A stretch of 64,000 bases of DNA from the sequence record HQ630627.1. The stretch is one strand, 5' to 3'. Below are positions 1 through 64,000 of this stretch, piece after piece (within the stretch, counting starts at the first letter, position 1; each line of letters begins with the position of its first letter). This stretch comes from Pseudomonas phage PhiPA3. The notes under the pieces are model-generated. The model was not told the DNA's origin. It saw only the letters and a program-made list of their open reading frames with translations, and did not search any database. Both the position numbers and the translations under genes were made by a program.

Positions 1-474
1 ACTGGCGCGAATGAATCCTGCGGTGGGGATAAAGTAAATAACCCCATCGACGATAAACTTGTGCCATTCAAATTTGGTTGGTGCGTTAATCGAGATGGAA
101 TTGATAGGTGTGTAATCCGCAATCTTCAACACCGAATACAATTCACCGACTGTAACAAAGTCAGTTGTCGACTTACCGAAGTAGCCGTACTTGTAATCAC
201 CGAAGAGAATATTCTGACCACCGGGACCAGTATAAGGCATGAAAGATAGAACTTTCTGTTCGCTGAACGAACTACCATCAGGAGACAGACACTCGATGAT
301 GTAATAGTACAGTTGATTACGGACAGCAGTGGTATCATCGTAGTTGCGAACAGCAGCGCCGACTGTTGCCAATGCCGCTGGTAGTGCCGTCACGTCCATG
401 GGTGTGTTACTGCGGTACACTTTATAGCCGGTCGCATTGGGGGCCATACTAGCCCAAGATACTTTAGTACCCAT
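1..474 (-). CDS. structural protein paralog (FN3-like N-terminal domain); only the N-terminal 158 codons are in the window, the 3' end lies beyond the window start
   Basis: Reverse-strand reading frame opens with ATG at 474-472 (MGTKVSWASM...) and stays open to position 1; shares YTGPGGQ, YGYFG and WHKF motifs with 477-1466 and 1478-2449. Confidence 0.5.
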   Translation of the reverse strand, partial: MGTKVSWASMAPNATGYKVYRSNTPMDVTALPAALATVGAAVRNYDDTTAVRNQLYYYIIECLSPDGSSFSEQKVLSFMPYTGPGGQNILFGDYKYGYFGKSTTDFVTVGELYSVLKIADYTPINSISINAPTKFEWHKFIVDGVIYFIPTAGFIRAS

Positions 475-476
475 GA

Positions 477-1466
477 TTAGCTCCCAATGTTAACTACGTT
501 AATCGGCACCATTTCAAGAATTGGGTACCAACCGGCCACAGTGGCGCTCGCGGCGCGGGCGTTTGGTTTACCTGCGGCACTAGCAGTTGACGTGAAGTCA
601 CGGAAAACAACGTTGGTGCCATTGTACTCACGACAGATTACATAGTTTGTGCCGGTCGGCCATGTTAAGTTACCTTGTGCAATGTACGGCGCAATTCGTT
701 CTAGAGAACGGTTGTTTGTGAAGTAGTTACTCAGCGGCATTATGAACATATCAACTGCTGAGTTAGTCAGACGAGAGTCAACGTTTGCCCAAGACCCGAA
801 CGTGGAGTCAACCACATATCCAGCTGGGTCAGCATCGTGTGCAACAATGCCAGTAGGACAGGAAACGATAAACTCATAACCACGGATGGTGACACGTTTG
901 TTCTGGGGTACTTCTGCGGCTGCACCCAGTGGAGTCGGCTTCACAGTGGGTACTTTATCGCCAAACATCAGCCCGGCGTTGTAAATAGTCAACCAGGTAA
1001 AGGTTGTTGTACTAGATACTCGGCGATCAGGGACATAAATCGTTTTCCCTTTATAGGAGAACTTATGCCATTTTTGCAAAGCGTCTGTATCAGCTGTCCA
1101 GGATTGGCCACACGCTGTAATAAGAGCAGCGTTACTGATGAAATCAAGTGGGTTAACGCTACCATAGTAACCGTAGTTTACGTTACCGAAGAGCAGTTTC
1201 TGGGGACCAGGACCGGTGAACGGCAACGCATCAAACGAGAAGACTTTACTCTTACTAACGTCGGTACCTTTTACGGATTCCCACATGTAGTAGTATTTCA
1301 GACCGAACGTGACGTTAGTGTCATCGTAAGTGGTTTCACCATTAGTAAAGGTAACGTATGGAGTACCGGGGTTACTACGATCGATGTTCGACGTACTACG
1401 GTACAGATTGACCGTGACGCCAGCCCCGTTCGGGTTGACCCATTTCAAATGGATTGTGTACGACAT
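477..1466 (-). CDS. structural protein (tail-fiber/receptor-binding-like), FN3-like N-terminal domain + conserved GPGP/WHKF domain
   Basis: 329-aa ORF; N-terminal Y.V.RS...YYY FN3-like pattern; paralogous to the flanking genes. Confidence 0.6.
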   Translation of the reverse strand: MSYTIHLKWVNPNGAGVTVNLYRSTSNIDRSNPGTPYVTFTNGETTYDDTNVTFGLKYYYMWESVKGTDVSKSKVFSFDALPFTGPGPQKLLFGNVNYGYYGSVNPLDFISNAALITACGQSWTADTDALQKWHKFSYKGKTIYVPDRRVSSTTTFTWLTIYNAGLMFGDKVPTVKPTPLGAAAEVPQNKRVTIRGYEFIVSCPTGIVAHDADPAGYVVDSTFGSWANVDSRLTNSAVDMFIMPLSNYFTNNRSLERIAPYIAQGNLTWPTGTNYVICREYNGTNVVFRDFTSTASAAGKPNARAASATVAGWYPILEMVPINVVNIGS

Positions 1467-1477
1467 TAATCGTTACC

Positions 1478-2449
1478 TCAGACAAAAGTATAAGAATCTA
1501 CGATGGTACCGGCTAAAATGTCGGTACCACCACCGACTGTAGAATAGTCGATAAGTGTTTCAGTTGGCGGAGTAATATCGGTGAAGCCCATTACGTAAGC
1601 ATTATTAACGTTCCAGACATCAGTAAGACGTTGTGCAATAGCCTCACCAGTGTAGTCACCCCCAGTGATTTGAGATACCGTACCCTGAGAACCCTGCGGA
1701 AGTGCGTCCACTAATGTGATCGGTACGATCTTCAGATGGTCTTGTGGGATGACTTCCAGCACGGGACGCCAGTTGCCGTTAGCACTGGTAAAGCTGTATA
1801 GGCTACCTACGTACGGCAATGTACCGTTCATCTGGAACCATGGTGCTCCAGCTGACGCTGTTGCTGCTGCCATCCAAAGGATGCTACTTGCACCCAACTG
1901 AGCTGCCGTATAATTACCCCAAGACCCATCGCTAAGCTTAATGAAGATTTTATAAAGCTCAGTCAGATAAGACGTTGTAGAGTTAACTTCCGGTGTGAAC
2001 GGGTTAGCTGGGGCTGTGCCCAGACGCAGCCTAAACTGCCAGTTCTTCCCGTTATTATCTTGCATTGCGTAGATCTTATTCTGTGCAACACTGTACCCAG
2101 CCGGGACGTTTTGTCCAGTGCCATCATCGCCGAAGATAAGTCCTTTATCGTACAGCATTTTCCACGAGACTATGTTAGTCAAAAAACTCATGGGGGTGAA
2201 ACAAACCTTATTTTGATACATGTACTTAATCCACTGTACAGTATTAAAATTGGGGTTTATTTGCGATATCCAGTCTGCAATATCAGCTTGTTCAATAAAA
2301 GCGCTATCCTGATAAATGTCAGACCCATTAATTACCCCGAAAAAACCTAGGGTGGTATCGCCTTTAGCGAGCGTTGTCGGTCCAGGACCAGAGTACGGAA
2401 AGTCCAACGCACTCTTTTTTCCGACCGTACTTAACAGCAATTCAAACAT
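1478..2449 (-). CDS. structural protein paralog lacking the FN3 domain, extended C-terminus
   Basis: 323-aa ORF; FPYSGPGPT..GFFG..WIKY..GLIFGDDG motifs align with 477-1466; RBS gaaggtgaaaaagca before the ATG. Confidence 0.6.
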   Translation of the reverse strand: MFELLLSTVGKKSALDFPYSGPGPTTLAKGDTTLGFFGVINGSDIYQDSAFIEQADIADWISQINPNFNTVQWIKYMYQNKVCFTPMSFLTNIVSWKMLYDKGLIFGDDGTGQNVPAGYSVAQNKIYAMQDNNGKNWQFRLRLGTAPANPFTPEVNSTTSYLTELYKIFIKLSDGSWGNYTAAQLGASSILWMAAATASAGAPWFQMNGTLPYVGSLYSFTSANGNWRPVLEVIPQDHLKIVPITLVDALPQGSQGTVSQITGGDYTGEAIAQRLTDVWNVNNAYVMGFTDITPPTETLIDYSTVGGGTDILAGTIVDSYTFV

Positions 2450-2516
2450 TGCTTTTTCACCTTCAGGTTGCTGTTAGGATTTATCTACTCAATAAATGAA
2501 TACTATACCATTGGAC

Positions 2517-2552
2517 CATTAAATTTTATTTCAAATCTATATTACGTCTTTG
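2517..2552 (+). promoter_or_regulatory. conserved phage promoter-like box (copy 1, TATATTAC core at 2538-2545)
   Basis: 36-nt sequence cattaaattttatttcaaatctatattacgtctttg is identical to 21269-21304; lies 36 nt upstream of the ATG at 2581. Confidence 0.55.
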
Positions 2553-2580
2553 GAGTGCGCGCCAAAGTTAGGAGTTTATA

Positions 2581-3408
2581 ATGTCGTCTGAAGTCCAACC
2601 GAACATTCTCGGTGCACGATATACCCATTGTTTTATTCGTATTACTGGGGACCTGGAAGGAGCACGTTCTTTCTTCTACATTGAGGACGTTGATGGCTTA
2701 GGTTTACGGAAAACTGAAGAGCAACAAGAAGCTAAAGTCTTCCGCAATGATTTCGTGGATACTCTGTGGCTACCTTTGATTAAGAAACACCTGATGGCCA
2801 GCTACGATCGTACTAAAGGTAATCACATCTGGAGTATTCACGTCGTACCTCTGGTAGTTGTTGAAACTGATACTCGCCATTTCCACCTAGAAGTAAACGC
2901 TGATGAATCGGCTGAGTACGTGACTCCAGAAACCGAGATTGATCCGAACAAACTCGTTGTTGCCGAAACGTTCTCTAATGAACATCTCAATGAACTGACG
3001 GTTGAAGGTGAACTCAAACCACTGGATCCAGAATTGCTGTACAGCAATAGCTCGTTCATTGAAAAGAGTATCCGTAGTGTTGCGCAAGTTCCTCCACCTG
3101 ATGCGTTTGAAACCTACGAAGAACATTCAGCTTATGACGTGATCCAAGCATTGCGCCGAGTAGGCGAGTTGTCTAAAGTACAATCAATCACCGGTTCTCA
3201 TCAGCATACCTTCCACATGGAAACCAATGATGAAGGTAGCTTTGTTATTCACAAAGTCAGTATCCCTGGCATTGTATCGCCGACTGAATGGGGCGACCTA
3301 ATCGAGAAAGCAAAAGCATCCGGTTGGTATAACCTGTCTGCCGAGCAGTATGGTAAAGGTTCCGCGACTTACCAGGTTCTAAATCTCTGGCGAAAGCTGG
3401 ACATCTGA
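2581..3408 (+). CDS. hypothetical protein (275 aa)
   Basis: Long ORF directly after the promoter box; RBS-like ggagtt upstream. Confidence 0.6.
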   Translation: MSSEVQPNILGARYTHCFIRITGDLEGARSFFYIEDVDGLGLRKTEEQQEAKVFRNDFVDTLWLPLIKKHLMASYDRTKGNHIWSIHVVPLVVVETDTRHFHLEVNADESAEYVTPETEIDPNKLVVAETFSNEHLNELTVEGELKPLDPELLYSNSSFIEKSIRSVAQVPPPDAFETYEEHSAYDVIQALRRVGELSKVQSITGSHQHTFHMETNDEGSFVIHKVSIPGIVSPTEWGDLIEKAKASGWYNLSAEQYGKGSATYQVLNLWRKLDI

Positions 3409-3443
3409 CAGATCGTATGTAACTAACCCATTGAGGCATTATA

Positions 3444-3815
3444 ATGGCTTTCCCGACGTACGAATCTCTGCTAGATATCATTCAAGCAGATCAACCTGAT
3501 TACGCTACCATGCTTGCTGCTTTGCAAGCTGACATGGCAGACAATGACAAGGTGCTGGCCGGCTATCGCGTCCTCACCAAAGGCAACAAAGCGAGCCACG
3601 GTTTTGCTTTTCATGTCAAGGGCTGGTTCAGTGCCGCTGACTTGAAACAACTCAAAACCGATGTAGAAGCCGGTGGCGATATGACGATCTTTGAAACTAC
3701 GGCGTTCCAATGTCCAATGCCGCCCAACAGTGCTACGTTACCGCTGGCAGCTGAGGACAGTGTAGGTTATTCAACTACCCGCTGGACTCGTGTGATCCTG
3801 ACTGCCAAAGAGTGA
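3444..3815 (+). CDS. hypothetical protein (123 aa)
   Basis: ORF ends 6 nt before terminator hairpin 3822. Confidence 0.55.
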   Translation: MAFPTYESLLDIIQADQPDYATMLAALQADMADNDKVLAGYRVLTKGNKASHGFAFHVKGWFSAADLKQLKTDVEAGGDMTIFETTAFQCPMPPNSATLPLAAEDSVGYSTTRWTRVILTAKE

Positions 3816-3821
3816 TAAAAC

Positions 3822-3848
3822 GCCTCCCTTCGGGGAGGCCTTTATTTC
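3822..3848 (+). terminator. rho-independent terminator (UUCG tetraloop)
   Basis: gcctccc-ttcg-gggaggc followed by ctttatttc. Confidence 0.7.
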
Positions 3849-3860
3849 GCAAGGAAGATT

Positions 3861-4307
3861 ATGACTTGGGATAAAGAGTTCCTGAACACCATGAGTAAGG
3901 AAGAAGCTTTCCGACTCTTGGATGCTCAAGGTAAGTTCCGCAAGGATTTACAAAAGAGCCGTTATTGGATGCTTGATGAATCCACCGGGGAGTACGGTTG
4001 GTTCTGGGACATTCAAGGCGTTAAACCAAGGATCGTGGCGGCCTGTAACCGTTGGAAGGATGTGTATTTCATCGCCTCTCGTCATTCCTCCGACGTGATG
4101 ACCACACAGCAACTGTTATACGGCGGTATCCACGTTCTCCATGAATACGCAGGAGAAGATCACGATCAAGGTTTCATCGACCAGTTCGATGTATTCCACA
4201 CTCGTGAACAGGCTGCAATCATCGCTAAGGAAAACGGACAACTGTTCCGTGCCGATCGTGATGATCGCCACGTGGGTAATAATCTCTTCTCCGAAGATCT
4301 CTACTAG
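3861..4307 (+). CDS. hypothetical protein (148 aa)
   Basis: ORF with RBS caaggaag upstream. Confidence 0.55.
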   Translation: MTWDKEFLNTMSKEEAFRLLDAQGKFRKDLQKSRYWMLDESTGEYGWFWDIQGVKPRIVAACNRWKDVYFIASRHSSDVMTTQQLLYGGIHVLHEYAGEDHDQGFIDQFDVFHTREQAAIIAKENGQLFRADRDDRHVGNNLFSEDLY

Positions 4308-4471
4308 GTAAATCCATGACCATCAACAACAAACGACCATCTCATTTCCGAGCTGACATTATTTTCCATGGGATCAACCTGATCCTAGAGAAATGTGCAG
4401 ATCTCTGCGATCGGTAGTAAACCCGGTCAGATGTTCGTACACCTGCAAAAGACAAGCGTAACGAGTTCCAA

Positions 4472-4747
4472 GTGATCCATACCAATTCCCCCATCCTCCT
4501 TAACCTACAGGACCAAGGACGAATTGTGCTGGAGTTCGATCGGACGAATCCCGATTGCCCTCTGTTGAAATACCCTGACGATGACATGGTTATCCTGGCC
4601 ATCGTTAAGGCTGCAAAGATTCACGTTGATAAACCGTTCATGTTCCTCGATCAACTCGAAGAAGAATTCGGCTACCGACTCAACTGGAGCTCTGGATTGT
4701 TCGATGAGACCAAGGACATCACCAGTATCGAACTGCGGAAACACTAA
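4472..4747 (+). CDS. hypothetical protein; start uncertain (GTG 4472, or GTG 4526 which has a better RBS)
   Basis: ORF track M is actually GTG; aagga RBS sits before the internal GTG at 4526. Confidence 0.35.
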   Translation: MIHTNSPILLNLQDQGRIVLEFDRTNPDCPLLKYPDDDMVILAIVKAAKIHVDKPFMFLDQLEEEFGYRLNWSSGLFDETKDITSIELRKH

Positions 4748-4778
4748 TTTCGCTGATATCAGCAACTAGGATATTCCA

Positions 4779-5171
4779 ATGCAGATTAACACTCCCGCTG
4801 AAGTTTACAACCTGATCAAATTCGCCAAGGCTAATCCAACTATTACTGAAGAAGACTATTATCTGAAACGGTCATTGATGTTGGCTGTCGAAGAAGCTCT
4901 CAGTAATCCAGCTACAGTGGAGCGCTGTCAGTTCACCAAGGATCATTGGGGGCACTCGGGCATTGGCGTTGAACTAGAGTTCACGATCAGTCGACATTAC
5001 ATTCAACCAGAAGCGGTTGATATGATCAAACAGGCACTGCGTGACAGTGGTTGGCCTTATGTTGACCTCACCCAGATCAAACGGTTTGACATGAATAACG
5101 GTCCATCTAAGTACACTGTCAAGATCACTCTGGCTAATAAGCCGCTGGAGAACAATGGAACAGTATCCTGA
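4779..5171 (+). CDS. hypothetical protein (130 aa)
   Basis: ORF with aggatattccaATG context. Confidence 0.5.
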   Translation: MQINTPAEVYNLIKFAKANPTITEEDYYLKRSLMLAVEEALSNPATVERCQFTKDHWGHSGIGVELEFTISRHYIQPEAVDMIKQALRDSGWPYVDLTQIKRFDMNNGPSKYTVKITLANKPLENNGTVS

Positions 5172-5340
5172 TATCGATGAGTGGAATAATCCCGATTGGG
5201 AAGCTGGTGGTCGGATCCACAACTGGCGGCGTTACGCCGGGCAGGATCTTCGTTTGGTGTGGAATACGTTCTCACTGGACCAGAAACAAGCCATCTACAA
5301 AACACTCGATGAAGTAGCTGGTAACGAACACTGGGATTAA
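5155..5340 (+). CDS. small hypothetical protein (61 aa)
   Basis: ORF overlapping the upstream stop by 17 nt; ggagaacaATG context. Confidence 0.35.
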   Translation: MEQYPDIDEWNNPDWEAGGRIHNWRRYAGQDLRLVWNTFSLDQKQAIYKTLDEVAGNEHWD

Positions 5341-5411
5341 GGAGTCTAGCATGCCAGTCTATGAACAGGTCTATACGCGATTTAGTAGATAGTGCCAAAG
5401 GAGGCAATCTC

Positions 5412-5573
5412 ATGTCGCGTAGTTCCCATTCAAAACATCAGTGGTCCAAAGAATTTTGGTCCCGTCGTCCAATGCGTTATTTCATCTCCTGTAAATGGGC
5501 TAAGGTGAAATGCCACCGGATCGAAAGGATGGAAGAGCGTAAACTCATCCATACCGAAATGCAACAGCTGTAA
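5412..5573 (+). CDS. small basic protein (53 aa)
   Basis: Strong RBS aaggagg 7 nt before ATG 5412; ORF ends 4 nt before terminator 5578. Confidence 0.4.
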   Translation: MSRSSHSKHQWSKEFWSRRPMRYFISCKWAKVKCHRIERMEERKLIHTEMQQL

Positions 5574-5577
5574 AATA

Positions 5578-5606
5578 GTGGGAGGCTTCGGCCTCCCACT
5601 TATTCC
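5578..5606 (+). terminator. rho-independent terminator (UUCG tetraloop)
   Basis: gtgggaggc-ttcg-gcctcccac + ttattcc. Confidence 0.7.
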
Positions 5607-5623
5607 ATCTCAAGGTGAATACA

Positions 5624-6058
5624 ATGGCTATCCCAAGTCCACAACAGGTATACCAACACGATAAACTGTTGGATCGTCAGTACCAACAGGTAGAAGATTA
5701 CCTCGTTGAATTCATGCACGATGATAAAAGAATGAATGAGGTTCTCCACAGGAACACCAGTTATCGTCATGGTCAGGAAGTGGTGTACAGCATCCCAGTT
5801 CCAATGAGCCGCTTCCCTTTCATGGACGAGATCTATGGCGCTCGTTTAGTGAAAGCATTCAAGGTTGCCGGCTGGAACGCCGAGTATAAGGCCGTCGATA
5901 TGGAATCGACAATGCGACTGGCATCGGCAGGCAATGCTGTAATTGAAGGCGACTCCTATTTCCACATCTATCGTCCTAAGGAATCTCTGAGTGAAGAACT
6001 CCTGGTCCGACTCTTCAATGAACACTCACCCATCGTTGTTTGTGCGCCTCATCGATAA
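5624..6058 (+). CDS. hypothetical protein (144 aa)
   Basis: ATG preceded by the conserved aggtgaatacaATG context. Confidence 0.5.
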   Translation: MAIPSPQQVYQHDKLLDRQYQQVEDYLVEFMHDDKRMNEVLHRNTSYRHGQEVVYSIPVPMSRFPFMDEIYGARLVKAFKVAGWNAEYKAVDMESTMRLASAGNAVIEGDSYFHIYRPKESLSEELLVRLFNEHSPIVVCAPHR

Positions 6059-6383
6059 ATCGAAAATTGAGGGTATCCTAACGAGTATTAGAGAGCGGGG
6101 AATCAATGAGGGTGACACGGTATACGCTAGACACCTGATTGGTCGTAAGGCTTGCTGTGAAGCCCCAGCTGCTCTGTTTTGTCGTCGTAACGATGTGCTT
6201 ATCGTTACTGGAATAGAAGTTGACAGTACCGGTAAGATCTGGTACAGGGTACGACATGCTAAAGGAACTGGCGAATGGTCGGTTGGCTTTCGTGATATCA
6301 CGAAGATGAAACCATTTAGCCACAACTACAGCGACGAACAGAAGTACTACGATTCTCAGCGTGAACAAGATTACGTGGGGTAG
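6018..6383 (+). CDS. hypothetical protein (about 121 aa); start uncertain and overlaps the upstream gene
   Basis: ORF 5991-6383; first ATG at 6018. Confidence 0.4.
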   Translation: MNTHPSLFVRLIDKSKIEGILTSIRERGINEGDTVYARHLIGRKACCEAPAALFCRRNDVLIVTGIEVDSTGKIWYRVRHAKGTGEWSVGFRDITKMKPFSHNYSDEQKYYDSQREQDYVG

Positions 6384-6386
6384 TAA

Positions 6387-6941
6387 ATGAAAGAGAACCG
6401 CGATAAACATCAAGTAGTCATGGCCACTGAGGTGTTTAACCGTCTATTGGCTTTTGCCGAAGATGGCGCAAAGATGGCTGGGGTTAGCTTGGCTGATGAC
6501 AAGCGACATATCCGTAAGTTCAATCTTCACTTACATCAACAACGTATCCAAGAAGTTGCCGAAGATGATCGGCAACGACGAGAATGGTACAAGCGCGCCA
6601 AGGAAATCGTTAATAAACACCGGGGTGAGCAGATTGTTTACCATGACGGTAAAGGTCACTACCGTTATGTCAAGGTCATCGGTTTAGGTAAACCCAAACA
6701 CATGCTTCGGGTAGGTCACAATGTAGTCGACCAATCGGTGATCGATCAGCAGAGTACGCCCCATAATTACAAGCATGACTGCTGGGTTGCTGAAGTACCA
6801 GTGTGGCAGCTGGGTGGTAGCATACCGGATGATTACAAAATGATGTTCTCTGGCCCGTACACCGGTTGGTGGGTTTCCCCCGAGCGGAAAGCCGTACTGG
6901 AATCGTGCCAGTCGCTGGTAGTGAGCCTCTGGTATGATTAA
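6387..6941 (+). CDS. hypothetical protein, paralog family A copy 1
   Basis: 184 aa; aligns with 9194-9787 (HQVVMATEVFNRLLAFA vs QQVILSLEMYNTLLAMA; RKFN; NKH.G). Confidence 0.55.
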   Translation: MKENRDKHQVVMATEVFNRLLAFAEDGAKMAGVSLADDKRHIRKFNLHLHQQRIQEVAEDDRQRREWYKRAKEIVNKHRGEQIVYHDGKGHYRYVKVIGLGKPKHMLRVGHNVVDQSVIDQQSTPHNYKHDCWVAEVPVWQLGGSIPDDYKMMFSGPYTGWWVSPERKAVLESCQSLVVSLWYD

Positions 6942-7194
6942 CCCAGCACATCATCCGCTGGCTCCTGTGACCAGTCATAAGCTCTTCGACATTTTCAGGA
7001 AATGTGCGGAAACGTCAAAAGGTAGATGGCGTAATCTACAGGAGTCTAAAGGGTATATTAGCCTCACCATACCCCACCAGGACTACAATGCGTATTTCTG
7101 GGAACTCATTAGTCTGTATAAGTGTCGGATAGTTCATACACATTCAGTTAATGAACAATTCATTGATATCGTGATCTCTAAAGAATCGGAGTGA
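6934..7194 (+). CDS. hypothetical protein (86 aa)
   Basis: ORF overlapping the upstream stop. Confidence 0.4.
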   Translation: MINPAHHPLAPVTSHKLFDIFRKCAETSKGRWRNLQESKGYISLTIPHQDYNAYFWELISLYKCRIVHTHSVNEQFIDIVISKESE

Positions 7195-7197
7195 ACC

Positions 7198-7851
7198 ATG
7201 GACCGTAAGGGTTACGTTGCAATAGTCGAGTCACGCACTGTTCCCGAAACTGTACTGGAGCTGATGATTCGACTGGGACGTACTCACACGGACCATGGTT
7301 GGGCTGTTAGTTCTGGTGACGCCTACGACTCCGATCGTGCAGGTTGGTACGGCGCTGTGCAGTCGAAACACTACGATACAGTGGGTTCACGGATCTACCT
7401 GGCCAGTGGTACTGGTCGGAACTGGTATCGTATCCGTGACCATAAGAACTTCATGGATGCAACTCAGTTTACCGATACGTGGGCTGATGCTCGTGCAATG
7501 GCTATAACGGCGAGGGGTTCTTTCGGAGGACTGAATGAATTTTGTCAGGCGTTGCACACCCGTAACGTTTACCAAATTCATGGACATACCCTAGATGAAC
7601 TGGTAGAGCGCCTGTTCTATTACGCTAAACCCATAGGGAAACGTGAGAATGAACGAGTTGACGGTGGCACTAATACCGCTTTGCGTTTGAGCGTAATGGC
7701 GGGTGTACCCATCCGAAAGAATCTCTACTTCGAAGATGATCGTCAGTGGTGCCTTGATTGGCTAGCTGAAAATGAACTGGACTACCCTTATCAGGAGATT
7801 GATTGGAATGCAATCCATAACCCACGCGACCCAAGAGTCCTCGATTTCTGA
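7198..7851 (+). CDS. hypothetical protein with possible SLOG/LOG-like Rossmann motifs (217 aa)
   Basis: YLASGTGRN (GxGxxG-like) and ARGSFGGLNEF (GGxGT.EE-like) motifs; weak assignment. Confidence 0.5.
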   Translation: MDRKGYVAIVESRTVPETVLELMIRLGRTHTDHGWAVSSGDAYDSDRAGWYGAVQSKHYDTVGSRIYLASGTGRNWYRIRDHKNFMDATQFTDTWADARAMAITARGSFGGLNEFCQALHTRNVYQIHGHTLDELVERLFYYAKPIGKRENERVDGGTNTALRLSVMAGVPIRKNLYFEDDRQWCLDWLAENELDYPYQEIDWNAIHNPRDPRVLDF

Positions 7852-7896
7852 ACGTGGTATTTTATCACAAGAAGTTCTGGATGGAGTGAAGACGCT

Positions 7897-8256
7897 GTGA
7901 AGGACTCTAAGCTAAAAGATCCTACCCCTGTGCTGGATTTCATTGCCAGTATCCATGCCCCACTGAAAATTAAAAACGGATTGGTAGCTGACAATATCGA
8001 ACACCGCGTGAGAGAATCGATGCGGAGCATGCTCTGCGATATAGGTGCCCGTAACGAGAAATTCGCGCACCACATCATCGATCGGATTCGGTTGGAGGAA
8101 GCAGATCGGGATGAACGTATCCAGTTCGACCGTAATATTCGATCCAAGTCCATGGATGAGTTGATGGTGTGGGCTAACGTTCAGCTGTGCATCATTGGGG
8201 GTGCACCTGCAACACTCGCTATTGATAAAGCCTGTAGGAGGTTGATGTGGGCTTGA
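7897..8256 (+). CDS. hypothetical protein (119 aa)
   Basis: ORF. Confidence 0.45.
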   Translation: MKDSKLKDPTPVLDFIASIHAPLKIKNGLVADNIEHRVRESMRSMLCDIGARNEKFAHHIIDRIRLEEADRDERIQFDRNIRSKSMDELMVWANVQLCIIGGAPATLAIDKACRRLMWA

Positions 8257-8597
8257 ACGTTTCTCGCAATAAACTGTTCCGGATGGTGAGCATTATCCGT
8301 CGGCAAGTTCCGGTAGCTGCCCATCCGGTTCAGGAATACGAGGCTACCATTGAAACGCAGATGTTGGAGCGTATCTCTGGTAAACCACGTTGGATGAAAG
8401 CTCAGACCATTAAAATGTCAGATGCTTACGCCAAGCGGCTAATGGATAAGCTGACATATTTACCTCCACCGGGTTACGATCTGGCGAAGATACAGGAATA
8501 TAAGCCAGTGGAAATCGATCCATGCTTTAAACGGTTTAATACGGATATTTCCGTTCGAATTGAACCTCACTACAACGCAATCCTTAAAGGTGTGTAA
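8247..8597 (+). CDS. hypothetical protein (116 aa), GTG start
   Basis: GTG at 8247 overlaps the upstream stop; aggaggttgatGTG RBS. Confidence 0.45.
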   Translation: MGLNVSRNKLFRMVSIIRRQVPVAAHPVQEYEATIETQMLERISGKPRWMKAQTIKMSDAYAKRLMDKLTYLPPPGYDLAKIQEYKPVEIDPCFKRFNTDISVRIEPHYNAILKGV

Positions 8598-9184
8598 TGA
8601 ACAAGTCTAAGATTCCGGTAGTGGTTCCTGATTTCGCATTGGATGCTCCGAAGCCGGCGGCATGGCATAGTCCAGTGGTATTCCGTCAAGGTCAGTCCAT
8701 GGGCAAATCAACCGATGGTGATCAAGTTTTTAATGACTACTTAAACCACGTTTATATGCCAGCGTACCATGATCTTATTAATGGCCGCCTTAACGGTGGT
8801 CTTAAACATGGTGAGCTCTTCGTACTACAACATGGCTTGAATGTCGGCTCCGGTCGCCATAACCCCAACAAAACGAACCTCTACGCAGAACGTCTTATGG
8901 CCGAGCGTTTTGCACAGCAGAACAAACTGCGGGAACTGGAAGGCAGTCCTATTCCGGAGGTTCGTAAGAACCCGGTCACCGCTGCTGTACAGATGGTCGT
9001 TCAAGGTCGCTTGTCTGCACTGCGTGACTGGTTTGAAACCAAGCACGAAATGTGGATCACTTGGATCAATGGCTTGGTAGCTTCGGGTCTGGTACATCGT
9101 ACCAACGAAGGTAACAGTATCTACTGGTACGACATTGAAGGTAATATGTCAGAACTGCTCGATCCCAACAAAGTTTATTGCTAA
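8597..9184 (+). CDS. hypothetical protein, paralog family B copy 1 (195 aa)
   Basis: ATGA overlap with upstream; aligns with 9797-10263 (KIPVVVPDFALDAPKP vs RIPVVIPDYVLDAPKP; VVQGRL; DPNK.YC). Confidence 0.55.
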   Translation: MNKSKIPVVVPDFALDAPKPAAWHSPVVFRQGQSMGKSTDGDQVFNDYLNHVYMPAYHDLINGRLNGGLKHGELFVLQHGLNVGSGRHNPNKTNLYAERLMAERFAQQNKLRELEGSPIPEVRKNPVTAAVQMVVQGRLSALRDWFETKHEMWITWINGLVASGLVHRTNEGNSIYWYDIEGNMSELLDPNKVYC

Positions 9185-9193
9185 GGACTCAAC

Positions 9194-9787
9194 ATGGAAC
9201 GCAACCACAACGAACAACAAGTAATCCTTTCCCTAGAGATGTACAATACGCTGCTAGCGATGGCTGCCGACAGCCCCCGCTATACAACCAAACGGATTGA
9301 GAAGCATGTCCGTAAGTTCAACCCGTATCTGCAACTTCCACATCAGCTCAGGGTTAAGGAGTTCGAAGCTTATCGCTCAAAGGAGATCCGTGAAGCACGA
9401 GCGTTCTTCAATAAGCATGTCGGCCAAACTGTTTATGCTCTAGTGAATATGGGCTCTTCCCGTGTGGAAGGCGAGAACGTATTCTGTCCCGTGGTGGTGA
9501 AACGACTGGACAAAGACCGTCGGTTCATCCGAGTCGCTGAAGTAAGTGATATTACGTTGGGTCTAAAGTGCACTGTTCGCGTATCGGCTAGTTCGCTTGC
9601 GCTGGAAATCCCTGATGACTTCATTGACGGAGTTGGAGCTTATCGTCGGTACAGGATTCGTGAGAACGGTCCGTTTGATATCCGTAAGAAAGAAGCCGAA
9701 GCGCAAGAAAAACGCCTATTGGATTCGCAAACGCACGTTCAATCCGAGATGTGTGATGAAGACATCCGCGTCGAAGTACGTGACTAG
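9194..9787 (+). CDS. hypothetical protein, paralog family A copy 2 (197 aa)
   Basis: Paralog of 6387-6941. Confidence 0.55.
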   Translation: MERNHNEQQVILSLEMYNTLLAMAADSPRYTTKRIEKHVRKFNPYLQLPHQLRVKEFEAYRSKEIREARAFFNKHVGQTVYALVNMGSSRVEGENVFCPVVVKRLDKDRRFIRVAEVSDITLGLKCTVRVSASSLALEIPDDFIDGVGAYRRYRIRENGPFDIRKKEAEAQEKRLLDSQTHVQSEMCDEDIRVEVRD

Positions 9788-9796
9788 GAGACTAAC

Positions 9797-10263
9797 ATGG
9801 CTAAATCGCGTATCCCTGTAGTAATTCCCGATTACGTGCTGGATGCACCGAAGCCCATGGCGACTGAACCGTTCATGGGTGCTTATGTAACTGCTTATCG
9901 TGGTTCGGCCATGGGGAAATCGGAACACCTCAGTCACCTCAAGGATGGCTTACATCCAGGTGAATTGGCGAAGATGAATGATTATCTAGAATACCTGGGG
10001 AGACTCCGCGATCTGGGAGGCACTGAATATCCACAGGTTAATCGTAATCCACTGGCACACGCGGTTAAGCTGGTAGTACAGGGGCGCTTGGATGATCTAC
10101 GTAACTGGTTTGATGTCAAAGAGAAAATGTGGTGGTCCTGGATCAATTGTACAGAATATTCCGGCGTGCGCCATCGTTTGATTTCATGGTTTACGTATAC
10201 CTGAACATGGAAGCCAACGGCGATGACTTGATGGATCCAAACAAGATTTACTGTGGTAGATAA
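9797..10263 (+). pseudogene. family B copy 2, frame-disrupted: frame 0 stops at 10204 and the conserved C-terminus (..DPNKIYC) continues in the -1 frame to 10263
   Basis: 9797-10204 aligns with 8597-9184 up to SGVRHR; ..YVYLNMEANGDDLMDPNKIYCGR is encoded in the -1 frame (10183-10263) and matches the ..YWYDIEGNMSELLDPNKVYC end of copy 1. Confidence 0.45.
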
Positions 10264-10294
10264 TCAGATAGGCTAAAACAAGGAAAGCTCTTAA

Positions 10295-10873
10295 ATGTCT
10301 GTACTCTCTGATAAAACTATTGCCCGCCTGTGCAATGGTGACCTCCCGATGATCGAACCGTTCTTTGCGGAATCGATCAAGCACGCTGAGGATGGTCACC
10401 GCATTGCTTCGTACGGTGTGAGCAGTTACGGTTATGACCTTCGCGCTGCTGGGGAATTCAAACTCTTCAAAGGTGTCCCGGAAGGGCAGGCTGTAGACTA
10501 CAAGAACATCACCGAAGACATGTTCGAAACCGTAGTTGGCGATAAGATCATCATCCCACCGCACGGCTTTATCCTGACTCGTTCTGTGGAGTACGTCCGT
10601 ATTCCGCGTAACGTACTGGCACTGTGCATCGGTAAGTCGACTATCGCCCGTGTGGGCATCAACTGTCTGTGCACTCCGATCGAACCGGAATGGGAAGGCC
10701 ACATCACCTTCGAATTCCACAACACTCTCGATCAACCGAACACCTTCTATGCCAACGAAGGTGTACTGCAACTGGTCTTCATCGAAGGCGATGAGCCGTG
10801 CATTACTTCGTATGCCGATCGTGGCGGTAAGTACCAGGGTCAGGGCGCCAACATCGTTCTACCGAAAGTGTAA
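10295..10873 (+). CDS. dcd: dCTP deaminase (dUTPase superfamily; possibly bifunctional dCTP deaminase/dUTPase)
   Basis: MSVLSDKTIARL N-terminus, GKSTIARVGI, PIEPEWEGHITFEFHN and YQGQ motifs typical of Dcd; RBS aaggaaag. Confidence 0.8.
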   Translation: MSVLSDKTIARLCNGDLPMIEPFFAESIKHAEDGHRIASYGVSSYGYDLRAAGEFKLFKGVPEGQAVDYKNITEDMFETVVGDKIIIPPHGFILTRSVEYVRIPRNVLALCIGKSTIARVGINCLCTPIEPEWEGHITFEFHNTLDQPNTFYANEGVLQLVFIEGDEPCITSYADRGGKYQGQGANIVLPKV

Positions 10874-10874
10874 A

Positions 10875-10900
10875 AACTTTTAGATCTATATCACGCCTTT
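10875..10900 (+). promoter_or_regulatory. variant promoter-like box (ttagatc-TATATCAC-g)
   Basis: One mismatch from the TATATTAC core; upstream ttagatc matches copy 7; 41 nt before ATG 10935. Confidence 0.35.
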
Positions 10901-10934
10901 GAATTGATTCCAAATCAACAAAAGGAAAATATAA

Positions 10935-11417
10935 ATGGCACGTGTACAAATCAACTCTTTCAAAGGTCTTGGGGAATTGATGGGCAAACCGGTTGAAGTT
11001 AAACCGGAACCGGTTAAGAAAAAGAAACCGAAGCCTGTCAAACGTGAAGATCTGAAGAAGGTTGAGGCGCCGAAGCCTGCTGAATCCGCTAAAGCAGAAG
11101 AGCCTCCTAAAAAGGCTCCCAAACGAAAGCGGGTGCCGCCGCCTCCGGAGAAGCGGGTTGTATATAAAGCCCCCACGACCATCAAGTTTGAAAAGTCCGC
11201 ATCGGAGCGGGCACTCCCAGATACGCGTGGTGTGTCGGAGCTCTGTAAGTTCAAACAAGAACTTTCGAAACACAGTTTGGAACTATTTGGTGGTGTGGTA
11301 CGACGTGTTAAAGACTGGAGTGATAGTCTGTTCCCTATCGAAGAGACCAAGTTCCAGAAAGAACTGATTGCTCAGTTTCAGTTGATCTACAACACGAAGT
11401 TCGTGCAAAAGGTGTGA
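10935..11417 (+). CDS. lysine/proline-rich basic protein (160 aa), low-complexity KP(E/K)P repeats
   Basis: KPEPVKKKKPKPVKREDLKKVEAPKPAESAKAEEPPKKAPKRKRVPPPPEKR; conserved aggaaaatataaATG context. Confidence 0.5.
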   Translation: MARVQINSFKGLGELMGKPVEVKPEPVKKKKPKPVKREDLKKVEAPKPAESAKAEEPPKKAPKRKRVPPPPEKRVVYKAPTTIKFEKSASERALPDTRGVSELCKFKQELSKHSLELFGGVVRRVKDWSDSLFPIEETKFQKELIAQFQLIYNTKFVQKV

Positions 11418-11426
11418 CGGCATATT

Positions 11427-11460
11427 GGGGTTCCTTCGGGAACCCCTCTATGACTATTTT
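11427..11460 (+). terminator. terminator-like hairpin (UUCG tetraloop), weak U-tract
   Basis: ggggttcc-ttcg-ggaacccc. Confidence 0.5.
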
Positions 11461-11475
11461 CTTTAGGAGAATCCA

Positions 11476-14023
<2,548 letters not shown>

Positions 14024-14038
14024 GACTTTGGGGATACC

Positions 14039-14293
14039 ATGCTTAATATCATCCGCCGTTTCTTCTTTCAACGTAAGTACAACCGCCTGATGCGTGAACA
14101 GTGGGACGAACGTGAAGCGTTCACCTCTAAAGTTCTCGATCAAGGTCACATGATCATCGCACCGGGCAAAGTGATACCCATTTCCGGTGGTAAGCGTACA
14201 GAAGTAACTGTCGATCTGGACGTCGAATACAAGACCATCCTATGGGAGCAGAAGCGTGCATTAGAGGCGCTGGTGGCGACCAAAAAGTTCTAA
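14039..14293 (+). CDS. hypothetical protein (84 aa)
   Basis: ORF with ggggataccATG context. Confidence 0.45.
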   Translation: MLNIIRRFFFQRKYNRLMREQWDEREAFTSKVLDQGHMIIAPGKVIPISGGKRTEVTVDLDVEYKTILWEQKRALEALVATKKF

Positions 14294-14310
14294 CAAAAAA
14301 GGATTGGCCC

Positions 14311-14529
14311 GTGAAAACCCTCCTCAGGCGTGCGCTACTCATTATCAGGCATGTACTGTGGTTGATCGGATTCAGTTTTCGGGTAGGTAGTGATCGCATG
14401 GGAGACGTACGTCGGAAATTCAGCGCTGATCGCGGTGGGTACATCCGTCCACTCCATAAAGATCGCAACATGGAACTGAGTCTGCATCAGCTTCACTTTG
14501 AATCTGATTGGCAGTTGGCAAAATATTAA
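14311..14529 (+). CDS. hypothetical protein (72 aa), GTG start; uncertain
   Basis: aagga RBS before the GTG; ORF ends before terminator 14535. Confidence 0.3.
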   Translation: MKTLLRRALLIIRHVLWLIGFSFRVGSDRMGDVRRKFSADRGGYIRPLHKDRNMELSLHQLHFESDWQLAKY

Positions 14530-14534
14530 GGACT

Positions 14535-14560
14535 AGCCTCTCCTCCGGGAGAGGCTTTAT
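14535..14560 (+). terminator. rho-independent terminator
   Basis: agcctctcc-tccg-ggagaggct + ttat. Confidence 0.6.
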
Positions 14561-14579
14561 CCCGTTAGGAGAATACAAG

Positions 14580-15677
14580 ATGCAAATGCTTAAAGATATC
14601 TACAACCATTTTCGTACGAAACGTGTTCCCACCATGACCACGTTCCAAACCTTATTCAAGAACGGTGCAACGGTCATCCGTATTATCGATGGGGAGAAAA
14701 AGTTCTGGGTGTACGGTACAGGTGAGTTGATTGGCGACACCTACGAACTGTACTACTATTACATGAACGAGGAATACGATCGCGTAAAAAATGTAGTTAT
14801 CACTCCGTTGGATACACGAGCTTTCTTTGACTTGGATCTGGTAAGTGATTGGCCCAATGCCAAGGTTCGGGTACAGCATAATAGAGACGCCCAGGATGAA
14901 TTCATCCTAAAAACTATCTGTGAACGTAGTTTCGAGAACTGGCTCGTTAGTTCTGCCTACGTGAAGGCGTGGAAGACTTGGTTGGAAAAACCGTTGTATG
15001 AGCGTATACCTCGTGGCCATGGGGTTAAAGTGGGTAGTATCAGTAATCGTGACCTGTTTGCTATGTCCAACGTGGCTGATGGCGCAGACTACATTACCCT
15101 GTACGACTGTAAGGGTGAAATGTTCCAGATGCCGTATGCCATACTGGACTCGGACTTCTGGCATCATCACGAGGATAGCTTGGGCTATCCAGAATACATT
15201 CCATTGACCGTACCGCCCAAGCGACAAGCTTTGCATCACGATGATCCTCGTCGTTGGGTTGTTATCGAGCGTGTAACGGATCATGGACTGGATTACGCTG
15301 TACGTGGGCGCTACGCCGGTGAAGCGCTCCTGAAACCTACGGAAATCTTCAACATCACCATCGAACTAGATGGTCCTAACCTTGCTGGCCGTGATATCAA
15401 CCTCCAAGACATGTTGTTATTGGCTATTCTGCGTGATCCGTCCATGCAAGAGTTGGATCAGTTCCGAGTGTATCTAAACAACATTCGGATCAAGCATGCT
15501 GGGTTTGATGCTATCTTCTCTGCGTGGACCACCCGCCAGAGAGATAACAGTGAATGGCGTAATACTCATCCGTACATCTTCATCAAAGATAATGGTCGAC
15601 CTCAGGTTATCCATGATGAACGGACAGTGTATGTACGGTACGTTAATGCTGAAAGCGTGGAGACTGAACTTGATTAA
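14580..15677 (+). CDS. hypothetical protein (365 aa)
   Basis: taggagaatacaagATG after the terminator; start moved from the listed 14508. Confidence 0.6.
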   Translation: MQMLKDIYNHFRTKRVPTMTTFQTLFKNGATVIRIIDGEKKFWVYGTGELIGDTYELYYYYMNEEYDRVKNVVITPLDTRAFFDLDLVSDWPNAKVRVQHNRDAQDEFILKTICERSFENWLVSSAYVKAWKTWLEKPLYERIPRGHGVKVGSISNRDLFAMSNVADGADYITLYDCKGEMFQMPYAILDSDFWHHHEDSLGYPEYIPLTVPPKRQALHHDDPRRWVVIERVTDHGLDYAVRGRYAGEALLKPTEIFNITIELDGPNLAGRDINLQDMLLLAILRDPSMQELDQFRVYLNNIRIKHAGFDAIFSAWTTRQRDNSEWRNTHPYIFIKDNGRPQVIHDERTVYVRYVNAESVETELD

Positions 15678-16134
15678 ACGGCTATTGAAGAAACTCTTCA
15701 GGCCCGTTGATCCGTATGCTCACTACGAGAAGGAACTAAAGTTCCTCGCATCCTGTGATCCACATGGCCTGATTTTCAATCGTTGGATTGTCAAAGTTCC
15801 GTTGTGTGCTCTCCCCTACATGACACGAGTGGGGAAGATCTTCGGACCTGCTGTAGTGACATCCATCATCGCTAAGGTACATAACAGTCCGTTCCGTAAG
15901 GAGTTCTTTACGGACCTGGCCAACTGGTTAGATAGCCCAACGTCCATTGAAGTCTTCAACAGTGGGCATTACACTGATCGAGCTAAAGCCATCCATTTCG
16001 CTAGTTTCTTAGGCGGATACTGGAATGATTCTACTGACCAGTATTTATGGTACAGTCAATTGCGTTTTGGTTTGAGTTCGATGAGTGCGGCTAACGCTAA
16101 GATCCGTGTTGTTACGGAAGATCGTTTCGCATAA
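15646..16134 (+). CDS. hypothetical protein (about 162 aa); start uncertain
   Basis: ORF 15496-16134; internal ATG 15646 overlaps the upstream end. Confidence 0.4.
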   Translation: MLKAWRLNLIKRLLKKLFRPVDPYAHYEKELKFLASCDPHGLIFNRWIVKVPLCALPYMTRVGKIFGPAVVTSIIAKVHNSPFRKEFFTDLANWLDSPTSIEVFNSGHYTDRAKAIHFASFLGGYWNDSTDQYLWYSQLRFGLSSMSAANAKIRVVTEDRFA

Positions 16135-16140
16135 GACCTA

Positions 16141-16170
16141 CGCCCTTGACTTAGGTTGAGGGCGTTATGT
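16141..16170 (+). terminator. weak hairpin
   Basis: cgccct..agggcg with a 12-nt loop. Confidence 0.25.
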
Positions 16171-16186
16171 CGCCTAGGAGAATCCA

Positions 16187-16603
16187 ATGAACAAAAATAT
16201 AGCCATGGCGGTGATGCTCCCCACCAGCCCAAATTCAGGAAACTACGAAAGTATTCGTCGTTCCAATGCTGAACCTATGGATCTGGAGGAGTATTACACG
16301 CGCCTTCATGAAACTCCGGAAACCAGTTCTCTACCAGAGAGGTTTGCTGAGGTGATCAGACAGCGGTATTCGACTCGCCGTGGTAAACGTAAGTATTACC
16401 GTAAAGAAGACCTCAATGACTTTGCTATTTGGTTGGCAGACTTCCGTTATTTCCTAATTGAGGCATGTGACGGTAATGAAGATCTTCGCATTATCCGGCA
16501 ACAATTCAAGGATCGTATGAAGACCAGTGAGAGGCGTAACTCTTTCTTCAAAGTCACCCGGATGCAGCAATACTTTAAGGAAGCAAAAGGGGACATTCGA
16601 TGA
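16187..16603 (+). CDS. hypothetical protein (138 aa)
   Basis: ctaggagaatccaATG. Confidence 0.5.
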   Translation: MNKNIAMAVMLPTSPNSGNYESIRRSNAEPMDLEEYYTRLHETPETSSLPERFAEVIRQRYSTRRGKRKYYRKEDLNDFAIWLADFRYFLIEACDGNEDLRIIRQQFKDRMKTSERRNSFFKVTRMQQYFKEAKGDIR

Positions 16604-17031
16604 ACAGTACTCAAAAGGTACTCATCATTGATGGCGGTTCACTAACCACACAAATGACAGCGGCGCTGATCGCGACCTGCAAGAGAGAGTGTATCGAGAT
16701 AGAGGAGTACAAACCCTGTGAAAAGGGTTATCTACCTTATCCCGATTTAAGCGGTCTTAACCGCAACCTTATACCGTACTTTGAAACCGAAGAGTCGGGT
16801 GAGTACGACCGTGTGCCTACGTCCACTTACGAGAAGAGACAATTCAAGAAGTCGGACAAACAGCAAGAAGCAGCTGCATTGTGGCTAAAGACAGCCTATG
16901 CTTTAGACCACGCTAAAACAAAAGAAGAACGACACCACATTGTGAAGGGATACAAAAGTCAAAGACGTATTTTGCGTCTACAACACGCTGGGGTGATACT
17001 CACTCGTCTCCACGAGTGTACTTTGAAATAG
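16600..17031 (+). CDS. hypothetical protein (143 aa)
   Basis: ATGA overlap. Confidence 0.5.
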   Translation: MNSTQKVLIIDGGSLTTQMTAALIATCKRECIEIEEYKPCEKGYLPYPDLSGLNRNLIPYFETEESGEYDRVPTSTYEKRQFKKSDKQQEAAALWLKTAYALDHAKTKEERHHIVKGYKSQRRILRLQHAGVILTRLHECTLK

Positions 17032-17074
17032 TGGGTACCGCGTTGGTACTTCACGTCTGGAGGTACTAACCCCA

Positions 17075-17395
17075 ATGGAACTCCTGATACCCCTTAAAGA
17101 AGACAACGACTTCCAGGACGATATCTTCAAGTATGGGGATCTTTCTGGTTGCATCAGCGTCGTCGATAAGAATGGTAATAGTGATTATGACTACCAAGTA
17201 TCAGTTGAGGAAGACCGTGACTTCCCGAATGAATGGACGGTTGTAATCCAACAAGCCGTTCCGGATACCGCTAAGTTGAATCTTAAATTCAAGCGATATT
17301 GGTTTAAGTACAACTCTGTGTCTGGTCATTTTGCGGGCGAACCATTCTTCTACTCAGGATTGAGTAAAAGGCTAATCCGCGTCGAAGTGCCGTAA
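17075..17395 (+). CDS. hypothetical acidic protein (106 aa)
   Basis: ORF ending at terminator 17404. Confidence 0.5.
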   Translation: MELLIPLKEDNDFQDDIFKYGDLSGCISVVDKNGNSDYDYQVSVEEDRDFPNEWTVVIQQAVPDTAKLNLKFKRYWFKYNSVSGHFAGEPFFYSGLSKRLIRVEVP

Positions 17396-17403
17396 GGCAT
17401 AAT

Positions 17404-17432
17404 AGCCTCCCTTCGGGGAGGCTTTATATTTC
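17404..17432 (+). terminator. rho-independent terminator (UUCG)
   Basis: agcctccc-ttcg-gggaggct + ttatatttcccc. Confidence 0.7.
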
Positions 17433-17526
17433 CCCTAGGTGAATCCAATGCCCCATCGTAAAGTTCTCAACAATATCATGGAGCTATAGTAGAACAAGGT
17501 ATGAGGTTATAACCAACAGGACTCTT

Positions 17527-17922
17527 ATGAGTACACGATTACACACCACCATTTTTAACTTACCGTATCACTACAAAGGCAAGTATTCAGAACGCTTTAA
17601 AGAGATGCGGGAGGTTGGTGTAGAAGCTCTGGAATTTACCGACATGGACATTGAGGGAATTATCAATGGTGATACCCAACGTGATCATGATGAGCTTAAG
17701 TTTTACAAAGAGACCTGGCTTGAGAAACCCAGGCACATCTGTTTCACAATCTTTGAGAAACGGCGCAACCGTATAGTTGTTGAACTCCATGTAGAACTCG
17801 ATAAGAAACGAGTCTACTGGGTAAAACCCCGCATGAGATGGGGACTGCCAAACATGATCGTCAAACTCAAAGTGATCCAAGACCTGTCTAAACAACAATG
17901 GATTGGATCAATGCAGGTGTAA
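17527..17922 (+). CDS. hypothetical protein (131 aa)
   Basis: ORF. Confidence 0.5.
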   Translation: MSTRLHTTIFNLPYHYKGKYSERFKEMREVGVEALEFTDMDIEGIINGDTQRDHDELKFYKETWLEKPRHICFTIFEKRRNRIVVELHVELDKKRVYWVKPRMRWGLPNMIVKLKVIQDLSKQQWIGSMQV

Positions 17923-17924
17923 CC

Positions 17925-18344
17925 ATGACAGTACGAGTCGTAATTCCGTTGTACAAGGGCGTTAGAGGGAACTTGAAACAGTTCTTTTATTCTAGGAATG
18001 GGGAGTTTGATAAGCGATTCGTCTGGTGGATTACGCCGATCGCGTGCTATATGCCAGATGGTTTAGCTGTGGGCGAACTGAAAACTGTACCTACAGTTAG
18101 TCGCTATGAAGGGCAGATCGAATTCGAGGTATGGGATAAGCTGCGTAGAGCTACACCAAAGTTAGTAGCCAAGGTAAAGATCGACGCAGATGACGATACT
18201 TATGAAGTCGAGCTTGAAGACTATTACATGACTCAACGACTACAATTGGAATTTAATCTCCATCAGTCAAACACCGTACATGAGTCTCAAGCGTTCAGGA
18301 ACAAGACTCACCATGGCGATTGGAGCTACAGAGACAAGGTCTAA
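17925..18344 (+). CDS. hypothetical protein (139 aa)
   Basis: ATG immediately after the upstream stop (gtgtaaccATG). Confidence 0.45.
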   Translation: MTVRVVIPLYKGVRGNLKQFFYSRNGEFDKRFVWWITPIACYMPDGLAVGELKTVPTVSRYEGQIEFEVWDKLRRATPKLVAKVKIDADDDTYEVELEDYYMTQRLQLEFNLHQSNTVHESQAFRNKTHHGDWSYRDKV

Positions 18345-18466
18345 TGCGGTTGAAGAAGACACTTAAGCGTAGATGGCGCCGCTGGCGTCGAGAACACCGG
18401 GGACGGGTGTTGGAATCCATTTCAAGTTCCCTACCTTTTTGTCAACTAGAACCTAAGGCAAAGCGT

Positions 18467-18640
18467 ATGTCAGAAAAACAAAAGAACGCCGAACGCATCG
18501 CTGACTTGGAACAACTGCTAGATACCCAAGCCGAGCAGATGACGCAGCTGTGCACCAAGCTTAGTGAGCAAGGGAAACTGCTTGCATCCATGGGTGAGCG
18601 TCTAGCTAAGCTAGAAAACGAATGCCGACTCGGACAGTAA
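18467..18640 (+). CDS. small coiled-coil protein (57 aa)
   Basis: MSEKQKNAERIADLEQLLDTQAEQMTQL.. heptad pattern; ends at terminator 18644. Confidence 0.35.
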   Translation: MSEKQKNAERIADLEQLLDTQAEQMTQLCTKLSEQGKLLASMGERLAKLENECRLGQ

Positions 18641-18643
18641 TTG

Positions 18644-18672
18644 GGAGTCCCTTTGCGGGACTCCATTTATCC
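18644..18672 (+). terminator. rho-independent terminator
   Basis: ggagtccc-tttgc-gggactcc + atttatccc. Confidence 0.6.
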
Positions 18673-18685
18673 CTCTGGAGGAATT

Positions 18686-19378
18686 ATGATTTACATTGGC
18701 GTCATTGATTGGAAGAAGTTTACCTTTTTCTGTGCGGAACTGAAAACTCCGCAAATCAGCAAGTTCGTTGCCGAGAAAGGTAGTGATCTGTATAAAGCCT
18801 TCGACCAATTCATTCGCGACAATATCGAGTGGATTCCACAGACGGCTTATAATCGGGAAACTCAAGTCATTGTACGTGTAAGCTGCCGACCAAACGATGT
18901 GATTGAGAGCAGCTACAACTACATCGTCAACTCCGACCTGTACGGTTATAAAGGTCGTGGTGTAGTTACCGAAAACCCTGCACTGGCGATGGTTGAACGC
19001 TTCACTGAACGGATGGAAGAATCTTTCGAGGTGAAGCTGGTTGATGAAGCTAATCCGTATCTCTTCGGTTTGGACCTAGCATGGCGTCCGGAAGCTCAAG
19101 AGTGCATCATTCGTTACACGGCTACTCTGAATATCGAGAAGGCCTGGGTGTTTAGGGCTACTGTTTATAATCAGGCCATCCCGGAAAATGAAAACGCGCC
19201 TTTCGCGATGCTCCGTAAGAAAGAACTAGGTGCACCAGATACAGATTGGGAAGACGTACGCGAACTGACTGAAGCGGAGTTCAATGAAGAATTCGCCAGT
19301 CCTACCTCGGGTGAAGTCGATCGTGTTATTGACGATATTCCGGCAGAGATTCGTCCGGAAGACGTAAACCCAAAATAA
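18686..19378 (+). CDS. hypothetical protein (230 aa)
   Basis: ggaggaattATG RBS. Confidence 0.55.
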   Translation: MIYIGVIDWKKFTFFCAELKTPQISKFVAEKGSDLYKAFDQFIRDNIEWIPQTAYNRETQVIVRVSCRPNDVIESSYNYIVNSDLYGYKGRGVVTENPALAMVERFTERMEESFEVKLVDEANPYLFGLDLAWRPEAQECIIRYTATLNIEKAWVFRATVYNQAIPENENAPFAMLRKKELGAPDTDWEDVRELTEAEFNEEFASPTSGEVDRVIDDIPAEIRPEDVNPK

Positions 19379-19385
19379 CTTCAGT

Positions 19386-19411
19386 GGAGCCTTCGGGCTC
19401 CCTTTTATTTC
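19386..19411 (+). terminator. rho-independent terminator (UUCG)
   Basis: ggagcc-ttcg-ggctcc + cttttatttcg. Confidence 0.7.
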
Positions 19412-19428
19412 GACAAAAGGAAAATGTA

Positions 19429-20655
19429 ATGAGCTTTTTCAAAACCCTTAAAGATATTTTCTTCCCTGCTACGTTTTCAGAACGTGAAGAACTCAGTCGC
19501 GCCGAGATCCGGGCACAACACATTGCGGCTGAGGCAGCTGCTCAACAGGTATCGGTGGATGATCGTACCCGTCGAGAAAAAGCCGCATTAGAAGCACTCA
19601 ACGGCGACCTCCCTGTTGAAGTTTGCTATGGTGATGACATTATTGGCGTGTTCACCAAAGATGGTTATTTTGGAGCATATGACCGTAATACTTGGAAAGA
19701 AGTGGCTAGGGTAAAGGGCCTGAAGGAAGTTCCTTTCCAAGTACGCGATGTATTCATGACTCGAATCAGCGTAGTCAAGAAGGACACCACCCATACCCGT
19801 CAGCGCCCATCGGAACTCGAAGATGGATGGAAGCGAATCGTTAGCGCCTTTGATCACCTCGGTGTTAAAGTGGAAGTCGGCAAAAGAAAGGATGATATCC
19901 ATTGGATCCATCGCAGCTGGGAACACCTTAGTGCCAGAGAGCACTATAGCTTTATTCCCCAGGGAGCGGGTGTCCCTTGCCGTCGTAACGGTCTTTGGTT
20001 TGTGACGGGTTATGACACCGCGAGTAAAGAGCTGACCGTCGTGCGTTTAGAAGACGGGGTGATTGTGGACAAACGTACTCCGGCCGCTTGGGTATTCCAG
20101 GAACTGGAGTTCCAGAAAGATGAACTTGCCGATACATTGATTTGGTTCGATAACCCCATCAAGAAACTCAATGGCTCGATGGCCACTTACCTGATCTCGC
20201 ATCATGATGTTCGGGTTAGTCTGTATCCCATCGTAGATACCCAACTAAATAAACGGGCAGCATTCAGCTATTGGCGTAACCAGGGTTTGATGCGGTATCG
20301 CTTTGACTACGACGTAATTATCAACTTCAACAACCTCGGTATCATTCCTGGCGTAGATATCAGCGTGATGAAAGCAGAAGAGCTGATCGCTATGATTAAG
20401 CATTACATTCCTGCTACCGGGAATTGGATTGCAAATGGTGAAGTATGCCTGGAGCGCGTGAAGGTCAGTATCGATGGAGAGGTGTTCGATGGGGATCTGA
20501 GTGAAGCACTGAAAAGCAAGGATGTTGTACTGGATATCGATCTGGATCACGCTGAACTGACCGAAGAACAACAGCAAGTCATAGATCACCTACGTCGCGA
20601 AGAGTTCGATAAACAGGCTGTAACTTATACCTACCGCGGTAAGGTACTGGAGTAA
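19429..20655 (+). CDS. hypothetical protein (408 aa)
   Basis: aaaaggaaaatgtaATG context. Confidence 0.6.
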   Translation: MSFFKTLKDIFFPATFSEREELSRAEIRAQHIAAEAAAQQVSVDDRTRREKAALEALNGDLPVEVCYGDDIIGVFTKDGYFGAYDRNTWKEVARVKGLKEVPFQVRDVFMTRISVVKKDTTHTRQRPSELEDGWKRIVSAFDHLGVKVEVGKRKDDIHWIHRSWEHLSAREHYSFIPQGAGVPCRRNGLWFVTGYDTASKELTVVRLEDGVIVDKRTPAAWVFQELEFQKDELADTLIWFDNPIKKLNGSMATYLISHHDVRVSLYPIVDTQLNKRAAFSYWRNQGLMRYRFDYDVIINFNNLGIIPGVDISVMKAEELIAMIKHYIPATGNWIANGEVCLERVKVSIDGEVFDGDLSEALKSKDVVLDIDLDHAELTEEQQQVIDHLRREEFDKQAVTYTYRGKVLE

Positions 20656-20719
20656 TAATGGATAAAAGGTATCGTTCCTACCTTTATATTCTGACCTAAC
20701 AACCAAAGGTACCAACGTG

Positions 20720-21088
20720 ATGCAATGTTTTACACACGTAACGCGACTTCTGGTTGTAGCGGCCCTTGTGGTACTGCCGTTGCAAGCAAAGTCAGCTGAG
20801 GTGGTTGATACGGATGGGATTTGTCATATGACTGCCCTCCTGGATCAGGCTACTGCCGAAGCACGGGATCGAGGTGATACCGTGAATCAGCAGCAGGGCG
20901 CCCTCCTCGCCCTTCAAAAAGGGTACGGCGTGAAGAACAAAGATAACGTTCTTTACAGCGTCTTACCGAAAGCGATACAAGAAGTCCGTAGTGTCTATCA
21001 GAAGCGACAGCCTCCGAAAGAAGCTTATGTGACTGCTTATAACGCCTGTATGTCAGACCGTTTCAACCGGATGGTTGCAGCGCAGTAG
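20720..21088 (+). CDS. secreted/periplasmic protein with signal peptide (122 aa)
   Basis: MQCFTHVTRLLVVAALVVLPLQAKSAEV: hydrophobic h-region plus an A-x-A-like cleavage site. Confidence 0.5.
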   Translation: MQCFTHVTRLLVVAALVVLPLQAKSAEVVDTDGICHMTALLDQATAEARDRGDTVNQQQGALLALQKGYGVKNKDNVLYSVLPKAIQEVRSVYQKRQPPKEAYVTAYNACMSDRFNRMVAAQ

Positions 21089-21097
21089 TATCATACT

Positions 21098-21123
21098 GCC
21101 TCCCTGCGGGGAGGCTTTATGTC
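21098..21123 (+). terminator. rho-independent terminator
   Basis: gcctccc-tgcg-gggaggc + tttatgtc. Confidence 0.65.
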
Positions 21124-21228
21124 ATCTTAGAGAAAAGTTACCCTCCATTGAAATAACATGCACGCGTAGCAAGGAACAAGCTTTCGGCCATTCGTTCGAA
21201 GCTGGGCTGGATGTAAGCGGTATAAAGC

Positions 21229-21267
21229 GGGAGCCTTCGGGCTCCCTGCTTTTCCTTTTCTTTTTTG
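21229..21267 (+). terminator. rho-independent terminator (UUCG) with a long U-tract
   Basis: gggagcc-ttcg-ggctccc + tgcttttccttttcttttttg. Confidence 0.7.
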
Positions 21268-21268
21268 C

Positions 21269-21304
21269 CATTAAATTTTATTTCAAATCTATATTACGTC
21301 TTTG
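21269..21304 (+). promoter_or_regulatory. conserved promoter-like box (copy 2, identical to copy 1)
   Basis: cattaaattttatttcaaatctatattacgtctttg; 39 nt upstream of ATG 21336. Confidence 0.55.
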
Positions 21305-21335
21305 CTGAACCAACACTCAATCATTAGGGGTAATC

Positions 21336-22124
21336 ATGATCACGCTTAAAAAGTCGCTGACCCAGTGCACGCTGGATAGCTGGTATACCTTCATGGCTGA
21401 GAACAGCCTGTCTCGTTTTGATTGTCTGATTGATATTGGCTATCTGGATGAACCACTGCGTAAGATTCTGGAGAAGCACCCGATGTACCGTGGGGATGGT
21501 ACCATTCTCCTGAACCTGTCTGTGAATGCCTGTAAGCACATTAACTACAGAGGCGATGCATTTACCGGTGAGATCGGTCTTCAGGGTCGTCCGACTTCCC
21601 TGTATATCCCGTACCATGCGTTCGTTTCATTGCAGATTCCGCTGTCGGAAACGGCTACAGTAGAAGCCAGTTTCCCGATCTACGACCGACTGGTATTCGA
21701 TGCTCAGAACCCCACCTTCGTACACCCGTACGCTGAAGCTGGGCAACAATCGCTCCTCACTATTGCTCCTGAAGCTGTAGTGAAGTGGATGCACAATGAA
21801 GGCCACACTGAGTGTAATGTCCACAACGTCGGTGAGTTCATTAAGTACGTATGGCCTAATGGTGTACCGATGGAAGTCCAAGAATATTTGGTCGAAGAAA
21901 CCGCCAATATGCTCCGCGACCATCAAATGGCTGTACTGCAAAAGCAGTCTGCACAAGCTCCGGTTCCTTCGAATGACGATCGTATCCCGTTTGAAGAAGC
22001 TGAAATCAAACCCCTGCTGGAATTCCCTGATCTCTCGGCCAATAAAGTTGTTCTGCAACAGCCGGTGGCGTCGAAGTTCAAAGGCAAGCCAACCCTGACT
22101 CTGATTAAAGGAGGTAAGAAGTGA
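21336..22124 (+). CDS. SspB-like protein (candidate ClpXP specificity-enhancing adaptor)
   Basis: DGTILLNLSVNAC..INYRGDAFTGEIGLQGRPTSLYIPYHAFVSLQ parallels E. coli SspB DGQIVLNIAPRAV..LELANDEVRFNARFGGIPRQVSVPLAAVLAIY; C-terminal ..TLTLIKGGKK resembles the SspB ClpX-binding tail LRVVK. Confidence 0.5.
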   Translation: MITLKKSLTQCTLDSWYTFMAENSLSRFDCLIDIGYLDEPLRKILEKHPMYRGDGTILLNLSVNACKHINYRGDAFTGEIGLQGRPTSLYIPYHAFVSLQIPLSETATVEASFPIYDRLVFDAQNPTFVHPYAEAGQQSLLTIAPEAVVKWMHNEGHTECNVHNVGEFIKYVWPNGVPMEVQEYLVEETANMLRDHQMAVLQKQSAQAPVPSNDDRIPFEEAEIKPLLEFPDLSANKVVLQQPVASKFKGKPTLTLIKGGKK

Positions 22125-22390
22125 GTGCTTCTGTCGTTGTAGGTCTTCCGACTGTTCTGCTTAGTACCATTCTCACTGCTGGGGTACAAGGTCCTGCGGG
22201 TAATAGTCAACTGGCCCAGGACTTCGAGTCTAAGGAAGCTTGCTGGCAAGCAATAGGTGCAATTCAACAAGCAACAGGTACCAATGGCGTAAAAGTACAC
22301 CAGATCGAACAAGGTGTTGTCCTTGAATATAGTTTTGAGGGCAAGAACATCCGTCGTGAAATGGTTTGTGTTAGCAAGCACAAACAGTGA
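22121..22390 (+). CDS. small secreted/membrane protein (89 aa), GTG start
   Basis: RBS aaaggagg; N-terminal hydrophobic VVVGLPTVLLSTILTAGV. Confidence 0.4.
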   Translation: MSASVVVGLPTVLLSTILTAGVQGPAGNSQLAQDFESKEACWQAIGAIQQATGTNGVKVHQIEQGVVLEYSFEGKNIRREMVCVSKHKQ

Positions 22391-22395
22391 ATGAG

Positions 22396-22424
22396 GGGAG
22401 TCCTACGGGACTCCCTTTATATCC
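22396..22424 (+). terminator. rho-independent terminator
   Basis: gggagtcc-tacg-ggactccc + tttatatcccc. Confidence 0.65.
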
Positions 22425-22448
22425 CCTTCTCTTTTAGAGGCTTTAACA

Positions 22449-23201
22449 ATGAACCGACACAATTCCGAGGAAGTTCGCCAACTGATCGCCGATACGGCTG
22501 TGCAACTGGATACGCTGATGGAGAGTAATCACCTCAATGGCATCCGTTTCACTTTCGTGGCACCCAGTGAGGAGACCTTCAACGAACTGTCCAAGATCAT
22601 TCATGAAGTTGAAAACCTGGGTCACACCATGCGTGTGCTGCGTGGGTCTCTCCATGACTTCAAAGAAATCATGGACGCTCAAGACTTTATCGTCACCGCT
22701 GGTAACAGTTACGGACACATGACTGGTGGTCTGGATGGTGCTCTGGCTGATATCTATCCTGATCTGATCAAACGCGTTCCATCTACCATTGCTCTTAAGT
22801 GTCATGGCGAGCTCAATGTGGGTGATGGTGTACTGGTGCATCGACATATCCAAGAACCCATCTACGAGAAGATCGTGTACAAGGATCAATACCTGGTTTA
22901 CGTGCCGACCATGCGTACTCCACGTCGGTTGGCAAAAGGTAGTGATGTACCTTATCTGGCTACCCACAAGGCCCTGAGTCTGATTCGCCAAGGCCTGATC
23001 CAACATCCTACCTTCCGTAATGTGTTCATGACCCTCATGGGTACTGGCACTGGTAACATTCCCGTGAAGGTAGCAGTCGAGCAATTCCTGCTGGCTCTTC
23101 GGAAAGCTACTCGGATTGTCAATGTTAAGAAGCTGTTCGATGATGGTAAAGACGTCGACCATGAACTGGTTAACATTTGGAAAAGGTATGGCAATGAGTA
23201 A
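22449..23201 (+). CDS. macro-domain protein (ADP-ribose binding/hydrolase family)
   Basis: AQDFIVTAGNSYGHMTGGLDGALAD matches the macro-domain signature ([21 protein letters not shown]). Confidence 0.55.
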   Translation: MNRHNSEEVRQLIADTAVQLDTLMESNHLNGIRFTFVAPSEETFNELSKIIHEVENLGHTMRVLRGSLHDFKEIMDAQDFIVTAGNSYGHMTGGLDGALADIYPDLIKRVPSTIALKCHGELNVGDGVLVHRHIQEPIYEKIVYKDQYLVYVPTMRTPRRLAKGSDVPYLATHKALSLIRQGLIQHPTFRNVFMTLMGTGTGNIPVKVAVEQFLLALRKATRIVNVKKLFDDGKDVDHELVNIWKRYGNE

Positions 23202-23589
23202 GGACAACGTGGGGTTAACGGTCGCACAGCGCAAGATTTACTTGGATGCGCTGGATCCAGTTATTCAAAAGATCGCATATGTCATCGATAAGGATCACAA
23301 AGGTTACGAGCCTGAAGTGCAGGTGAACTTAGCTAATCGCAGCTATGACATTATCTGCACGGAGTTCATGAAGTTCAATATGCAGCGTCGAGATGACAGT
23401 CCGCAATGGCAGTCGTTCTTCGACCAGCTCAAAGTGCCTCGTGAACTTCCCCCACGTGAGTCTGAGCAAACTGAGTACGAATGGCTGTCGATGGCTGCCC
23501 GTTCTCAGAAAGCCAAAGAGATGCAAGCAGCAATGAAGTTAGACTCTGTTGACAGAGACTACGTCAATACTTGGACGGGAAAAGTATGA
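23197..23589 (+). CDS. hypothetical protein (130 aa)
   Basis: ORF; start chosen at the ATG overlapping the upstream stop. Confidence 0.45.
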   Translation, partial: SKDNVGLTVAQRKIYLDALDPVIQKIAYVIDKDHKGYEPEVQVNLANRSYDIICTEFMKFNMQRRDDSPQWQSFFDQLKVPRELPPRESEQTEYEWLSMAARSQKAKEMQAAMKLDSVDRDYVNTWTGKV

Positions 23590-23837
23590 GCGAAGAAGAT
23601 TACGTCGCATCTCAAATTCAACATGGTATTTGTCAGGAATTCCGTAAGGCTTACAAAGCAAAGATTGCTGTCTACAACTGCGAAGACATGCGAGTCAGCT
23701 TGGTCTACGAAGATGGCCGTGTTGAACACTACCAACTCCAACACCCGACCGTCGTTTGCGATCCCGATGCTAGTCGTATCGTAGATGTCACCTACGACTT
23801 CTCCATGATTGTCGGCAACAAACCAACTCTCCACTAA
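23586..23837 (+). CDS. hypothetical protein (83 aa)
   Basis: ATGA overlap. Confidence 0.4.
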   Translation: MSEEDYVASQIQHGICQEFRKAYKAKIAVYNCEDMRVSLVYEDGRVEHYQLQHPTVVCDPDASRIVDVTYDFSMIVGNKPTLH

Positions 23838-23846
23838 GGAAATACA

Positions 23847-25277
23847 ATGCACGCTTATCTCCAGCTGTTGGAAGACATCAAGAAATACGGTGTCTTCAAA
23901 GGAGATCGAACCGGGACTGGTACTCAGTCCCTTTTCGGTCGTCAGTTCCGTTTTGATCTGAAAGACAACAACCTGCCGGTTGTGACCACCAAGTTCGTTC
24001 ATACCCCGTCGGTTGAAGTCGAACACGTCTGGATGAAGAACGGTCTCACTAACCTGAAGTTCCTGCTCGATCACAACGTGCGGATCTGGAACGAATGGTG
24101 CAAGCCGGGTACTGAAGTGCGCGTACCGGTGGACGAAGGTGAGCTGGTTGATCTGGTTCAACGCAAGTTCAAGTACGTTGACTTCGAAATGCACCACAGC
24201 AATGAAATCGAAGAAGACTACAAGTTCATCCTAGATGGTGCTCGTACCAACGGCGAGAAAGGTGCGGTACTGCTGATGAGTGGTAAAGCCTGGATGGATG
24301 TCGAGCGTTTCGGCCCAGGCCCCACTACTTACGACTTCTATGGTCATGCTCGTCGAGTCTGGCAAATCGTCTGCGGAGAAACTACTACCCTTAAAGTAGG
24401 GGAAGACGGCTTTGTTTACCGTCTCGTAGATGGTGATCTGGGTCCGGTGTATGGTAAGACCTGGCGTAATATCGAGGACACTCGGATCATCAAGAAGGCT
24501 GAACTCCAGAACTTCTTGGATCGTAAGTTCACATTCGTGGTGGATGTACCGGGTACATCTCTGGAAACCGATCGAGCTGTAGTTACCCGTAATATCGATC
24601 AACTGGCTGAACTGCTCCATGACCTGGAACACAATCCGGATTCGCGGCGTCTGATCATCTGTGCCTGGGACCCGGCTCTGGTTGATGAACAGGCATTGCC
24701 TCCGTGCCACGCATTTATTCAGTTCTGGACTCGTAAGCTGGAACTGTCCGAACGTCTGAGTCTGTGGGTTTCCAATAATGCCAATGAATTCATCAAGCAT
24801 CTGTTGGATTATAAGGGGGATTGGCCGACTCAAAACGTTATTGACATCGTCAACACTGGCGAATACCAACAAGTCATTACTCAGGTAGCCGAAAGTGATT
24901 GGCTGAAGTTTGTAGAAGCATCGGGTATTGATCTGACTGGTATTCCTGAACGAGGCATTAGTTGCCAACTCTACCAGCGATCAGTTGACGCATTCCTTGG
25001 TTTGCCCTTTAACATCACCTTCTACTCGATCATGACTCATGCACTGGCCAACCAGTTCAACATGGTTGCAGAAGAGTTCATCTGGACTGGGGGTGATTGC
25101 CACATTTATTCCAACCACCAAGAACAGACTGATCTACAACTGACTCGGAATACGTTCCCGACTCCGAAGATTCATTTCCGTGAGAAAGGTAAACCGTATC
25201 TGGAACTGGACGTAGGTGATTTCGTGATCGAAGGTTATGAGTATCACCCACACATTGCTGGCAAGGTAGCCGTCTAA
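23847..25277 (+). CDS. thyA: thymidylate synthase family enzyme (ThyA-like, dUMP-type active site) with three large insertions (476 aa)
   Basis: DRTGTGT, LPVVTTK, DLGPVYGKTWR, NPDSRRLIICAW, PCHAFIQF (catalytic Cys), RSVDAFLGLPFNI and GGDCHIYSNH all conserved; about 95-, 30- and 65-aa insertions relative to the 264-aa E. coli ThyA. Confidence 0.8.
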   Translation: MHAYLQLLEDIKKYGVFKGDRTGTGTQSLFGRQFRFDLKDNNLPVVTTKFVHTPSVEVEHVWMKNGLTNLKFLLDHNVRIWNEWCKPGTEVRVPVDEGELVDLVQRKFKYVDFEMHHSNEIEEDYKFILDGARTNGEKGAVLLMSGKAWMDVERFGPGPTTYDFYGHARRVWQIVCGETTTLKVGEDGFVYRLVDGDLGPVYGKTWRNIEDTRIIKKAELQNFLDRKFTFVVDVPGTSLETDRAVVTRNIDQLAELLHDLEHNPDSRRLIICAWDPALVDEQALPPCHAFIQFWTRKLELSERLSLWVSNNANEFIKHLLDYKGDWPTQNVIDIVNTGEYQQVITQVAESDWLKFVEASGIDLTGIPERGISCQLYQRSVDAFLGLPFNITFYSIMTHALANQFNMVAEEFIWTGGDCHIYSNHQEQTDLQLTRNTFPTPKIHFREKGKPYLELDVGDFVIEGYEYHPHIAGKVAV

Positions 25278-25537
25278 TGGAAAAGACCACGTTATCGTTG
25301 GAAGAACGTTGTACCTATGGAGCTCGTCAATCGATCCGTAAGGAAAGTGAGGCATCCAATGGGTATTTTGTTTGCAACAGTTTCACAATCGGTAACGTGG
25401 CTTCTCTCAAGATCTGGCAGAAGCCCAATGTCACCGATGAAGAACTACACGTCAAGTTAGATCAGATGGGTTATCCGAAATATCTGGAAGACGTGGATCC
25501 TGTTGACCTTGTTAAACAAGAAGATACCAATGTATAA
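25277..25537 (+). CDS. hypothetical protein (86 aa)
   Basis: ATGA overlap with the thyA stop. Confidence 0.45.
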   Translation: MEKTTLSLEERCTYGARQSIRKESEASNGYFVCNSFTIGNVASLKIWQKPNVTDEELHVKLDQMGYPKYLEDVDPVDLVKQEDTNV

Positions 25538-25757
25538 ACATGTAGTAGATGGAAATGAATTGAGCAGTGCAGCCATTGATGTATTCCGCAGACTGTTCAA
25601 GAAAGGTTCCCAAGATGATGGTGATCTACCGTCCAAGTCGGGGATGCTGGAACTGATCCGTTGTGGCTTCGCCATGAAGGATTACACTATGGAATTACCT
25701 AACCGGCTGACGGTGGTAGGTCAGGAAGCTGCTGAACGTTTCTTTGGAGTACGTTAA
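25530..25757 (+). CDS. hypothetical protein (75 aa)
   Basis: ORF; start at the ATG overlapping the upstream stop. Confidence 0.4.
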   Translation: MYKHVVDGNELSSAAIDVFRRLFKKGSQDDGDLPSKSGMLELIRCGFAMKDYTMELPNRLTVVGQEAAERFFGVR

Positions 25758-26062
25758 TGCTTGAACAATCCCAGAACTGCTTCAAAATCAACTACGCTGA
25801 AATCATCGGTAACGAAGGTAAAACCGACGGTAAGCCGCTTACTGCTTTCGGTGATGAAGCCGAAGTTCAACGTCGGCTGCAAGAGCTGGTTGACAAAGAC
25901 ATCCTGCGTTGTTCGATTCATTGGGGCGCGCATGACTACGCCACCTTCGATATCGATGTTCCGGGTACCGACCAGGTTCAAATCCTGAAGCCCGGTGACC
26001 GTGTGAATTTCGTTGGTGATTCGTACGAAATCGTTATCGATCCATCTAACAAGGAAGAGTAA
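25757..26062 (+). CDS. hypothetical protein (101 aa)
   Basis: TAATG overlap. Confidence 0.45.
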   Translation: MLEQSQNCFKINYAEIIGNEGKTDGKPLTAFGDEAEVQRRLQELVDKDILRCSIHWGAHDYATFDIDVPGTDQVQILKPGDRVNFVGDSYEIVIDPSNKEE

Positions 26063-26748
26063 TGTCTACGACTAGACTGGAATACATCCTCGAAAAGATT
26101 GCCATCTCTGGTAATGGTGAACAATTCAAGCACAACTTCTGTACTTACCGAAATGGTCAAGTACTTGGGTTGGGTCGTCCTGGCGTCACCAGTCGGAAAC
26201 TACGTGATTGGTTGTTCACCCAGAATGCTCACCAGTTCCTGAGTGAAGAGGACATTAGTTATCTGATTCACTGCATGGACGCCTACAGCGCAACTGTGCA
26301 TGATGACCTCAATGAGTTCCTTTGTGAGCTGGGTCTGTGGTCTCCGGGGAAAGAATCTCCTGTGGATTGTCTGGCTGCGTTCACCTACCGTCTGTTCCAT
26401 GGAGACTTCGTTTCGTACGAGCGTTTCCAGCGTAACAGTCGTTTTGCTGAGGCAGCTTATGGCGCTGATATGGCTACTGAGGTATCTTACAGTAAGCCTA
26501 TACCAGTATTCACCAAGACACTGGAAGAGGCTGACCTCTGGTACGAATTTGGACAAGAGATCGCTCCGATCAATGAAGATGGTATTCGCCGTCTACCTGA
26601 GGACAAGAAGATTGTCCGGGACTGGTTGAACCAGCACAATCTCCCGTTGGTGTACACCTGCTTCGACTTCAGTCCGGAGCCTGTACCCGAGGTTGATGCA
26701 TCCGATGGTGAAAAGGTTCAGGAACACAAGTGTGCCATCTGTCAATAA
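26062..26748 (+). CDS. hypothetical protein (228 aa)
   Basis: TAATG overlap. Confidence 0.55.
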   Translation: MSTTRLEYILEKIAISGNGEQFKHNFCTYRNGQVLGLGRPGVTSRKLRDWLFTQNAHQFLSEEDISYLIHCMDAYSATVHDDLNEFLCELGLWSPGKESPVDCLAAFTYRLFHGDFVSYERFQRNSRFAEAAYGADMATEVSYSKPIPVFTKTLEEADLWYEFGQEIAPINEDGIRRLPEDKKIVRDWLNQHNLPLVYTCFDFSPEPVPEVDASDGEKVQEHKCAICQ

Positions 26749-26784
26749 CTACTCAAGTAACGACATGAGGCTAAGGAGAACTCC

Positions 26785-27009
26785 ATGGGTACTCTGAAGA
26801 CGGACTACATACGCTGCCCCACTCCGCAAGGGGGTGGGGGCGAATGTGAGTCAATCAAATGTCAAGCGACAAATCCAAAAAGCAGTATCGTCATCACCAT
26901 GAGCAACGCCACGTTAAAGCACAGGTGGCTATCTGGCGGTTCTACAACCAACAGGCAGCCAGTCTCGACGACCGCCGGCTCGGTCGGATGCGTAAAGAAC
27001 ACGCATTAA
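26785..27009 (+). CDS. Cys-rich small ORF (74 aa); alternative to 26859-27116
   Basis: Strong RBS taaggagaactccATG, but the product is low-complexity. Confidence 0.3.
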   Translation: MGTLKTDYIRCPTPQGGGGECESIKCQATNPKSSIVITMSNATLKHRWLSGGSTTNRQPVSTTAGSVGCVKNTH

Positions 27010-27116
27010 ACTGTGGTCGCTCTCACTGTATGCTCTGTGTGAATCCTCGTCGGACTTGGGGTCGTAAGACTCTGGCCGAAAAGGTAGCGGATATTCGCTT
27101 TAAGGAACAACAATAA
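26859..27116 (+). CDS. small basic Cys/His protein (85 aa); alternative to 26785-27009
   Basis: Ends 3 nt before terminator 27119; basic, CGRSHCMLC motif; no RBS. Confidence 0.35.
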   Translation: MSSDKSKKQYRHHHEQRHVKAQVAIWRFYNQQAASLDDRRLGRMRKEHALNCGRSHCMLCVNPRRTWGRKTLAEKVADIRFKEQQ

Positions 27117-27118
27117 TA

Positions 27119-27146
27119 GAGGGGGCTTCGGCCCCTTCTTTTATTC
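27119..27146 (+). terminator. rho-independent terminator (UUCG)
   Basis: gggggc-ttcg-gcccc + ttcttttattccc. Confidence 0.7.
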
Positions 27147-27162
27147 CCTCAAGGAAAATACA

Positions 27163-27471
27163 ATGCGGATAAATGATGACATGGGTTACGGGAATCTGAT
27201 TGACTTCCCCGAAGAGAAATTCATGAAAGCGGGTGAGTTGGTGCTGATCCGCAAAAGAACTGCCTACGCAGGTGAAACCCCCATTGGGCTTTACCAAGTG
27301 GCGGAGGATTGTTCTTTACCCAGACGCTACGAAGGGGAAGTCCGTGCAGACCTAGTATGGTCTGCCAAGGATAACGAGAACAGAATGCTGATCGAAGACG
27401 TTGAGAACCTGGTTGAACAGGGTAAGCTCAAGCCAGTCGAACATACATCTATCTACTATCGGGACGAGTAA
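27163..27471 (+). CDS. hypothetical protein (102 aa); homologous to the C-terminal domain of the next gene
   Basis: KAGELVLIRK..EDCSLPRRYEG..LVEQGKLKP vs KAGEIVQVYT..EDCVIPKRASG..LVDQGKLKP. Confidence 0.5.
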   Translation: MRINDDMGYGNLIDFPEEKFMKAGELVLIRKRTAYAGETPIGLYQVAEDCSLPRRYEGEVRADLVWSAKDNENRMLIEDVENLVEQGKLKPVEHTSIYYRDE

Positions 27472-27472
27472 C

Positions 27473-28183
27473 ATGTCAATCACAATTATTGTTTTCTCTA
27501 AGGAAGAACCGAGTGATTCCGACATCATGACGTATGTCGGTGCTATCCCTGGACTCAGTGGAGAAGATTTCCGTTACCGTCTGGCATGGAGACATCGCTG
27601 TAATAATGACATTCACAGCACCTTGTTTCAGATTTACGATGACGAGCATCATTCCGATAACTGTCATCTGTTGTTCAGGAATGGCCTGGTTACTGTCACA
27701 ACTATGACCGAAATTGCAGAGTTCACTCAGAACCTGCAAGACGAAATTAACTTCTACAGTAGTAACTTTGAGGAAGGGGTTAAAGCCGAAGTTTACTCGA
27801 TCAGCAATGGCGATACCTTGTACATTTTCCCTGATCAGGCCCATCGTGTTCATCATCTTCTTAAAGAAGATCTGAAATTGGTCTCCGACGACGAGAAAGA
27901 AGTAGCCGAATATACGTTGCTGGATAAGGACTATGAACTCAAAGCTGGGGAAATTGTCCAGGTGTACACCCACGTTAAATATGAAGGTGTATACGGCCAC
28001 GAGTTATACGAGGTCATCGAGGACTGCGTTATTCCCAAACGTGCTAGCGGTAGCGTTCTGAATCGCTACTTTGAAAAGGATGGTCGTAGGCAGAGAAACT
28101 ACGATGACGTTCAGACCTTAGTGGACCAAGGCAAACTGAAACCTATTAAATGCACCAGTGTTATCTACAAGGCCGAAATATGA
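27473..28183 (+). CDS. hypothetical protein (236 aa) with a C-terminal domain paralogous to 27163-27471
   Basis: ATG 2 nt after the upstream stop. Confidence 0.55.
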   Translation: MSITIIVFSKEEPSDSDIMTYVGAIPGLSGEDFRYRLAWRHRCNNDIHSTLFQIYDDEHHSDNCHLLFRNGLVTVTTMTEIAEFTQNLQDEINFYSSNFEEGVKAEVYSISNGDTLYIFPDQAHRVHHLLKEDLKLVSDDEKEVAEYTLLDKDYELKAGEIVQVYTHVKYEGVYGHELYEVIEDCVIPKRASGSVLNRYFEKDGRRQRNYDDVQTLVDQGKLKPIKCTSVIYKAEI

Positions 28184-28380
28184 GAAATCCATTTAGTGGC
28201 AGCAGTCTGTTCGACCTCCCTGAAGAAACCCCTGAAGAGAAGCTGCGTGCGATGTTCCATCCCTTCGGCGGTGCTTTCCGCGGCGAGATGAAATCGGATC
28301 ATGGCGAACGTACCAACCGAAAGATCAAAGATCAGCCGTTCTATCAACGTGGTCCGAAGAAGCAGATGAGGAAATACTGA
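28180..28380 (+). CDS. small protein (66 aa)
   Basis: ATGA overlap. Confidence 0.4.
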   Translation: MRNPFSGSSLFDLPEETPEEKLRAMFHPFGGAFRGEMKSDHGERTNRKIKDQPFYQRGPKKQMRKY

Positions 28381-28646
28381 TGTATCCGTTCGCTATTGCG
28401 GTTAGTCACGTGATCGCTGTATTCCTCGTCGTCTACGCTGTTGGTGGTATGGTCATTACAGCTCGTCACGTCATTGCCTTCGAGCGAATAAAACGTTTGT
28501 TCGCTGAAGGGAAACTCCAGGAGGTTATCGCCTTTCGAAAGATGACTAAGTACGATACCCAGATGGATGGCCTGACGTATTGGTGTTGTTGGGGGTTGGG
28601 TATTACAATCGCGATGTTGATCATTGCTGCGGGGTTAGCGCCATGA
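28380..28646 (+). CDS. small membrane protein (88 aa, 2 predicted TM helices)
   Basis: AIAVSHVIAVFLVVYAVGGMVI and WCCWGLGITIAMLIIAAGLA hydrophobic segments. Confidence 0.5.
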   Translation: MYPFAIAVSHVIAVFLVVYAVGGMVITARHVIAFERIKRLFAEGKLQEVIAFRKMTKYDTQMDGLTYWCCWGLGITIAMLIIAAGLAP

Positions 28647-29026
28647 GATATGAAACCTGGATTAACGCCTATCTAGCGGCTATTGAAACGTTGCGCAAGC
28701 GTCATGGATTGCGTGCGTATTACGACAAGCCGCTGGTTGAGCCGTACTACGAGCTGGAATTCAAAATGTTCAGTAAGCCTGATGAACCTCCAGCATACCT
28801 GGTCGCTTTCATGTACGAAGGACAACGGATCCAACTCCTGGTATTTGAGAATGATTCAGGTATTCAAGGACAGTTGTATAGCCTAGCTGCTGAACTTGGC
28901 GTTGCGATCGATTTTGACCGTGATCCTTTTGGGGCTGACACTGTATTGGTTAATACACTTGGTCCATTCGTTAAGTTGATCCACCATCTGGTATTGGATG
29001 GTTACGGGGGACGGAATGCACTATAA
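28643..29026 (+). CDS. hypothetical protein (127 aa)
   Basis: ATGA overlap. Confidence 0.5.
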   Translation: MRYETWINAYLAAIETLRKRHGLRAYYDKPLVEPYYELEFKMFSKPDEPPAYLVAFMYEGQRIQLLVFENDSGIQGQLYSLAAELGVAIDFDRDPFGADTVLVNTLGPFVKLIHHLVLDGYGGRNAL

Positions 29027-29369
29027 GCTCAAGTTCTATGACATGCTCTTCCAGAACATCGTTCAGTTCCATCTGGAGGAGGGGAGTAGCTTCAAGGACT
29101 TCGAGGTTGAAAGTACCCTTGGACATAAACTCCTCTTCCGCCGTATTCGAAATGATGGCGTGGATAAGATGTCATGGGAAATCAGGATCTCTCATGAAAC
29201 TGTAGAAATTACAGCCGATCTCAACGTCCCTGGTTACGATATCAAGATCAATAAGATCCTTGACTATGAATGGAAAGAGGTTAGTTTGGATGATCCGCGT
29301 GCGGTATTCATCGCCAGTCGGTGTTGTGCGGTTTTCGTTCGATTAATGGAGGACCAGTGGTATGTCTAG
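29016..29369 (+). CDS. hypothetical protein (117 aa)
   Basis: ORF; gggggacggaATG. Confidence 0.45.
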   Translation: MHYKLKFYDMLFQNIVQFHLEEGSSFKDFEVESTLGHKLLFRRIRNDGVDKMSWEIRISHETVEITADLNVPGYDIKINKILDYEWKEVSLDDPRAVFIASRCCAVFVRLMEDQWYV

Positions 29370-29829
29370 AAAGGTCAAGTTCTATTCGCGCTTGGCTGCA
29401 ATGGCTGTGACACAACCACATTACGTGATCTCCATTGGGGAAGCAAATGACGGCTGTGTATTGGACCCCGAACACAAATCGGTACTGCGTCTGGAGTTCG
29501 ACGATATCCCTTATCACGTCGATGGGTATCGTCTGTTCTCGTTGACTGACGCAAGACGAATTTTAAGGTGGCTACGAGACGTTCCTGAGAACGAAACCGT
29601 TATAGTCCACTGTGAGGCAGGGGTCAGCCGATCGGCTGCTGTAGCGCAATTCATGGTCGATCACCAGGGGTATGAACTGGAGAAAGATCAGTACTGTAAT
29701 GGGAGCTTCCTGTGTGCCAATGGCCATGTTTACGGCACACTAAGAATGACTGCGTTGGAAATTACTGACCAGTACCTTCTTATGGAAGCTGAATATGATC
29801 GCAAAGTAAAGGGTATTCCCCAATGGTAG
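29362..29829 (+). CDS. dual-specificity (PTP-family, Cys-X5-Arg) phosphatase
   Basis: VHCEAGVSRSAAV matches the DSP/PTP active-site signature [IV]HCxAGxxR[ST]; upstream acidic FDD as candidate general acid. Confidence 0.6.
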   Translation: MSRKVKFYSRLAAMAVTQPHYVISIGEANDGCVLDPEHKSVLRLEFDDIPYHVDGYRLFSLTDARRILRWLRDVPENETVIVHCEAGVSRSAAVAQFMVDHQGYELEKDQYCNGSFLCANGHVYGTLRMTALEITDQYLLMEAEYDRKVKGIPQW

Positions 29830-30035
29830 CATCACGCTTAGCGCCACCTCCTCCACCGGGTTCTATTCTGGTGAAGGATGTACGAGATCACATCCAGGAG
29901 ATGGTTGCATCGGAAATGGGTCCGATCGAGAATGCTTGGAAATTGGAAGACTGTAAGTACATACCCAAGGCTGGGCTGGCTCTACTACAGGAAGACATCC
30001 ACAAGCTTCTACGTAAACACTTTCGAGGAGAATAA
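29823..30035 (+). CDS. hypothetical protein (70 aa)
   Basis: ORF overlapping the upstream stop. Confidence 0.4.
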   Translation: MVASRLAPPPPPGSILVKDVRDHIQEMVASEMGPIENAWKLEDCKYIPKAGLALLQEDIHKLLRKHFRGE

Positions 30036-30037
30036 CC

Positions 30038-30397
30038 ATGAGCATCACTCTGAACCAACCGCTGGTCCCTGCACTCCGGGAATTCATGTGGGACGTAAGT
30101 CGCTCCGAAGGGGGTATGGTGCGAACCCAAGCCGACCAAAGTGCGATCATCGATGTCGGTAGACCTGATGAAGATTTAATTGAGAATCCGACGGTCCGCG
30201 AAAACGAAGCCTACAACTACGGGGTAATTGCGGGTTCCCTGGGGTTGATGGATTACTTGGTTGACAAGGGGTATTCCATTATTGATCCGGCTGGAATCAA
30301 GGTGGAGCGAGCAGAGAACAAAAGCTTCCTGGAAACCTTCTCTGAGAAAAACTGGCTTAATGTAGCTACTGGCGAAACCGACGACGCGCCTTTCTAA
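30038..30397 (+). CDS. hypothetical protein (119 aa)
   Basis: ggagaataaccATG. Confidence 0.5.
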   Translation: MSITLNQPLVPALREFMWDVSRSEGGMVRTQADQSAIIDVGRPDEDLIENPTVRENEAYNYGVIAGSLGLMDYLVDKGYSIIDPAGIKVERAENKSFLETFSEKNWLNVATGETDDAPF

Positions 30398-30436
30398 GAC
30401 TAATGGCGTCGTAACTAATCTAAATAAGGAAAATAC

Positions 30437-31828
30437 ATGGAAAACGTACTGGCCGAACTGAAACCCATTAAGGAAGGTTTCGGTGTCGTTGAAGAGACTC
30501 GCAAACTAGCGCGTATCGTCGAGATCGATGACGTAATCAAACACCCCAATGCCGATGCACTTGAACTGGCCATCGTTGGTGGTTGGCAACTGTGTGTGAA
30601 ACTCGGTGAATACAAGAAGGGTGATCGCGCGATTTATTGCGAGATTGATTCTCTCCTGCCCCTGTCCAATATCGAACTCTTCGGTTTCCTCGAAGCGCGT
30701 CGTTCGGACAACCGTCGTGTTAACGGCGTGAACTACCACCGGCTGAAGACCATCAAACTGCGTAAGGAACTTTCGCAGGGTCTGCTGGTGCCGGTACCGG
30801 CTGAATTCAAAGATGAACCAGTTGATACCAACCTGACCCTGAAGCTGGGTATTCTGAAATATGAATCCGCTCCGCAGATGGAACCCAAGGCTCGTATCGG
30901 TCGTGACGCCCCGTTCTTCGTGAAACTGGGCGCTCGGCTGATCGGTGATCTGGGCGGTGCTCTGCTCCCGTGGCCGAGCATGCTGACTAAGTCGGACCAA
31001 GATCGCATTCAGAACAAAGGCGTAGCTTTCCATACTGTCAAGGAACAAGGTGACGACATGGAAGTCACCTACAAACTCGACGGTAGCTCGATGACCGTGT
31101 TCTGTGTGAATGACAAGGTTGTCCGCACTGGCGTCTGTTCGCGTAACTACGAACTGGGTACCAGTGAAGCCAACTGGACCTTCACTGAACAAGTACGTTA
31201 CTGGCTGGGGAACTTCCTGATCCGTAACCGTAACGTGTTCAAGCTGAGGACCTGGTTCCGTCGTGAAGACGGCGTCCTGGAAGGTCCGCGTAAACCACGT
31301 TGGGGTCTGATCATTCCGGAATGGGTGAAGCGTGTCGATACCTCCGACAACAACTTCATCCGCGTTACTCGTGAACTTAAGATCCGCGAGAAGCTGGTGG
31401 ACTACCTCCAGGCTACTGGTCGCTTCATTACTGTTCAAGGTGAACTGATTGGTCCGGATATCCAGGACAACTTTGAAGGTGTGGACAAGCCCGAATACTA
31501 CGTGTACTCGGTGTACGAAGATGGTAACATCGTACTGCTCCCGAAAGAAGCACGTAAAATCGTAGCTGAACTCGGTCTGAACTACGTACCGCTGTTTGAT
31601 CCCGAGTGGAAACCTACCGCTGAAACCACCGGCAAAGATGTTCTGGCGATGGCTGAAGGTCCGTCTGCGTTCAAGAACAAACGGGGCTACCGGGAAGGTC
31701 TGGTGTTCAAGTCCAATCAACGAGTACTGTCTTGGAAGGCAATCTCGAATCGCTACCTTCTGAAGCAAGAAGAAGAGCTGGAAAAGAAAGCCAAAGCCGA
31801 AGAAGCAGCTGAAGCTGTAGTAGCCTAA
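30437..31828 (+). CDS. ATP-dependent RNA ligase with an N-terminal tRNA-binding (Myf/EMAP-like OB) domain
   Basis: N-terminus KHPNADALELAIVGGWQLCVKLGEYKKGDRAIY resembles tRNA-binding domains; nucleotidyltransferase motif I EVTYKLDGSSMTV; motif IV-like YREGLVFKS; lysine-rich tail. Confidence 0.7.
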   Translation: MENVLAELKPIKEGFGVVEETRKLARIVEIDDVIKHPNADALELAIVGGWQLCVKLGEYKKGDRAIYCEIDSLLPLSNIELFGFLEARRSDNRRVNGVNYHRLKTIKLRKELSQGLLVPVPAEFKDEPVDTNLTLKLGILKYESAPQMEPKARIGRDAPFFVKLGARLIGDLGGALLPWPSMLTKSDQDRIQNKGVAFHTVKEQGDDMEVTYKLDGSSMTVFCVNDKVVRTGVCSRNYELGTSEANWTFTEQVRYWLGNFLIRNRNVFKLRTWFRREDGVLEGPRKPRWGLIIPEWVKRVDTSDNNFIRVTRELKIREKLVDYLQATGRFITVQGELIGPDIQDNFEGVDKPEYYVYSVYEDGNIVLLPKEARKIVAELGLNYVPLFDPEWKPTAETTGKDVLAMAEGPSAFKNKRGYREGLVFKSNQRVLSWKAISNRYLLKQEEELEKKAKAEEAAEAVVA

Positions 31829-31837
31829 CGGCATACG

Positions 31838-31868
31838 GGGAGGCTTCGGCCTCCCTTTCTATTTAACA
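31838..31868 (+). terminator. rho-independent terminator (UUCG)
   Basis: gggaggc-ttcg-gcctccc + tttctattt. Confidence 0.7.
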
Positions 31869-31881
31869 AGAGGCCATTACA

Positions 31882-32178
31882 ATGCGTTTAGTTTGGAAAG
31901 ACCAAAGCGATGTGATGCTCGACTCCATCACGAAATTGGCTACACCGATTCCCATGGATCTAATACCCATGATCCGACGTGCATTGGAGGGGTTTGAAAA
32001 GCCCTACCATATTTCCATCACGCTGGTTCTGAAAACCGACTGGCTTAATCTGTTCGCAAGAAAGTGGAACAGCATACCAACCCAGCGATACCACCTGCGG
32101 ATGGAATACAATACAGGATACGTCTGGGATACGCTGATTGATGCTAAGGGTACATGCACTAAGAGGGCCATTCAATGA
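31882..32178 (+). CDS. hypothetical protein (98 aa)
   Basis: gccattacaATG context. Confidence 0.5.
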   Translation: MRLVWKDQSDVMLDSITKLATPIPMDLIPMIRRALEGFEKPYHISITLVLKTDWLNLFARKWNSIPTQRYHLRMEYNTGYVWDTLIDAKGTCTKRAIQ

Positions 32179-32642
32179 GTTGGCAACTACCCTACAACCA
32201 TCCCAAGCGTAAGCTGGTTAAAACCAATCCATTGACTTGGATTCCTTATTTCATCCAATGGCTTCGCACCGGTAAGGGTTACCATAACCTGACCCCCATT
32301 GGTGAATTGTGGGCGTTGGGTTTGATCTTGCTGGTATGGCTCTTCTACATCTCCTATGCATGGTTCCTTTACGCGTTTCGTGCAAAGATGTGGATTGGTC
32401 GTGCTGATCAGCTCGGGGACTGGATGCGGCAGAACTATAATCGTTATCAGTGCGATATGGCGTATTCTGCTGAAACGTTCAATGAACCCGATGCAATCGT
32501 AACGATCACTATCCGTAAACACCCGATCTTCATAGGTCCAGAATTCATGCGGATTGAATCTCCGGGTTTCCGTGGGAAGATCCTGGAAGATAAAGTCTAT
32601 TACTGGGAAAATAGGATTCCTGATGATCTCACGAAAAAGTAA
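32175..32642 (+). CDS. membrane protein (155 aa)
   Basis: ATGA overlap; TM segment ELWALGLILLVWLFYISYAWFLYAF. Confidence 0.5.
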   Translation: MSWQLPYNHPKRKLVKTNPLTWIPYFIQWLRTGKGYHNLTPIGELWALGLILLVWLFYISYAWFLYAFRAKMWIGRADQLGDWMRQNYNRYQCDMAYSAETFNEPDAIVTITIRKHPIFIGPEFMRIESPGFRGKILEDKVYYWENRIPDDLTKK

Positions 32643-32985
32643 TAAGCCTATTACGGGCTGTGAACCAAACTTGGCTACTATCATCATTATTGGTGGGTAT
32701 TGCCTGGTGGTCTGTTTGCTCCACGTATTGTTCGTGGGGTGGTGGAAGTTCCTGTTTTGTCGGAAAGAATGGCATGTACTCGACTTGGGTGTGGCTACCG
32801 AAGACGATATCAACTGCCATTTTGCGCGTTCCGGTAAACTGGTTGAAAATGAACTGCATTCGATGTTGCATCGGTTCAATCGTCGTAAATGTGTTTACTG
32901 GGAAATTCGCCAACATCCGTTCTTTGTAGGGAACGATATTCTTATTATTCGCCAAGGTAATTTCAGGCGATGGGTCGTTGTTTAA
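32623..32985 (+). CDS. membrane protein (about 120 aa); start uncertain
   Basis: Frame of ORF 32554-32985; ATG 32623; TM segment TIIIIGGYCLVVCLLHVLFVGWW. Confidence 0.35.
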   Translation: MISRKSNKPITGCEPNLATIIIIGGYCLVVCLLHVLFVGWWKFLFCRKEWHVLDLGVATEDDINCHFARSGKLVENELHSMLHRFNRRKCVYWEIRQHPFFVGNDILIIRQGNFRRWVVV

Positions 32986-33034
32986 AAGATAACTAGGAAC
33001 ACTAATACTCTGCTAATTGCTGTAAGGAGTTGTT

Positions 33035-33244
33035 GTGAACGAGCAAGAAAAGCTCAAGGAACTCAGTATCCGTGTACATCAGACTGGGGACTGGCAGATC
33101 TTCTGGACGGTCTTGGTAATATTCTGGTGTGCCGGGGTTGCAGCAGGTAAAACAACACCTGAGAAATTCTTTGCCTTGATCCCACCCTATGGTGTCTATA
33201 AAGGCGTTGAACTGTTTTTGACCAAGCTAGGATTTTTGATATGA
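33035..33244 (+). CDS. small membrane protein (69 aa), GTG start
   Basis: Strong RBS gtaaggagttgttGTG; TM segment IFWTVLVIFWCAGVAAG. Confidence 0.4.
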   Translation: MNEQEKLKELSIRVHQTGDWQIFWTVLVIFWCAGVAAGKTTPEKFFALIPPYGVYKGVELFLTKLGFLI

Positions 33245-33786
33245 CTCACGAAGAAGTAGTAACCGAACGCACTGAAACTCCCCTGAGCCCTGCGCAGGTC
33301 TACGACATCGCTCGTGCTATCCCTCTAGTGGCACAGCGCATCAAAACTGAATGCATGGATGACGTGACTCCGGAAGAAAAAGACTTCAACGCTGACGTGG
33401 AACGTAAGTATAACCATGACAAAGGTCTGAAGCTGCTGGAGTCTATGGGTATTCCGAGTACTGTAGAAGGTGTTGCTGAGAAGACGGATTGGTACTTCCA
33501 AGCCGAACTCATCGGTCCGGTACGTTACAAGAAAGGTGAATACATCGTTCTGTACCCGCAGGTGGGTTATTCTCCGCAGGATGTCACTCAGGGTACTCTG
33601 ATCGCTGAAGTCCTTACCGATATTGAATTCCCGTCTGACGTTGATCTCAAGTCATCTTTTGGTGAAAATCTGGAATACGCATTGCGTCCCTATGTTGATG
33701 CTGGTCAGCTTCGTCTGATCAAGCCCACTGGCGCACGTATGTATACCAGTTATTCCAAATGGTCCTTCGAGGATAAATTTAAATGA
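33241..33786 (+). CDS. hypothetical protein (181 aa)
   Basis: ATGA overlap. Confidence 0.55.
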   Translation: MTHEEVVTERTETPLSPAQVYDIARAIPLVAQRIKTECMDDVTPEEKDFNADVERKYNHDKGLKLLESMGIPSTVEGVAEKTDWYFQAELIGPVRYKKGEYIVLYPQVGYSPQDVTQGTLIAEVLTDIEFPSDVDLKSSFGENLEYALRPYVDAGQLRLIKPTGARMYTSYSKWSFEDKFK

Positions 33787-34370
33787 CAACCCTGAAAGAA
33801 CAGCTGGAACAACTGGGACTGACGGAGGAATTCAAAAACCTCTTCATGTTCCAACACCATGATGGAGAATTTTATCTTCAAAATGGCGTCAAAGATAAAG
33901 CTCGCGAATGGCTCATCTCGAAAGGGGTGAGCGCTGCGGAATTTATTCCTAAGTTCCCAAAGCAGCCCACTAAGGTTCTTAAGTACGGAGACTTCTGTGT
34001 GAATCAGTGGGCTGTTGTGGCTCGTGCTAAGGTACAAGCCTACATTGATCTTAAGCTGAAACCGACTTATCAAGCGTTCTGCTATGAGATGGCTGTTCTT
34101 AAAGTGGTTGACCCCGAGCTTCTCCGAGGTTACCCAACAACAGTGGCGTTGCTTGAGCAATTCTTTAAGGAACACAATCTCGTGCTCCGACAGGAATTCC
34201 TTAACCCGTCACTGTTTGAATACGTAAACTCAGTCACTAATTACGAGCATTACGTAGCCTCACGTTACCAGATGCTGAACGGTTATCCGGAGTATTTCCA
34301 TGACATTGTATCGGAAAGCAGCCGGGCGCCCGAGTACATCCATGATGGGTGGGCCAGCATCGGCGTATAA
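33783..34370 (+). CDS. hypothetical protein (195 aa)
   Basis: ATGA overlap. Confidence 0.55.
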   Translation: MTTLKEQLEQLGLTEEFKNLFMFQHHDGEFYLQNGVKDKAREWLISKGVSAAEFIPKFPKQPTKVLKYGDFCVNQWAVVARAKVQAYIDLKLKPTYQAFCYEMAVLKVVDPELLRGYPTTVALLEQFFKEHNLVLRQEFLNPSLFEYVNSVTNYEHYVASRYQMLNGYPEYFHDIVSESSRAPEYIHDGWASIGV

Positions 34371-34383
34371 GAAAGTCGAACGT

Positions 34384-34641
34384 ATGGGGAGTCGGGTTCC
34401 ACCCGATCCCCTGTTTGACCGTGCGGTATTTGTACCAAAAGACGATCCCATTCCCCACAGTAAGGAAATCCGTGGGGAAGTCGTTCGTGATGAACCAAAG
34501 TGCAGCACTCCGCTATCCACGGTGAATAATACTGAGGAGTTCCCAACTATAAGAACCTCAGTGATCATTCTACTACTCTTGTCGGGTATTGGAACGATTA
34601 TTGCTGATACAATTGCTAACGCCTTAAGAGCAACCCACTGA
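34384..34641 (+). CDS. possible small C-terminally membrane-anchored protein (85 aa); doubtful
   Basis: ORF 34300-34641; hydrophobic end VIILLLLSGIGTIIADTIA. Confidence 0.25.
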   Translation: MGSRVPPDPLFDRAVFVPKDDPIPHSKEIRGEVVRDEPKCSTPLSTVNNTEEFPTIRTSVIILLLLSGIGTIIADTIANALRATH

Positions 34642-34658
34642 CCTTAGGAACGATTGTC

Positions 34659-34967
34659 ATGAGTATTAAAGCCATTTGTAGTGAGCTTCTTTCCTGTGTT
34701 GATTTCGCCTTGACTATGGGGTTGGCGAATCGGTTGTTTGGCCAGGAACGCATAGAAGGGACTGGGGTGGAAGTGTCCCAGGTCATGGCTCATTATGAGA
34801 AATATGGTTGGAACGAAGAACGGAGTCTAGAGCTGGATCGGATGATCTATGAACTCGATGCGGACGCTCATTGGGTAGCTAAGATTATCCCATCGATGTT
34901 CAAGCCTGGCAAAGCCCGGTTTGTATTTCAAGGTGGTGGTTTCACCATAGACTACAACTTCGTTTAG
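34659..34967 (+). CDS. hypothetical protein (102 aa)
   Basis: ttaggaacgattgtcATG. Confidence 0.5.
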   Translation: MSIKAICSELLSCVDFALTMGLANRLFGQERIEGTGVEVSQVMAHYEKYGWNEERSLELDRMIYELDADAHWVAKIIPSMFKPGKARFVFQGGGFTIDYNFV

Positions 34968-34977
34968 GATAATACAA

Positions 34978-35481
34978 ATGGAAAAGGTGTGGACATGCAC
35001 CGAGGAATACCTCGAAGCATGGATGCGTTGCCTGTGGTTAGAACAGCCCATGCGTCTACCAGAAGCCGATCTGAATTATCTGGTAGGTAAGTTCTATCAA
35101 GCCGTGAAGATCTTCCATCAACGTGGGCCTACCACCAATGCCGCTATGTGGAATGGCTTGACTCGATACTGGTGGGCATGGCGATTTCTAACCGAAGAGC
35201 AACAGCGGGTATGGATGGAACATAATCCCGTGATGTGGGAATACTGGCAAACTGAAACAGCCTGTCATATTCCAGCAATGGAAGAAGCCATTAAGGAAGG
35301 CAAGGTTACCGCCTCGGAAATATTCAGACCCGAAAGATACGTTATGGATATGTACAAGGTCGCAATGGCGTTCATTGGAATGCCAACTCAAGCTCAACAG
35401 GTGGCTTTGATTGAGAAACTTAAACCTGAGGTGGATAAATGCAAGTTGGAATTGGCGAAGGCTAAGCTGGGGTTAGCTTAA
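34978..35481 (+). CDS. hypothetical protein (167 aa), Trp-rich
   Basis: aggataatacaaATG context. Confidence 0.55.
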   Translation: MEKVWTCTEEYLEAWMRCLWLEQPMRLPEADLNYLVGKFYQAVKIFHQRGPTTNAAMWNGLTRYWWAWRFLTEEQQRVWMEHNPVMWEYWQTETACHIPAMEEAIKEGKVTASEIFRPERYVMDMYKVAMAFIGMPTQAQQVALIEKLKPEVDKCKLELAKAKLGLA

Positions 35482-35482
35482 C

Positions 35483-35510
35483 GCTGCCTTCGGGCAGCTT
35501 TATGCTGTTT
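35483..35510 (+). terminator. rho-independent terminator (UUCG)
   Basis: gctgcc-ttcg-ggcagc + tttatgctgttt. Confidence 0.65.
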
Positions 35511-35519
35511 AATCAATGT

Positions 35520-35545
35520 AAAGAATTTCAAGGCTATATTACAAC
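35520..35545 (+). promoter_or_regulatory. conserved promoter-like box (copy 3, tttcaaggc-TATATTAC-a)
   Basis: Follows a terminator; 45 nt before ATG 35587. Confidence 0.5.
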
Positions 35546-35586
35546 AATGAATTTAACCCATCTAAAATCCAATAGGGAAATCAAAT

Positions 35587-36081
35587 ATGTTCTGCGTACA
35601 ACAACCGAATTCTACACCGCAGGTAATGCTGCAAGGTCCAGGTCCCACAATGAATAAATTAGATGCTCTGTACCTGATCCAGAAGGCCCAACTCGAAGCC
35701 ATTCTGGGTGTCTACACAAGTCACTACCGAAAAGATGCCTGTAATGACTTCCAATCCCTCACCTTTGGTATGGATGGCAAAGACGCTACCGTCTATGCCG
35801 GTTGGATGTCTGAAGGTGGTTCTCGGAGTGTGGCTCATTTCAAGGTCGTCAACCTACGGACCAATCAATCATGGCTGTTCTGTCAGAACTACAATTTCAA
35901 CGTCGCAATGAACGTTGAGATCTGGAAAGGTGACGTGGACAATAATGAGAAACTCAAAGATGGTAATGAGGGCTTCACTCTGGACGAAAGCAATGAGTTC
36001 GAGTGGGCATTGGGTTACTTGACCGAGAGTTTGGCCGAATGGATGGAGTACCATCCAACCAACAAAGATACAATCAACTGA
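35587..36081 (+). CDS. hypothetical protein (164 aa)
   Basis: ORF ends at terminator 36090. Confidence 0.55.
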   Translation: MFCVQQPNSTPQVMLQGPGPTMNKLDALYLIQKAQLEAILGVYTSHYRKDACNDFQSLTFGMDGKDATVYAGWMSEGGSRSVAHFKVVNLRTNQSWLFCQNYNFNVAMNVEIWKGDVDNNEKLKDGNEGFTLDESNEFEWALGYLTESLAEWMEYHPTNKDTIN

Positions 36082-36089
36082 CGGCATAA

Positions 36090-36129
36090 GCCCTCTCCTT
36101 CGGGAGAGGGCGCTATGTCTATTTCTTTG
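36090..36129 (+). terminator. rho-independent terminator (UUCG)
   Basis: gccctctcc-ttcg-ggagagggc + U-rich tail. Confidence 0.7.
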
Positions 36130-36188
36130 GACTGGAAAAATATATCTGAGGTATACATTATCTGGGCGATGGCTGTAAGGAGCAGTAG

Positions 36189-36713
36189 ATGTCGACAGAA
36201 GAAATCCATCCAGTGGTAAAAAACATCATCTACGAGGCTCTACGCAAAGGGCACGACGCCGTGAGCGCGATGGAGATGTACGAAGGGTTCTTATTGGACC
36301 TGGTCGATAATGGGGTAAAAAGAAAAGGTATGTTGACGGCCTACGCTCAGAGTGGGTTTTTCATCAATATGAAATATCCTAAGACCACGCCACCTATAGC
36401 TCGTTACATTACTCCCACTGGAGAACATTTAGGATTCATCGAGATCTTTACCCCGTATGACAACGTACGCAATAAAAGGCAAGCGGAGGAATACGATCAT
36501 GGAACGCGCTGGTTCACTGTCATGTATGACCGCATCATGTACTTCGGTGCAGATGAGGGTAATTGCCTGACTATTGCTGAAATCAAGAAGACGTATACTG
36601 CATTAAAAGAGGTACCTCCGGATGATTTTATCTGGACGCGTAATGGGTATTTCTTTGATCCAACAGAATCCATTTTCAAACAAGCACTAGGAGAAACTAA
36701 TGAATCTCAGTAA
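36189..36713 (+). CDS. hypothetical protein (174 aa)
   Basis: gtaaggagcagtagATG. Confidence 0.55.
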   Translation: MSTEEIHPVVKNIIYEALRKGHDAVSAMEMYEGFLLDLVDNGVKRKGMLTAYAQSGFFINMKYPKTTPPIARYITPTGEHLGFIEIFTPYDNVRNKRQAEEYDHGTRWFTVMYDRIMYFGADEGNCLTIAEIKKTYTALKEVPPDDFIWTRNGYFFDPTESIFKQALGETNESQ

Positions 36714-37614
36714 AGAAGACATGGGCGTTGTGGTCGCGCACCTGTACGATGCCATCATCAATTGGCGTATTCGCGGGATAAAATTCACCACCGAAGACAT
36801 GGTGCGACTCGGTAAACAGTACAATATCACCAAGCGCAGTATTCTAGACATCATTGCCGGGATGATGCGTTGGGATATGATCAATCGACTGACCGCGGTG
36901 GCCAGTCTTGGTGATAGAGCCGATGCTCTTATTGATGGGACTATTCTTGGCTATTATGCCTTCGTGGCCGAAGATAAGACCATCCGTGATATCCCGCAGT
37001 TGGGATTGGTTCTAAAAGAAGCGCGGGTCACTCGCAGTGAAGAGTGGTACCAGAAAGGCCATCTCGTTGTGGCCATGACCCGTGAAAGCTTGATTTCCAA
37101 CATCGCTGCAACCGTCCAAGTAAAGCGAGCCGATGGAGATTGGCGTTCTAATGACGAATACAGTTCGGGTTTCGCTGACTACGTCACAGCCATCGCGCGC
37201 CGACTCTTTGTCGAGTTTATTGATCGCGGTATTCAGACTAATTGTCAGGATGTAGACCAGCTCATCAAAAGAATGCAGATCATTGGAGCTGTCGACTATA
37301 ACGGTTATTTCGTTAACTTTGACAACAGGAAGTACTTGATTAGCTTCCGGGATAACATTGATATCGATGAGCTGTGCGATTATCAAACCCGTAAAGCTGA
37401 ATACGTACTGGGTCCACAACATGAAGAATGCATCAGTGAACGCGACTTTAAAGCATTTACTGAAACCATGAGTGATATCGGTTTCGTGGTTGCACAGAAC
37501 GACATTTCTTCTTCCCATATGTCGTTCGCGTTGGGCGGTGTATACCCATTGCGTGTTACCGTTCAAGTTATAGGTCTAGAAGAACCTTTTAAGCCTTTCA
37601 TGATCAAGGAGTAA
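36700..37614 (+). CDS. hypothetical protein (304 aa)
   Basis: ORF overlapping the upstream end. Confidence 0.6.
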   Translation: MNLSKEDMGVVVAHLYDAIINWRIRGIKFTTEDMVRLGKQYNITKRSILDIIAGMMRWDMINRLTAVASLGDRADALIDGTILGYYAFVAEDKTIRDIPQLGLVLKEARVTRSEEWYQKGHLVVAMTRESLISNIAATVQVKRADGDWRSNDEYSSGFADYVTAIARRLFVEFIDRGIQTNCQDVDQLIKRMQIIGAVDYNGYFVNFDNRKYLISFRDNIDIDELCDYQTRKAEYVLGPQHEECISERDFKAFTETMSDIGFVVAQNDISSSHMSFALGGVYPLRVTVQVIGLEEPFKPFMIKE

Positions 37615-37617
37615 GTC

Positions 37618-38250
37618 ATGCACCAGGCTATCAATATTGCAAACATGGCGAATCAGGTAAAAGCGATTGTCCGTCAATATCCCACAACACTACACATCGA
37701 TACCAACAACAGCATCAACAAGGCAGCATATTTCTGCGTCAGTGCCTCCAATGCCTTGGGGTTGACTCGTTCGGATAAAACCACTCCGGCGTGGTATCAC
37801 CAATACTGGGCAGTGGAAGTTGGCAAGCTGTTTGGGTTGGCACCGGGGGATCTGACCATTCTGTGGTTGCACGATATCGTGGAAGACACTGGCTGGACTC
37901 ATGAGCAGATCTTCCAGCATTTCAGTGGTTATGTGGCTAAGGGTGTTAAAGCCCTAACCCATGAGAAACCTGAAGGTATGGTTCGTTGTGAGTGGATCGC
38001 GCTATATCACCAGCAATTGGCCGATTCTATCGACACCTATCAGACTATCAAACTGATCGAGTCGATGACTAATCTCTGCACGATTCTGGATGGATCGAAG
38101 AAACAAAAATTTGCTAAGGTATGGTTGGCTGAGCAGGTCCAGCTACATACCAAACTCGTTAAGGCCCATCCGGTTGTACGCGACGTTTATCATCACCTGC
38201 TATCTGAAACCCTGGATCGTTACAACGAACTGGTGAATCAAGCAGCATAA
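37618..38250 (+). CDS. HD-domain phosphohydrolase of the SpoT/Mesh1 type (candidate small alarmone (p)ppGpp/(p)ppApp hydrolase)
   Basis: ILWLHDIVEDTGWTHEQIFQHFSGYV matches the RelA/SpoT hydrolase signature (ALLHDxVEDT...FG); upstream H (WYHQYW) and a downstream KLIESMTNL (KLADRLHN-like) segment. Confidence 0.6.
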   Translation: MHQAINIANMANQVKAIVRQYPTTLHIDTNNSINKAAYFCVSASNALGLTRSDKTTPAWYHQYWAVEVGKLFGLAPGDLTILWLHDIVEDTGWTHEQIFQHFSGYVAKGVKALTHEKPEGMVRCEWIALYHQQLADSIDTYQTIKLIESMTNLCTILDGSKKQKFAKVWLAEQVQLHTKLVKAHPVVRDVYHHLLSETLDRYNELVNQAA

Positions 38251-38257
38251 TGAATAT

Positions 38258-38285
38258 CCCTCCCTTCGGGGAGGGTTTATTCAAT
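38258..38285 (+). terminator. rho-independent terminator (UUCG)
   Basis: ccctccc-ttcg-gggaggg + tttattcaatttt. Confidence 0.7.
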
Positions 38286-38295
38286 TTTCTTTTTT

Positions 38296-38328
38296 AGATT
38301 TAAAGCAATTAAAAGGCTATATTACAAA
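38296..38328 (+). promoter_or_regulatory. conserved promoter-like box (copy 4, tttaaag..aaaaggc-TATATTAC-a)
   Basis: 36 nt upstream of ATG 38361. Confidence 0.5.
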
Positions 38329-38360
38329 CTCGAATATCCATTAGGAAAACGGAGTTTGGT

Positions 38361-38699
38361 ATGGACCGCATTAATCTACTCATTACTAACAACAAAGAAC
38401 GCTACGGCGTTCGTTCTCCCTTCACTGACATTGACGTAGTGAAACACCCGGTGGTAAATGTGGCAGTACGCCGTGATAACCGTCTGGTCATTATGGAGCT
38501 GGCGCGCGATAAAGCAGCCAATCTGGTAATTGTGATGGACTTCAAACGTGCTGGTGTACGCAGCGCACTGGATTCCTTCTTACGTGCAATTAATATTCCT
38601 TGCACCTACGACTTGGTCGGTACCTACAATTATAACGGGGCTGAACCGATCGAGCGCACGTTTCGAACCAACCAATACTTGATTCAGGGGGCGGCATGA
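38361..38699 (+). CDS. hypothetical protein (112 aa)
   Basis: ggaaaacggagtttggtATG. Confidence 0.5.
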   Translation: MDRINLLITNNKERYGVRSPFTDIDVVKHPVVNVAVRRDNRLVIMELARDKAANLVIVMDFKRAGVRSALDSFLRAINIPCTYDLVGTYNYNGAEPIERTFRTNQYLIQGAA

Positions 38700-39046
38700 A
38701 ATACCTAGTGCTGATCTGGTTACTACTGTTTGTCGGATGTCAACCGTCGTTTGCTGAACGTGATATCCAGATCACCGATAAATCCTGCCAAGTGGCTGTA
38801 GACATTGCTAAAGTGGCAATGAGCCATTATCGCAAAGGGGCTAATCAATACGACGTAATGTCGGCAGTAAATGGATTCAAGGTAGAAAATAACGAGGAAG
38901 CATACGCTGGTAAAGTGTATGCTCAACTCGCTGTCTTGGATATACAAAAGAACATTCGTCGAGGTTACACCAACACCGATATCCTGAAAGTCTATGTTGA
39001 AAACTGTAAAGGTATTCGGGGTTCCAAATTCGCAAAAGGAAAATAA
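38696..39046 (+). CDS. lipoprotein (116 aa) with a lipobox
   Basis: MKYLVLIWLLLFVGCQPSF: signal peptide plus L-F-V-G-C lipobox; ATGA overlap. Confidence 0.55.
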   Translation: MKYLVLIWLLLFVGCQPSFAERDIQITDKSCQVAVDIAKVAMSHYRKGANQYDVMSAVNGFKVENNEEAYAGKVYAQLAVLDIQKNIRRGYTNTDILKVYVENCKGIRGSKFAKGK

Positions 39047-39048
39047 CC

Positions 39049-39114
39049 ATGAAGCGCAGCACTGTCATCATTGCTATTGCAGCCGTCATTATTGCATGTT
39101 GTATTTTTGAGTAA
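39049..39114 (+). CDS. 21-aa hydrophobic micropeptide (MKRSTVIIAIAAVIIACCIFE)
   Basis: aaaggaaaataaccATG, 2 nt after the lipoprotein stop; ends just before terminator 39125. Confidence 0.3.
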   Translation: MKRSTVIIAIAAVIIACCIFE

Positions 39115-39124
39115 ACGGCCATAA

Positions 39125-39165
39125 GCCCTCCCTTCGGGGAGGGCCGTGCCTACTAAATTTTTTTT
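39125..39165 (+). terminator. rho-independent terminator (UUCG)
   Basis: gccctccc-ttcg-gggagggc + U-rich tail. Confidence 0.7.
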
Positions 39166-39183
39166 CACATCTATATTACGCTA
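39152..39183 (+). promoter_or_regulatory. conserved promoter-like box (copy 5, tttcacatc-TATATTAC-g)
   Basis: 27 nt upstream of ATG 39206. Confidence 0.5.
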
Positions 39184-39205
39184 ATGGCAAACAAAGGAAA
39201 CTGTA

Positions 39206-39370
39206 ATGACCCACGAAGAAAAGAAACTAGGTTGGCACGCTGTCCTTGCAGTTGTACTGGTGGGGGCGTTCGTCATCTTTTCAATCTATCATCAGGGTAA
39301 ACGTAAGCAAGAACAATGCGAACGTTATCCGCTCATCTGTAAGTCGGAATCAACCAATGAATCAAAGTGA
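39206..39370 (+). CDS. small single-pass membrane protein (54 aa)
   Basis: aaaggaaactgtaATG; TM segment WHAVLAVVLVGAFVIFSIY then a basic/Cys tail. Confidence 0.35.
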   Translation: MTHEEKKLGWHAVLAVVLVGAFVIFSIYHQGKRKQEQCERYPLICKSESTNESK

Positions 39371-39584
39371 CTATTTACATACGCTCGACCGCAGCCAGTC
39401 TCGTGGTACTGACCGTGTTGCGGCTTTGATGCGAACTGCGACTCTGGCACTGGAACGACATCCTGACTTGAAAGATAGGCTGAAGTCAGTTGAAGTAAAT
39501 TGGGTTGGCGAGGGGAATGAACGCCAACCCAATATTCGGATTGAATTCACTGATGGTGAGGTGCGTAACCATGTCCCGGATTAA
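39357..39584 (+). CDS. hypothetical protein (75 aa); start uncertain
   Basis: Frame of ORF 39246-39584; ATG 39357. Confidence 0.35.
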   Translation: MNQSDYLHTLDRSQSRGTDRVAALMRTATLALERHPDLKDRLKSVEVNWVGEGNERQPNIRIEFTDGEVRNHVPD

Positions 39585-40101
39585 GGCTACTATCTATGGT
39601 ACATGGGTACCCAATGGCGATGGTTACGAACTGGCTATTTATCCCATCGTACAGCGCTGGCGTGATGATGGAGATCGTATCATGCCTCAGGGTAGTTTCT
39701 CATTGATTAATCTTCACGACGATAAAACGTTGGAAAAGATCCTAGATGAGGACTACCGGTTCACATCGGAGATGAAAGTCCGTACCGTCTGCAATGAAGA
39801 CGACGACATTCAGAACTTCTTCGCTGCGGTTAAGAACGAGCAGTACACGCCTACTCTGGAACTGCACAACCTTGGCGAGTTCCAAGATAAGGAAGGTTTC
39901 GAATACGAAGTCTACCTCATGATCACCAACTATAACCTGACGGCTACGCCTACCTCCAGTAAGTATGCTTGGGATGGCATGTATTTGCTGGAAGACATCG
40001 AACTGGATGAAGATGAGGAACTCGAACGCGAGATCCTAGCTACTCTTCGTAAACTCAAAGGCCCGGCTACGTTCAGTGCTGGCCGAGTGGAGAAACCGTA
40101 A
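39571..40101 (+). CDS. hypothetical protein (176 aa)
   Basis: ggtgaggtgcgtaaccATG. Confidence 0.5.
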   Translation: MSRIKATIYGTWVPNGDGYELAIYPIVQRWRDDGDRIMPQGSFSLINLHDDKTLEKILDEDYRFTSEMKVRTVCNEDDDIQNFFAAVKNEQYTPTLELHNLGEFQDKEGFEYEVYLMITNYNLTATPTSSKYAWDGMYLLEDIELDEDEELEREILATLRKLKGPATFSAGRVEKP

Positions 40102-40367
40102 TGGATTCCACAATCCATGTCGCTTATAGTTACAGTATCATACGGCTATGCCAAGACTCGCCCCGCACCAGCCATACGCGACGTCGGTCATGGTCAGTTC
40201 AACGCAATAGTTACAAAGAAAGTAACGGTGAATACCTACGTTATCCATCTAAAGCCGATGCAATAACCGGCTGGTTTTCTGCTACCAATGCACGGATTGC
40301 CAAGAAGCAGGCAAAGAGATACCTCAAACTCAACATTAACAAGTTCAAAGAACAGGTGCAAGCATGA
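40101..40367 (+). CDS. hypothetical basic protein (88 aa)
   Basis: TAATG overlap. Confidence 0.45.
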   Translation: MDSTIHVAYSYSIIRLCQDSPRTSHTRRRSWSVQRNSYKESNGEYLRYPSKADAITGWFSATNARIAKKQAKRYLKLNINKFKEQVQA

Positions 40368-40717
40368 CTATTTATTTCGAAGGTAATGGTGAATCCAAGC
40401 CGGTTACCCTGAGCCAAACCCGTGACCAGTTCATGCTGGCTATCAAGAACAAGCGCGATGAGGTTCTGTCAAATCCGCTGCTGGAAACTTACGAAGACCC
40501 GGCACAGCGTGACCGCGTAGTGGCAGATGCTACTATTAAAGGTGTTCTACAAGTGCTGGATGGTGAATCCAATGACTTCCCAGCAGTGGAACTCAAGCCG
40601 TTCGTTCCAGAAGAAGACATCACCGAAGCAAAAGAAGCAGGTGCGGATTACTTAGATCCAGAATGTGCTGATTTCGGTCAAGGGTTGGCTGAGTACTGGA
40701 ACTTGATCTCTTCCTAA
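40364..40717 (+). CDS. hypothetical acidic protein (117 aa)
   Basis: ATGA overlap. Confidence 0.5.
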   Translation: MTIYFEGNGESKPVTLSQTRDQFMLAIKNKRDEVLSNPLLETYEDPAQRDRVVADATIKGVLQVLDGESNDFPAVELKPFVPEEDITEAKEAGADYLDPECADFGQGLAEYWNLISS

Positions 40718-40728
40718 GGAGGTTGGTG

Positions 40729-40977
40729 ATGGCAACGTTGAAAGAGGATGTCCTCGGTCAAATATCATTCGAGTTGCTAGAACTGCGCCAGGCTTTGCTT
40801 GACGACGTTCCTAACATGACCCCGAGCAAGCTGATTGATCGAGCTATCACTGGTGCAACTACGGTATTGGAAAAGAATTTTGAATTCAAAGCCAAGGCCG
40901 TTCAGGAATGCAACGGTGATCCCCACTGGTGTGTTGGTATAACCGAGAAATACTGGGAAGACCTTACAAGCGGTTAG
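40729..40977 (+). CDS. hypothetical protein (82 aa)
   Basis: aaggaggttggtgATG RBS. Confidence 0.45.
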   Translation: MATLKEDVLGQISFELLELRQALLDDVPNMTPSKLIDRAITGATTVLEKNFEFKAKAVQECNGDPHWCVGITEKYWEDLTSG

Positions 40978-40985
40978 GAGGGCAC

Positions 40986-41555
40986 ATGCGGATTAAACCA
41001 GAGAGGGTGTTGATGGTAGTCAACCAAACTATCTATCACCCGGATATGCCGAGTACAGTTGTTTTCCACAAGGGGGATACTCTTGAGGTTAAGGACGATG
41101 GAACGTTGGTCTACCTCAATAATGATCCCTTTACGCGGTTTCCCAAACCGGCAACACCAATGAGTAAGCAGGCTTACGATCAGTTCGTTAAACCTTATCT
41201 GGATAAATTTCCATCGCCGGCACCTAAACCGGTACGTCCATCTCTTAAAGAACAGTGGGCGGCCGTAGGGATTGATCTGGACAAGTGGGATCCAACCACC
41301 AGACCTGAATACGATGGACCTTCCCCTCAACTGTCATACACTCGTGAAGCTTTGCGTGCACTAGCAGACAAGAAGGTAATCGACATGTACGGGATCGTTA
41401 AGGGGGCGAAACAACAGGCTCTCATGACGCAGTTGATCCAAAGTACTGTGGTGGACACAGTGAAGGTCATTGACAAACATCTGGTTATTCAGGACGACTA
41501 CCATGAAGATGTTTGGGGGATTACTGAACAACTCTTCAACGACATCAGTAACTAG
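40986..41555 (+). CDS. hypothetical protein (189 aa)
   Basis: ttaggagggcacATG. Confidence 0.55.
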   Translation: MRIKPERVLMVVNQTIYHPDMPSTVVFHKGDTLEVKDDGTLVYLNNDPFTRFPKPATPMSKQAYDQFVKPYLDKFPSPAPKPVRPSLKEQWAAVGIDLDKWDPTTRPEYDGPSPQLSYTREALRALADKKVIDMYGIVKGAKQQALMTQLIQSTVVDTVKVIDKHLVIQDDYHEDVWGITEQLFNDISN

Positions 41556-41563
41556 GAGGTCAT

Positions 41564-42133
41564 ATGTTCTTCCTCACTGAAGATACAGAATGCAGTATCA
41601 ATGGGCGCACTGTCAAAGTTTCGGAAGGGACAGTGGTTGCACCGGAAGGGCTTATCGACCTGGATATGATCCCGGTACGATTCCCTGGGCATGATGACAG
41701 CAGTACGCATTTCCTGCCGGTCTCATCGCTACAATGGAAATACGAACCTGACCAACTGCTATTGCGTGAAGCAGTTGAAGAAACCACCGAACAGATTATT
41801 GAGGGTGTTGGGATCTATGATAACGACATCTCGTTCAATAATGCCCTCGAACGGTTGGCGAAAGTACGAAAAGATCTGCACAGGGATGTAAACAACTATC
41901 TCCCTGAAAGCATGCAAACTGTCGTTCACCTGTTGGTAGATGAATCCATCGCAGCTGGGATGAACGTGATCGCCGAGAACTACGAGCTACGTGGCGATAT
42001 GCGGTATGGTCCGGATGAAGAAAATGCCATCGAGGTTTCCTACGAAACTACCCAGTCGGTCAATGATTCTCTGTGGAACACTATCTTCGAGCTAGAAGTA
42101 GATAAGCTCCAGGAGATCAGTGATGAGCAGTGA
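41564..42133 (+). CDS. hypothetical acidic protein (189 aa)
   Basis: ctaggaggtcatATG. Confidence 0.55.
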   Translation: MFFLTEDTECSINGRTVKVSEGTVVAPEGLIDLDMIPVRFPGHDDSSTHFLPVSSLQWKYEPDQLLLREAVEETTEQIIEGVGIYDNDISFNNALERLAKVRKDLHRDVNNYLPESMQTVVHLLVDESIAAGMNVIAENYELRGDMRYGPDEENAIEVSYETTQSVNDSLWNTIFELEVDKLQEISDEQ

Positions 42134-42244
42134 AATTAATCACGTCCTTGATCCCAAGAAATAAATACGCTCGTGTGTTAGCTTGTGTGATGATTGTCGT
42201 CATCGTTCAAGCTAGCTCATTTAAATTCATCTAGGAGTAATACA

Positions 42245-42862
42245 ATGGCTGAAGTTAAATTCGAGATCACCTCGGATAAAGCTCATCTGGGTAAGACCCT
42301 GCTGGGTGCTGAACTTGTGCGCCAACTGCGTAAAGCTGGCTTTCCGGTGGTCACCGAATGCATAGACGGTGATCTGGAGTGCCGGGTTGAAGACGACGAG
42401 ACTGATCACAATCATCGCCTGAAAGAGCTGGGGAAGTTCTTCCAGGACAATGGTCATGCGGTTAAAGTGGTCGAGTACTTGACTGTTCCGCTAGCGCGCT
42501 ATCCACTTTTTGATCAGCAAACCCGTGTGGTCATGCCTGTTCCGAACGGTGTTGAAAACCCCGCCGCCTTTGCAGAGGAAGTCAATGCCGCAGTGAAGGG
42601 TATCTTCGAACGGTATGGGGTACCACCAGAAGCATATGCCAAGCTTCGACAATCCAGTCTCTATGGTCGGCCGTTATCCCGTGCCGTGCTCGAACTGGAT
42701 AAAGATAACCCGGATCCATCGCATACGGCTCAACTCGTTCAAGATGCGATCAATGAGTCTGCCCATCGTGCGTTCCCACTGGGTGACCCGCGTGATCAAC
42801 GTCAGGATGTCTCTGACGCCATCGCTAATGCCAACAATGTTGTACTGTCCAAGAAACCCTAA
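42245..42862 (+). CDS. hypothetical protein with a possible deviant P-loop (SIMIBI/BioD-like N-terminus)
   Basis: ITSDKAHLGKTLLGAELVRQLRKAGFPV resembles BioD/CobQ ITGTDTxVGKT..; weak. Confidence 0.45.
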   Translation: MAEVKFEITSDKAHLGKTLLGAELVRQLRKAGFPVVTECIDGDLECRVEDDETDHNHRLKELGKFFQDNGHAVKVVEYLTVPLARYPLFDQQTRVVMPVPNGVENPAAFAEEVNAAVKGIFERYGVPPEAYAKLRQSSLYGRPLSRAVLELDKDNPDPSHTAQLVQDAINESAHRAFPLGDPRDQRQDVSDAIANANNVVLSKKP

Positions 42863-42875
42863 TAGGAGCTTTACC

Positions 42876-43190
42876 GTGGAAGAAATTGAAATGACCCAAG
42901 CGCAAGAAAACAAAGAAATCGTTCGTACCTCCTACGCAGCTACCGTGCTGGCTGGAGTGGTTGAATTCGGTGGTGATCTGCTGCGCGATGTACCGAGTGA
43001 TAGCGCCGCACATGCTCTGGTCCCTCAAGCCATTGCGGGTACTCTGGACGCCGTACAGAACGCCTACCACCTCGTACCGAAGATCGAGTATGTGGGTGAT
43101 GACCTGCGTGATCGCGAAGCACCGGTAAATACCGAGAGCACCAAGCTTAGCGGTCTGCTGGATGAGCTCTGGGATAAGGTCTCTGGCTAA
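42876..43190 (+). CDS. hypothetical protein (104 aa), GTG start
   Basis: taataggagctttaccGTG. Confidence 0.4.
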   Translation: MEEIEMTQAQENKEIVRTSYAATVLAGVVEFGGDLLRDVPSDSAAHALVPQAIAGTLDAVQNAYHLVPKIEYVGDDLRDREAPVNTESTKLSGLLDELWDKVSG

Positions 43191-43329
43191 TGCCTACGGT
43201 TTTTGATATAGCTGAAAACCGAGCCCGTTTCGTTACTTCTGTAATTAAGGAAGATAAGGCAATTCATCTGCGCTTATCTAAATCCACCGATAGTGGCGTG
43301 CTTATCGATATCTGGAAGGATGTTTGATT

Positions 43330-43620
43330 ATGAGTGAACAACTGAAGATTCGCGGTTGTAGCGAGATCCTAACGGATTTCAACAACCATCTGGTCGAAAA
43401 GCTGATTGCGGTACGTGATAACTGCACTACTGAATTTGACATCGCTCCTGAGGTGGTGAACAAGATCGTTGGTAGTACAGTTGAGGTCATGGAGACCACC
43501 TGTCGTATTCTACCCGACTACGACAAGATCCTGACCGAGGAAGAGAAGAAAGCCGAACTCACTTTGGTCTGGAGTCCTGTGGGTTACACTGAGGCTTTCT
43601 GGAATGCCGTCAGCAACTGA
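43330..43620 (+). CDS. hypothetical protein (96 aa)
   Basis: ggaagg RBS. Confidence 0.45.
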   Translation: MSEQLKIRGCSEILTDFNNHLVEKLIAVRDNCTTEFDIAPEVVNKIVGSTVEVMETTCRILPDYDKILTEEEKKAELTLVWSPVGYTEAFWNAVSN

Positions 43621-43798
43621 AATTGATCTGGTAGAGGCAGTCACTCGTACTGCACCTCTACCAGTCGAGAAGAATCTCTCTATTCGAGAGAAGAACGTTA
43701 TCCGTCGCGTGAACCGTAAATGTAAAGCTGAACGTAAGCGTATTCATAACGCTACGCTAGGTATGTTACGTCGCATGGTGCTCGAATCGGTTAACTAA
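43604..43798 (+). CDS. small basic protein (64 aa); doubtful
   Basis: ORF overlapping upstream; basic C-terminus. Confidence 0.3.
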   Translation: MPSATEIDLVEAVTRTAPLPVEKNLSIREKNVIRRVNRKCKAERKRIHNATLGMLRRMVLESVN

Positions 43799-43839
43799 CC
43801 CAAGGCTTAGATACCCTTGGTCAATATCTGGAGACGGGA

Positions 43840-44166
43840 ATGACTACCCAATTCTTTGGTGCTGTAAAAGAAGCTCGACAAGCGGCTATCGACCTCTACA
43901 AGACTCAGCTCACTGATGAGCAGGTCCGTGAAGCGGTCAAAGGTATGGGTGCCGACGAAATCATTGCTCACTTCACTGGTATCCGGGAACAGCGTGCAAT
44001 GGATGCAATCGACATGGCCATTGGTGGTACCCTCGATGCAGTGGAAAACCACTACGAGGAAATCATCGAAGCCACGGCCTCTGACTCGGAAGGGACGGAG
44101 ATCGAAGTGAGTGTATCGTGTGTCAGCAGTCTGGCTGCTTCGTTCTTTGACGAGATCAGCAATTGA
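43840..44166 (+). CDS. hypothetical acidic protein (108 aa)
   Basis: tctggagacgggaATG. Confidence 0.5.
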   Translation: MTTQFFGAVKEARQAAIDLYKTQLTDEQVREAVKGMGADEIIAHFTGIREQRAMDAIDMAIGGTLDAVENHYEEIIEATASDSEGTEIEVSVSCVSSLAASFFDEISN

Positions 44167-44180
44167 TGTAACGGCATATC

Positions 44181-44222
44181 GGCTCTCCTTCGGGAGAGCC
44201 GGTGTGTTCATTTCTTTTTTGG
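44181..44222 (+). terminator. rho-independent terminator (UUCG)
   Basis: ggctctcc-ttcg-ggagagcc + gtgttcatttcttttttgg. Confidence 0.7.
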
Positions 44223-44231
44223 AATAAAACA

Positions 44232-44666
44232 ATGACGGTAACCAATTTCTTCATTTGTTTCGCCTGTGCTGGTGTGATAGTATTCATCTGGCGGTTCCTG
44301 GGTCATTTGGCTCTTGCTAAACAACAACTCTTGCAAGGCCCGGTCAACACTGACAGCCTGATGGATCTGATCATCTACCGTATGGAACATTTATACGGGG
44401 ACGTTATTGAAACTTCTGCTGTCTTTCAGTTCTTGAGAATTCCATTCCAACCTGGTCGTTCGGTCTATTACCTACTGTGTTACAAGGATCGGGTTCAGGT
44501 ATTCACCACGTCTGATCAAGCAAACAATGCAGCCAATGAAGAAGCTTATTCCATTGTTGAATTGGAGATGATCGGCAAGCCTGATTTTACTGTTAAAATC
44601 AGGCAGATGACATCGCATCATGCTGGAGTAGAAACCCATCTGCATTGGGGTGTGCAAACCCGGTGA
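44232..44666 (+). CDS. membrane-anchored protein (144 aa)
   Basis: ggaataaaacaATG; N-terminal TM segment FFICFACAGVIVFIW. Confidence 0.5.
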   Translation: MTVTNFFICFACAGVIVFIWRFLGHLALAKQQLLQGPVNTDSLMDLIIYRMEHLYGDVIETSAVFQFLRIPFQPGRSVYYLLCYKDRVQVFTTSDQANNAANEEAYSIVELEMIGKPDFTVKIRQMTSHHAGVETHLHWGVQTR

Positions 44667-44726
44667 TTCTAACAGATGTTATGTATTAGCAATCCCGCTG
44701 ATACTTTCATAGCTGGAGAAACACCA

Positions 44727-45083
44727 ATGGCGATTCTCAGTCTTGTGCAAGCGGGCGAACAGCTGGCTGCCAACGAGATTGCTCCGTTCGAAGCGGACAT
44801 TAACAACTACCTGTCTCAGCCGACAACGGTTGACTTCCTGAACAACCCTGATCAGGAAGTTCACTTTGTGTTCCGTACCTACAAGGGCGTGAAAATCGCT
44901 CAGGCTTCAGTAGATGCTCTGAAAGCAGCTATCGAAGCAGCTGGTTGGAAGTCCGTAGAAGTTACCCTGGTTGGTGACGTTCTGGATGTCAAGTTCTACG
45001 TCGAAGAGCAAACTGCTGAACCCGAACCGCCGGTATCCGGTGGTGACGAAGGCGGTGAACCGGATCCGGCTCCGACTGAGTAA
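44727..45083 (+). CDS. hypothetical protein with an acidic, proline-rich tail (118 aa)
   Basis: ctggagaaacaccaATG; ends before terminator 45094. Confidence 0.45.
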   Translation: MAILSLVQAGEQLAANEIAPFEADINNYLSQPTTVDFLNNPDQEVHFVFRTYKGVKIAQASVDALKAAIEAAGWKSVEVTLVGDVLDVKFYVEEQTAEPEPPVSGGDEGGEPDPAPTE

Positions 45084-45093
45084 CAACATAATT

Positions 45094-45122
45094 GCCCTCT
45101 CCTTCGGGAGAGGGCGTTATGC
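45094..45122. terminator. bidirectional terminator hairpin (UUCG)
   Basis: gccctctcc-ttcg-ggagagggc; plus-strand gene ends at 45083 and the minus-strand gene ends at 45125. Confidence 0.65.
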
Positions 45123-45124
45123 TG

Positions 45125-45295
45125 TCAAACGTCTTTATAGCTTGCACCTATCTGGACGTTCTCAACGGAGGCCTTTTGATCAGCCTTGTTGAATTCTTTG
45201 GCTACCTTTTGTGGGATACCCACTTTCTTAGCAAATTCCTTTGAATGTGCGGCAGCAGCCATAGTACGCTTTTGTTTCTCACTAACTGAAGGCAT
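45125..45295 (-). CDS. small basic protein (56 aa) on the minus strand, the only antisense-oriented gene in the plus-strand block
   Basis: Reverse strand gaggagtatgcccATG: strong RBS 7 nt before ATG; MPSVSEKQKRTMAAAAHSKEFAKKVGIPQKVAKEFNKADQKASVENVQIGASYKDV. Confidence 0.35.
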   Translation of the reverse strand: MPSVSEKQKRTMAAAAHSKEFAKKVGIPQKVAKEFNKADQKASVENVQIGASYKDV

Positions 45296-45320
45296 GGGCA
45301 TACTCCTCTGACTTTCATAT

Positions 45321-45352
45321 ATTTAAAGCATTTAAAACCCTATATTACAAAT
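45321..45352 (+). promoter_or_regulatory. conserved promoter-like box (copy 6, tttaaag..aaaccc-TATATTAC-a)
   Basis: 44 nt upstream of ATG 45392. Confidence 0.5.
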
Positions 45353-45391
45353 GTGATCTAACCCCTTCAAATACCAATAGGAATCTTCAAA

Positions 45392-45769
45392 ATGCAACAG
45401 ATTAAAAACGCTATGGAAGCTGTAGTTGTAGTTGGTGCTGTAGTTATCGCCGCTGCGGCCATGGTCATCATGGCTTCTCAAGCTATGCAGGAAGAAAGTT
45501 CTCCACGCCCGGTAAGACCGCGTCCTCAACCGCGTATCTGGTACACCACTCCAGAGATGCATGCTTTCATTGACGAACGCTTTGAACGCATGTACGAACG
45601 CATGGTCTTCCTGTTCGACCAACGTGAACAGCAGCTGTACTTCCATGAAGAATGCATGCGCATTGCAGTAATCGTGGAAAAGATGAGTCCCACCAGTCAT
45701 CACGCTCTGGACTACCTGGATTACCTCGAACGTAAGAAACGTGAATTCCGTATCGAACACAACATCTAA
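45392..45769 (+). CDS. membrane-anchored protein (125 aa)
   Basis: N-terminal TM segment AVVVVGAVVIAAAAMVIMAS. Confidence 0.5.
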   Translation: MQQIKNAMEAVVVVGAVVIAAAAMVIMASQAMQEESSPRPVRPRPQPRIWYTTPEMHAFIDERFERMYERMVFLFDQREQQLYFHEECMRIAVIVEKMSPTSHHALDYLDYLERKKREFRIEHNI

Positions 45770-45778
45770 GGACTAACC

Positions 45779-46426
45779 ATGCAACTGTTACGCAGCATTG
45801 AGATCACTCGCACTACCCATGGCTACCCAGAAGTGGCCCAACTCGACATCTATCTGGACTGGATGAACACAGTCCCGGTTTATGCCGTCCACACACCGCA
45901 TGCAATGGACTCCGAACGTGAGGTTCGTCTGCATGCTCGTTACTTCGTTTCCCGCCCCCATGTGCGGGAATTCGTGGAGGAGTACAGCAAGTGCTTCGGC
46001 CTGGGGGCTGAGTCGATCGAGATCGATAAGGGGTATTGTTGGGCAGAGCTACATCAATTGATGTTCCTGCAAGATATCGACGCTCCTAATCCATGGCGGG
46101 TGCGCATCACCAACCATGCCGAGCTGTTCAGTGGCATACACCGTTACGTCGGCATCGACCTCAGTAACCAAGCTCCCACGGTAACGTACGAACAGCATCA
46201 AGCAGCAAAGTTCCACAGTCAGGCTCTGGCGAGCGTCATTGCCATGACCTACACCAGCGCAGCTTGTAAACCAGTATTCAACAGTCTACTGGAAGAGCTG
46301 GATAACGAGCTGATTTTCATCGTGGAACGTTACGACGATGTCGATGGTTCGTGGAAGGAATTCTGTGCACCCGACTTCGTCAGCCGTCAACCAGTCATTC
46401 AATACAACGACTCGATAGGCCTGTAA
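45779..46426 (+). CDS. hypothetical protein (215 aa)
   Basis: aaggactaaccATG. Confidence 0.55.
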   Translation: MQLLRSIEITRTTHGYPEVAQLDIYLDWMNTVPVYAVHTPHAMDSEREVRLHARYFVSRPHVREFVEEYSKCFGLGAESIEIDKGYCWAELHQLMFLQDIDAPNPWRVRITNHAELFSGIHRYVGIDLSNQAPTVTYEQHQAAKFHSQALASVIAMTYTSAACKPVFNSLLEELDNELIFIVERYDDVDGSWKEFCAPDFVSRQPVIQYNDSIGL

Positions 46427-46465
46427 TACCCCAACCTCAATTCAATACACAAAAGGAATATACCC

Positions 46466-46705
46466 ATGCAACTGCAATCCAAAGCTATTTTCGGTGGTGC
46501 TCGTCAGATCGACCTGGATCCGGTTCTGATGATGTCCGAACGCAACGTACTGGCAGTACGCTGCCTGGTGGCCTCCAAGCTTGGTCATGAAGCGCGCGCC
46601 TTCTACCAGGTCAACACCAAGGGTTACCCGTTCATCGAGGTCTGGGGCGGCGACAAAGATAAGCGCGACGAGTTCGAAGCCGAACTGCGTAAAGTCTTCC
46701 ATTAA
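46466..46705 (+). CDS. hypothetical protein (79 aa)
   Basis: aaaaggaatatacccATG context. Confidence 0.45.
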   Translation: MQLQSKAIFGGARQIDLDPVLMMSERNVLAVRCLVASKLGHEARAFYQVNTKGYPFIEVWGGDKDKRDEFEAELRKVFH

Positions 46706-46718
46706 TAAGGAGCTATCA

Positions 46719-47225
46719 ATGGAACTGAAGCTGAAAAAGATGCCGGGTCGTGGACCTTGCATTGAAATGTACGGTCACTGGGTAACGGAGCGGGTACATG
46801 AAGTTGTGTCCCGTATGTTGAACAATAACTGGATGGGCTCTCCGGTCTATCAAGCCAAGCAACTGGCAAAGCCTTTCTTCCAAGGCGGCTTCGATAATCC
46901 GAAGGGTCGATGGATCCTCATCGAATTCTGGAATCATGATATCGATGAGTCCTGTGAATTCATTCGCCTGCTGCAAATCGGCGTCAACGACGTCCTGGGG
47001 AAATACGAACAGAAGATCATGGTTAACCCGTACAAGATGGGTTACGATAATGGTGGTGGCTCTTATGGTGTTATCCACATGATCCAACAAGAGACCGGAT
47101 GTCCTGCTGATTGGGGAGATAGCATGTCACCCATCACGTTCCTTCCGGAAAACAACAACCAGTTCTCGCAGGTCATGAGTCTGTGCGAACTGTTTGAACT
47201 GCCGGTAACCCCGGTAAACATGTAA
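46719..47225 (+). CDS. hypothetical protein (168 aa)
   Basis: aataaggagctatcaATG; start moved from the listed 46581. Confidence 0.5.
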   Translation: MELKLKKMPGRGPCIEMYGHWVTERVHEVVSRMLNNNWMGSPVYQAKQLAKPFFQGGFDNPKGRWILIEFWNHDIDESCEFIRLLQIGVNDVLGKYEQKIMVNPYKMGYDNGGGSYGVIHMIQQETGCPADWGDSMSPITFLPENNNQFSQVMSLCELFELPVTPVNM

Positions 47226-47291
47226 CAAAGTACGACCTTGCAAGATCGTTTAGTAAGATAATCCAAAGATTAAATATTAGGAGTTACAACA

Positions 47292-47753
47292 ATGCAAGCT
47301 ACCACCCAAGTTATTGAATCCCTGCTGCTCGAAACTTTGGCCAGCAATCGTGATCTGGATATTTCTGAGAACGGTTTGGGGTTCCATGGGTTGTACCATA
47401 TTTCGCATCCGGTTAAGGAAGATCTGGAACTGATCCAAGCCAAAGCTGTTGTCAAGGATATCATGCCTGACCTCCTGGTGTGGGAGCAGCTGGATGAGAA
47501 AAACATCCGTGCTGGTTACATGACCCTGGGTGGTTACCTGGATTCCGTCAAGTTGATGCAAGTCAGCTATGCTTACCTGGCTAATATGACTGATGAGGAA
47601 ATGGTTCTCGTCCGTCGTCAGCTTGAGCATATCGACCGTCATCACCGCGTGGCCTGTGCTCAGGCTATGAGTGACAAGCTCTGCCTGTACATCGACGTAA
47701 AGGGTACTCACTACGCCCTCACCATCAACGTCATGAACCTGGCAGTGAACTAA
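47292..47753 (+). CDS. hypothetical protein (153 aa)
   Basis: attaggagttacaacaATG. Confidence 0.55.
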   Translation: MQATTQVIESLLLETLASNRDLDISENGLGFHGLYHISHPVKEDLELIQAKAVVKDIMPDLLVWEQLDEKNIRAGYMTLGGYLDSVKLMQVSYAYLANMTDEEMVLVRRQLEHIDRHHRVACAQAMSDKLCLYIDVKGTHYALTINVMNLAVN

Positions 47754-47759
47754 TCCATA

Positions 47760-47789
47760 GGGAGCCTTCGGGCTCCCTTTTATTTTTTG
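47760..47789 (+). terminator. rho-independent terminator (UUCG)
   Basis: gggagcc-ttcg-ggctccc + ttttattttttg. Confidence 0.75.
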
Positions 47790-47809
47790 TCCAATAGGAA
47801 GATATCAAA

Positions 47810-48121
47810 ATGATACCACTTGAAGAAATGCCGACTCCCGTTGATCTGCATGACCTGATGAGTTCCAACGACGAGCTTGTTTACAACAGTCTACAACGGC
47901 GACTTGTAGATGCCATGAACGTACGTGAGAACTGGAGATTCGCCCAACATGCTTTGGGCGCCTATTTCGAAAAGGATTTCTCTGTCGATAAGACCATGGG
48001 TGTCTCCCCTCTGGTAATACAGAGGTTGCGCAACAACCTTCGTGCGTGTGGCTATGTCAGTATTCACGTTGGTATTCAGGTAGGAAACGGTGACTTGCGT
48101 GTGGGGTTCTTCTGTCCATGA
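47810..48121 (+). CDS. hypothetical protein (103 aa)
   Basis: ataggaagatatcaaaATG. Confidence 0.5.
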   Translation: MIPLEEMPTPVDLHDLMSSNDELVYNSLQRRLVDAMNVRENWRFAQHALGAYFEKDFSVDKTMGVSPLVIQRLRNNLRACGYVSIHVGIQVGNGDLRVGFFCP

Positions 48122-48540
48122 CCACACAAGAGAAACTCAATTACATCCGGGAATTCTGTCCACGCATGTTGGACGTCGAACTGAACTTCCCTGGTAATGC
48201 TCAACTATGGCAACTGCTCGGCACGTCATCGATCAAGCATGGCAGTTACGTAGCTTTGGGTGGGGGTGACAGCAGTAAGAAGCCCTATGACGAGGAACTG
48301 TGGACTCGTTGTCTGGAGGTCAACACCTGGGTAGCCGTTATTGCTCGCTTGGTTGAACGGCAACAGAGAAAGTACAGTTGGGAAAATCCGATCAATACCA
48401 ACAAATCAATCATTGCCTGGGCACCATCATTTGATGAAGCAGTTGGCATTCTGTACAACTGGATAAAAGAACACGCTACTGACGAACGCGGTGCAGAATA
48501 CTCGACATCGCTGGAGCGTCGCTTTGTAAAATTCGACTGA
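48118..48540 (+). CDS. hypothetical protein (140 aa)
   Basis: ATGA overlap. Confidence 0.5.
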   Translation: MTTQEKLNYIREFCPRMLDVELNFPGNAQLWQLLGTSSIKHGSYVALGGGDSSKKPYDEELWTRCLEVNTWVAVIARLVERQQRKYSWENPINTNKSIIAWAPSFDEAVGILYNWIKEHATDERGAEYSTSLERRFVKFD

Positions 48541-48550
48541 GGGGAACAAT

Positions 48551-48823
48551 ATGTCAAGGGACATCAAGCTGGTTAAACGTGGGGATAAAGGTTGGGTTGC
48601 TGAACTACTGGGCACTGACCGGCGTTTCAACTTTGATCTCGATGATCAACAAACTTGGGTATCCCTTGGCATTCACCCCGAGGGCGCAGTTCGTTTCGAA
48701 TGTGATATGCGCGGTAATCTGGAACGTGTAACACTCGTGAACGGTGACGTTGAACTGGATAACCTGATCATTCCTGCCGGTAAGGCTCTGTATAACGCGG
48801 TGAACATAACAACAGCGATCTAG
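48551..48823 (+). CDS. hypothetical protein (90 aa)
   Basis: gaggggaacaatATG. Confidence 0.5.
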   Translation: MSRDIKLVKRGDKGWVAELLGTDRRFNFDLDDQQTWVSLGIHPEGAVRFECDMRGNLERVTLVNGDVELDNLIIPAGKALYNAVNITTAI

Positions 48824-48832
48824 GAGTAGTAC

Positions 48833-49252
48833 ATGGAAGAAGATAAACTGATTCTGCTTTTTAACTTCCTGATTATCGGGGGCGCATACTTCGCATTTTG
48901 GCTCGTCATGACCTACATCTCTAAACCGGTGTTGGAGTTTCATGTACGCGCTGTGTATTTGCAGCGACTGCGAGTACGTTGCACCGAACTACGTGGTGGA
49001 TTCAAACTACGGCGTGGTAACAATGGTTTCTATGTTATCATTGGCCTAGACAACAACGTTCGGTATCAACTACCAGGCAATAGCTTCAGGATAGCTCAGC
49101 AGAATCCCGACAACATTATCTTCCAGGTTCAGGCATTCGTTAAGAAAGGGCGTGTAATCAAATACGATTACATCCAGATCTCCAAACACAACGCCTCGCT
49201 GGATTGGGAAAGCCTCCCTATTGGCAATCCTATGCAAGCCGTTTCGGCGTAG
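48833..49252 (+). CDS. membrane-anchored protein (139 aa)
   Basis: ctaggagtagtacATG; TM segment LILLFNFLIIGGAYFAFWLVMTYI. Confidence 0.5.
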   Translation: MEEDKLILLFNFLIIGGAYFAFWLVMTYISKPVLEFHVRAVYLQRLRVRCTELRGGFKLRRGNNGFYVIIGLDNNVRYQLPGNSFRIAQQNPDNIIFQVQAFVKKGRVIKYDYIQISKHNASLDWESLPIGNPMQAVSA

Positions 49253-49270
49253 TCAATTTTGGAGCAAGTA

Positions 49271-49711
49271 ATGACCGCAGCACGTAAACCGGGTAGTGTA
49301 CCCGTGTACCTTGAAGGTGTTAACGACAAGTTCTTCTTTAAAGACCCGACCAAACCCATGGAGTACGTCATGTACACTGACGGTAGTGGTCGCCACGTGG
49401 CTACCGGTGCAATCGTACCAGGTGTTAAGTTTGATATCTGGGCACTGTGTAAACAAGAGCCGGGTCAGGAACTGCGTAACATCGTGATCGATGCCATTGT
49501 GTATCGTGATGTTGATGGCTCCATTCAGGAATACAGCCGTGAGCATCAAGCGATCGCTGTGGATCGTCGCAACTGGGAATTCGGCTTCGTGTCGAAGTTG
49601 GCCGGTTTGCGCTGGGGCTTTACGCTTTCGATCACGCCGGAAACTGGTGAGAGCTTTATCCATGTTGATCTGAAGTCTCCTATTCTGGGGATCAAGTTCC
49701 ACTTCGAATGA
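49271..49711 (+). CDS. hypothetical protein (146 aa)
   Basis: ttggagcaagtaATG. Confidence 0.5.
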   Translation: MTAARKPGSVPVYLEGVNDKFFFKDPTKPMEYVMYTDGSGRHVATGAIVPGVKFDIWALCKQEPGQELRNIVIDAIVYRDVDGSIQEYSREHQAIAVDRRNWEFGFVSKLAGLRWGFTLSITPETGESFIHVDLKSPILGIKFHFE

Positions 49712-49720
49712 CGACATAAT

Positions 49721-49745
49721 GCCCTCCTACGGGAGGGCTTATGCC
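49721..49745 (+). terminator. rho-independent terminator
   Basis: gccctcc-tacg-ggagggc + ttatgcc. Confidence 0.65.
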
Positions 49746-49754
49746 GCAATACAA

Positions 49755-49782
49755 TTATTGTTAGATCTACATTACGTCTTTG
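49755..49782 (+). promoter_or_regulatory. conserved promoter-like box (copy 7, ttagatc-TACATTAC-gtctttg)
   Basis: 32 nt upstream of the small-ORF ATG 49808. Confidence 0.5.
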
Positions 49783-49807
49783 CTATACGTAATCGCTTGA
49801 GGTTTTG

Positions 49808-49915
49808 ATGTCGAACCAACAATTCAAGAACAGTCCCATCAACTCCATCCTAGACCAGTCTTGGAGGAAGCGTAACGAACAGACCCGTCCCAGTAGTAAG
49901 GAGCAAAAACAATGA
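49808..49915 (+). CDS. 35-aa leader/upstream ORF overlapping the start of the next gene
   Basis: gaggttttgATG RBS; the usual 28-45 nt promoter-to-ATG spacing applies to this ATG, not to 49912; stop overlaps ATG 49912. Confidence 0.3.
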   Translation: MSNQQFKNSPINSILDQSWRKRNEQTRPSSKEQKQ

Positions 49916-50214
49916 GCAGTCTTGGTTCGGTAGTGAACGTCGGTATTGACCTGTTCAGTGCCCTGGCTAAATCTGACGTAGTGCGCGGCATGGTTCTACA
50001 GGCCGCTCGTGATGTATTCATCACCCGCACTGATCGTGACAAAGGTTTCAATGAGTATAAATATGCACGTGAGGGCGACGACTTGGAAGTCATCGGTGAA
50101 GACACCGACAATCCAGACGGCGGTTTCCGTGTGATAAACCGCGACAACTACGACCAGATCGAAACCGTACAGATGAGAGATCTGGAAGATACCTTCAACG
50201 AGTATGGGAAGTAA
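49912..50214 (+). CDS. hypothetical protein (100 aa)
   Basis: Strong taaggagcaaaaacaATG context. Confidence 0.5.
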   Translation: MSSLGSVVNVGIDLFSALAKSDVVRGMVLQAARDVFITRTDRDKGFNEYKYAREGDDLEVIGEDTDNPDGGFRVINRDNYDQIETVQMRDLEDTFNEYGK

Positions 50215-50279
50215 ACAAGCTGATGAACCAGCCGTACTACCAACGCATTCGTTCTGGCAAGATGAAGGGGTATTGAGGC

Positions 50280-50420
50280 ATGTATTGGAAAGTAACCGCT
50301 TTCAACGGTACCGAGTGGACTTCCCCGGTATCTCAAACATTGATCGAAGCAGTGGAGATGTTCTGTGAACGGAACCAACTCCATATGCAAGACATCAAAA
50401 TCATTGAACGCATTGATTGA
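50280..50420 (+). CDS. small protein (46 aa), missing from the ORF track
   Basis: gaagggggtattgaggcATG; MYWKVTAFNGTEWTSPVSQTLIEAVEMFCERNQLHMQDIKIIERID. Confidence 0.3.
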   Translation: MYWKVTAFNGTEWTSPVSQTLIEAVEMFCERNQLHMQDIKIIERID

Positions 50421-50427
50421 GGTAATC

Positions 50428-50625
50428 ATGACTGAAGGTGAAGTCGTCTACGCAAATGGTCAGATCACTGCCAACGTGAATGACAATGGTCGACCGTTGG
50501 TTCTAGCGCAAGACGGGGAACGTCTCCGTATCGTTGCTGAATACCCCGACGGTCAGTTTCAAGTGGAGCCGACTAACGATCCGGGTAATACGTTCTACGC
50601 CTCTCGTTATCAACTTCGCTACTGA
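50428..50625 (+). CDS. hypothetical protein (65 aa)
   Basis: gaggtaatcATG. Confidence 0.4.
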   Translation: MTEGEVVYANGQITANVNDNGRPLVLAQDGERLRIVAEYPDGQFQVEPTNDPGNTFYASRYQLRY

Positions 50626-50680
50626 TCGAGACTTTTAACTAGCCCGTTCAATGTAGTAGTTAATTGGCGGAACTGTTAAT

Positions 50681-51022
50681 ATGTTTTATGGTGAATCGGA
50701 CTATCGGATGTGGTCATCCACTACTCACGGTAGAGGTAAGCGTAAGGAAATCGTAACAACCGGAGCGTACTGTGTCGTACATGTAGGAACTGGTAAGTTC
50801 ATTGTAGGTACGTCAAAGAACGTGTCCACTGAAGTAGATCGCCTGATCGTTGAAATTAAAAGCGGTCGTTCCAAATGGCCCAAGTTCAACAAACTAGTCT
50901 CTGGTGAACCTGAGAACAGCGATCTGGAATTACTCGAATTTCCAGCTAACATGAAAGATGCTAAAGCGATTGAAGCTCGCATTCGAAAAGCAGTAGTTCC
51001 GAGTTGGTTGTTACTCAATTGA
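50681..51022 (+). CDS. minimal GIY-YIG nuclease domain protein (113 aa)
   Basis: GAYCVVHVGTGKFIVGTSKNVSTEVDR fits GIY-x9-11-YIG-S-x-N-x-R, followed by acidic residues. Confidence 0.5.
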   Translation: MFYGESDYRMWSSTTHGRGKRKEIVTTGAYCVVHVGTGKFIVGTSKNVSTEVDRLIVEIKSGRSKWPKFNKLVSGEPENSDLELLEFPANMKDAKAIEARIRKAVVPSWLLLN

Positions 51023-51031
51023 GGTAAGGCT

Positions 51032-51658
51032 ATGTCAGAGATCGATGATACAAAAATCTTCGACTACGCCCACAACGTGGCACGTAATCACAAACGTATT
51101 GTTGAAGAACTTCGTGCCGAGTTGCAGGATAAAGACTACATCATCTACACCCGTGCCGGAAGCCCCATTGAATTCCCTAAGGTACAGTTTACCATTGGGA
51201 GTTTGAAAGATGATCTACCAGATTTCGTCATGACTGGGGAACTGGCACGGGAAGGCGTGGAAGCGTTCATTAAGCTCTGTCGCGATCATCTGATTAGACG
51301 AGTGCCTGAACACGTAACGCGCCTGTTGATGCATGTAGACGAGATGGTCAAGATCATCAACGAAGAGCTTGCGGCCAATGGTAACGAATTTGATGTTCGT
51401 GCTATTGCTATTGATACGTCGCAGTTCATGTGGGGCGTTGGGATGAACGCTCGGCGTTTCTATGGGGATTACGCCGAAGACGTGAAAGTGATTCAGTTGC
51501 AAGTTGCGCGTGGCGGTGTCTTCCCTGAAGATATTCATTATCCACAAGCACTGTATCCTCAGCCGTTACTGCCGACTAGTGGCTTTGGTAACTATCGTAC
51601 TCCGATCCCACAGTGGGTGAAGATGCAGCGACAGTACCAAATTCACCGGTTCAACTGA
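51032..51658 (+). CDS. hypothetical protein (208 aa)
   Basis: gaggtaaggctATG. Confidence 0.55.
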   Translation: MSEIDDTKIFDYAHNVARNHKRIVEELRAELQDKDYIIYTRAGSPIEFPKVQFTIGSLKDDLPDFVMTGELAREGVEAFIKLCRDHLIRRVPEHVTRLLMHVDEMVKIINEELAANGNEFDVRAIAIDTSQFMWGVGMNARRFYGDYAEDVKVIQLQVARGGVFPEDIHYPQALYPQPLLPTSGFGNYRTPIPQWVKMQRQYQIHRFN

Positions 51659-51668
51659 GGTACAGGTT

Positions 51669-52019
51669 ATGTCATGGCAATGGGATTCACGTTGGGCTCT
51701 CACGGGTCGTAACACAATCTATCCGAGTGAGAGCCCGTATTACGTGGCAATCTTTGACGAGGCACAGACTGAGGTCATGTGCTTCGTTCGCACTAAGGGC
51801 GAGAAACTGGGTCACTGGGCTACTGAGCCTGCTGACAACATAGAACTCGTCCGCTGGAAAGATTACCTCCAAGGTTGTAGGGCACTTCCAATGATCGCTA
51901 ACAATGTCGATACATTGGAACAGCTCCGCCGTGCTGGATTCCCGTCTGGTACGTACAAATGCACACTCGTGAACCAACGCGATAACGAACGGAGTGTGTC
52001 TCAACTGATCTACATTTAA
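51669..52019 (+). CDS. hypothetical protein (116 aa)
   Basis: gaggtacaggttATG. Confidence 0.5.
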   Translation: MSWQWDSRWALTGRNTIYPSESPYYVAIFDEAQTEVMCFVRTKGEKLGHWATEPADNIELVRWKDYLQGCRALPMIANNVDTLEQLRRAGFPSGTYKCTLVNQRDNERSVSQLIYI

Positions 52020-52030
52020 AGGACATTACA

Positions 52031-52516
52031 ATGAGCAATCTGGGTATGGTTGTACGTGACAATAAAGTTCTCGTGGCAACCGATGATGTGGCAATGGCTC
52101 TGTTCCAATACTGGGCTCCCAAAGGTACGATGGAAATCGAATACCAGCGGGTTAACCAGCGTGTGAAATACGTGGTAGTCGCGCAAGGCACGGCTGCGGA
52201 TCGGGAAACGATGCGTCAGTCACTGTCCACATCCCAGGCGCTCAGTCCCTGGCATATCGAAACGATTCTGCGTCAATGCGAAACACTGGGCGTGGAAGTT
52301 CGTCTGATCGTGGAAGGTGGTGCCCATGTGTTTCAATCCATCCGTGGGGAAATGAAACATGGATTCGTTAAGGATCGTACCATGTTCTTCTCGGGAGACA
52401 ATGATCAGAAGCGTAAGGCATTGTACAAGTACGGCGACCAATTCGGCCCTGACCTCAAGCGGGCTGTGCAGGATGACATCGTCCTGGGTCACTTCGACTT
52501 CGTTACCGTGCTGTAA
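52031..52516 (+). CDS. hypothetical protein (161 aa)
   Basis: aaaggacattacaATG context. Confidence 0.55.
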   Translation: MSNLGMVVRDNKVLVATDDVAMALFQYWAPKGTMEIEYQRVNQRVKYVVVAQGTAADRETMRQSLSTSQALSPWHIETILRQCETLGVEVRLIVEGGAHVFQSIRGEMKHGFVKDRTMFFSGDNDQKRKALYKYGDQFGPDLKRAVQDDIVLGHFDFVTVL

Positions 52517-52525
52517 GGCATAATG

Positions 52526-52553
52526 GCCCTCCCCAACAGGGAGGGCTTTCTAT
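52526..52553 (+). terminator. rho-independent terminator
   Basis: gccctccc-caaca-gggagggc + tttctat. Confidence 0.6.
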
Positions 52554-52573
52554 AACGTCAAGAGGAAATTACA

Positions 52574-52945
52574 ATGGATAAACGCCCCGATGTAAAGAAT
52601 ACGAGTATGTGCTTGGTGCAATACTCGGGTAAGTGCATGATGGATTGGTGGATTAATCGCCGTCTTTGTCAGGAACTGTGTGAAGTCCTGCATGTTAGCC
52701 TGAAGCGTCTGGATACGCTATTTCAGATCGTGGAAGACTCTGACGATGCGCTCTACGACAAGCTTCGGGATGAATTGCTGTTCTTCAGTGGTAGTTACAA
52801 GGAACTGATGGACCTGCTATTCCGTTATCAGGGTTTGTACAAATCCCGTCACATGGATCTGGCCGTACTGGCCATCGATTCAATCATCGGTATTACCGCT
52901 GACATTCATTACAAAGATGAATGTTACGGCAGTGAATTTCATTAA
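52574..52945 (+). CDS. hypothetical protein (123 aa)
   Basis: gaggaaattacaATG. Confidence 0.5.
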   Translation: MDKRPDVKNTSMCLVQYSGKCMMDWWINRRLCQELCEVLHVSLKRLDTLFQIVEDSDDALYDKLRDELLFFSGSYKELMDLLFRYQGLYKSRHMDLAVLAIDSIIGITADIHYKDECYGSEFH

Positions 52946-52956
52946 GGAGAAACCAC

Positions 52957-53508
52957 ATGTTTCTTGGCACAGTTTACAGTAAGGATGGGATATTCCTGAT
53001 CAGCGATGGGAAAGATACCCTCCAACAGAAAGCCGATCAAAACGTCTGGTTTGATTTCGGTACATCGAAATGCAACCAACGGGTCTTGGTGTGGGATGAC
53101 CACTACAAGAACAAGATCCACGGTTTCATGCTCACTGTAAAGGATCCCGGTAAACGGGAGATCCTGCGCAACAAGCTGTACGCCATCAAGGCGTTCAACG
53201 AAACGCACGATGAGAGCATTATCATCGAGGCACTGAGCGAGCTGAAACAAGACGACGAAGCGGCTGTACTGTTGATCACGGACTACGGTCTGCACCTGTA
53301 CCAACCCGCTATCCGTCCTCAAGTCCGTAGGGTACATCTCCCGTACGAACGTCGGGATGGTTGCACTGCATTAGGGGAACTCGACAAGCGCCTGAAAGAA
53401 GAGTGCCTGAATCGTCCGTTGAATGAGTGTATCGGGATGATCAACTACAACCCGGATTTCTTCCTGATTGACGGGATGGTGTTTGAAGGAGCGGACCACT
53501 ATGAGTAA
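52957..53508 (+). CDS. hypothetical protein (183 aa)
   Basis: aaggagaaaccacATG. Confidence 0.55.
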   Translation: MFLGTVYSKDGIFLISDGKDTLQQKADQNVWFDFGTSKCNQRVLVWDDHYKNKIHGFMLTVKDPGKREILRNKLYAIKAFNETHDESIIIEALSELKQDDEAAVLLITDYGLHLYQPAIRPQVRRVHLPYERRDGCTALGELDKRLKEECLNRPLNECIGMINYNPDFFLIDGMVFEGADHYE

Positions 53509-53935
53509 GGTGGTTCCGTTCATCCCACAGTGGAAACGTGATCAGAACAATTACGATCATCGTTACTCATGGGTCGTGACGCAACATCGTGATTACATGT
53601 TCATCGAGCGGCGAGTGTATTACCGCCGTCGTAAACAGGGGGATATCCAGTTCGATACCATTCAGGTAATCCATCTGGGTAAAGATCGTCACTTCACATT
53701 TGTTCAACGTGGCAACGATCCAATGCCAGAGTTCTCCATGGCATGGTTGATCGGTGAATTCGATAACGTGAACAAAGCACGTTACAGTGCGTTCTACGCT
53801 ACCGAAACCATCGCTGATCTACAGGCCCTGGCAAAACGACAAAACATCGTCATAGCCACTTGGGCTATCGCCTTCAACAAAGAAGTCGTCATTACACCCG
53901 AGCGCCTGCTCTGGTCTGACGTTCGGCATGAATGA
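53504..53935 (+). CDS. hypothetical protein (143 aa)
   Basis: ATGA overlap. Confidence 0.5.
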   Translation, partial: SKVVPFIPQWKRDQNNYDHRYSWVVTQHRDYMFIERRVYYRRRKQGDIQFDTIQVIHLGKDRHFTFVQRGNDPMPEFSMAWLIGEFDNVNKARYSAFYATETIADLQALAKRQNIVIATWAIAFNKEVVITPERLLWSDVRHE

Positions 53936-53947
53936 AAGGAAATTCCA

Positions 53948-54469
53948 ATGAAACTTGTACCGCTCAACAGCGTCGTTGGTAAATGCGATGGCGTTAGCAT
54001 CATCCCACGTGATGTTCCCAAATTCGCTAAGATCTGGGAAGGTCTGAAAGAACGTGACGTGGTAGTTGCTGAAGATAAGGATGCCATCAGCATCCATCTC
54101 CCACGGAATCCTTCCGAACAAGAACAGGCTCTGTTCAAAGAAGCCCAAGCGTGGGTTGCTGAAGTCATGAAACCTAGCTTCCTTGACTCGTCGGAAGTTG
54201 ACGAATATGCTCGCTTCATTGCCGATGTCCTCAGTAAAAATACGCGGGCCCTTCTCGAATTGCGTAACAACAATTCATTTGGTCATTACGTGATTGCTGA
54301 AGATCACTTGTGGTATGTCCAGTTTAACCCACACGGGGAGACTGGCAAGATGCATTTCCGCCGTTACATTGGAAGACGTACTTCCATTCCTGAGTACGCT
54401 CCGATTTGGAGCGACGTGGATATGGAATTTAAAGTGGATTACAACTTGAAGGGTCGCCTCGATGGCTAA
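53948..54469 (+). CDS. hypothetical protein (173 aa)
   Basis: aaaggaaattccaATG. Confidence 0.55.
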   Translation: MKLVPLNSVVGKCDGVSIIPRDVPKFAKIWEGLKERDVVVAEDKDAISIHLPRNPSEQEQALFKEAQAWVAEVMKPSFLDSSEVDEYARFIADVLSKNTRALLELRNNNSFGHYVIAEDHLWYVQFNPHGETGKMHFRRYIGRRTSIPEYAPIWSDVDMEFKVDYNLKGRLDG

Positions 54470-54899
54470 ATCTAAAGAACAAAAACGTACTGAAGCTAAG
54501 GAACGTAACGCCCTTAGTTACATGCGCCATCACATGCCTGAACTGAGCCGTCGGTTACCGGGCGGTGAATACTGGCTCCTCTGTGGTGATCACCTGTATT
54601 CGTCTAAGGATGCTGTTAAAGCCTTAGCACACATGACGCGTATCTGCAACGAGATGGGTATCACTCTGACCGGTTCCAAATCGTACGATACCTTCATGAG
54701 TTGGGCTCCGGAACAGCAGTTTGATTTCCTGTTGCATGGTAATAACCTGAATGACCTACGTGAAGGAATGGCACGTACTTACAACATGCGTTTTGGTACG
54801 ATGGATGACGCCTTCATGGTTGATGAAAGTAAGACTCGCGCCGCTATCCGAGATCTGAAACAACATATCACCGCAACGGTAGGTAAAATCAAAGCATAA
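54462..54899 (+). CDS. hypothetical protein, paralog family C copy 1 (145 aa)
   Basis: MAKSKEQKRTEAKERNALSYMRHHMPELSRRLPGGEYW vs 56245 MPKSKELKRLEAQERKREMLLTHHLPALFEVLPGGERY. Confidence 0.5.
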   Translation: MAKSKEQKRTEAKERNALSYMRHHMPELSRRLPGGEYWLLCGDHLYSSKDAVKALAHMTRICNEMGITLTGSKSYDTFMSWAPEQQFDFLLHGNNLNDLREGMARTYNMRFGTMDDAFMVDESKTRAAIRDLKQHITATVGKIKA

Positions 54900-54909
54900 G
54901 GAATTTGCA

Positions 54910-55257
54910 ATGACCATTGGGGTAGTGAAGATTCAAACAAAAGAACAAAGACTGAATCAACTGCGTCGGGACTACATGCTCAAGCATTTCCCGAAGTGGG
55001 CGATGAAAGCACCTAAGATGCCTGGCTTCACCAACTGGGATGATTTCATCAAAGCAACGATTGAACTCAATGCTCGCTCGATAGAAGCTCAGGTCAGTCT
55101 GTCTGGTCGTCATTGGCCGGACGATGATTTGGAAACCCTACGTAACCGTCCCATCGGTCGTTTGATCAAACGTGTGCGTGAACGTGGGTATCCGGCTCAC
55201 TTGATCGCATCTTTCGAAAACGAAGCCCTGAAACAGGGTATTCTTCAGGCAGCATAA
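54910..55257 (+). CDS. hypothetical protein (115 aa), possibly a distant family C member
   Basis: aaggaatttgcaATG; KEQRLNQLRRDYMLKHFPKW resembles the family C N-terminus. Confidence 0.5.
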   Translation: MTIGVVKIQTKEQRLNQLRRDYMLKHFPKWAMKAPKMPGFTNWDDFIKATIELNARSIEAQVSLSGRHWPDDDLETLRNRPIGRLIKRVRERGYPAHLIASFENEALKQGILQAA

Positions 55258-55269
55258 AAGGAAAATATA

Positions 55270-55740
55270 ATGCAACAGAACCATGCCGACGCCATCCGCA
55301 GGCTGGCCGACGAAAAACCCGAACTGTACCAACACTATCTGCGGATTAAGTTCCCCCTCTGGATGTCGTATACCCCTGGTGGGCATAACTACAGTAAGGG
55401 TTATACCAACATCGATCGTCAGTTGCATCTGATGGCCTGGGCTGCTGAAACTCGTGAACTATGTAAGCTCGCTGAAGAACTCGGCATCCGCATCGACGGA
55501 ATGCCTTTCCATCACCAGTACGACAAGTCCGTTGAGCTGCTGATGATCCGCTATTCCCAAGCGGCCAATCTGCGCAAACTCCGTAACTCCTGGAAACAGG
55601 TTCTGGAGGAACTGGGTCTCAACGTCCCTGATTCGGATTGGCGGCGCGCTCGTCAACATCACGATGAATGGGCTGAGGAATGGAAACATTTCCGTAAGAC
55701 CATCAACCTCGCCTACGGTCATCTGGTTATCAACAAATAA
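55270..55740 (+). CDS. hypothetical protein, paralog family D copy 1 (156 aa)
   Basis: FPLWMSYTPGGHNY..DSDWRRARQHHDEWAEEWKHFRKTI vs 55755 FPKYMSYTPGGDRY..DSLWRRSDQKEHDWTDEWTRFRDTV. Confidence 0.55.
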   Translation: MQQNHADAIRRLADEKPELYQHYLRIKFPLWMSYTPGGHNYSKGYTNIDRQLHLMAWAAETRELCKLAEELGIRIDGMPFHHQYDKSVELLMIRYSQAANLRKLRNSWKQVLEELGLNVPDSDWRRARQHHDEWAEEWKHFRKTINLAYGHLVINK

Positions 55741-55754
55741 CAGGAACATACAAA

Positions 55755-56252
55755 ATGAACGAAACCAAATCGCAGAAAATCATGGTCCTCATCCAGAACC
55801 CGATGTACCGTGTTCTGGTGAAAGAACTCTTCCCGAAATACATGTCCTATACTCCAGGAGGGGATCGCTACGTACGTGGTATGTCCGATGAATATATGTA
55901 CATCCATGTGATCTCCTGGGGACAAGTAGCGCAAGAAATTGCTCTGGTTGCCAACCAACTCAACGTTACCGTCGACGGCTTCCCTCGCAGCATCACCAGC
56001 GAGGACGAACACATGACCAAGTTGATGCAGCGCCACTCCCATGCCGCGTCCCTGCGTGACAGCCGTAACCGTTGGAAGAAGGTCATGAAAGTACCGGCCT
56101 TCGACAGTGATGACTCCCTGTGGCGTCGTTCCGATCAAAAGGAACATGACTGGACGGATGAATGGACTCGCTTCCGCGATACCGTTCATCGCTACCTGAA
56201 CCAAGATACCTATCTGAATACCGAAGGTGTGTTGGAGGAACATCATGCCTAA
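55755..56252 (+). CDS. hypothetical protein, paralog family D copy 2 (165 aa)
   Basis: See 55270-55740. Confidence 0.55.
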   Translation: MNETKSQKIMVLIQNPMYRVLVKELFPKYMSYTPGGDRYVRGMSDEYMYIHVISWGQVAQEIALVANQLNVTVDGFPRSITSEDEHMTKLMQRHSHAASLRDSRNRWKKVMKVPAFDSDDSLWRRSDQKEHDWTDEWTRFRDTVHRYLNQDTYLNTEGVLEEHHA

Positions 56253-56655
56253 AAGTAAGGAACTCAAACGGCTGGAGGCGCAGGAGCGTAAACGGGAAAT
56301 GTTGCTTACCCATCATCTCCCTGCTTTGTTTGAAGTGCTACCGGGTGGGGAGCGGTATGACCCCACTCACGAATACTACTACCGCATGGTAAATGACCGA
56401 GCCAGAAACGTACTGAAAATAGCTCGTGAATCCAAAACGGATATCGACTTTGCGCACTACTGGAACGGTAAGATCGATCAGATGGGTACTCGTTCTTACA
56501 TTCGTATCGCTTTCCAAGGTACGAGCGGTGAGTACTATATTCGGTCGTTCAACAAGTATATGTCGATTCATTACCCCAGCTTCAAACCTGTAGCCGTACC
56601 GCATTACATGGCCCCTCGGGTAGACGAAGCATTCCTCGCGAACATCGAGGATTAA
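56245..56655 (+). CDS. hypothetical protein, paralog family C copy 2 (136 aa)
   Basis: ATG overlapping the upstream stop; start moved from the listed 56227. Confidence 0.5.
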   Translation: MPKSKELKRLEAQERKREMLLTHHLPALFEVLPGGERYDPTHEYYYRMVNDRARNVLKIARESKTDIDFAHYWNGKIDQMGTRSYIRIAFQGTSGEYYIRSFNKYMSIHYPSFKPVAVPHYMAPRVDEAFLANIED

Positions 56656-56663
56656 GTGAGATC

Positions 56664-56703
56664 CTACTTACCTTCCTAATGGTGGGAGGTAAGTAGGTTT
56701 TAT
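56664..56703 (+). terminator. long hairpin terminator
   Basis: cctacttacc..ggtaagtagg + ttttatgcc. Confidence 0.55.
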
Positions 56704-56728
56704 GCCAATTTGCAATAAGGAATCTGTA

Positions 56729-57262
56729 ATGAATCAATGGGATCTCGTTCGTAGTATCACTGGCATGCGCGCAACCCCGACTGGCACATGCGCTATGCGT
56801 AAAGACATGATGGTCATGCGGGAACAGCCGATGTACTACCATTGGAACCTGGTTGAGCTACGGTCATTCAATGAAATGCCTTCCGTCCATTGCTGCACCA
56901 GTGGTGCTATGAACGGCGCCTACACCATCACGGGTGAAGCGGCTGAGCCGGTCCAGTATTCCACTATCATGGTCTATGCAGAGGCAAAGGAAACCGCTGA
57001 AGAAGTAGCTCGCTTGCTCCAAGGAGCTAAATCGCACAAAGGTGATGACCTGTTCGAGCTGGCGAAAGTCAAACGTGCAATCATCTACCCGGTGACTCAA
57101 AATGGGTGGTTGTTCTATGATGGCCTGGTTGCGGCTCGGCATGAACGCAAGCAGATTACCGATATTTATCCGCCCCATGTGGTAGATCAAATCATCAGCC
57201 ATGGTTTGGAGCTGCAATCAATGCCCAAAACTAAGCTTGATGATATATTCACAGCAGCCTGA
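56729..57262 (+). CDS. hypothetical protein (177 aa)
   Basis: aataaggaatctgtaATG; start moved from the listed 56702. Confidence 0.5.
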   Translation: MNQWDLVRSITGMRATPTGTCAMRKDMMVMREQPMYYHWNLVELRSFNEMPSVHCCTSGAMNGAYTITGEAAEPVQYSTIMVYAEAKETAEEVARLLQGAKSHKGDDLFELAKVKRAIIYPVTQNGWLFYDGLVAARHERKQITDIYPPHVVDQIISHGLELQSMPKTKLDDIFTAA

Positions 57263-57271
57263 TTAATTGCC

Positions 57272-57787
57272 ATGGAAAATCCAGAATTTCTTTATCATGG
57301 TTCCCTGTACAAACAGAAGGAACTTATGCCAGGGTTTAAACGCTCTGGTCAACTATCGGTGTGGGATGGTGTTGAGTCTAACCTTAATCTCTACGCAACC
57401 ACCAGTAAGGAGGAAGCGTACGACCTAGGGATCGGTTCAGCTACTGAGAAGAACTATGACTCGGATCGTTTCACCACGATCGATGGGAATATCTGGGTTT
57501 TCTGCCAGAAGCCGATTGATATCACGCAATGGTTACAGATGGAGCTTTACTGCTACACTATTCCATTTCGTGAAACGGATGGTTGGGTTAAGAACAAGAA
57601 CCCGTACAACAACATTGATACTGAGTGGACTACTCGTAAGACTGTTCACAATGTCAGTGTTGAGCAAGTAGACATGCGTACCGTGCTCAAAGGTCGTTGC
57701 GTAACGATCACACAAGCGCCTATGGACGTCGATCTGTCTCAACTACTCCGTAAGTACCGGGACGTTACGAAAGTTTACCATATCTAA
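57272..57787 (+). CDS. hypothetical protein (171 aa)
   Basis: ORF ends before terminator 57794. Confidence 0.55.
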   Translation: MENPEFLYHGSLYKQKELMPGFKRSGQLSVWDGVESNLNLYATTSKEEAYDLGIGSATEKNYDSDRFTTIDGNIWVFCQKPIDITQWLQMELYCYTIPFRETDGWVKNKNPYNNIDTEWTTRKTVHNVSVEQVDMRTVLKGRCVTITQAPMDVDLSQLLRKYRDVTKVYHI

Positions 57788-57793
57788 GCGTAG

Positions 57794-57815
57794 AGCCCCC
57801 TACGGGGGCTTTATG
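57794..57815 (+). terminator. rho-independent terminator
   Basis: agccccc-tacg-ggggct + ttatgcc. Confidence 0.6.
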
Positions 57816-57834
57816 CCATCACTAGGAGAATACA

Positions 57835-58242
57835 ATGTGTAAGCGTTACGAGTTCGATGATTTGGTCGTTCATCAGGCTTCTCGTTTTGGGACTGGTTCG
57901 CCATTCGCTTTGTCGGACTTGGGCTTTGATACACCCACGGATGCACGACTGTATATCGAAGACGTAATCAAATACATGGCCAATGAAACAGCCATCGATG
58001 AAGAATATGTCGATCGTTGTCTGAGCAATGGGTGGGTAATGACCATCCGCTTTACTCCACAGAAGAAGACCGCATTCATTGAGCTGTTCATCTGTTCAGC
58101 TTCACATCAAGTAACTTTCAATCTTCGGTTGAAGTTGAAACGTCAGCCAGGTTGTCGTTACGACAAGATGATTGACATCCGGGAGCGGTTCGTTAATTGG
58201 ATCCATGCTCGTCTGGATGATGAATTCAACGAAATTTTCTAA
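57835..58242 (+). CDS. hypothetical protein (135 aa)
   Basis: ctaggagaatacaATG. Confidence 0.5.
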   Translation: MCKRYEFDDLVVHQASRFGTGSPFALSDLGFDTPTDARLYIEDVIKYMANETAIDEEYVDRCLSNGWVMTIRFTPQKKTAFIELFICSASHQVTFNLRLKLKRQPGCRYDKMIDIRERFVNWIHARLDDEFNEIF

Positions 58243-58288
58243 AAGGAAATTCCAACGTTAGCATTTATCTCAAACGGTAGAGGTTGAT

Positions 58289-58654
58289 ATGAATACGTTG
58301 ATTGTGCGGGTGAATACTAGTCGTCGTTTCGATAGCCTGATGGAGTCCGTTTTGCGCATGGGTCTTGTGGTAAAGGAACCTGTACATCACGATGGGATCA
58401 AGGACGAATACATTCTGGTATTCGCTGAAGATCCTACTACCTGTCAGATTATCCGTGATGAGAAGCTTATTGGCTACTACTCGGCTAGTAAGTCTATGCG
58501 TGTATTGCATAGCCTCATTCGTATGGAGGAGTTCTTTGCTCCTGGTGGTTATGAGACGATCTACATTGATCGTCATCAGTTAGATAATCGAGGTCGTATC
58601 CATCTCTCTTTCCTTGAGAAAGGTAAAGAAGAGGATGTAGAATTTTACCCATAA
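58289..58654 (+). CDS. hypothetical protein (121 aa)
   Basis: gaggttgatATG. Confidence 0.5.
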   Translation: MNTLIVRVNTSRRFDSLMESVLRMGLVVKEPVHHDGIKDEYILVFAEDPTTCQIIRDEKLIGYYSASKSMRVLHSLIRMEEFFAPGGYETIYIDRHQLDNRGRIHLSFLEKGKEEDVEFYP

Positions 58655-58666
58655 GCAGAATAAGGT

Positions 58667-58697
58667 GAGGGGCTGAGTGCCCCTCTTTATTCTTCTC
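58667..58697 (+). terminator. rho-independent terminator
   Basis: gaggggc-tgagt-gcccctc + tttattcttctc. Confidence 0.6.
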
Positions 58698-58735
58698 TTA
58701 TATAAACATCTACAGCTATACCGAAGGTATACCCG

Positions 58736-58954
58736 ATGTCTAAATGTAAACCGGAATACACCTGGGATCGACTTCAAGAGGAGATCCTTAATAATGGAAT
58801 CAAACATGTAACCCTACTAGCAACAATGCCAGATCGTGATCCTCCAAGGATCATTCATGGTGGTACATGTGAGTGCATTCACCCAATAAGAGAATTCAAA
58901 AATGCAAAACGAGATCACCGACCCCTCTGTTATAATCTTCACTGGTTGGGATGA
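58736..58954 (+). CDS. Cys/His-rich small ORF (72 aa); doubtful, overlaps the start of the next gene
   Basis: ORF after the terminator; CxC..H..C pattern. Confidence 0.3.
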   Translation: MSKCKPEYTWDRLQEEILNNGIKHVTLLATMPDRDPPRIIHGGTCECIHPIREFKNAKRDHRPLCYNLHWLG

Positions 58955-59729
58955 GCAACAAGTCGCATTGGAGTATATCCATGCTCAACGGTTGCAAGAT
59001 CTGCTGGAAATCATCCTGATGGGTAAAGATGACAACGATAATACCTATTTCGTTATCCGTCCCACGAAGGTTGCTCTGCGTGAACCAGCTGGTAGTTGGG
59101 TTAAGCATCTGACTGCCCTCGTGTACCGCATTCGCAGTAGACAACAAAATCATTCTTCTGTACGCGTATACGCGTACAAAGTACCGCTTGACACCATCTA
59201 TTCGTTCGTGACGGTTGGGGGTAGCCTCTACACGTTTACTGACGCTGAACGTGCTGAGTGTCGTTCTCTGGAACCCAAGAGCTGGTATCTCCCGATTGAC
59301 GGTTACCCCAAGATCTTGAAACTTCAGATCTGTGGTAATCCTATTGCTGTGCGTAGCGCTTACAAATACCTGCGTAACGAAATGCGCACGCGTACCTACA
59401 TTGGTGTACGGGACATTAAGAAAGCCATGGCATTGATGATGGCAAGTGGTGGGGATAAGGCCTACTTGCTAGCTATCACTGAAAATGGGGTGGTCGTTAA
59501 GATCGATCAAACCAAAATGTCCATCATGGAAAGCAAGAACGAATCCAACTGGCTCATGATGGATCTCATTGCCAACCACTTCACTCAACGAGACTGTACC
59601 AAGGTCGCTGAGAACCCTGAGCGACTGTGGGATGAATGGGACCAACTCCGGAAAGACTATATTCGTGCGATGCGCAACATTGCCGAACACAAAGTCCCCA
59701 ATCTCAACGTTTCTGTAAATAACTACTAA
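58902..59729 (+). CDS. hypothetical protein, paralog family E copy 1 (275 aa)
   Basis: LPIDGYPKILKLQICGNPIAVRSAYKYLRNEMR..GGDKAYLLAITENGVVVKIDQTKMSIM vs 59739 LPIPGIRPKLKRILLTGEHNSLRSVRRWLKWNI..GSSSVHFITEDGFVARLTKQGINMVF. Confidence 0.5.
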   Translation: MQNEITDPSVIIFTGWDEQQVALEYIHAQRLQDLLEIILMGKDDNDNTYFVIRPTKVALREPAGSWVKHLTALVYRIRSRQQNHSSVRVYAYKVPLDTIYSFVTVGGSLYTFTDAERAECRSLEPKSWYLPIDGYPKILKLQICGNPIAVRSAYKYLRNEMRTRTYIGVRDIKKAMALMMASGGDKAYLLAITENGVVVKIDQTKMSIMESKNESNWLMMDLIANHFTQRDCTKVAENPERLWDEWDQLRKDYIRAMRNIAEHKVPNLNVSVNNY

Positions 59730-59738
59730 GGCATTCCA

Positions 59739-60521
59739 ATGACTGACAAAGTAGCAGTAATCGCTATCCCGCGCCCACTTAGCCCCGAACACATGATCTA
59801 CCTGTACAACATGGTCGATCGACATAATGAGTCGCTCCCTGATCCTTTCTTCAACCTGGAAATGGTTGAAGATGAGGAAGGTGGTGATGGTCTCTACCTC
59901 ATTCGCCCCAATGCTGGATATTACTGGGCTAGACATCGTTATACTGAAAACCTGGAAGTAATGAAATCGGAACTGATAGCACAAGATATTGGCTATCACG
60001 ACTTCACGTTCGTCCGTGTTATTTTCAAAGCGATGGATACACTGAGCTATAACGGTAACCTACGCATCTTTAAGAGTCCGGAATGTGACTCTTACGAACT
60101 GGACATTCGCAAGGTAGATGTACACCTGCCGATTCCTGGAATCAGACCCAAGCTCAAGCGTATCCTGCTCACAGGCGAACATAATAGCCTTCGTAGTGTG
60201 CGTCGTTGGTTGAAATGGAACATCATCCACAACCGCGGTCGTCTGTGCCAAAACGTTATCCATGAGGCCATGAAACGCATGGGGTCTAGTAGTGTTCACT
60301 TCATCACTGAAGATGGCTTCGTGGCACGCTTGACCAAGCAAGGCATCAACATGGTGTTCGCTAATCCTCAAGCTACTGCGGTGCGAATGACTGCTTTGGC
60401 TAATGGGTTGGAGGAAGACATTTTGGTCAAAGGGCTGCGCCGTACGGAATCCCCGCCGCATGCCCCGATGTGGACCGTAATGCATGACGTCTACAGCTAC
60501 AACCAAGCATTTGCTATGTAA
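59739..60521 (+). CDS. hypothetical protein, paralog family E copy 2 (260 aa)
   Basis: See 58902-59729. Confidence 0.55.
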   Translation: MTDKVAVIAIPRPLSPEHMIYLYNMVDRHNESLPDPFFNLEMVEDEEGGDGLYLIRPNAGYYWARHRYTENLEVMKSELIAQDIGYHDFTFVRVIFKAMDTLSYNGNLRIFKSPECDSYELDIRKVDVHLPIPGIRPKLKRILLTGEHNSLRSVRRWLKWNIIHNRGRLCQNVIHEAMKRMGSSSVHFITEDGFVARLTKQGINMVFANPQATAVRMTALANGLEEDILVKGLRRTESPPHAPMWTVMHDVYSYNQAFAM

Positions 60522-60587
60522 TGGAATTGGACCCTTGTCAGAAATGACCGGGGTCCATCCATTTATAATCGATAACAGGAGACTCCA

Positions 60588-61373
60588 ATGAATCGTCGTA
60601 CCGAATACCGTTTCTCTCTGTCATACGACCGTGAGCTGGTCGCTGCTAATCCACTGGGTTTCGTGGTTGAAGAATTCCTTGGAGGCTGGTTCAAAGAACT
60701 CGAAGAAAAGATCAATCGAGATTATGTAGCTAGCTATAATGTGCCTTTCCATGGTAGCTGGAACTACTTTGAGTTGGAGCAATTCCAAAACAATGCTTTC
60801 TTCAACCAGTACCACGAAGTAATGCAGTCCCTCGAAGCATTGGAAAAACAACTGGGCGAACGCGCCGGATTGCGCATCCAGATCACAAAACCTGAGTGTG
60901 CTCTTACCCATGTACTGATTGGTCAGGATAAGATTTTGTTGTCTCCTGATTGTGGTCACGTGGGTATCCGTGTTCCAGAAGGGACAGTGGTGGCTAGCGA
61001 AAGATGGGGTGACCATAGAGATCGTAACGTAGATTCCATTGCTGTGTTTGGTGAGCATTCCAAGATGCGCTACGTTGCCAAGCAGGTGCGCTACGCATTG
61101 AAGCAAAAAGGTGTAACCACGATCGCTAACAGTTCGATGGCGCGATTCCTACATGACCTCTTCCACCCCACCTACGAAAACAACCAAAAGTACAAGTTCA
61201 ACATGATCATGTCTGACGTGTATGTATTGGTGTTATTCAAGGATGGTGGTGCTGAGATCTATGGCAAGGATCTGGGAGAGATCTTCGAAAACCATAACCT
61301 GATATTCCTAGAACGGGAATACACCATTTGTGGACAACATTTCCCGATGTTGACTGGAGACCGTTTGGTATAA
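60588..61373 (+). CDS. hypothetical protein (261 aa)
   Basis: acaggagactccaATG. Confidence 0.55.
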   Translation: MNRRTEYRFSLSYDRELVAANPLGFVVEEFLGGWFKELEEKINRDYVASYNVPFHGSWNYFELEQFQNNAFFNQYHEVMQSLEALEKQLGERAGLRIQITKPECALTHVLIGQDKILLSPDCGHVGIRVPEGTVVASERWGDHRDRNVDSIAVFGEHSKMRYVAKQVRYALKQKGVTTIANSSMARFLHDLFHPTYENNQKYKFNMIMSDVYVLVLFKDGGAEIYGKDLGEIFENHNLIFLEREYTICGQHFPMLTGDRLV

Positions 61374-61375
61374 TC

Positions 61376-62902
61376 ATGGAAACATTGATACATTACTACG
61401 ACCTGTTCATGACAATCAGTCAGAAGAACATGGTCATGGGGGGTGTAATTGGAGCGGGGATTGGTGCTTTCTTCTGGAGTGTCCTTCGGGGCATTCCGAG
61501 GAAGACCATCAACGCGATTAAGTCGCAGTTGATATCCACGCTCCATATCACCAACGTGGGGAATCAGTTTAACGAGAAAAACTTCGATGCTTTCATGGAG
61601 TGGTATCAGAAGCAACCGTTGGCTGGGTATAACCGAAGACTCAGTGCGAACACAGTTGACGACTGGGTATCGTCCGATGAGAGAAAACCAACGATTGGGG
61701 TTGGCTTCGGTTTACACTTCTTCATGTACCGTGGGCGACTGTTTTGGTTTAATAAAGTTCGGATCGACGGTAACCAATCTGCCGTAGATAAGCAGGAGAT
61801 TCTGATCCATGGGTTGACACGTGATAAACAGCTCCTGGTAGACATGGTGGAAGAGTACCGTGTTAAGCGAAAGAAGAATGGCCTGACGATCTGTCATTGG
61901 GACGGCAATCGCTGGGGCAACGAGATTGAAGTCACCAAACGTGATCTATCAACCGTTGTTCTGAACAATGAGATCAAAGCTGGACTGATGCGTCGAATGG
62001 AGGAATTCTATTCTGGACGCGCGTGGTATGATGAACGTGGGCTACCCTACAAGTTCACGGTAGTTTTCCACGGGCCACCGGGTACAGGTAAATCGTCTTT
62101 GGCTAAAGCATTCGCTTCTCACTACAATAAAAATGTCAGCACGATGTCTTTGGCAGCCATGTCGAACGATACCCTGCGGCGAGCTTTCCTGACGCTGCCT
62201 AAAGGGAACATCCTACTCATCGAGGACTTTGACGATACACCTGCTGTCAAAGATCGCTTGTCTTCTGATCCCGTTAAATTGGAAAACGAGATTAAGCGAA
62301 TGGAACGTGAATATAAGCTGGAGTATATCGGCCATCTGTTTCCGGACATGCAGGAGTATGAGAACAGTGTCCAGCGCTACGTAGCTATCGATAAAGTTGC
62401 CATTATGGCAGACCTTAGCCACGAGCCTGCCGGTCTCAGTGTCAGCATGGGTGGTGTTCGTGATGAGATTGAAAGCCAGGGCTACCAGATGGGCCCCGTC
62501 AGTATTGATGACTACGCAATTTGTCAACGGTACGCTGAGCTTTTGGTTAAGCGCGATCAGGGTGTACAGTTTGATACGAGTTCAGGCTTGACTTTATCGG
62601 CGCTGCTCAATGCGCTCGATGGGATCGTTCCTTTGGATGAAACGATGGTTATCATGACTACTAACCATCCAGAAAACCTGGACGCTGCATTGACTCGTAA
62701 GGGTCGTGTGGATTACATGGTCGAGATCCCGTTGTTCCAAGATGCGGAGGTACGTGAGTACATCAATCTCATGTTCCCGGATTACGAGGTCCCTACGGAT
62801 ATTCGTTTCCGGCCCATTGCAGGTTGCGATGTCATGGCGGCCTTCAGTGAAAACCGGACCTGTCCAGAATCGATGATTCGCGCCCTACCTAAAGTAGCAT
62901 AA
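61376..62902 (+). CDS. BCS1-like AAA+ ATPase with an N-terminal transmembrane anchor (508 aa)
   Basis: N-terminal TM MVMGGVIGAGIGAFFWSVL; Walker A HGPPGTGKSS; BCS1-type Walker B ILLIEDFDD; sensor/Arg-finger TTNHPENLDAALTRKGRVD. Start moved from the listed 61328. Confidence 0.75.
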   Translation: METLIHYYDLFMTISQKNMVMGGVIGAGIGAFFWSVLRGIPRKTINAIKSQLISTLHITNVGNQFNEKNFDAFMEWYQKQPLAGYNRRLSANTVDDWVSSDERKPTIGVGFGLHFFMYRGRLFWFNKVRIDGNQSAVDKQEILIHGLTRDKQLLVDMVEEYRVKRKKNGLTICHWDGNRWGNEIEVTKRDLSTVVLNNEIKAGLMRRMEEFYSGRAWYDERGLPYKFTVVFHGPPGTGKSSLAKAFASHYNKNVSTMSLAAMSNDTLRRAFLTLPKGNILLIEDFDDTPAVKDRLSSDPVKLENEIKRMEREYKLEYIGHLFPDMQEYENSVQRYVAIDKVAIMADLSHEPAGLSVSMGGVRDEIESQGYQMGPVSIDDYAICQRYAELLVKRDQGVQFDTSSGLTLSALLNALDGIVPLDETMVIMTTNHPENLDAALTRKGRVDYMVEIPLFQDAEVREYINLMFPDYEVPTDIRFRPIAGCDVMAAFSENRTCPESMIRALPKVA

Positions 62903-62905
62903 ACA

Positions 62906-62934
62906 GAGAGGCCTTCGGGCCTCTCTTTATATTC
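62906..62934 (+). terminator. rho-independent terminator (UUCG)
   Basis: gagaggcc-ttcg-ggcctctc + tttatattc. Confidence 0.7.
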
Positions 62935-62962
62935 AAATCCATTTAAAGCCTACATTACAAGC
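62932..62962 (+). promoter_or_regulatory. conserved promoter-like box (copy 8, tttaaagcc-TACATTAC-a)
   Basis: 28 nt upstream of ATG 62986. Confidence 0.5.
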
Positions 62963-62985
62963 TTGATAACCCAAGGAGTTAAATT

Positions 62986-63336
62986 ATGTCTATCAATCTA
63001 ATCCGAGAGGATTGCCGTTATGCCCTGAAGTACGCAGATCTTTTCGTAGCCGCTGCGCTCCAGGGTTCTTCGGACTTTTATATCGACTCGTGCATGGGTA
63101 TGCTTGCCGCGCACGGCGATAAGTCCGAGCAGTATCGTGACTACTGGGTCTCCCGTGGTCTCGACTATAAACGGGCTCAGCTGGTTTACCTGCTGACCTT
63201 CACCAAACTGTTGGGGGCTACTCCGAAGCATCATTCGAAAGAGTGGGTGCTGACGAACTACCACAACTACGTCCCCATCTTTGAGCAACTGGAGCGTGAT
63301 CATGGAACTGAACAAACGCATCAAACTTCTTCATGA
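62986..63336 (+). CDS. hypothetical protein (116 aa)
   Basis: aaggagttaaattATG. Confidence 0.5.
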   Translation: MSINLIREDCRYALKYADLFVAAALQGSSDFYIDSCMGMLAAHGDKSEQYRDYWVSRGLDYKRAQLVYLLTFTKLLGATPKHHSKEWVLTNYHNYVPIFEQLERDHGTEQTHQTSS

Positions 63337-63625
63337 AATCCTGGGTCAATTCTCACCACTCGGTTCGATCATGAGTGACTACGAGGATGTGACCTTCGTC
63401 AATCTAACAGTAACCAAGCGTGAGCCTGGCGTACTGGAATACAAAGTTACTTATAAACCCAAAGGTGATCTGTTCAAGCAGGTCGGTGCTTGGGATGCAG
63501 TGGTTGTGCTGAAAAGCCAATCGCAGGTCATTAACCAAGTTATCCTGAAGTCGATATTCGGTAAGTCCATCGAATGGGTATCGACCATGGACGACGTTGC
63601 AGAAGAACTCTCGCCTACCACCTGA
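63302..63625 (+). CDS. hypothetical protein (107 aa); start uncertain
   Basis: Frame of ORF 63281-63625; tggagcgtgatcATG. Confidence 0.4.
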   Translation: MELNKRIKLLHEILGQFSPLGSIMSDYEDVTFVNLTVTKREPGVLEYKVTYKPKGDLFKQVGAWDAVVVLKSQSQVINQVILKSIFGKSIEWVSTMDDVAEELSPTT

Positions 63626-63636
63626 GAGTGAAAGGT

Positions 63637-63798
63637 ATGAACAAACTGCTAAAATGGGAATTGGACTGGGTGGCTAGCCACCCAGAACACTATCGCGACG
63701 CACGGCATCAGTCGTATGTACAGAAACGAATTGCCGCGCGTTATCTCCTCAACTGGTTCACTAAAGCAGCTCGTGTAAAAAATCACCAGAGTTCCTAA
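63637..63798 (+). CDS. small protein (53 aa)
   Basis: gaaaggtATG; ends inside hairpin 63786. Confidence 0.35.
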   Translation: MNKLLKWELDWVASHPEHYRDARHQSYVQKRIAARYLLNWFTKAARVKNHQSS

Positions 63799-63819
63799 TG
63801 TTTTAGGAAGGAACTCTGG
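63786..63819 (+). terminator. hairpin (11-bp stem), weak U-tract
   Basis: ccagagttcct-aatgttttagga-aggaactctgg. Confidence 0.4.
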
Positions 63820-63899
63820 CTGTTCAATAACAAAAATCTTGGACTCAGGCCGAAAGGCTTTTATGTCCGCAAACTTCAAAGATCAAAAGGGAACGAAAA

Positions 63900-64000
63900 T
63901 GAGTGCATGGTTGGTTGATAAGGTAATGGCTCGTATTCGTCAGTTCGACATTCAAAGGGAAGTCGAACAGGCTGCTGAACAACCGCAAGCAATCGAAGAA
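63900..64000 (+). CDS. hypothetical protein, N-terminal fragment running off the window end
   Basis: aaagggaacgaaaATG; MSAWLVDKVMARIRQFDIQREVEQAAEQPQAIEE.. still open at 64000. Confidence 0.3.

Follow-up and report, generated by a model that had tools for sequence, protein, structure and literature searches.

The DNA analyzed here is a 64,000-nucleotide stretch of Pseudomonas phage PhiPA3 (HQ630627.1), referred to below as the window. Virion-protein genes lie on its minus strand (477–2449), and an arm of small, putatively early genes and nucleotide-metabolism genes runs along the plus strand. The window has a G+C content of 48%, compared with 35% in the PA7 region. Its largest ORF encodes a 705-aa ligase, and it holds no RNA polymerase gene, no nuclear-shell gene and no PhuZ gene. 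The feature of interest is an AT-rich, three-part element of ~37 bp on the coding strand that occurs nine times, in each case in an intergenic gap, co-oriented with the genes behind it and heading an operon. Genes served by these boxes include those for DNA ligase, thymidylate synthase and RNA ligase. A matrix scan found no box at the minus-strand virion genes at 477–2449.

The original prediction described nine copies of a promoter-like box, and all nine are present. A position weight matrix built from them (span −35 to +2) and scanned over both strands of the 64 kb scores the boxes at 35–49 bits (18–44 bits when each is left out in turn), against a next best score of 3.5 bits anywhere on either strand. 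All nine lie on the plus strand, and the minus strand is without any box. This exclusivity is also evident in the core alone: CTAYATTAC occurs nine times in the window versus 0.62 expected, always on the plus strand, and eight of these copies are promoter boxes (2537, 21289, 35534, 38317, 39171, 45340, 49767 and 62950). The copy at 15089, which the original prediction had not listed, is a chance match that lies within a coding sequence, lacks any flanking element and scores −26 bits. The remaining box carries the one-mismatch core CTATATCAC at 10886–10894 on the plus strand, in agreement with the variant anticipated near 10875. A 36-mer predicted to be identical at 2517 and 21269 is indeed exact (2517–2552 and 21269–21304; chance expectation, 0), and the identical block is really 37 nt long (2516–2552 and 21268–21304). 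This perfect repeat ends exactly on the G predicted to be +1, and the genes downstream of its two copies are unrelated.

Numbered from that G, a box comprises a TTAAA-like element near −30, TTTcAA or TTTAAA near −20, the extended −10 element C-TAyATTAC from −15 to −7, any five bases, and then T-G, with the G at +1. All nine have a conserved AT-rich −10 element of ~10 nt that equals or closely resembles TATATTAC, namely C-TAyATTAC in eight boxes and CTATATCAC in one; the core TACATTAC is used by two of the nine. The formula first proposed, TTTmAA-N-C-TAyATTAC-R, captures the motif but places one base between TTTmAA and C where there are two, and it misses the G, which is invariant at 7 nt past TAC in every box and is preceded by T in eight. 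The information profile additionally reveals conservation of TTT at −23 to −21 and of A/T-rich sequence around −33 to −29, both of which persist across 49 sites from three genomes. Five boxes have the form ...aTTAAAaaaTaTtTCA(A/G)AT-C-TATATTAC-(G/C/A)...tTG (subtype I), and four have the form TATTTAAAgcaTTTAAAss-C-TATATTAC-AAatGTGAt (subtype II).

The first box, P1 (subtype I, plus strand, as are all that follow; 2515–2552), has the core CTATATTAC at 2537–2545, a predicted start at G 2552 and an ATG at 2581. It occupies the gap from which the virion genes (minus strand) and the early arm (plus strand) diverge. P2 (subtype I; 10864–10901) contains the variant core, with its predicted start at G 10901 and an ATG at 10935, and lies immediately 3ʹ of a dCTP deaminase gene. 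P3 (subtype I; 21267–21304; core 21289–21297, predicted start G 21304, ATG 21336) repeats the P1 sequence over 21268–21304 and has a hairpin upstream at 21229–21246. Hairpins likewise precede P4 (subtype II; 35512–35549; core 35534–35542, predicted start G 35549, ATG 35587; hairpin 35483–35498), P5 (subtype II; 38295–38332; core 38317–38325, predicted start G 38332, ATG 38361; hairpin 38258–38275) and P6 (subtype I; 39149–39186; core 39171–39179, predicted start G 39186; hairpin 39125–39144), the last of which is followed by an ATG at 39206 that opens a 54-aa ORF. P7 (subtype II; 45318–45355; core 45340–45348, predicted start G 45355, ATG 45392) points away from a minus-strand gene of 58 aa at 45125–45301. 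The core CTACATTAC is found in P8 (subtype I; 49745–49782; core 49767–49775, predicted start G 49782; hairpin 49721–49738), where the ATG at 49808 belongs to a 35-aa ORF and the following gene begins at 49912. It is found again in P9 (subtype II; 62928–62965; core 62950–62958, predicted start G 62965, ATG 62986), whose upstream hairpin (62905–62926) lies immediately 3ʹ of a gene for a BCS1-like AAA ATPase.

The placement of the boxes is as regular as their sequence. Start codons follow the end of the core by 27–45 nt, nearly the 28–45 nt originally given, and in all nine cases the conserved G is followed by a Shine–Dalgarno sequence and ATG at 20–38 nt; 5ʹ UTRs in phiKZ are mostly 31–40 nt (PMC8244752). 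The proposed bias away from coding regions also held, as none of the boxes lies inside a gene accepted as real and every one is ahead of a Shine–Dalgarno sequence and ATG. When plus-strand genes are modeled crudely as the longest ORFs, two cores (2537 and 21289) overlap with them; both ORFs were judged spurious, and the one over 21289 would span two terminator hairpins. Most boxes had been said to follow a rho-independent terminator; a G+C-rich hairpin lies within ~60 nt upstream in six of the nine, with the loop TTCG in five and TACG in one.

In Pseudomonas phage PS119XW (Pawinskivirus), the early-gene arm (214–282 kb) is colinear with the window. Orthologous proteins are 22–76% identical, PS119XW has no nucleotide-level match to the window, and none was found in the phage collection searched. 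Genes are also common to the window, PA7/phiKZ and 201phi2-1. PS119XW encodes PhuZ, a nuclear shell protein and five RNA polymerase beta-family genes, including a 1453-aa and 550-aa pair of virion type that adjoins the head protease. When applied to PS119XW, the window matrix returns 35 sites of at least 12 bits, all on the plus strand; gp054 (nuclear shell), gp065 and gp069 (non-virion RNA polymerase beta) are among the genes with a site upstream. The same matrix finds sites at 30–40 bits in PA7 and further sites upstream of annotated genes in 201phi2-1.

For eight of the nine boxes, PS119XW has positional counterparts between orthologous genes. These are L002:10826 for P1, L002:18821 for P2 (between the dCTP deaminase gene gp250 and gp251), L002:26410 for P3 (3ʹ of the gp264 orthologue), probably L003:3614 for P4, L003:6442 for P5, L003:7813 for P6 (30 of 38 bases identical), L003:14804 and 14854 for P7 (35 of 38 bases identical) and L003:19574 for P8 (3ʹ of the gp331 orthologue). 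P7 additionally has a counterpart in PA7, at L001:6432. Ungapped identity between the window and PS119XW is 68% within −37 to +1 and 35–36% in the flanks. Some promoters are unique to one of the two phages, such as 244533 in PS119XW and 62950 in the window (P9), for which a counterpart was sought at the equivalent place in PS119XW and PA7 and none was found.

Taken together, the nine boxes very probably act as early promoters in a jumbo phage of phiKZ-like (Chimalliviridae) type. Homology with phiKZ, 201phi2-1 and AR9 suggests that they would be read by a virion-packaged multisubunit RNA polymerase, injected along with the DNA; synteny with relatives suggests that this phage carries such an enzyme. 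Because the polymerase would enter with the genome, transcription of the plus-strand arm could begin with no need for host polymerase or newly made protein. The conserved G would be the first transcribed base, and both its invariant position 7 nt past TAC and the end of the perfect repeat on it are consistent with a start at a fixed distance. The location of the motif upstream of the nuclear-shell and non-virion polymerase beta genes of PS119XW, both classic early genes, fits early expression. The upstream G+C-rich hairpins may terminate or attenuate the preceding unit, and the window would thus comprise some nine early transcription units, their starts lying 20–38 nt before a Shine–Dalgarno sequence and ATG.

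The original prediction favored a phage-encoded or phage-modified polymerase of middle or late class. A phage-encoded enzyme is still the most likely, but the class is early, judging by phiKZ-like motifs. Reading by a non-virion phage RNA polymerase or a modified host polymerase at middle or late promoters is improbable, even though ligases and thymidylate synthase are 'middle' functions in some phages. In phiKZ, middle promoters carry TACT near −22, following an A-rich stretch, and late ones carry TATG at the start site; both motifs differ from the box (PMC7598289, PMC8244752), which agrees base for base with the early motif. Moreover, the virion-protein genes at 477–2449 lack the box, and in PS119XW the motif precedes not only the nuclear-shell gene but also the non-virion polymerase beta gene, which needs to be expressed before the non-virion enzyme exists. 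The prediction that the motif is promoter-like and resembles neither sigma-70 nor T7 nor T4 late promoters was borne out. The T7/SP6-type single-subunit promoter (TAATACGACTCACTATAG, ~18–23 bp) has no match in the window within three mismatches, and the T4-type late promoter (TATAAATA at −10) has one, at 50056, which is at chance level and at no box.

It is highly implausible that the boxes are strong sigma-70 promoters of the host, with TATATT as the −10 hexamer and an AT-rich, UP-like region upstream. TATATT agrees with TATAAT at five of six positions and could in principle bind host polymerase weakly, and the upstream region resembles UP elements in its AT-richness, but none of the nine sites has a −35-like hexamer at a spacing of 16–18 nt. 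A sigma-70 scan of the window gave 52 matches versus ~87 expected, none overlapping a core, and the conserved C at −15, AC at −8/−7 and TG at −1/+1 are foreign to sigma-70. Furthermore, infection of the phiKZ type reportedly does not depend on host polymerase and is not affected by rifampicin (PMC13282480). The strand-specific, intergenic position of the boxes would also suit an RNA processing or stability signal heading each block of cistrons, and the perfect 37-nt duplicate could suggest cassette copying; that the boxes are such a signal, an operator for a DNA-binding regulator or a small mobile intergenic repeat rather than promoters is nonetheless very unlikely. Homologous motifs lie ~10 bp upstream of primary (5ʹ-triphosphate) transcript ends in phiKZ, 201phi2-1 and AR9, ends that were located by dRNA-seq, cappable-seq, 5ʹ-RACE or primer extension. 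Because conservation stops at the predicted +1, the RNA would lack most of the element. Terminal repeats such as mobile elements carry, inverted or direct, are absent, and Rfam gives no match.

As early promoters, the boxes are an ordinary feature: the motif family has already been described, which the original prediction did not recognize, and no new mechanism is revealed. What may be new is only the division of the motif into two subtypes, a split for which no description was found in the literature searched. Both subtypes recur in the window, PS119XW, PA7 and 201phi2-1. AA at −6/−5 pairs with non-AT at −17/−16 (Fisher p = 4e-7 for 49 sites from the window, PS119XW and PA7, of which those within one genome are not independent). 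Of the eight positional pairs formed by window and PS119XW boxes, six keep their subtype, a nonsignificant proportion. Tentatively, early promoters may fall into two discrete, co-varying subtypes; if functional, these might differ in how the virion polymerase recognizes them, in strength or in timing (immediate-early or delayed-early). Alternatively, the subtypes could be a by-product of promoter duplication.

The analysis yields a promoter map for part of a jumbo phage, with nine putative early transcription units and their predicted starts. An AT-rich motif of the type attributed to virion polymerases has stayed nearly the same in at least four lineages and in a genome with 48% G+C. It should serve as a useful marker when the early regions of nucleus-forming phages are annotated and when wrongly called gene starts in relatives are corrected.

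The box matches the published early motifs of phiKZ, 201phi2-1, EL, OBP and AR9 (…TATATTAT-N6-G). The early-promoter motifs are given as TATATTAC for phiKZ, ...TTTRARR_BTATATTACDWHDGTG for 201phi2-1 and WTTTYAAACCTACATTATY for EL (PMC7058600 Table 2), and AR9 early promoters as AAATATATATTAT-(6N)-G, where G is the mapped start (PMC5312081). With the underscore taken as one free base, the 201phi2-1 consensus finds four window boxes at two mismatches each, versus 0.01 expected; the printed EL consensus does not match anywhere in the window, even with three mismatches allowed. Early promoters of phiKZ and 201phi2-1 are conserved at −10, −20 and −30 (PMC11512511), and T/A-rich elements lie near −20 and −30 in the phiKZ type (PMC8244752, PMC11512511). 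In RNA-polymerase-encoding jumbo phages, the early motif is attributed to the virion-packaged polymerase (PMC7058600, PMC7598289, PMC5312081, PMC8244752). This attribution is based on timing and drug-insensitivity, and in the literature searched no in-vitro reconstitution of virion-polymerase initiation was found.

Among known systems, phiKZ (Phikzvirus) has 28–32 mapped promoters attributed to its virion RNA polymerase. They have the identical core TATATTAC, a T-rich element upstream of −19 and conservation near −30, and are likewise unidirectional and upstream of small early genes, with 5ʹ UTRs of ~30–40 nt; starts were mapped there, whereas those in the window are predicted. In PA7 (Phikzvirus), L001:6432 resembles the window box at 45340 nearly base for base, including the first transcript bases, although the base before TATATTAC, an invariant C in the window, is sometimes G or A. 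The closest annotated relatives are the Pawinskivirus phages PS119XW and PA1C, whose early promoters are predicted and for which no description was found in the literature searched; PS119XW has the same three-part motif in both subtypes. The promoters of 201phi2-1 (Serwervirus), EL and OBP share the architecture TTTRARR-N-B-TATATTAC-DWHDGTG with the window boxes and also lie upstream of hypothetical early genes. EL has TACATTA- cores as well. Unlike the window, 201phi2-1 has T rather than C preceding TATAT at subtype-I sites, and the EL and OBP motifs end in TAT instead of TAC. The Bacillus jumbo phage AR9 differs in that it is not nucleus-forming and has uracil-containing DNA, a core ending in TAT and other upstream elements. 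Its early transcripts accumulate despite chloramphenicol (PMC5312081), and such initiation without new protein synthesis points to the virion polymerase. AR9 nevertheless shares with the window boxes the TATATTA core and the six-base spacing (N6) to the G that is its mapped start.

The nine promoter-like elements of the window, here called boxes P1 to P9, are built around the core CTAYATTAC, and the observation of them is sound. This core occurs nine times in the window compared with 0.62 expected, each time on the plus strand (9/9), and eight of these matches are boxes of the original prediction. The copy predicted to carry one mismatch is likewise present (CTATATCAC at 10886). The remaining exact match, at 15089, was rejected as a further box; because it lies inside a gene (within an ORF), without flanking elements and with a score of -26 bits, it is regarded as a chance match. 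Under a weight matrix spanning 20 nt upstream of the core through 8 nt downstream, the nine boxes score 35-49 bits (18-44 bits leave-one-out), and the best non-box score on both strands of the window is 3.5 bits. A 36-mer that had been predicted to recur identically has exactly two copies, at 2517 and 21269 (0 expected by chance). Alignment extends the perfect repeat to 37 nt (2516-2552 and 21268-21304), with unrelated flanking sequence on both sides. Since the proteins encoded downstream are unrelated, the 37-mers do not mark duplicated genes, and this explanation was rejected. All nine boxes have a G exactly seven bases past TAC, preceded by T in eight, and a further A/T-rich element lies about 15 nt upstream of TTTmAA. 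With this G numbered +1, the core falls at -14 to -7, TTT at -23 to -21 and TTAAA at about -33 to -29; the predicted start base was set from AR9 spacing and published text descriptions.

From 2581 on, the window is a long series of small plus-strand genes, including those for dCTP deaminase, NAD-dependent DNA ligase, thymidylate synthase, RNA ligase and a BCS1-like AAA ATPase. Two adjacent paralogous virion-protein-family genes lie on the minus strand (477-1466 and 1478-2449; phrog_1062 and phrog_3589); Pseudomonas phage PS119XW has four genes of this family in a row (gp232-gp235). Plus-strand ORFs served as the gene model, a greedy longest-ORF model having been dropped because it picked antisense shadow ORFs. 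Searches of the window for tRNA genes and Rfam families were negative. Thymidylate synthase (23847-25277) has 476 aa, and its Pfam domain is matched in two stretches, which implies an insertion of well over 100 aa relative to the 266-position Pfam model; the PS119XW enzyme has the same length and that of 201phi2-1 has 457 aa.

At every box, a Shine-Dalgarno sequence and an ATG follow 20-38 nt past the conserved G, and six of the nine have a G+C-rich hairpin at most about 60 nt upstream, with TTCG loops in five cases and TACG in one. Many similar hairpins in the window lead straight into the next gene without a box. Ten strong hairpin terminators (3822, 17404, 19386, 21098, 27118, 31837, 44173, 47759, 56663 and 58667) have no box after them. 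Their loops are mostly TTCG, several have near-identical stems such as GCCTCCCTTCGGGGAGGC, and most are directly followed by a Shine-Dalgarno sequence and ATG, which suggests either attenuation or read-through within early units or unrecognised middle promoters. Hairpins at 21098-21115 and 21229-21246 flank about 110 nt without a convincing gene. A 58-aa gene (45125-45301; phrog_16759, E = 2e-29) is embedded on the minus strand of the otherwise plus-strand, presumably early arm, oriented away from P7 (core at 45340) and with no early box of its own; it ends at a hairpin (45094-45115) that could terminate transcription in both directions.

Megablast of positions 1-20000 against the phage collection gave no nucleotide-level match. 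By protein, the closest phages are the ~300-kb Pseudomonas phages PS119XW, PA1C and HPP-Temi (Pawinskivirus), with 56% identity for the ligase and about 75-77% for RNA ligase, the most conserved protein. PA7 and other Phikzvirus phages have an AAA ATPase with 54% identity to that of the window; a back-translated search of viral contigs with the AAA ATPase found nothing. For RNA ligase and thymidylate synthase, look-ups of the exact proteins likewise gave no record. Gene order is colinear with PS119XW at ~214-282 kb, and the gene set is also common to a 201phi2-1 region annotated as similar to phiKZ gp201-gp272. PS119XW encodes the tubulin PhuZ and a nuclear shell protein, hallmarks of nucleus-forming jumbo phages, as well as five phage RNA-polymerase beta-family genes (gp055, gp069, gp070, and a pair of 1453 aa and 550 aa next to the head protease). 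None of the PhuZ, nuclear shell or beta-family genes lies inside the window.

A matrix built from window sites only detects sites of 30-40 bits in the PA7 region, one of them nearly a base-for-base copy of P7 that reaches into the first predicted transcribed bases, and sites preceding annotated genes in 201phi2-1. The complete PS119XW genome has 35 sites of at least 12 bits, all on the plus strand, including sites before nuclear-shell gp054, gp065 and RNA polymerase beta gp069. The pattern CTAYATTAC-N6-G occurs there at 21 sites, again exclusively on the plus strand. By hand comparison with RefSeq gene tables, these lie ~35-105 nt ahead of annotated plus-strand starts, with the sole exception of L006:17684, which is ~490 nt away from the next annotated gene. 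Eight of the nine window boxes have positional counterparts in PS119XW, for example at the junction after the virion paralogues, between dCTP deaminase and the gene that follows it, and after the orthologues of gp264, gp320 and gp331. Aligned without gaps, the paired boxes are 68% identical in -37 to +1 and 35-36% identical in the flanks; the orthologous proteins of the two phages are only 22-76% identical.

In PA7 gp097 (L001 6409-6843) and PS119XW gp300 (L003 6412-6840), a predicted early promoter lies inside the annotated CDS (L001:6432 and L003:6442, respectively). Protein similarity of the window to gp300 begins only at about L003:6490, and the recorded starts of both genes have probably been called too far upstream. 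A moderate 15-bit match in 201phi2-1 (L127:20668) falls in the first piece of a split NAD-dependent DNA ligase (gp332/gp333) and may be due to chance or linked to whatever splits the ligase gene. No viral contig contained an exact copy of a 24-nt promoter stretch. The degenerate pattern TTTNAANNCTAYATTACNNNNNTG gave at least 80 exact matches among viral contigs (L010-L126), a single one per contig, and about two dozen of the matches listed are on contigs longer than 200 kb. Some of these long contigs encode distant homologues of window proteins and have ~50% G+C; among the matches listed, none is on a close relative (protein identity 46% or less). These matches hint that the motif may be widespread in uncultured jumbo phages.

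The explanation that the boxes are sigma-70 promoters fails, as the -35 element and its spacing are absent and no sigma-70-type match overlaps any of the nine cores. Such matches are rarer than in shuffled sequence in every window segment (13, 17, 18 and 4 found; 28.1, 27.7, 26.6 and 5.1 expected), a depletion that could stem from selection against initiation by the host polymerase or simply from coding constraints. The T7-type consensus is absent from the window, and the T4-late consensus occurs at no box, its single window match (50056) being at chance level. The original prediction, that the box resembles none of these three types, thus agrees with the searches. The box is unlikely to act as an operator or RNA signal or to be a mobile repeat, because primary 5ʹ ends lie just downstream of the motif in three experimentally studied phages. 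Moreover, the 37-nt repeat stops at the predicted +1 and is followed by unrelated genes, which fits an element acting as DNA upstream of the start rather than as RNA.

The box had also been proposed to serve a phage polymerase as a middle or late promoter. The phage polymerase is retained, whereas assignment to the middle or late class conflicts with the evidence: the motif matches published early motifs, which differ both from the AT-rich middle motif at -24 and from the late TATG motif (PMC7598289), and in PS119XW it precedes a non-virion polymerase gene. The best-supported reading is that the boxes are early promoters served by the virion RNA polymerase, which, injected with the DNA, would initiate at the conserved G of each box; the upstream hairpins would end or attenuate the previous transcription unit. 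Polymerase identity, start base and timing are all inferred from homology.

The early promoters may include two subtypes. The 49 sites of at least 16 bits from the window, PS119XW and PA7 form two types whose bases near -20 and at -6/-5 vary together: AA occupies -6/-5 at 20 of the 25 sites lacking AT at -17/-16 and at only 2 of the 24 sites that have it (Fisher p = 4e-7; sites within a genome may share ancestry). Both types also occur in 201phi2-1, and of the window boxes five are subtype I and four subtype II. Subtype is kept in only six of the eight positional pairs between the window and PS119XW, and the division is a possible lead rather than a result.

A conserved AT-rich motif of ~10 nt near -10 precedes early operons in every RNA-polymerase-encoding jumbo phage; transcript profiling confirmed it as the early consensus, and the virion polymerase must be the enzyme that recognises it (PMC7598289). 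Predicted early promoters are TATATTAC for phiKZ, TTAWTAVAA_HYWTTTRARR_BTATATTACDWHDGTG for 201phi2-1 and WTTTYAAACCTACATTATY for EL, with a close variant in OBP (PMC7058600, Table 2). The EL consensus as printed has no window match within 3 mismatches. With one free base allowed at the underscore, the 201phi2-1 consensus matches four boxes at 2 mismatches each, compared with 0.01 expected. In phiKZ, 32 promoters of this kind were identified by dRNA-seq; they have an extended -10 element together with a T-rich one upstream of -19, and most of their 5ʹUTRs measure 31-40 nt (PMC8244752). Cappable-seq of 201phi2-1 revealed that the regions at -10, -20 and -30 are conserved in this phage as well as in phiKZ (PMC11512511). 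The AR9 early consensus is AAATATATATTAT-(6N)-G, in which G is the mapped start, and AR9 early transcripts accumulate under chloramphenicol (PMC5312081). The window boxes belong to this already described promoter family: they have the same core and the same upstream-element positions as the published early motifs, and the same six-base spacer to G as AR9.

Follow-up and report, generated by a model that had tools for sequence, protein, structure and literature searches.

In Pseudomonas, stress sigma factors and antitoxins, as well as quality control, are governed by regulated ClpXP proteolysis. Bacterial SspB (PF04386; PDB 1OU8, 1OU9, 1OX9 and 8ET3; the P. aeruginosa protein included) serves it with a folded domain, a flexible linker and a short C-terminal ClpX-tethering motif, XB. 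Its normal cargo set consists of ssrA-tagged proteins and the MucA/RseA anti-sigma fragment, and the SspB of Caulobacter, very divergent in its domain, is yet able to bind the ssrA tag. The tail of P. aeruginosa SspB, R128-K135 (RPSLKVVK), has been shown by experiment to mediate ClpX binding, with alanines in its place shifting the Kd for ClpX from 27 nM to 179 nM (PMC13251409).

Phages also have such adaptors. Those of the ClpS type in jumbo phages have been proposed to recruit targets for the protease of the host (Iyer et al. 2021; PMC7824862). With the subject of this study, gp268 of Pseudomonas phage PhiPA3, they share the idea of an adaptor for a host AAA+ protease copied into a phage, though ClpS belongs to another adaptor family, with an unrelated fold, and works with ClpAP instead of ClpXP. 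Closer are two phage SspB homologs, RAY gp039 (150 aa; RAY is a nucleus-forming jumbo phage, and gp039 localises to the cytoplasm, PMC10299810) and pf16 gp18 (128 aa). Their tails, of the KKPTL(T/R)VVK type, are akin to that of gp268 but stop exactly at the XB lysine, as in bacterial SspBs; both proteins retain a (Y/M)ARE loop that the gp268 clade has lost, and both are without the GGK extension and the PLLDF module described below. An SspB-like annotation is already present for RAY, pf16, RVTF4 and some phiKZ-like phages, and ‘stringent starvation protein B’ is the name in some GenBank records of clade members. As such genes had already been noticed in related jumbo phages, the novelty is less than a preliminary description of this DNA implied, and gp268 is a divergent addition to them. 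On comparison of the sequences, its clade is set apart by a GGK(K) extension, by a PLL(D/E)F motif conserved in the linker and by the loss of most bacterial surface invariants.

The gene, its promoter and its relatives

In the window, the whole 64,000-nucleotide stretch of PhiPA3 DNA that was analysed (HQ630627.1), the following features were placed, all on the plus strand.

21229..21265, plus strand: intrinsic-terminator-like hairpin, GGGAGCC-TTCG-GGCTCCC and a T-rich run (terminator scan, sequence)
21268..21297, plus strand: phiKZ-type early (virion RNA polymerase) promoter as read from the sequence, CCATTAAATTTTATTTCAAATC then the core TATATTAC at 21290-21297
21326..21330, plus strand: ribosome-binding site AGGGG, 5 nt 5' of the gp268 ATG (sequence)
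21336..22124, plus strand: SspB-like coding sequence, PhiPA3 gp268 (‘Uncharacterized protein 270’), 262 aa and stop
21357..21710, plus strand: SspB-type substrate-binding domain, aa ~8-125 (homology and predicted fold)
21711..22007, plus strand: long linker, aa ~126-224 (alignment, AlphaFold2 models)
22008..22028, plus strand: linear motif K-P-L-L-E-F-P, ~25 aa before the tail (conservation)
22086..22109, plus strand: XB-like ClpX N-domain tethering motif K-P-T-L-T-L-I-K, aa 251-258 (aligned with bacterial SspB C-termini)
22110..22121, plus strand: clade-specific C-terminal extension G-G-K-K, aa 259-262 (clade comparison)
22121..22390, plus strand: downstream 89-aa ORF, its GTG start overlapping the gp268 stop (GTGA)

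The gp268 reading frame, hypothetical in the existing annotation, matches 21336..22124 exactly in the ORF list and ends in ...KGKPTLTLIKGGKK; its N-terminus lines up with the N-termini of its orthologs. The hairpin is terminator-like and would close the upstream transcription unit. Behind it stands TTTCAAATC-TATATTAC, with its 3' end 38 nt before the ATG. The core TATATTAC is that published for phiKZ promoters (PMC7058600), and early promoters of this type have been described (PMC8244752). It occurs six times in the window, where 1.2 are expected, always on the plus strand, and every copy is embedded in one and the same longer AT-rich motif, with a ribosome-binding site and an ATG downstream; the module of gp268 recurs unchanged at 2504-2551. 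By the rule used for early genes of phiKZ type, an AT-rich promoter with the core ~30-45 nt before the start codon, gp268 is predicted to be one of them. The Phabio ortholog has the core 39 nt upstream, and the phiKZ 230.2-231-232 operon is also preceded by it. The promoter box seen just before the gene in the preliminary description is, on this sequence evidence, a genuine phiKZ-type early promoter.

Since the GTG of the 89-aa ORF, a match to phrog_32080 in a PHROG scan, overlaps the stop of gp268, the two are probably co-transcribed and translationally coupled; PA1C and HPP-Temi have the same arrangement. Among the neighbours, Pfam and PHROG scans turned up only unknown families and a thymidylate synthase, and no functional partner. 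PADLOC had no match for gp268 or neighbouring genes, nor had Rfam one above threshold in the gap 5' of gp268.

A word-indexed homolog search with gp268 as single query returned only itself, and megablast of the region against a phage genome collection from which PhiPA3 is absent gave short patches only; the relatives were gathered by tblastn, exhaustive HMMER search and profile search. Orthologs, conserved in frame and synteny, are present in at least six phage lineages. Within the Pseudomonas chimallivirus clade those of phiKZ (gp232, PHIKZ232), the PA1C-like phages, RVTF4, Psa21, D6 and Phabio have the same SspB-like domain, lie like gp268 in synteny upstream of a thymidylate synthase gene, belong as it does to early transcription units, and have the long linker and the XB+GGK tail in common with it. 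The PhiPA3 protein is the clade's most divergent copy (39-41% identity to PA1C-like proteins, 19-30% to most others), and its linker is of a kind also seen in PA1C-like phages and phiKZ gp232. PHIKZ232 tolerates transposon insertions, with 22 and 43 insertion sites counted; phiKZ gp232 is accessory, dispensable in the laboratory, and by analogy with the literature on orthologs gp268 would likewise be dispensable as well as cytoplasmic.

A very divergent SspB domain

As a single sequence gp268 matches SspB only, and each time weakly and below threshold: 13.8 bits (E 0.061) against PF04386, whose gathering score is 27 bits; 13-16 bits against four NCBIfam SspB models, with equivalog cut-offs of 135-319 bits; and, against the PDB, six best chains that are all SspB, the top one at E 0.017. 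Being under the curated cut-offs, it is a homolog of SspB and not a curated equivalog. The clade members that were scored all stay under the NCBIfam equivalog cut-offs too; pf16 gp18 alone passes one. Profiles speak more clearly. A profile of four phage orthologs finds SspB chains only in the PDB (E 1.5e-8 to 7e-5, E. coli 1OX9 and 8ET3 included), and hhalign of a phage-only against a bacterial-only profile gives a probability of 99.3% (E 4.4e-20), pairing PhiPA3 residues 11-100 with E. coli SspB residues 12-94. When 20 phage-clade members were aligned with three bacterial SspBs, Pfam SspB was matched at E <= 0.01 by 22 of the 23 sequences, gp268 itself being the sole exception, and nine phage-clade relatives carry precomputed Pfam SspB matches. 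The segment-by-segment alignment with E. coli SspB first proposed from the letters alone therefore holds, well above chance.

The predicted fold agrees. Two AlphaFold2 models, one of them made from an input alignment without any bacterial SspB, have pLDDT ~90 across residues 10-130 and show a helix at the N-terminus and, after it, a beta-barrel-like domain. Rather than an unrelated fold, Foldseek against the PDB found for each model, that without bacterial sequences as well, SspB-family structures in all of the best 19 matches. The H. influenzae and E. coli SspB chains have TM-scores of 0.65-0.76, and identity to the solved bacterial chains is only 16-24%. The N-terminal helix, the homodimer contact of SspB, is predicted at 8-22, with A16/W20-type positions partly conserved. 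Residues ~8-125 are thus a true, very divergent SspB substrate-binding domain, homologous to that of the bacterial proteins and sharing their fold.

The surface is another matter. W20, L53, N54, A59, F72, G78 and P86 of bacterial SspB are kept in at least 80% of the clade, PhiPA3 itself departing at F72 (Gly78) and Q50 (Thr56), and the strand motif GQIVLN...A survives as G-x-I-[VL]-L-N-L-S-x-N-A. Roughly one in two of the positions invariant in bacterial SspB has been replaced, however, with R15, E19, N67, R75 and Y94-G99, the YARENG loop, kept in at most 14%, and the domain has acquired clade-specific invariants of its own (Y71, F76, P92, P114). The iLID SspB mutations R73Q and A58V serve as markers of the ssrA interface, but their numbering is ambiguous here, so that the comparison uses the bacterial invariants. 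With the structural core kept and most bacterial surface invariants replaced, the cargo of gp268 is, to judge from sequence, probably not the usual SspB set but some other host or phage protein. Residues R91 and E92 of host SspB, modelled as the contact to AlgU (PMC13251409), both lie in the loop that the clade has lost, so that delivery of MucA-AlgU in the manner of the host SspB is rated unlikely.

The tail, its extension and the linker motif

Residues K251-K258 (KPTLTLIK) pair one to one with the final eight positions of bacterial SspBs, whose aligned tails include GKPTLTLVK, RPHLTLIK, RPSLKVVK (Pseudomonas) and RPALRVVK (E. coli), and they fit the XB consensus [KR]-P-x-L-x-[LV]-[IV]-K at each position. 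The likeness to the ClpX-tethering motif that had been remarked on is in fact closer than was claimed, extending to all eight residues of Pseudomonas SspB R128-K135. Across all six frames of the window the XB-like pattern has this single occurrence, and few positions in the family are as well conserved as P252, L254 and I257.

Bacterial SspB ends at XB; gp268 goes on for four residues, GGKK. All 28 clade members have GG[KR] after the motif, which bacterial SspB, RAY gp039 and pf16 gp18 do not. Would this bar the tail from its dock? The extension could alter or abolish binding to the ClpX N-domain, or serve another partner. [quoted passage not shown]

The linkers of bacterial SspBs are short, acidic and variable, whereas that of gp268 has ~125 aa, with helices predicted at low confidence by AlphaFold2 (aa 131-206) and the PLL(D/E)F motif. 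The clade consensus of the latter is KPLLDFG, the PhiPA3 version KPLLEFP; P226, L227, L228 and F230 are invariant in one of the alignments (A6), K-P-L-L-E-F-P is unique within the window, and PLLDF is absent from phiKZ gp232 and Phabio. Known motifs of the beta-clamp-binding, ClpP-docking IGF and FtsZ C-terminal peptide types gave no convincing fit to it.

Adaptor, decoy or something else

The reading we prefer, to which we give about an even chance, is that with gp268 the phage makes an SspB-family adaptor of its own for the ClpXP protease of the host, its cargo probably altered. Since a tail of the ClpX-docking type is retained, the phage probably re-programs or jams host protein degradation. 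Transcribed by the injected virion RNA polymerase from its early promoter right after infection, gp268 would not enter the phage nucleus but remain in the cytoplasm, where ClpXP resides. There KPTLTLIK would dock on the zinc-binding N-domain of ClpX as the XB tail of bacterial SspB does, and the SspB-fold domain on its long flexible linker would keep peptide cargo near the ClpX pore, lowering the KM for its degradation. Occupancy of the N-domain would at the same time compete with host SspB and other N-domain-dependent adaptors and substrates. Competition of this kind by gp268 is plausible by analogy, as degradation by ClpXP that depends on RssB is competitively inhibited by SspB or by its isolated tail peptide (PMC7226468). 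A more specific form of the proposal is offered tentatively, being possible though some way from probable: an early, cytoplasmic, re-engineered SspB with new cargo, in which PLLDFG, ~25 aa and XB-GGK together hold ClpX with a firmer grip than that of host adaptors. The cargo might then be a protein such as one of host defence, stress response or regulation, or a phage protein due for timed removal, and an adaptor of the gp268 type might be linked to the activation of the AlgU regulon seen in phiKZ infection.

Could gp268 be simply an orthodox SspB, making for extra delivery of ssrA-tagged ribosome-rescue products to ClpXP? In this role it would remove the burst of truncated proteins that follows the decay of host mRNA, return amino acids for reuse and keep tagged proteins away from ClpAP. 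It is a true homolog of the same two-part architecture, the strand motif it retains is the most conserved one of bacterial SspB, and tmRNA persists in phage infections (PMC13478754). That pf16 gp18 is nearly identical to bacterial SspB in motif content and passes an equivalog cut-off shows, moreover, that some phages do carry orthodox SspBs. The host, however, already has an SspB of its own, the SspBs that deliver ssrA have no counterpart of the long motif-bearing linker, and the clade has dispensed with some half of the bacterial invariants (R15, E19, N67, R75 and the YARENG loop among them), the conserved positions of SspB being, in one analysis, those of the dimer interface and the ssrA groove (bioRxiv 10.1101/2022.11.06.515074). 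We regard this as unlikely. A decoy, in our estimation no likelier, would chiefly saturate the N-domains of ClpX, possibly with high avidity through XB tail and PLLDF module, the SspB fold being mainly a scaffold for dimerisation or a means of sequestering tags; with the N-domains closed to the host adaptors and substrates that need them, such as SspB cargo, RssB/RpoS and antitoxins, phage proteins would be protected or protease-triggered abortive infection averted. Phage inhibitors of host AAA+ proteases offer precedents: T4 PinA and T7 gp4.5 act on Lon, and lambda RexB on ClpP-dependent antitoxin turnover. Tail and PLLDF module are conserved more strongly than most of the domain surface, expression of gp268 is, from its promoter, predicted to be early, and the inhibition of RssB-mediated ClpXP degradation by SspB and tail peptide (PMC7226468) is of the kind expected. 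Against this, the folded domain is itself conserved across very divergent phages, with Y71, F76, P92 and P114 as invariants of its own, which favours a conserved ligand over a simple scaffold.

The possibility that the fold has been repurposed apart from ClpXP, for instance in the phage nuclear shell or another early structure, with the likeness to XB an ancestral relic, we consider improbable. The phiKZ ortholog gp232 does co-fractionate with the shell and is enriched in a shell preparation, in a report that mentions no link to ClpX (PMC10449902), and phiKZ co-fractionation proteomics lists both gp232 and ClpX, the text consulted giving no pairing of the two. GGK(K) and PLLDF have no known role in ClpX binding, and gp268 falls far under the curated equivalog cut-offs. 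Yet gp232-mNeonGreen is diffuse in the cytoplasm outside the phage nucleus, not on the shell, and the protein is absent from virions (PMC10449902); a relic tail would not stay among the best conserved parts of a family sharing only ~20-25% identity; and in the relatives from RAY and pf16 XB is still canonical and C-terminal. As for chance resemblance, or a gene that is not real, the single-sequence scores, all under curated thresholds, might have suggested it, but orthologs in frame and syntenic in six or more lineages, strong evidence at the level of profiles and fold, and the presence of promoter, ribosome-binding site and terminator refute it, and we give it practically no weight.

If the preferred reading of gp268 as an SspB-family adaptor is true, a phage protein seated where ClpX receives its adaptors would, by compact means, rewire the processes under ClpXP control within the first minutes of infection. 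On its re-engineered form the phage would both re-target and monopolise host ClpXP, and gp268 would be the first demonstrated viral adaptor, with a substrate specificity of its own, for a bacterial AAA+ protease. A protein of this type is a possible portable tool for degradation or stabilisation in Pseudomonas. For annotation, PhiPA3 gp268 and phiKZ gp232 can move from ‘hypothetical’ to ‘SspB-like ClpXP adaptor (putative)’. SspB-like genes of this family are common among nucleus-forming jumbo phages, a group under development for P. aeruginosa therapy, and the identity of the cargo, or proof of inhibition, would expose a host pathway that jumbo phages must control.

The gp268 gene, its promoter and its neighbors

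The window belongs to Pseudomonas jumbo phage PhiPA3. The open reading frame singled out in the preliminary description is borne out exactly in position, strand and ending, and its product is identical (100%, homolog search) to 'hypothetical protein AVT69_gp268', also recorded as 'Uncharacterized protein 270'. An AGGGG ribosome-binding site stands 5 nt 5' of its ATG. The features of the region are these:

20717-21088: 123-aa ORF, PHIKZ229 homolog (phrog_16193), signal-peptide-like N-terminus
21229-21246: G+C-rich hairpin with T-run preceding the gp268 promoter (terminator scan)
21268-21297, + strand: promoter sequence CCATTAAATTTTATTTCAAATC-TATATTAC, 3' of the hairpin and 5' of gp268
21336..22124, + strand: SspB-like CDS (gp268), 262 aa, C-terminus ...KGKPTLTLIKGGKK
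22121-22390, + strand: 89-aa ORF with a GTG start overlapping the gp268 stop codon (GTGA)
22449-23201: 250-aa ORF 3' of the SspB-like gene, phrog_2613, weak match to 'tail protein' phrog_14717
23847-25277: thymidylate synthase homolog, 476 aa, Pfam match split
2504-2551, 21256-21303, 35535, 38318, 39172 and 45341, + strand: TATATTAC cores, phiKZ-type early promoters

The 'promoter box' proposed ahead of the gene is a genuine phiKZ-type early promoter, and gp268 heads an early transcription unit, since the window holds six copies of TATATTAC (1.2 expected), every one on the + strand, all of them lie within one AT-rich extended motif with an upstream element TAAA...TTTCAARxC, and the sequence is the published phiKZ promoter core, known in 201phi2-1 as TTTRARR-x-TATATTAC (PMC7058600). 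Each copy is followed 25-45 nt downstream by a ribosome-binding site and ATG, and a module of ~35 nt, CCATTAAATTTTATTTCAAATCTATATTACGTCTTTG, is identical at the copies at 2538 and 21290. The virion RNA polymerase that phiKZ injects works from AT-rich early promoters (PMC8244752), and the core also precedes the Phabio ortholog, by 39 nt, and the phiKZ 230.2-231-232 operon.

The 247-nt gap 5' of gp268 holds two terminator-like hairpins, at 21098-21115 and 21229-21246, ~115 nt apart. The stretch 21089-21265 has an unusually stable predicted RNA fold (z = -4.0) and matches no Rfam family; a tandem terminator is one possible reading, a small transcript another.

Downstream, the 89-aa ORF, with its hydrophobic N-terminus and a PHROG of no assigned function (phrog_32080), occupies the same position 3' of the SspB-like gene in PhiPA3, PA1C and HPP-Temi, and may be translationally coupled to it. 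An ORF similar in size to the 250-aa one has the same downstream place in PA1C, RVTF4 and phiKZ (PHIKZ233); the label 'tail protein', given to it in some records, looks doubtful because the gene sits in an early-promoter region. In the thymidylate synthase homolog residues 3-305 span only Pfam profile positions 2-162, which points to an insertion of ~140 aa, common to the likewise long phiKZ and PA1C orthologs. Within the 123-aa ORF a 41-nt stretch is 100% identical to phiKZ-like genomes (DNA patches 20684-20803 and 20917-20972), the DNA around it being otherwise too diverged for megablast.

SspB homology and predicted fold

Taken singly, the gp268 sequence gives evidence for SspB that is consistent but sub-threshold: Pfam SspB at E 0.061 (13.8 bits, cut-off 27), PHROG 'SspB-like' at E 0.014, four NCBIfam 'ClpXP specificity-enhancing factor' models at 13-16 bits (cut-offs 135-202) and, in the PDB, six best chains that are all SspB (top E 0.017). 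On sequence comparison it is the relatives that settle the question, the domain being an SspB homolog. With tblastn, orthologs came up at 39% identity in PA1C-like phages and at 24% in RVTF4, the latter already annotated 'stringent starvation protein B'. Run against the PDB, the resulting four-protein profile matched SspB chains and nothing else, at E-values between 1.5e-8 (Haemophilus influenzae 1OU9) and 7e-5 (Escherichia coli 8ET3). Exhaustive HMMER and profile searches added ~25 further members of the clade, the SspB-like proteins of Pseudomonas nucleus-forming jumbo phages; many of these are encoded on ~300-kb contigs. Of 23 sequences aligned after the profile search (three bacterial SspBs and 20 members of the phage clade), all except PhiPA3 matched Pfam SspB at E <= 0.01. 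When a phage-only profile (n=28) was set against a bacterial-only one (E. coli, four Pseudomonas and three others), hhalign gave a probability of 99.3% and E 4.4e-20, pairing E. coli SspB residues 12-94 with PhiPA3 residues 11-100; the segment-by-segment alignment with SspB noticed earlier is real.

The fold agrees. AlphaFold2 modeled residues 10-130 at pLDDT ~90 (a helix at 8-22, then strands), and all 19 top Foldseek PDB matches were of the SspB family (H. influenzae, E. coli, Caulobacter and Agrobacterium AGR_C_3712; best E-value 1.5e-6), with target TM-scores of 0.67-0.76 against H. influenzae and E. coli chains. Because that alignment had included the three bacterial SspBs, the prediction was rerun with 20 phage-only sequences, and the top 19 were again all SspB family (TM-scores up to 0.76); neither model yielded an unrelated fold.

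Tail, linker and surface

The likeness of the tail to the ClpX-tethering motif, earlier only remarked on, extends over eight residues: in ...KGKPTLTLIK-GGKK, K251-K258 fits the bacterial ClpX-binding (XB) consensus [KR]-P-x-L-x-[LV]-[IV]-K at every position. Bacterial SspBs in the alignment end in ...GGKPTLTLVK and ...SRPHLTLIK, all Pseudomonas SspBs retrieved in ...GRPSLKVVK, and that of E. coli in ...GGRPALRVVK (checked against 8ET3 chain Y). In the host itself, according to a 2026 study, Pseudomonas aeruginosa SspB binds ClpX through R128-K135 (RPSLKVVK), whose replacement by alanine weakens the Kd from 27 to 179 nM (PMC13251409). Though clade members share only ~20-25% identity, P252, L254, I257, G259, G260 and K261 are among their most conserved columns, and GG[KR] directly follows the motif in 28/28. 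In contrast, the shorter SspBs of phages RAY (gp039, ...KKPTLTVVK) and pf16 (gp18, ...KKPTLRVVK) end as bacterial ones do. Does an internal position block binding? It need not, since the ClpX zinc-binding domain takes internal LKxh-type peptides of RssB (PMC7226468).

The linker is long (~125 aa), with helices predicted at low confidence in PhiPA3, PA1C and phiKZ. Some 25 aa before the tail it carries another conserved linear motif, which reads KPLLEFP in PhiPA3 (present once when the window is translated in all six frames) and KPLLDFG in the clade consensus, with P226, L227, L228 and F230 invariant among 20 aligned sequences; it was not found in phiKZ gp232, Phabio, RAY, pf16 or any bacterial SspB compared. 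Bacterial SspBs share ~39 invariant positions. Those of the structural core (W20, L53, N54, A59, F72, G78, P86) are retained in at least 80% of clade members, while R15, E19, N67, R75 and the loop Y94-A95-x-E97-N98-G99 are replaced, being kept in 14% or fewer. High conservation in SspB is limited to the dimer interface and ssrA groove (Ghanbarpour et al., bioRxiv 10.1101/2022.11.06.515074), and R91/E92 of that loop have been modeled as the AlgU contact (PMC13251409). From conservation alone, we infer that the phage protein probably takes another cargo than SspB of the host does. Three features are specific to the clade, namely its XB-GGK tail, PLLDF module and altered surface, and we found no earlier description of them in the literature.

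Relatives and candidate roles

PHIKZ232 of phiKZ (302 aa), flanked by PHIKZ229 and the thymidylate synthase gene, is the syntenic ortholog; it has the same domain, a tail ...GTPKLTVIKGGKK, and is found directly by tblastn with E. coli SspB (E 4e-7). Its product, gp232, is enriched in a shell preparation, absent from virions and, fused to mNeonGreen, diffuse outside the phage nucleus (PMC10449902). PHIKZ232 tolerated 22 and 43 transposon insertion sites (PMC12676376 supplements) and is thus not essential in laboratory infections of PAO1; it lies within orf184-304, viewed by the authors as host-interacting (PMC12676376). By analogy gp268 may likewise be cytoplasmic and dispensable. Viral models in Foldseek show SspB-fold proteins also in PA7, Psa21, Phabio, Noxifer and 201phi2-1, and in Erwinia Rebecca and PhiEaH1, Aeromonas phiA8-29 and Vibrio VAP7.

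The best-supported reading, to which we would give an even chance, is of an early, cytoplasmic, phage-made SspB-family adaptor with altered cargo. Produced early and staying in the cytoplasm, gp268 would dock on the ClpX N-domain by KPTLTLIK, and its remodeled domain would present bound cargo. In doing so it could not avoid competing with SspB of the host and with any further adaptor that depends on the N-domain, and SspB or its tail peptide does inhibit RssB-dependent degradation (PMC7226468). Homology, fold, tail motif, promoter and orthology are established; ClpX binding, delivery and cargo are putative. Orthodox ssrA delivery, which the SspB fold and tail would suit and the replaced invariants would not, is unlikely, and equally so is a gp268 that acts purely as a decoy or inhibitor. 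A role unrelated to ClpX is less likely still.

There is also one speculative lead. During phiKZ infection of PAO1 an AlgU (sigma-E-like) motif is found at 78/423 infection-specific host transcription start sites (PMC8244752), and host SspB bridges the MucA-AlgU complex to ClpXP (PMC13251409); a phage SspB-like protein could shift this axis one way or the other.

Literature searches found no experiment on a phage SspB-like protein and no paper tying PhiPA3 or phiKZ to ClpX. Phage, and specifically jumbo-phage, SspB-like putative ClpXP adaptors are as a kind known from earlier papers, and some GenBank records already name them; gp268 is the most divergent copy, its annotation still 'hypothetical'. 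Its assignment to this kind is solid and of use to annotators; the biology would become notable only with the demonstration of a new cargo or an inhibitory role.

Follow-up and report, generated by a model that had tools for sequence, protein, structure and literature searches.

A mobile cysteine phosphatase and an Rnl5-family RNA ligase of Pseudomonas phage PhiPA3: possible RNA-damage counter-defence genes, not a conserved two-gene module

A gene for a cysteine phosphatase lies shortly upstream of a gene for an RNA ligase in Pseudomonas phage PhiPA3 (HQ630627.1), and the arrangement raises the question of whether the two proteins form a dedicated repair module for broken tRNA, as the first-pass annotation proposed. 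Phage T4 uses Pnkp and Rnl1 for tRNA repair, countering PrrC, and PhiPA3 resembles T4 in that it also encodes a phosphoesterase and an RNA ligase that could mend broken tRNA. The analysis covered a window of 64 kb (the whole stretch of DNA studied). The phosphatase-to-ligase stretch comprises PhiPA3 genes 286-289, and all four ORFs of the first-pass annotation were confirmed in place on the + strand:

25278..30035, + strand: variable accessory island with 11 small ORFs, among them the phosphatase and two tandem paralogues
27118..27139, + strand: strong terminator-like hairpin (9-bp stem, 6 G-C pairs, T tail)
29362..29829, + strand: phosphatase gp286 (155 aa; AVT69_gp284, "protein 286"), a minimal DSP-like cysteine phosphatase
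29823..30035, + strand: orf70 (70 aa), its first 7 nt shared with the end (stop) of the phosphatase ORF
30038..30397, + strand: orf119 (119 aa; AVT69_gp286, "protein 288")
30437..31828, + strand: ligase gp289 (463 aa; annotated "RNA ligase [PhiPA3]", "protein 289"), ATP-dependent, of the Rnl5 family
31837..31856, + strand: strong terminator-like hairpin, beginning 9 nt past the ligase stop codon

The phosphatase and ligase genes are co-directional and are probably co-transcribed in one terminator-bounded unit, within which the ORFs from phosphatase to ligase overlap or abut; the hairpin at 27118..27139 is likely the upstream boundary of this unit and that at 31837..31856 likely its end. The single strand, the single terminator-bounded unit and the overlapping ORFs favor the heal-and-seal module of the first-pass annotation, in which gp286 would obligatorily make a 3'-OH from 3'-P or 2',3'-cyclic-P for the ligase, assisted by orf70 and orf119 as its accessory subunits, and so reverse anticodon-nuclease damage; this explanation was nevertheless judged quite unlikely. 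The island that holds the phosphatase has thymidylate synthase (23847-25277) on one side and orf119 with the ligase on the other, and the same position holds other cargo in related phages. The tRNA scan found no tRNA genes in the 64-kb window, and megablast of the region against phage records other than PhiPA3 gave a single match (392 nt of the ligase, phage D6).

In sequence, the 463-aa ligase is a canonical member of the Rnl5 family. It matched PF21189 (OB; 4.6e-24) and PF09414 (1e-16) in Pfam, and the profile search of 30437-31828 against ligase families led to Rnl5, with matches to NgrRnl (5cot; 6e-44) and to TIGR02306 (DRB0094; 3e-38; score 131.5, under the trusted cut-off of 151). It has the Rnl5 architecture of an N-terminal OB module and a C-terminal nucleotidyltransferase domain with no C-terminal domain after it, and it has the diagnostic Rnl5 residues (motif I lysine in KxDG, motifs III, IV and V, and the OB residues contacting the ATP gamma-phosphate). 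Motif I, which the first-pass annotation had read correctly as KLDGSS, begins at aa 213 (nt 31073-31090; K213). Residues R22, D71, K141, R190, K213, D215, E336, E420 and K434 aligned with the NgrRnl catalytic residues R4, D53, K121, R149, K170, D172, E227, E312 and K326, the roles of which are established (PMC7261155), and the Rnl5 catalytic residues were invariant or nearly so across 33 homologues. Two parts of the protein bear on its substrate and its relatives:

30497..30880, + strand: OB module at the N-terminus of the ligase (about aa 21-148), folded like the tRNA-binding domains of Myf, EMAP-II, Trbp111 and CsaA
31175..31384, + strand: stretch of ~70 aa (aa 247-316) inserted into the nucleotidyltransferase domain and lacking in NgrRnl

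The OB module resembled solved tRNA-binding domains in fold, and in sequence it fell outside tRNA_bind, with PF21189 as its sole Pfam match at E<=10. An RNA ligase with a tRNA-binding-type OB had been proposed earlier, and family and fold were both right (PF21189, PF09414, NgrRnl, OB fold similarity). This OB type agrees with a dedicated tRNA-repair module and, because of it, broken tRNA stem-loops would be the most likely ligase substrate; the role shown for the NgrRnl OB module is ligase adenylylation (PMC7261155). The ~70-aa insertion matched nothing in Pfam. It is common to PA1C-like ligases and missing in the ligases of loci L060, L066 and L081; NgrRnl and Deinococcus radiodurans DraRnl (DRB0094) also lack it, whereas the PhiPA3 ligase shares it only with PA1C-like jumbo-phage ligases and also ends, unlike those two enzymes, in a short acidic/alanine-rich tail. 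By homology with NgrRnl and DraRnl, K213 would be adenylylated with the assistance of the N-terminal OB module, and the ligase would seal 3'-OH/5'-PO4 nicks in base-paired RNA. PhiPA3 differs from T4 in having a ligase of the predicted nick-sealing Rnl5 type rather than Rnl1.

Gp286 is an active-looking minimal DSP-fold enzyme with invariant catalytic residues. Its P-loop, VHCEAGVSRSAAV, begins at aa 82 (nt 29605-29643) and contains the nucleophile C84 and R90; like Cys-based PTP/DSP enzymes, gp286 carries a CX5R phosphate-binding loop on a PTP alpha/beta fold. The family and fold assigned in the first pass were correct. D48, a candidate general acid, was invariant in homologues. Gp286 missed the Pfam DSPc (PF00782) threshold (27.1 bits vs. 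a cut-off of 33.5), with the match confined to aa 76-106, and did not match PTP-SAK (PF22784) at E<=1; NCBIfam and PADLOC gave no match for the phosphatase, orf70 or orf119. The P-loop and the nearest folds were those of atypical DUSPs, with identities of only 17-18% to STYX (2r0b), DUSP15 (1yz4) and DUSP28 (5y15), from which gp286 also differs in being below the DSPc threshold, in the N-terminal strand order region, in its long C-terminal helix and in its phage genomic context. This likeness agrees with gp286 being a host-directed protein phosphatase (Ser/Thr/Tyr), acting for example on proteins of kinase-based defence or signalling; the gene would then be mobile, serve takeover or anti-defence, and lie beside the ligase by coincidence. 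Such a role is possible, though on the unlikely side. The PTP fold can also take RNA termini as substrates, as in the RNA 5'-tri/diphosphatases BVP and PIR1/DUSP11, and baculovirus BVP (1yn9) and human PIR1/DUSP11 (4mbb) place a Cys-phosphatase fold on RNA ends in the way proposed for gp286. Identity of gp286 as a PTP-type RNA 5'-triphosphatase (BVP/PIR1/Mce1), a group whose characteristic P-loop comes without a general acid, was rejected on fold ranking and P-loop type.

The juxtaposition of phosphatase and ligase is specific to PhiPA3 and arose in the variable accessory island; the two genes are not a conserved two-gene module. The ligase locus search was made with an alignment query, a single-sequence query having given no match. 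Between the two genes lay 27-28 kb in each of 7 PA1C-like genomes, and 50-82 kb in 4 further jumbo contigs; they were thus unlinked in all 11 related jumbo-phage genomes carrying both. Conserved neighbourhood in related phages, on which the first-pass annotation had staked its module, was therefore contradicted by distances of 27-82 kb, which are also in line with a host-directed protein phosphatase; this lack of linkage in related phages is a further difference from the T4 system. The intervening ORFs fared similarly as accessory components. Orf119 is fast-evolving, and only in PA1C-like phages (33-37% identity) is it kept next to the ligase on the upstream side, a persistence that would suit a module, and a homologue search with orf119 returned nothing beyond orf119 itself; orf70 had no detectable homologue and no family match, which counts against its being a module subunit.

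Copies of the phosphatase gene, identical or with 92-96% nucleotide identity, occurred in JBD44, Ab03 and MIJ3 amid unrelated small genes; the P. aeruginosa phages that share the 92-96% cassette are of three types without relation to one another (one temperate siphophage, one myophage of 86 kb and one jumbo phage). JBD44 itself lacks ligase, kinase and metallophosphoesterase genes. The phosphatase gene moves alone between such phage types, ligase-less JBD44 among them. Recent cassette transfer among three phage types of the same host, amid early or accessory genes, and presence in JBD44 without any RNA-repair gene, are both consistent with a protein phosphatase directed at the host. The MIJ3 copy is annotated as "virion structural protein", an annotation that would suit an injected effector.

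The only two Walker-A matches in the 64 kb were in a 69-aa ORF and in a BCS1-like AAA ATPase (61328-62902), neither credible as PNK, and the earlier observation that no P-loop kinase lies near the pair therefore holds. No PNK-like kinase gave a credible match in the 64-kb window; a PNK-like match at E 8e-4 in a 67-aa minus-strand ORF was judged spurious. A cyclic phosphodiesterase was absent from the 64-kb window, and an RtcB/RlaP block such as that of PA1C had no homologues within it. None of the 102 phage records with a cassette-type kinase was from a Pseudomonas jumbo phage. PhiPA3 departs from T4 in lacking a 5' kinase in the window and in having a phosphatase of PTP rather than HAD fold. 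With neither a 5' kinase nor a cyclic phosphodiesterase in the 64-kb window, gp286 and gp289 do not make up a complete T4-style heal-and-seal pathway, and the proposal that two proteins alone would repair 2',3'-cyclic-P/5'-OH anticodon-nuclease breaks did not stand: 5'-OH ends would stay unligatable, because the window holds no 5' kinase and no member of the cassette-type kinase family was found in related Pseudomonas jumbo phages. No PTP-fold enzyme is known to open cyclic phosphodiesters, and this too counts against a dedicated module, as do the missing linkage in 11 of 11 genomes and the missing kinase.

The wider phosphatase family is large (at least 4,000 sequence clusters); its members come from phages and bacteria and mostly stand alone. 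In no fewer than 6 separate viral lineages, distant members have an Rnl5 ligase up to about 1.5 kb away (loci L060/61, L066, L081 and L172/173 among those at this distance), and many of these loci also have a PNK-like kinase and/or a metallophosphoesterase alongside. Among the best 80 Rnl5 loci, a motif-biased sample the fractions of which are not population estimates, 6 had a phosphatase within about 1.5 kb, and in 6/6 a PNK-like kinase adjoined the phosphatase. Recurrence of phosphatase-Rnl5 adjacency in unrelated phages favors a heal-and-seal module; against it, in those six ligase-linked cassettes a kinase adjoins the phosphatase, often with a metallophosphoesterase. Near other family members were RlaP, TROVE-like plus RtcB, or a cassette-type metallophosphoesterase. 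P0184 joins the phosphatase to HAD_SAK_2 (5e-26) in a single protein, and P0231 likewise joins it to a cassette-type metallophosphoesterase. The gene of P0004, a protein with 56% identity to gp286, shares 14 nt with a Thg1 gene (Thg1 Pfam match 3.4e-25). BUCT-ZZ01, an isolated cyanophage, has all four genes (kinase, metallophosphoesterase, phosphatase and Rnl5) inside 12 kb.

Among the closest known systems are Clostridium thermocellum-type Pnkp (kinase, metallophosphoesterase, ligase) and the separate-gene phage cassettes (L101, L115, L066 and BUCT-ZZ01), in which an Rnl5 ligase is accompanied by an AAA_33 kinase of PNK-like type, a metallophosphoesterase and a phosphatase of the PTP family. 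The PhiPA3 pair follows the logic of these cassettes, but PhiPA3 has ligase and phosphatase only, and the cassette phosphatases fall in other deep clades of the family. The SAK proteins (PF22784 PTP-SAK, PF18143 HAD_SAK_2) likewise place a DSP-type Cys-phosphatase in an RNA-repair setting, as in the P0184 fusion, whereas gp286 is single-domain and without a PTP-SAK match, and no partner of HAD, kinase or nucleotidyltransferase type was seen for it in the window; the phosphatase of the L115 cassette matched PTP-SAK weakly and below threshold (9.5e-5). Because Pfam already catalogues DSP-PTPases in RNA-repair proteins (PF22784, "Swiss Army Knife protein, DSP-PTPase phosphatase domain"), the chemistry is, as an idea, not undescribed, which the first-pass annotation had held possible. 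Its idea of PTP-fold phosphatases in phage RNA repair gained support at the family level (Rnl5 adjacency, SAK-HAD and metallophosphoesterase fusions, Thg1 overlap) and lost it for the pairing in related phages. Within the Pseudomonas-phage clade of a distance tree (~55 sequences), none except those of PhiPA3 and P0004 adjoined Rnl5, metallophosphoesterase or RlaP, and isoelectric points (clade medians 5.8-6.5) did not separate RNA-linked from stand-alone phosphatase clades. Literature searches on phage DSPs and phiKZ phosphatases returned nothing relevant, and no biochemistry for any family member.

Since family members recur as fusions to, or neighbours of, enzymes of RNA-end healing and tRNA repair, gp286 is most likely an RNA (polynucleotide) terminal phosphatase, and an RNA-end role is plausible. 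A host-directed protein phosphatase would leave unexplained why the family is repeatedly found in tight linkage with Rnl5, PNK-like kinase and metallophosphoesterase, as well as the SAK-HAD and metallophosphoesterase fusions and the Thg1 overlap of the 56%-identical homologue. Some PTP-fold enzymes cleave phosphoanhydrides, and gp286 could also be a ligation-independent nucleotide or modified-end hydrolase, taking (pyro)phosphate off small nucleotides or pyrophosphorylated tRNA 3' ends (toxSAS/CapRel-type damage), or destroying phosphorylated immune signals. Links of the family to metallophosphoesterases and an AAA ATPase in ligase-less loci, NUDIX genes a few kb downstream in L004 and L005, and an HD_4-type hydrolase in the L115 cassette with a weak homologue in the window (37618-38250) are consistent with such a hydrolase, but the kinase and ligase associations indicate polynucleotide ends, not free nucleotides, and it was considered very unlikely.

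The explanation preferred here, given about an even chance of being correct, is that the Rnl5 ligase and an autonomous RNA terminal phosphatase are two RNA-damage counter-defence accessory genes and not a module. In the active site of gp286, the P-loop and R90 would hold a phosphomonoester in place for attack by C84, and D48 would probably serve as general acid. Gp286 would act autonomously in the phage's RNA-damage counter-defence toolkit, and in PhiPA3 it could provide the ligase with ends fit for joining.

Because nucleus-forming jumbo phages keep their DNA shielded, RNA- and tRNA-cutting defences are their main exposure, and jumbo-phage RNA-repair genes are therefore likely counter-defence genes. 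It is conceivable, although improbable, that gp286 would become the first PTP-fold RNA end-healing enzyme shown experimentally, a 3'-phosphatase or 5'-polyphosphatase readying broken tRNA ends for Rnl5 (for Thg1-like enzymes in relatives) and giving a nucleus-forming phage kinase-independent reversal of RNA-targeting host defences. If the RNA-end hypothesis fails, the phosphatase would still be an accessory gene that moves horizontally among P. aeruginosa phages. Rnl5 ligases are widespread and without known physiological role, uncharted even in Deinococcus (PMC5397189), and the links of the phosphatase family to Rnl5, PNK-like kinases, metallophosphoesterases, SAK-HAD and Thg1 provide a concrete biochemical hypothesis, testable in the well-studied model PhiPA3 and in the isolated cyanophage BUCT-ZZ01.

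The coordinates that the first-pass annotation had assigned to four ORFs were borne out by the ORF positions in the window, where they lay densely packed on the + strand:

27118-27139, strong terminator-like hairpin, 5' bracket of the unit
28998-29369 (+), ORF overlapping the phosphatase start by 8 nt
29362-29829 (+), phosphatase, 155 aa, 100% identical to PhiPA3 AVT69_gp284 ('protein 286')
29823-30035 (+), orf70, overlapping the phosphatase by 7 nt
30038-30397 (+), orf119, 119 aa, PhiPA3 gp286 ('protein 288'), 2 nt after orf70
30437-31828 (+), ligase, 463 aa, 100% identical to 'RNA ligase [PhiPA3]' ('protein 289'), 39 nt after orf119
31837-31856, strong terminator-like hairpin, beginning 9 nt past the ligase stop codon

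Ten same-strand ORFs lay between both hairpins (~4.7-kb unit), and this layout made co-transcription of phosphatase and ligase plausible. Antisense to nearly the entire ligase gene, a 442-aa ORF (30506-31834, - strand) was in all likelihood no gene but a shadow ORF cast by the ligase frame.

The ligase matched phrog_968 (3e-119), NgrRnl (5cot; 6e-44), TIGR02306 (DRB0094 = DraRnl; 3e-38), and Pfam families PF21189 (PHA02142 OB; 4.6e-24) and PF09414 (1e-16). All ATP- and metal-contact residues of NgrRnl (PMC7261155) were matched (R22, D71, K141, R190, K213, D215, E336, E420 and K434), and these nine were invariant or near-invariant across 33 homologues. Family matches and conserved residues together identified the ligase as an Rnl5 member, an ordinary enzyme of known kind and annotated already. 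It had a ~70-aa insertion (aa 247-316) otherwise seen only in PA1C-like ligases. Rnl5 enzymes seal 3'-OH(RNA)/5'-PO4 nicks within duplexes in vitro, and their physiological role has been termed 'uncharted' (PMC5397189, PMC7261155). The N-terminal module, initially described as a tRNA-binding OB, stood as an OB module, with PF21189 as its sole match by sequence; tRNA binding is putative, the demonstrated role of the OB-type module in NgrRnl being lysine adenylylation (PMC7261155).

In PA1C, a jumbo phage of the phiKZ type, the stretch at 214-255 kb was collinear with the window. Phosphatase and ligase homologues were 26.7-28.1 kb apart in seven PA1C-like genomes, and ~81-82 kb apart in four further jumbo contigs with both genes (50 kb in one, if circular), so that the expected conserved pairing in related phages did not hold. 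The PA1C-like phosphatase homologue (~52% identity to PhiPA3, 'similar to PHIKZ040'; ligase, 75%) adjoined a virion-protein array. At the position of that homologue, between the virion-protein array and the gene matching window 3444-3815, the window had an unrelated 275-aa ORF without family match (2581-3408). The interval from thymidylate synthase to ligase was a cargo hot spot. It measured 1.6 kb in Psa21-like contigs, 7.3 kb in PA1C-like phages (RlaP, RtcB, PRPP synthetase and NAPRTase), and 5.2 kb in PhiPA3, where the cargo, 11 small ORFs of which the phosphatase is one, was unrelated to that of the PA1C-like phages:

25278-30035, hot spot in the window
32342-38868, hot spot in viral locus L003
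461-6194, hot spot in viral locus L177
8474-9691, hot spot in viral locus L094

In Noxifer-like contigs the phosphatase directly followed thymidylate synthase, with no ligase within 8-10 kb of it. Two neighbouring PhiPA3 hot-spot ORFs (27163-27471 and 27401-28183), whose annotated starts overlap in different reading frames, were 40% identical (E 4e-17) over a C-terminal domain of 82 aa and are thus tandem paralogues. RtcB, which acts directly on 2',3'-cyclic-P/5'-OH ends (Iyer et al. 2021 review), was the recurrent Rnl5 neighbour in related phages, 3.4 kb upstream in PA1C and L177, and immediately upstream in one jumbo contig (L094). The PhiPA3 adjacency of phosphatase and ligase was lineage-specific, giving no evidence for an obligate pair.

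The phosphatase gene had 92-96% DNA identity among three P. aeruginosa phages, the temperate siphophage JBD44, the 86-kb myophage Ab03 (Nankokuvirus) and the 288-kb jumbo phage MIJ3 (Arenbergviridae), with identical protein in JBD44 and Ab03:

3980-4465 in L009, JBD44 copy
4980-5465 in L010, Ab03 copy
5998-6465 in L176, MIJ3 copy

Such identity across three phage types indicates recent horizontal transfer of a ~0.5-1 kb cassette. The complete JBD44 genome was without Rnl5, kinase or metallophosphoesterase; this, with the near-identical copies in unlike phages, makes the phosphatase of this clade a self-sufficient mobile accessory gene. The MIJ3 copy (MIJ3_00317), unmentioned in the MIJ3 paper, carried the annotation 'virion structural protein', a putative assignment.

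H83, C84, G87, S89, R90, S91 and D48 of the phosphatase were invariant across 31 homologues, by which it is almost certainly catalytically active. The family comprised 4,146 cluster representatives (profile search, E<=1e-10), mostly stand-alone proteins of 135-160 aa. Among the best 80 viral loci of the phosphatase-alignment search, Rnl5 lay within ~1.1 kb of the phosphatase in L060/61, L066 and L081; among the best 80 of the ligase-alignment search, six (L101, L102, L104, L115, L116 and L126) had a family member 0-1.5 kb downstream of Rnl5 on the same strand. Both sets came from pattern-based scans with mechanical ORF calls, and the phosphatase pattern HCxAG[VI]SRS misses the HCxAGxCRS clade. 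A PNK-like AAA_33 kinase adjoined the phosphatase in all six, frequently accompanied by a metallophosphoesterase, TROVE-like DUF2828/DUF7788 protein or HD_4 protein. The isolated Synechococcus cyanophage BUCT-ZZ01 (L179) had kinase, metallophosphoesterase, phosphatase and Rnl5 inside 12 kb; there too, kinase and phosphatase were adjacent, an arrangement that would be like a two-gene analogue of Pnkp. Every flanking ligase was within 1.5 kb of the phosphatase (10 kb searched per side), including a bacterial or prophage contig (P0045; 1.5 kb), and other members lay near a cassette-type metallophosphoesterase, RlaP, or TROVE plus RtcB. Homologues were fused to HAD_SAK_2, 'HAD domain in Swiss Army Knife RNA repair proteins' (P0184; 5e-26), and to a cassette-type metallophosphoesterase (P0231). 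Within the PhiPA3 subclade, P0004 (56% identity) overlapped by 14 nt a gene of the tRNA 5'-end repair family Thg1 (PF04446, 3.4e-25) on a 280-kb phage contig:

8001-9252 in L005, P0004 and Thg1 genes

A NUDIX gene lay ~3.5 kb further downstream. Most ligase-linked phosphatases grouped apart from the Pseudomonas-phage clade to which the PhiPA3 phosphatase belongs, in three deep clades of their own (distance tree, w/o support values). At L171 (2526-7792) and on the P0044 contig, one or two genes for metallophosphoesterases and one for a ~490-aa AAA ATPase flanked the phosphatase, a recurring set with ligase absent. Twelve of the best 80 viral loci had an unannotated ~303-aa protein without Pfam match no more than 3 kb from Rnl5 (in L115 at 8048-8959). 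That the phosphatase acts on host proteins, as its DUSP-like face implies, is possible and rather doubtful; its family context is more suggestive of chemistry at polynucleotide ends. Hydrolysis of a small molecule or modified end is very improbable.

No kinase or cyclic phosphodiesterase was found in the 64-kb window, in agreement with the kinase-free neighbourhood first described, and related Pseudomonas jumbo phages likewise had none of the cassette type; phosphatase and ligase alone therefore could not repair 2',3'-cyclic-P/5'-OH breaks. The sole credible P-loop protein in the window was a BCS1-like AAA ATPase (61328-62902; BCS1_N and AAA domains). A 210-aa protein (37618-38250) weakly resembled (4e-8) the L115 cassette's HD_4 protein, a RelA/SpoT-type hydrolase, and its PA1C-like orthologue bore a weak HD_4 Pfam flag. 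With a lineage-specific pair and no kinase in the window, a dedicated phosphatase-ligase module, as originally proposed for tRNA repair against anticodon nucleases, is improbable.

The suggestion of undescribed repair chemistry was in principle not new, since Pfam already holds DSP-PTPase domains of RNA-repair 'Swiss Army Knife' proteins (PF22784, PF18143). A jumbo-phage RNA-repair survey listed HAD, calcineurin-like, HD and 2H phosphoesterases and not PTP-fold enzymes (PMC7824862), and the putative PTP-fold role has not been noted for this phosphatase family or PhiPA3. The leading reading, held at about an even chance, is that an autonomous RNA-end (or nucleotide) phosphatase and a stand-alone Rnl5 ligase would both be accessory counter-defence genes.
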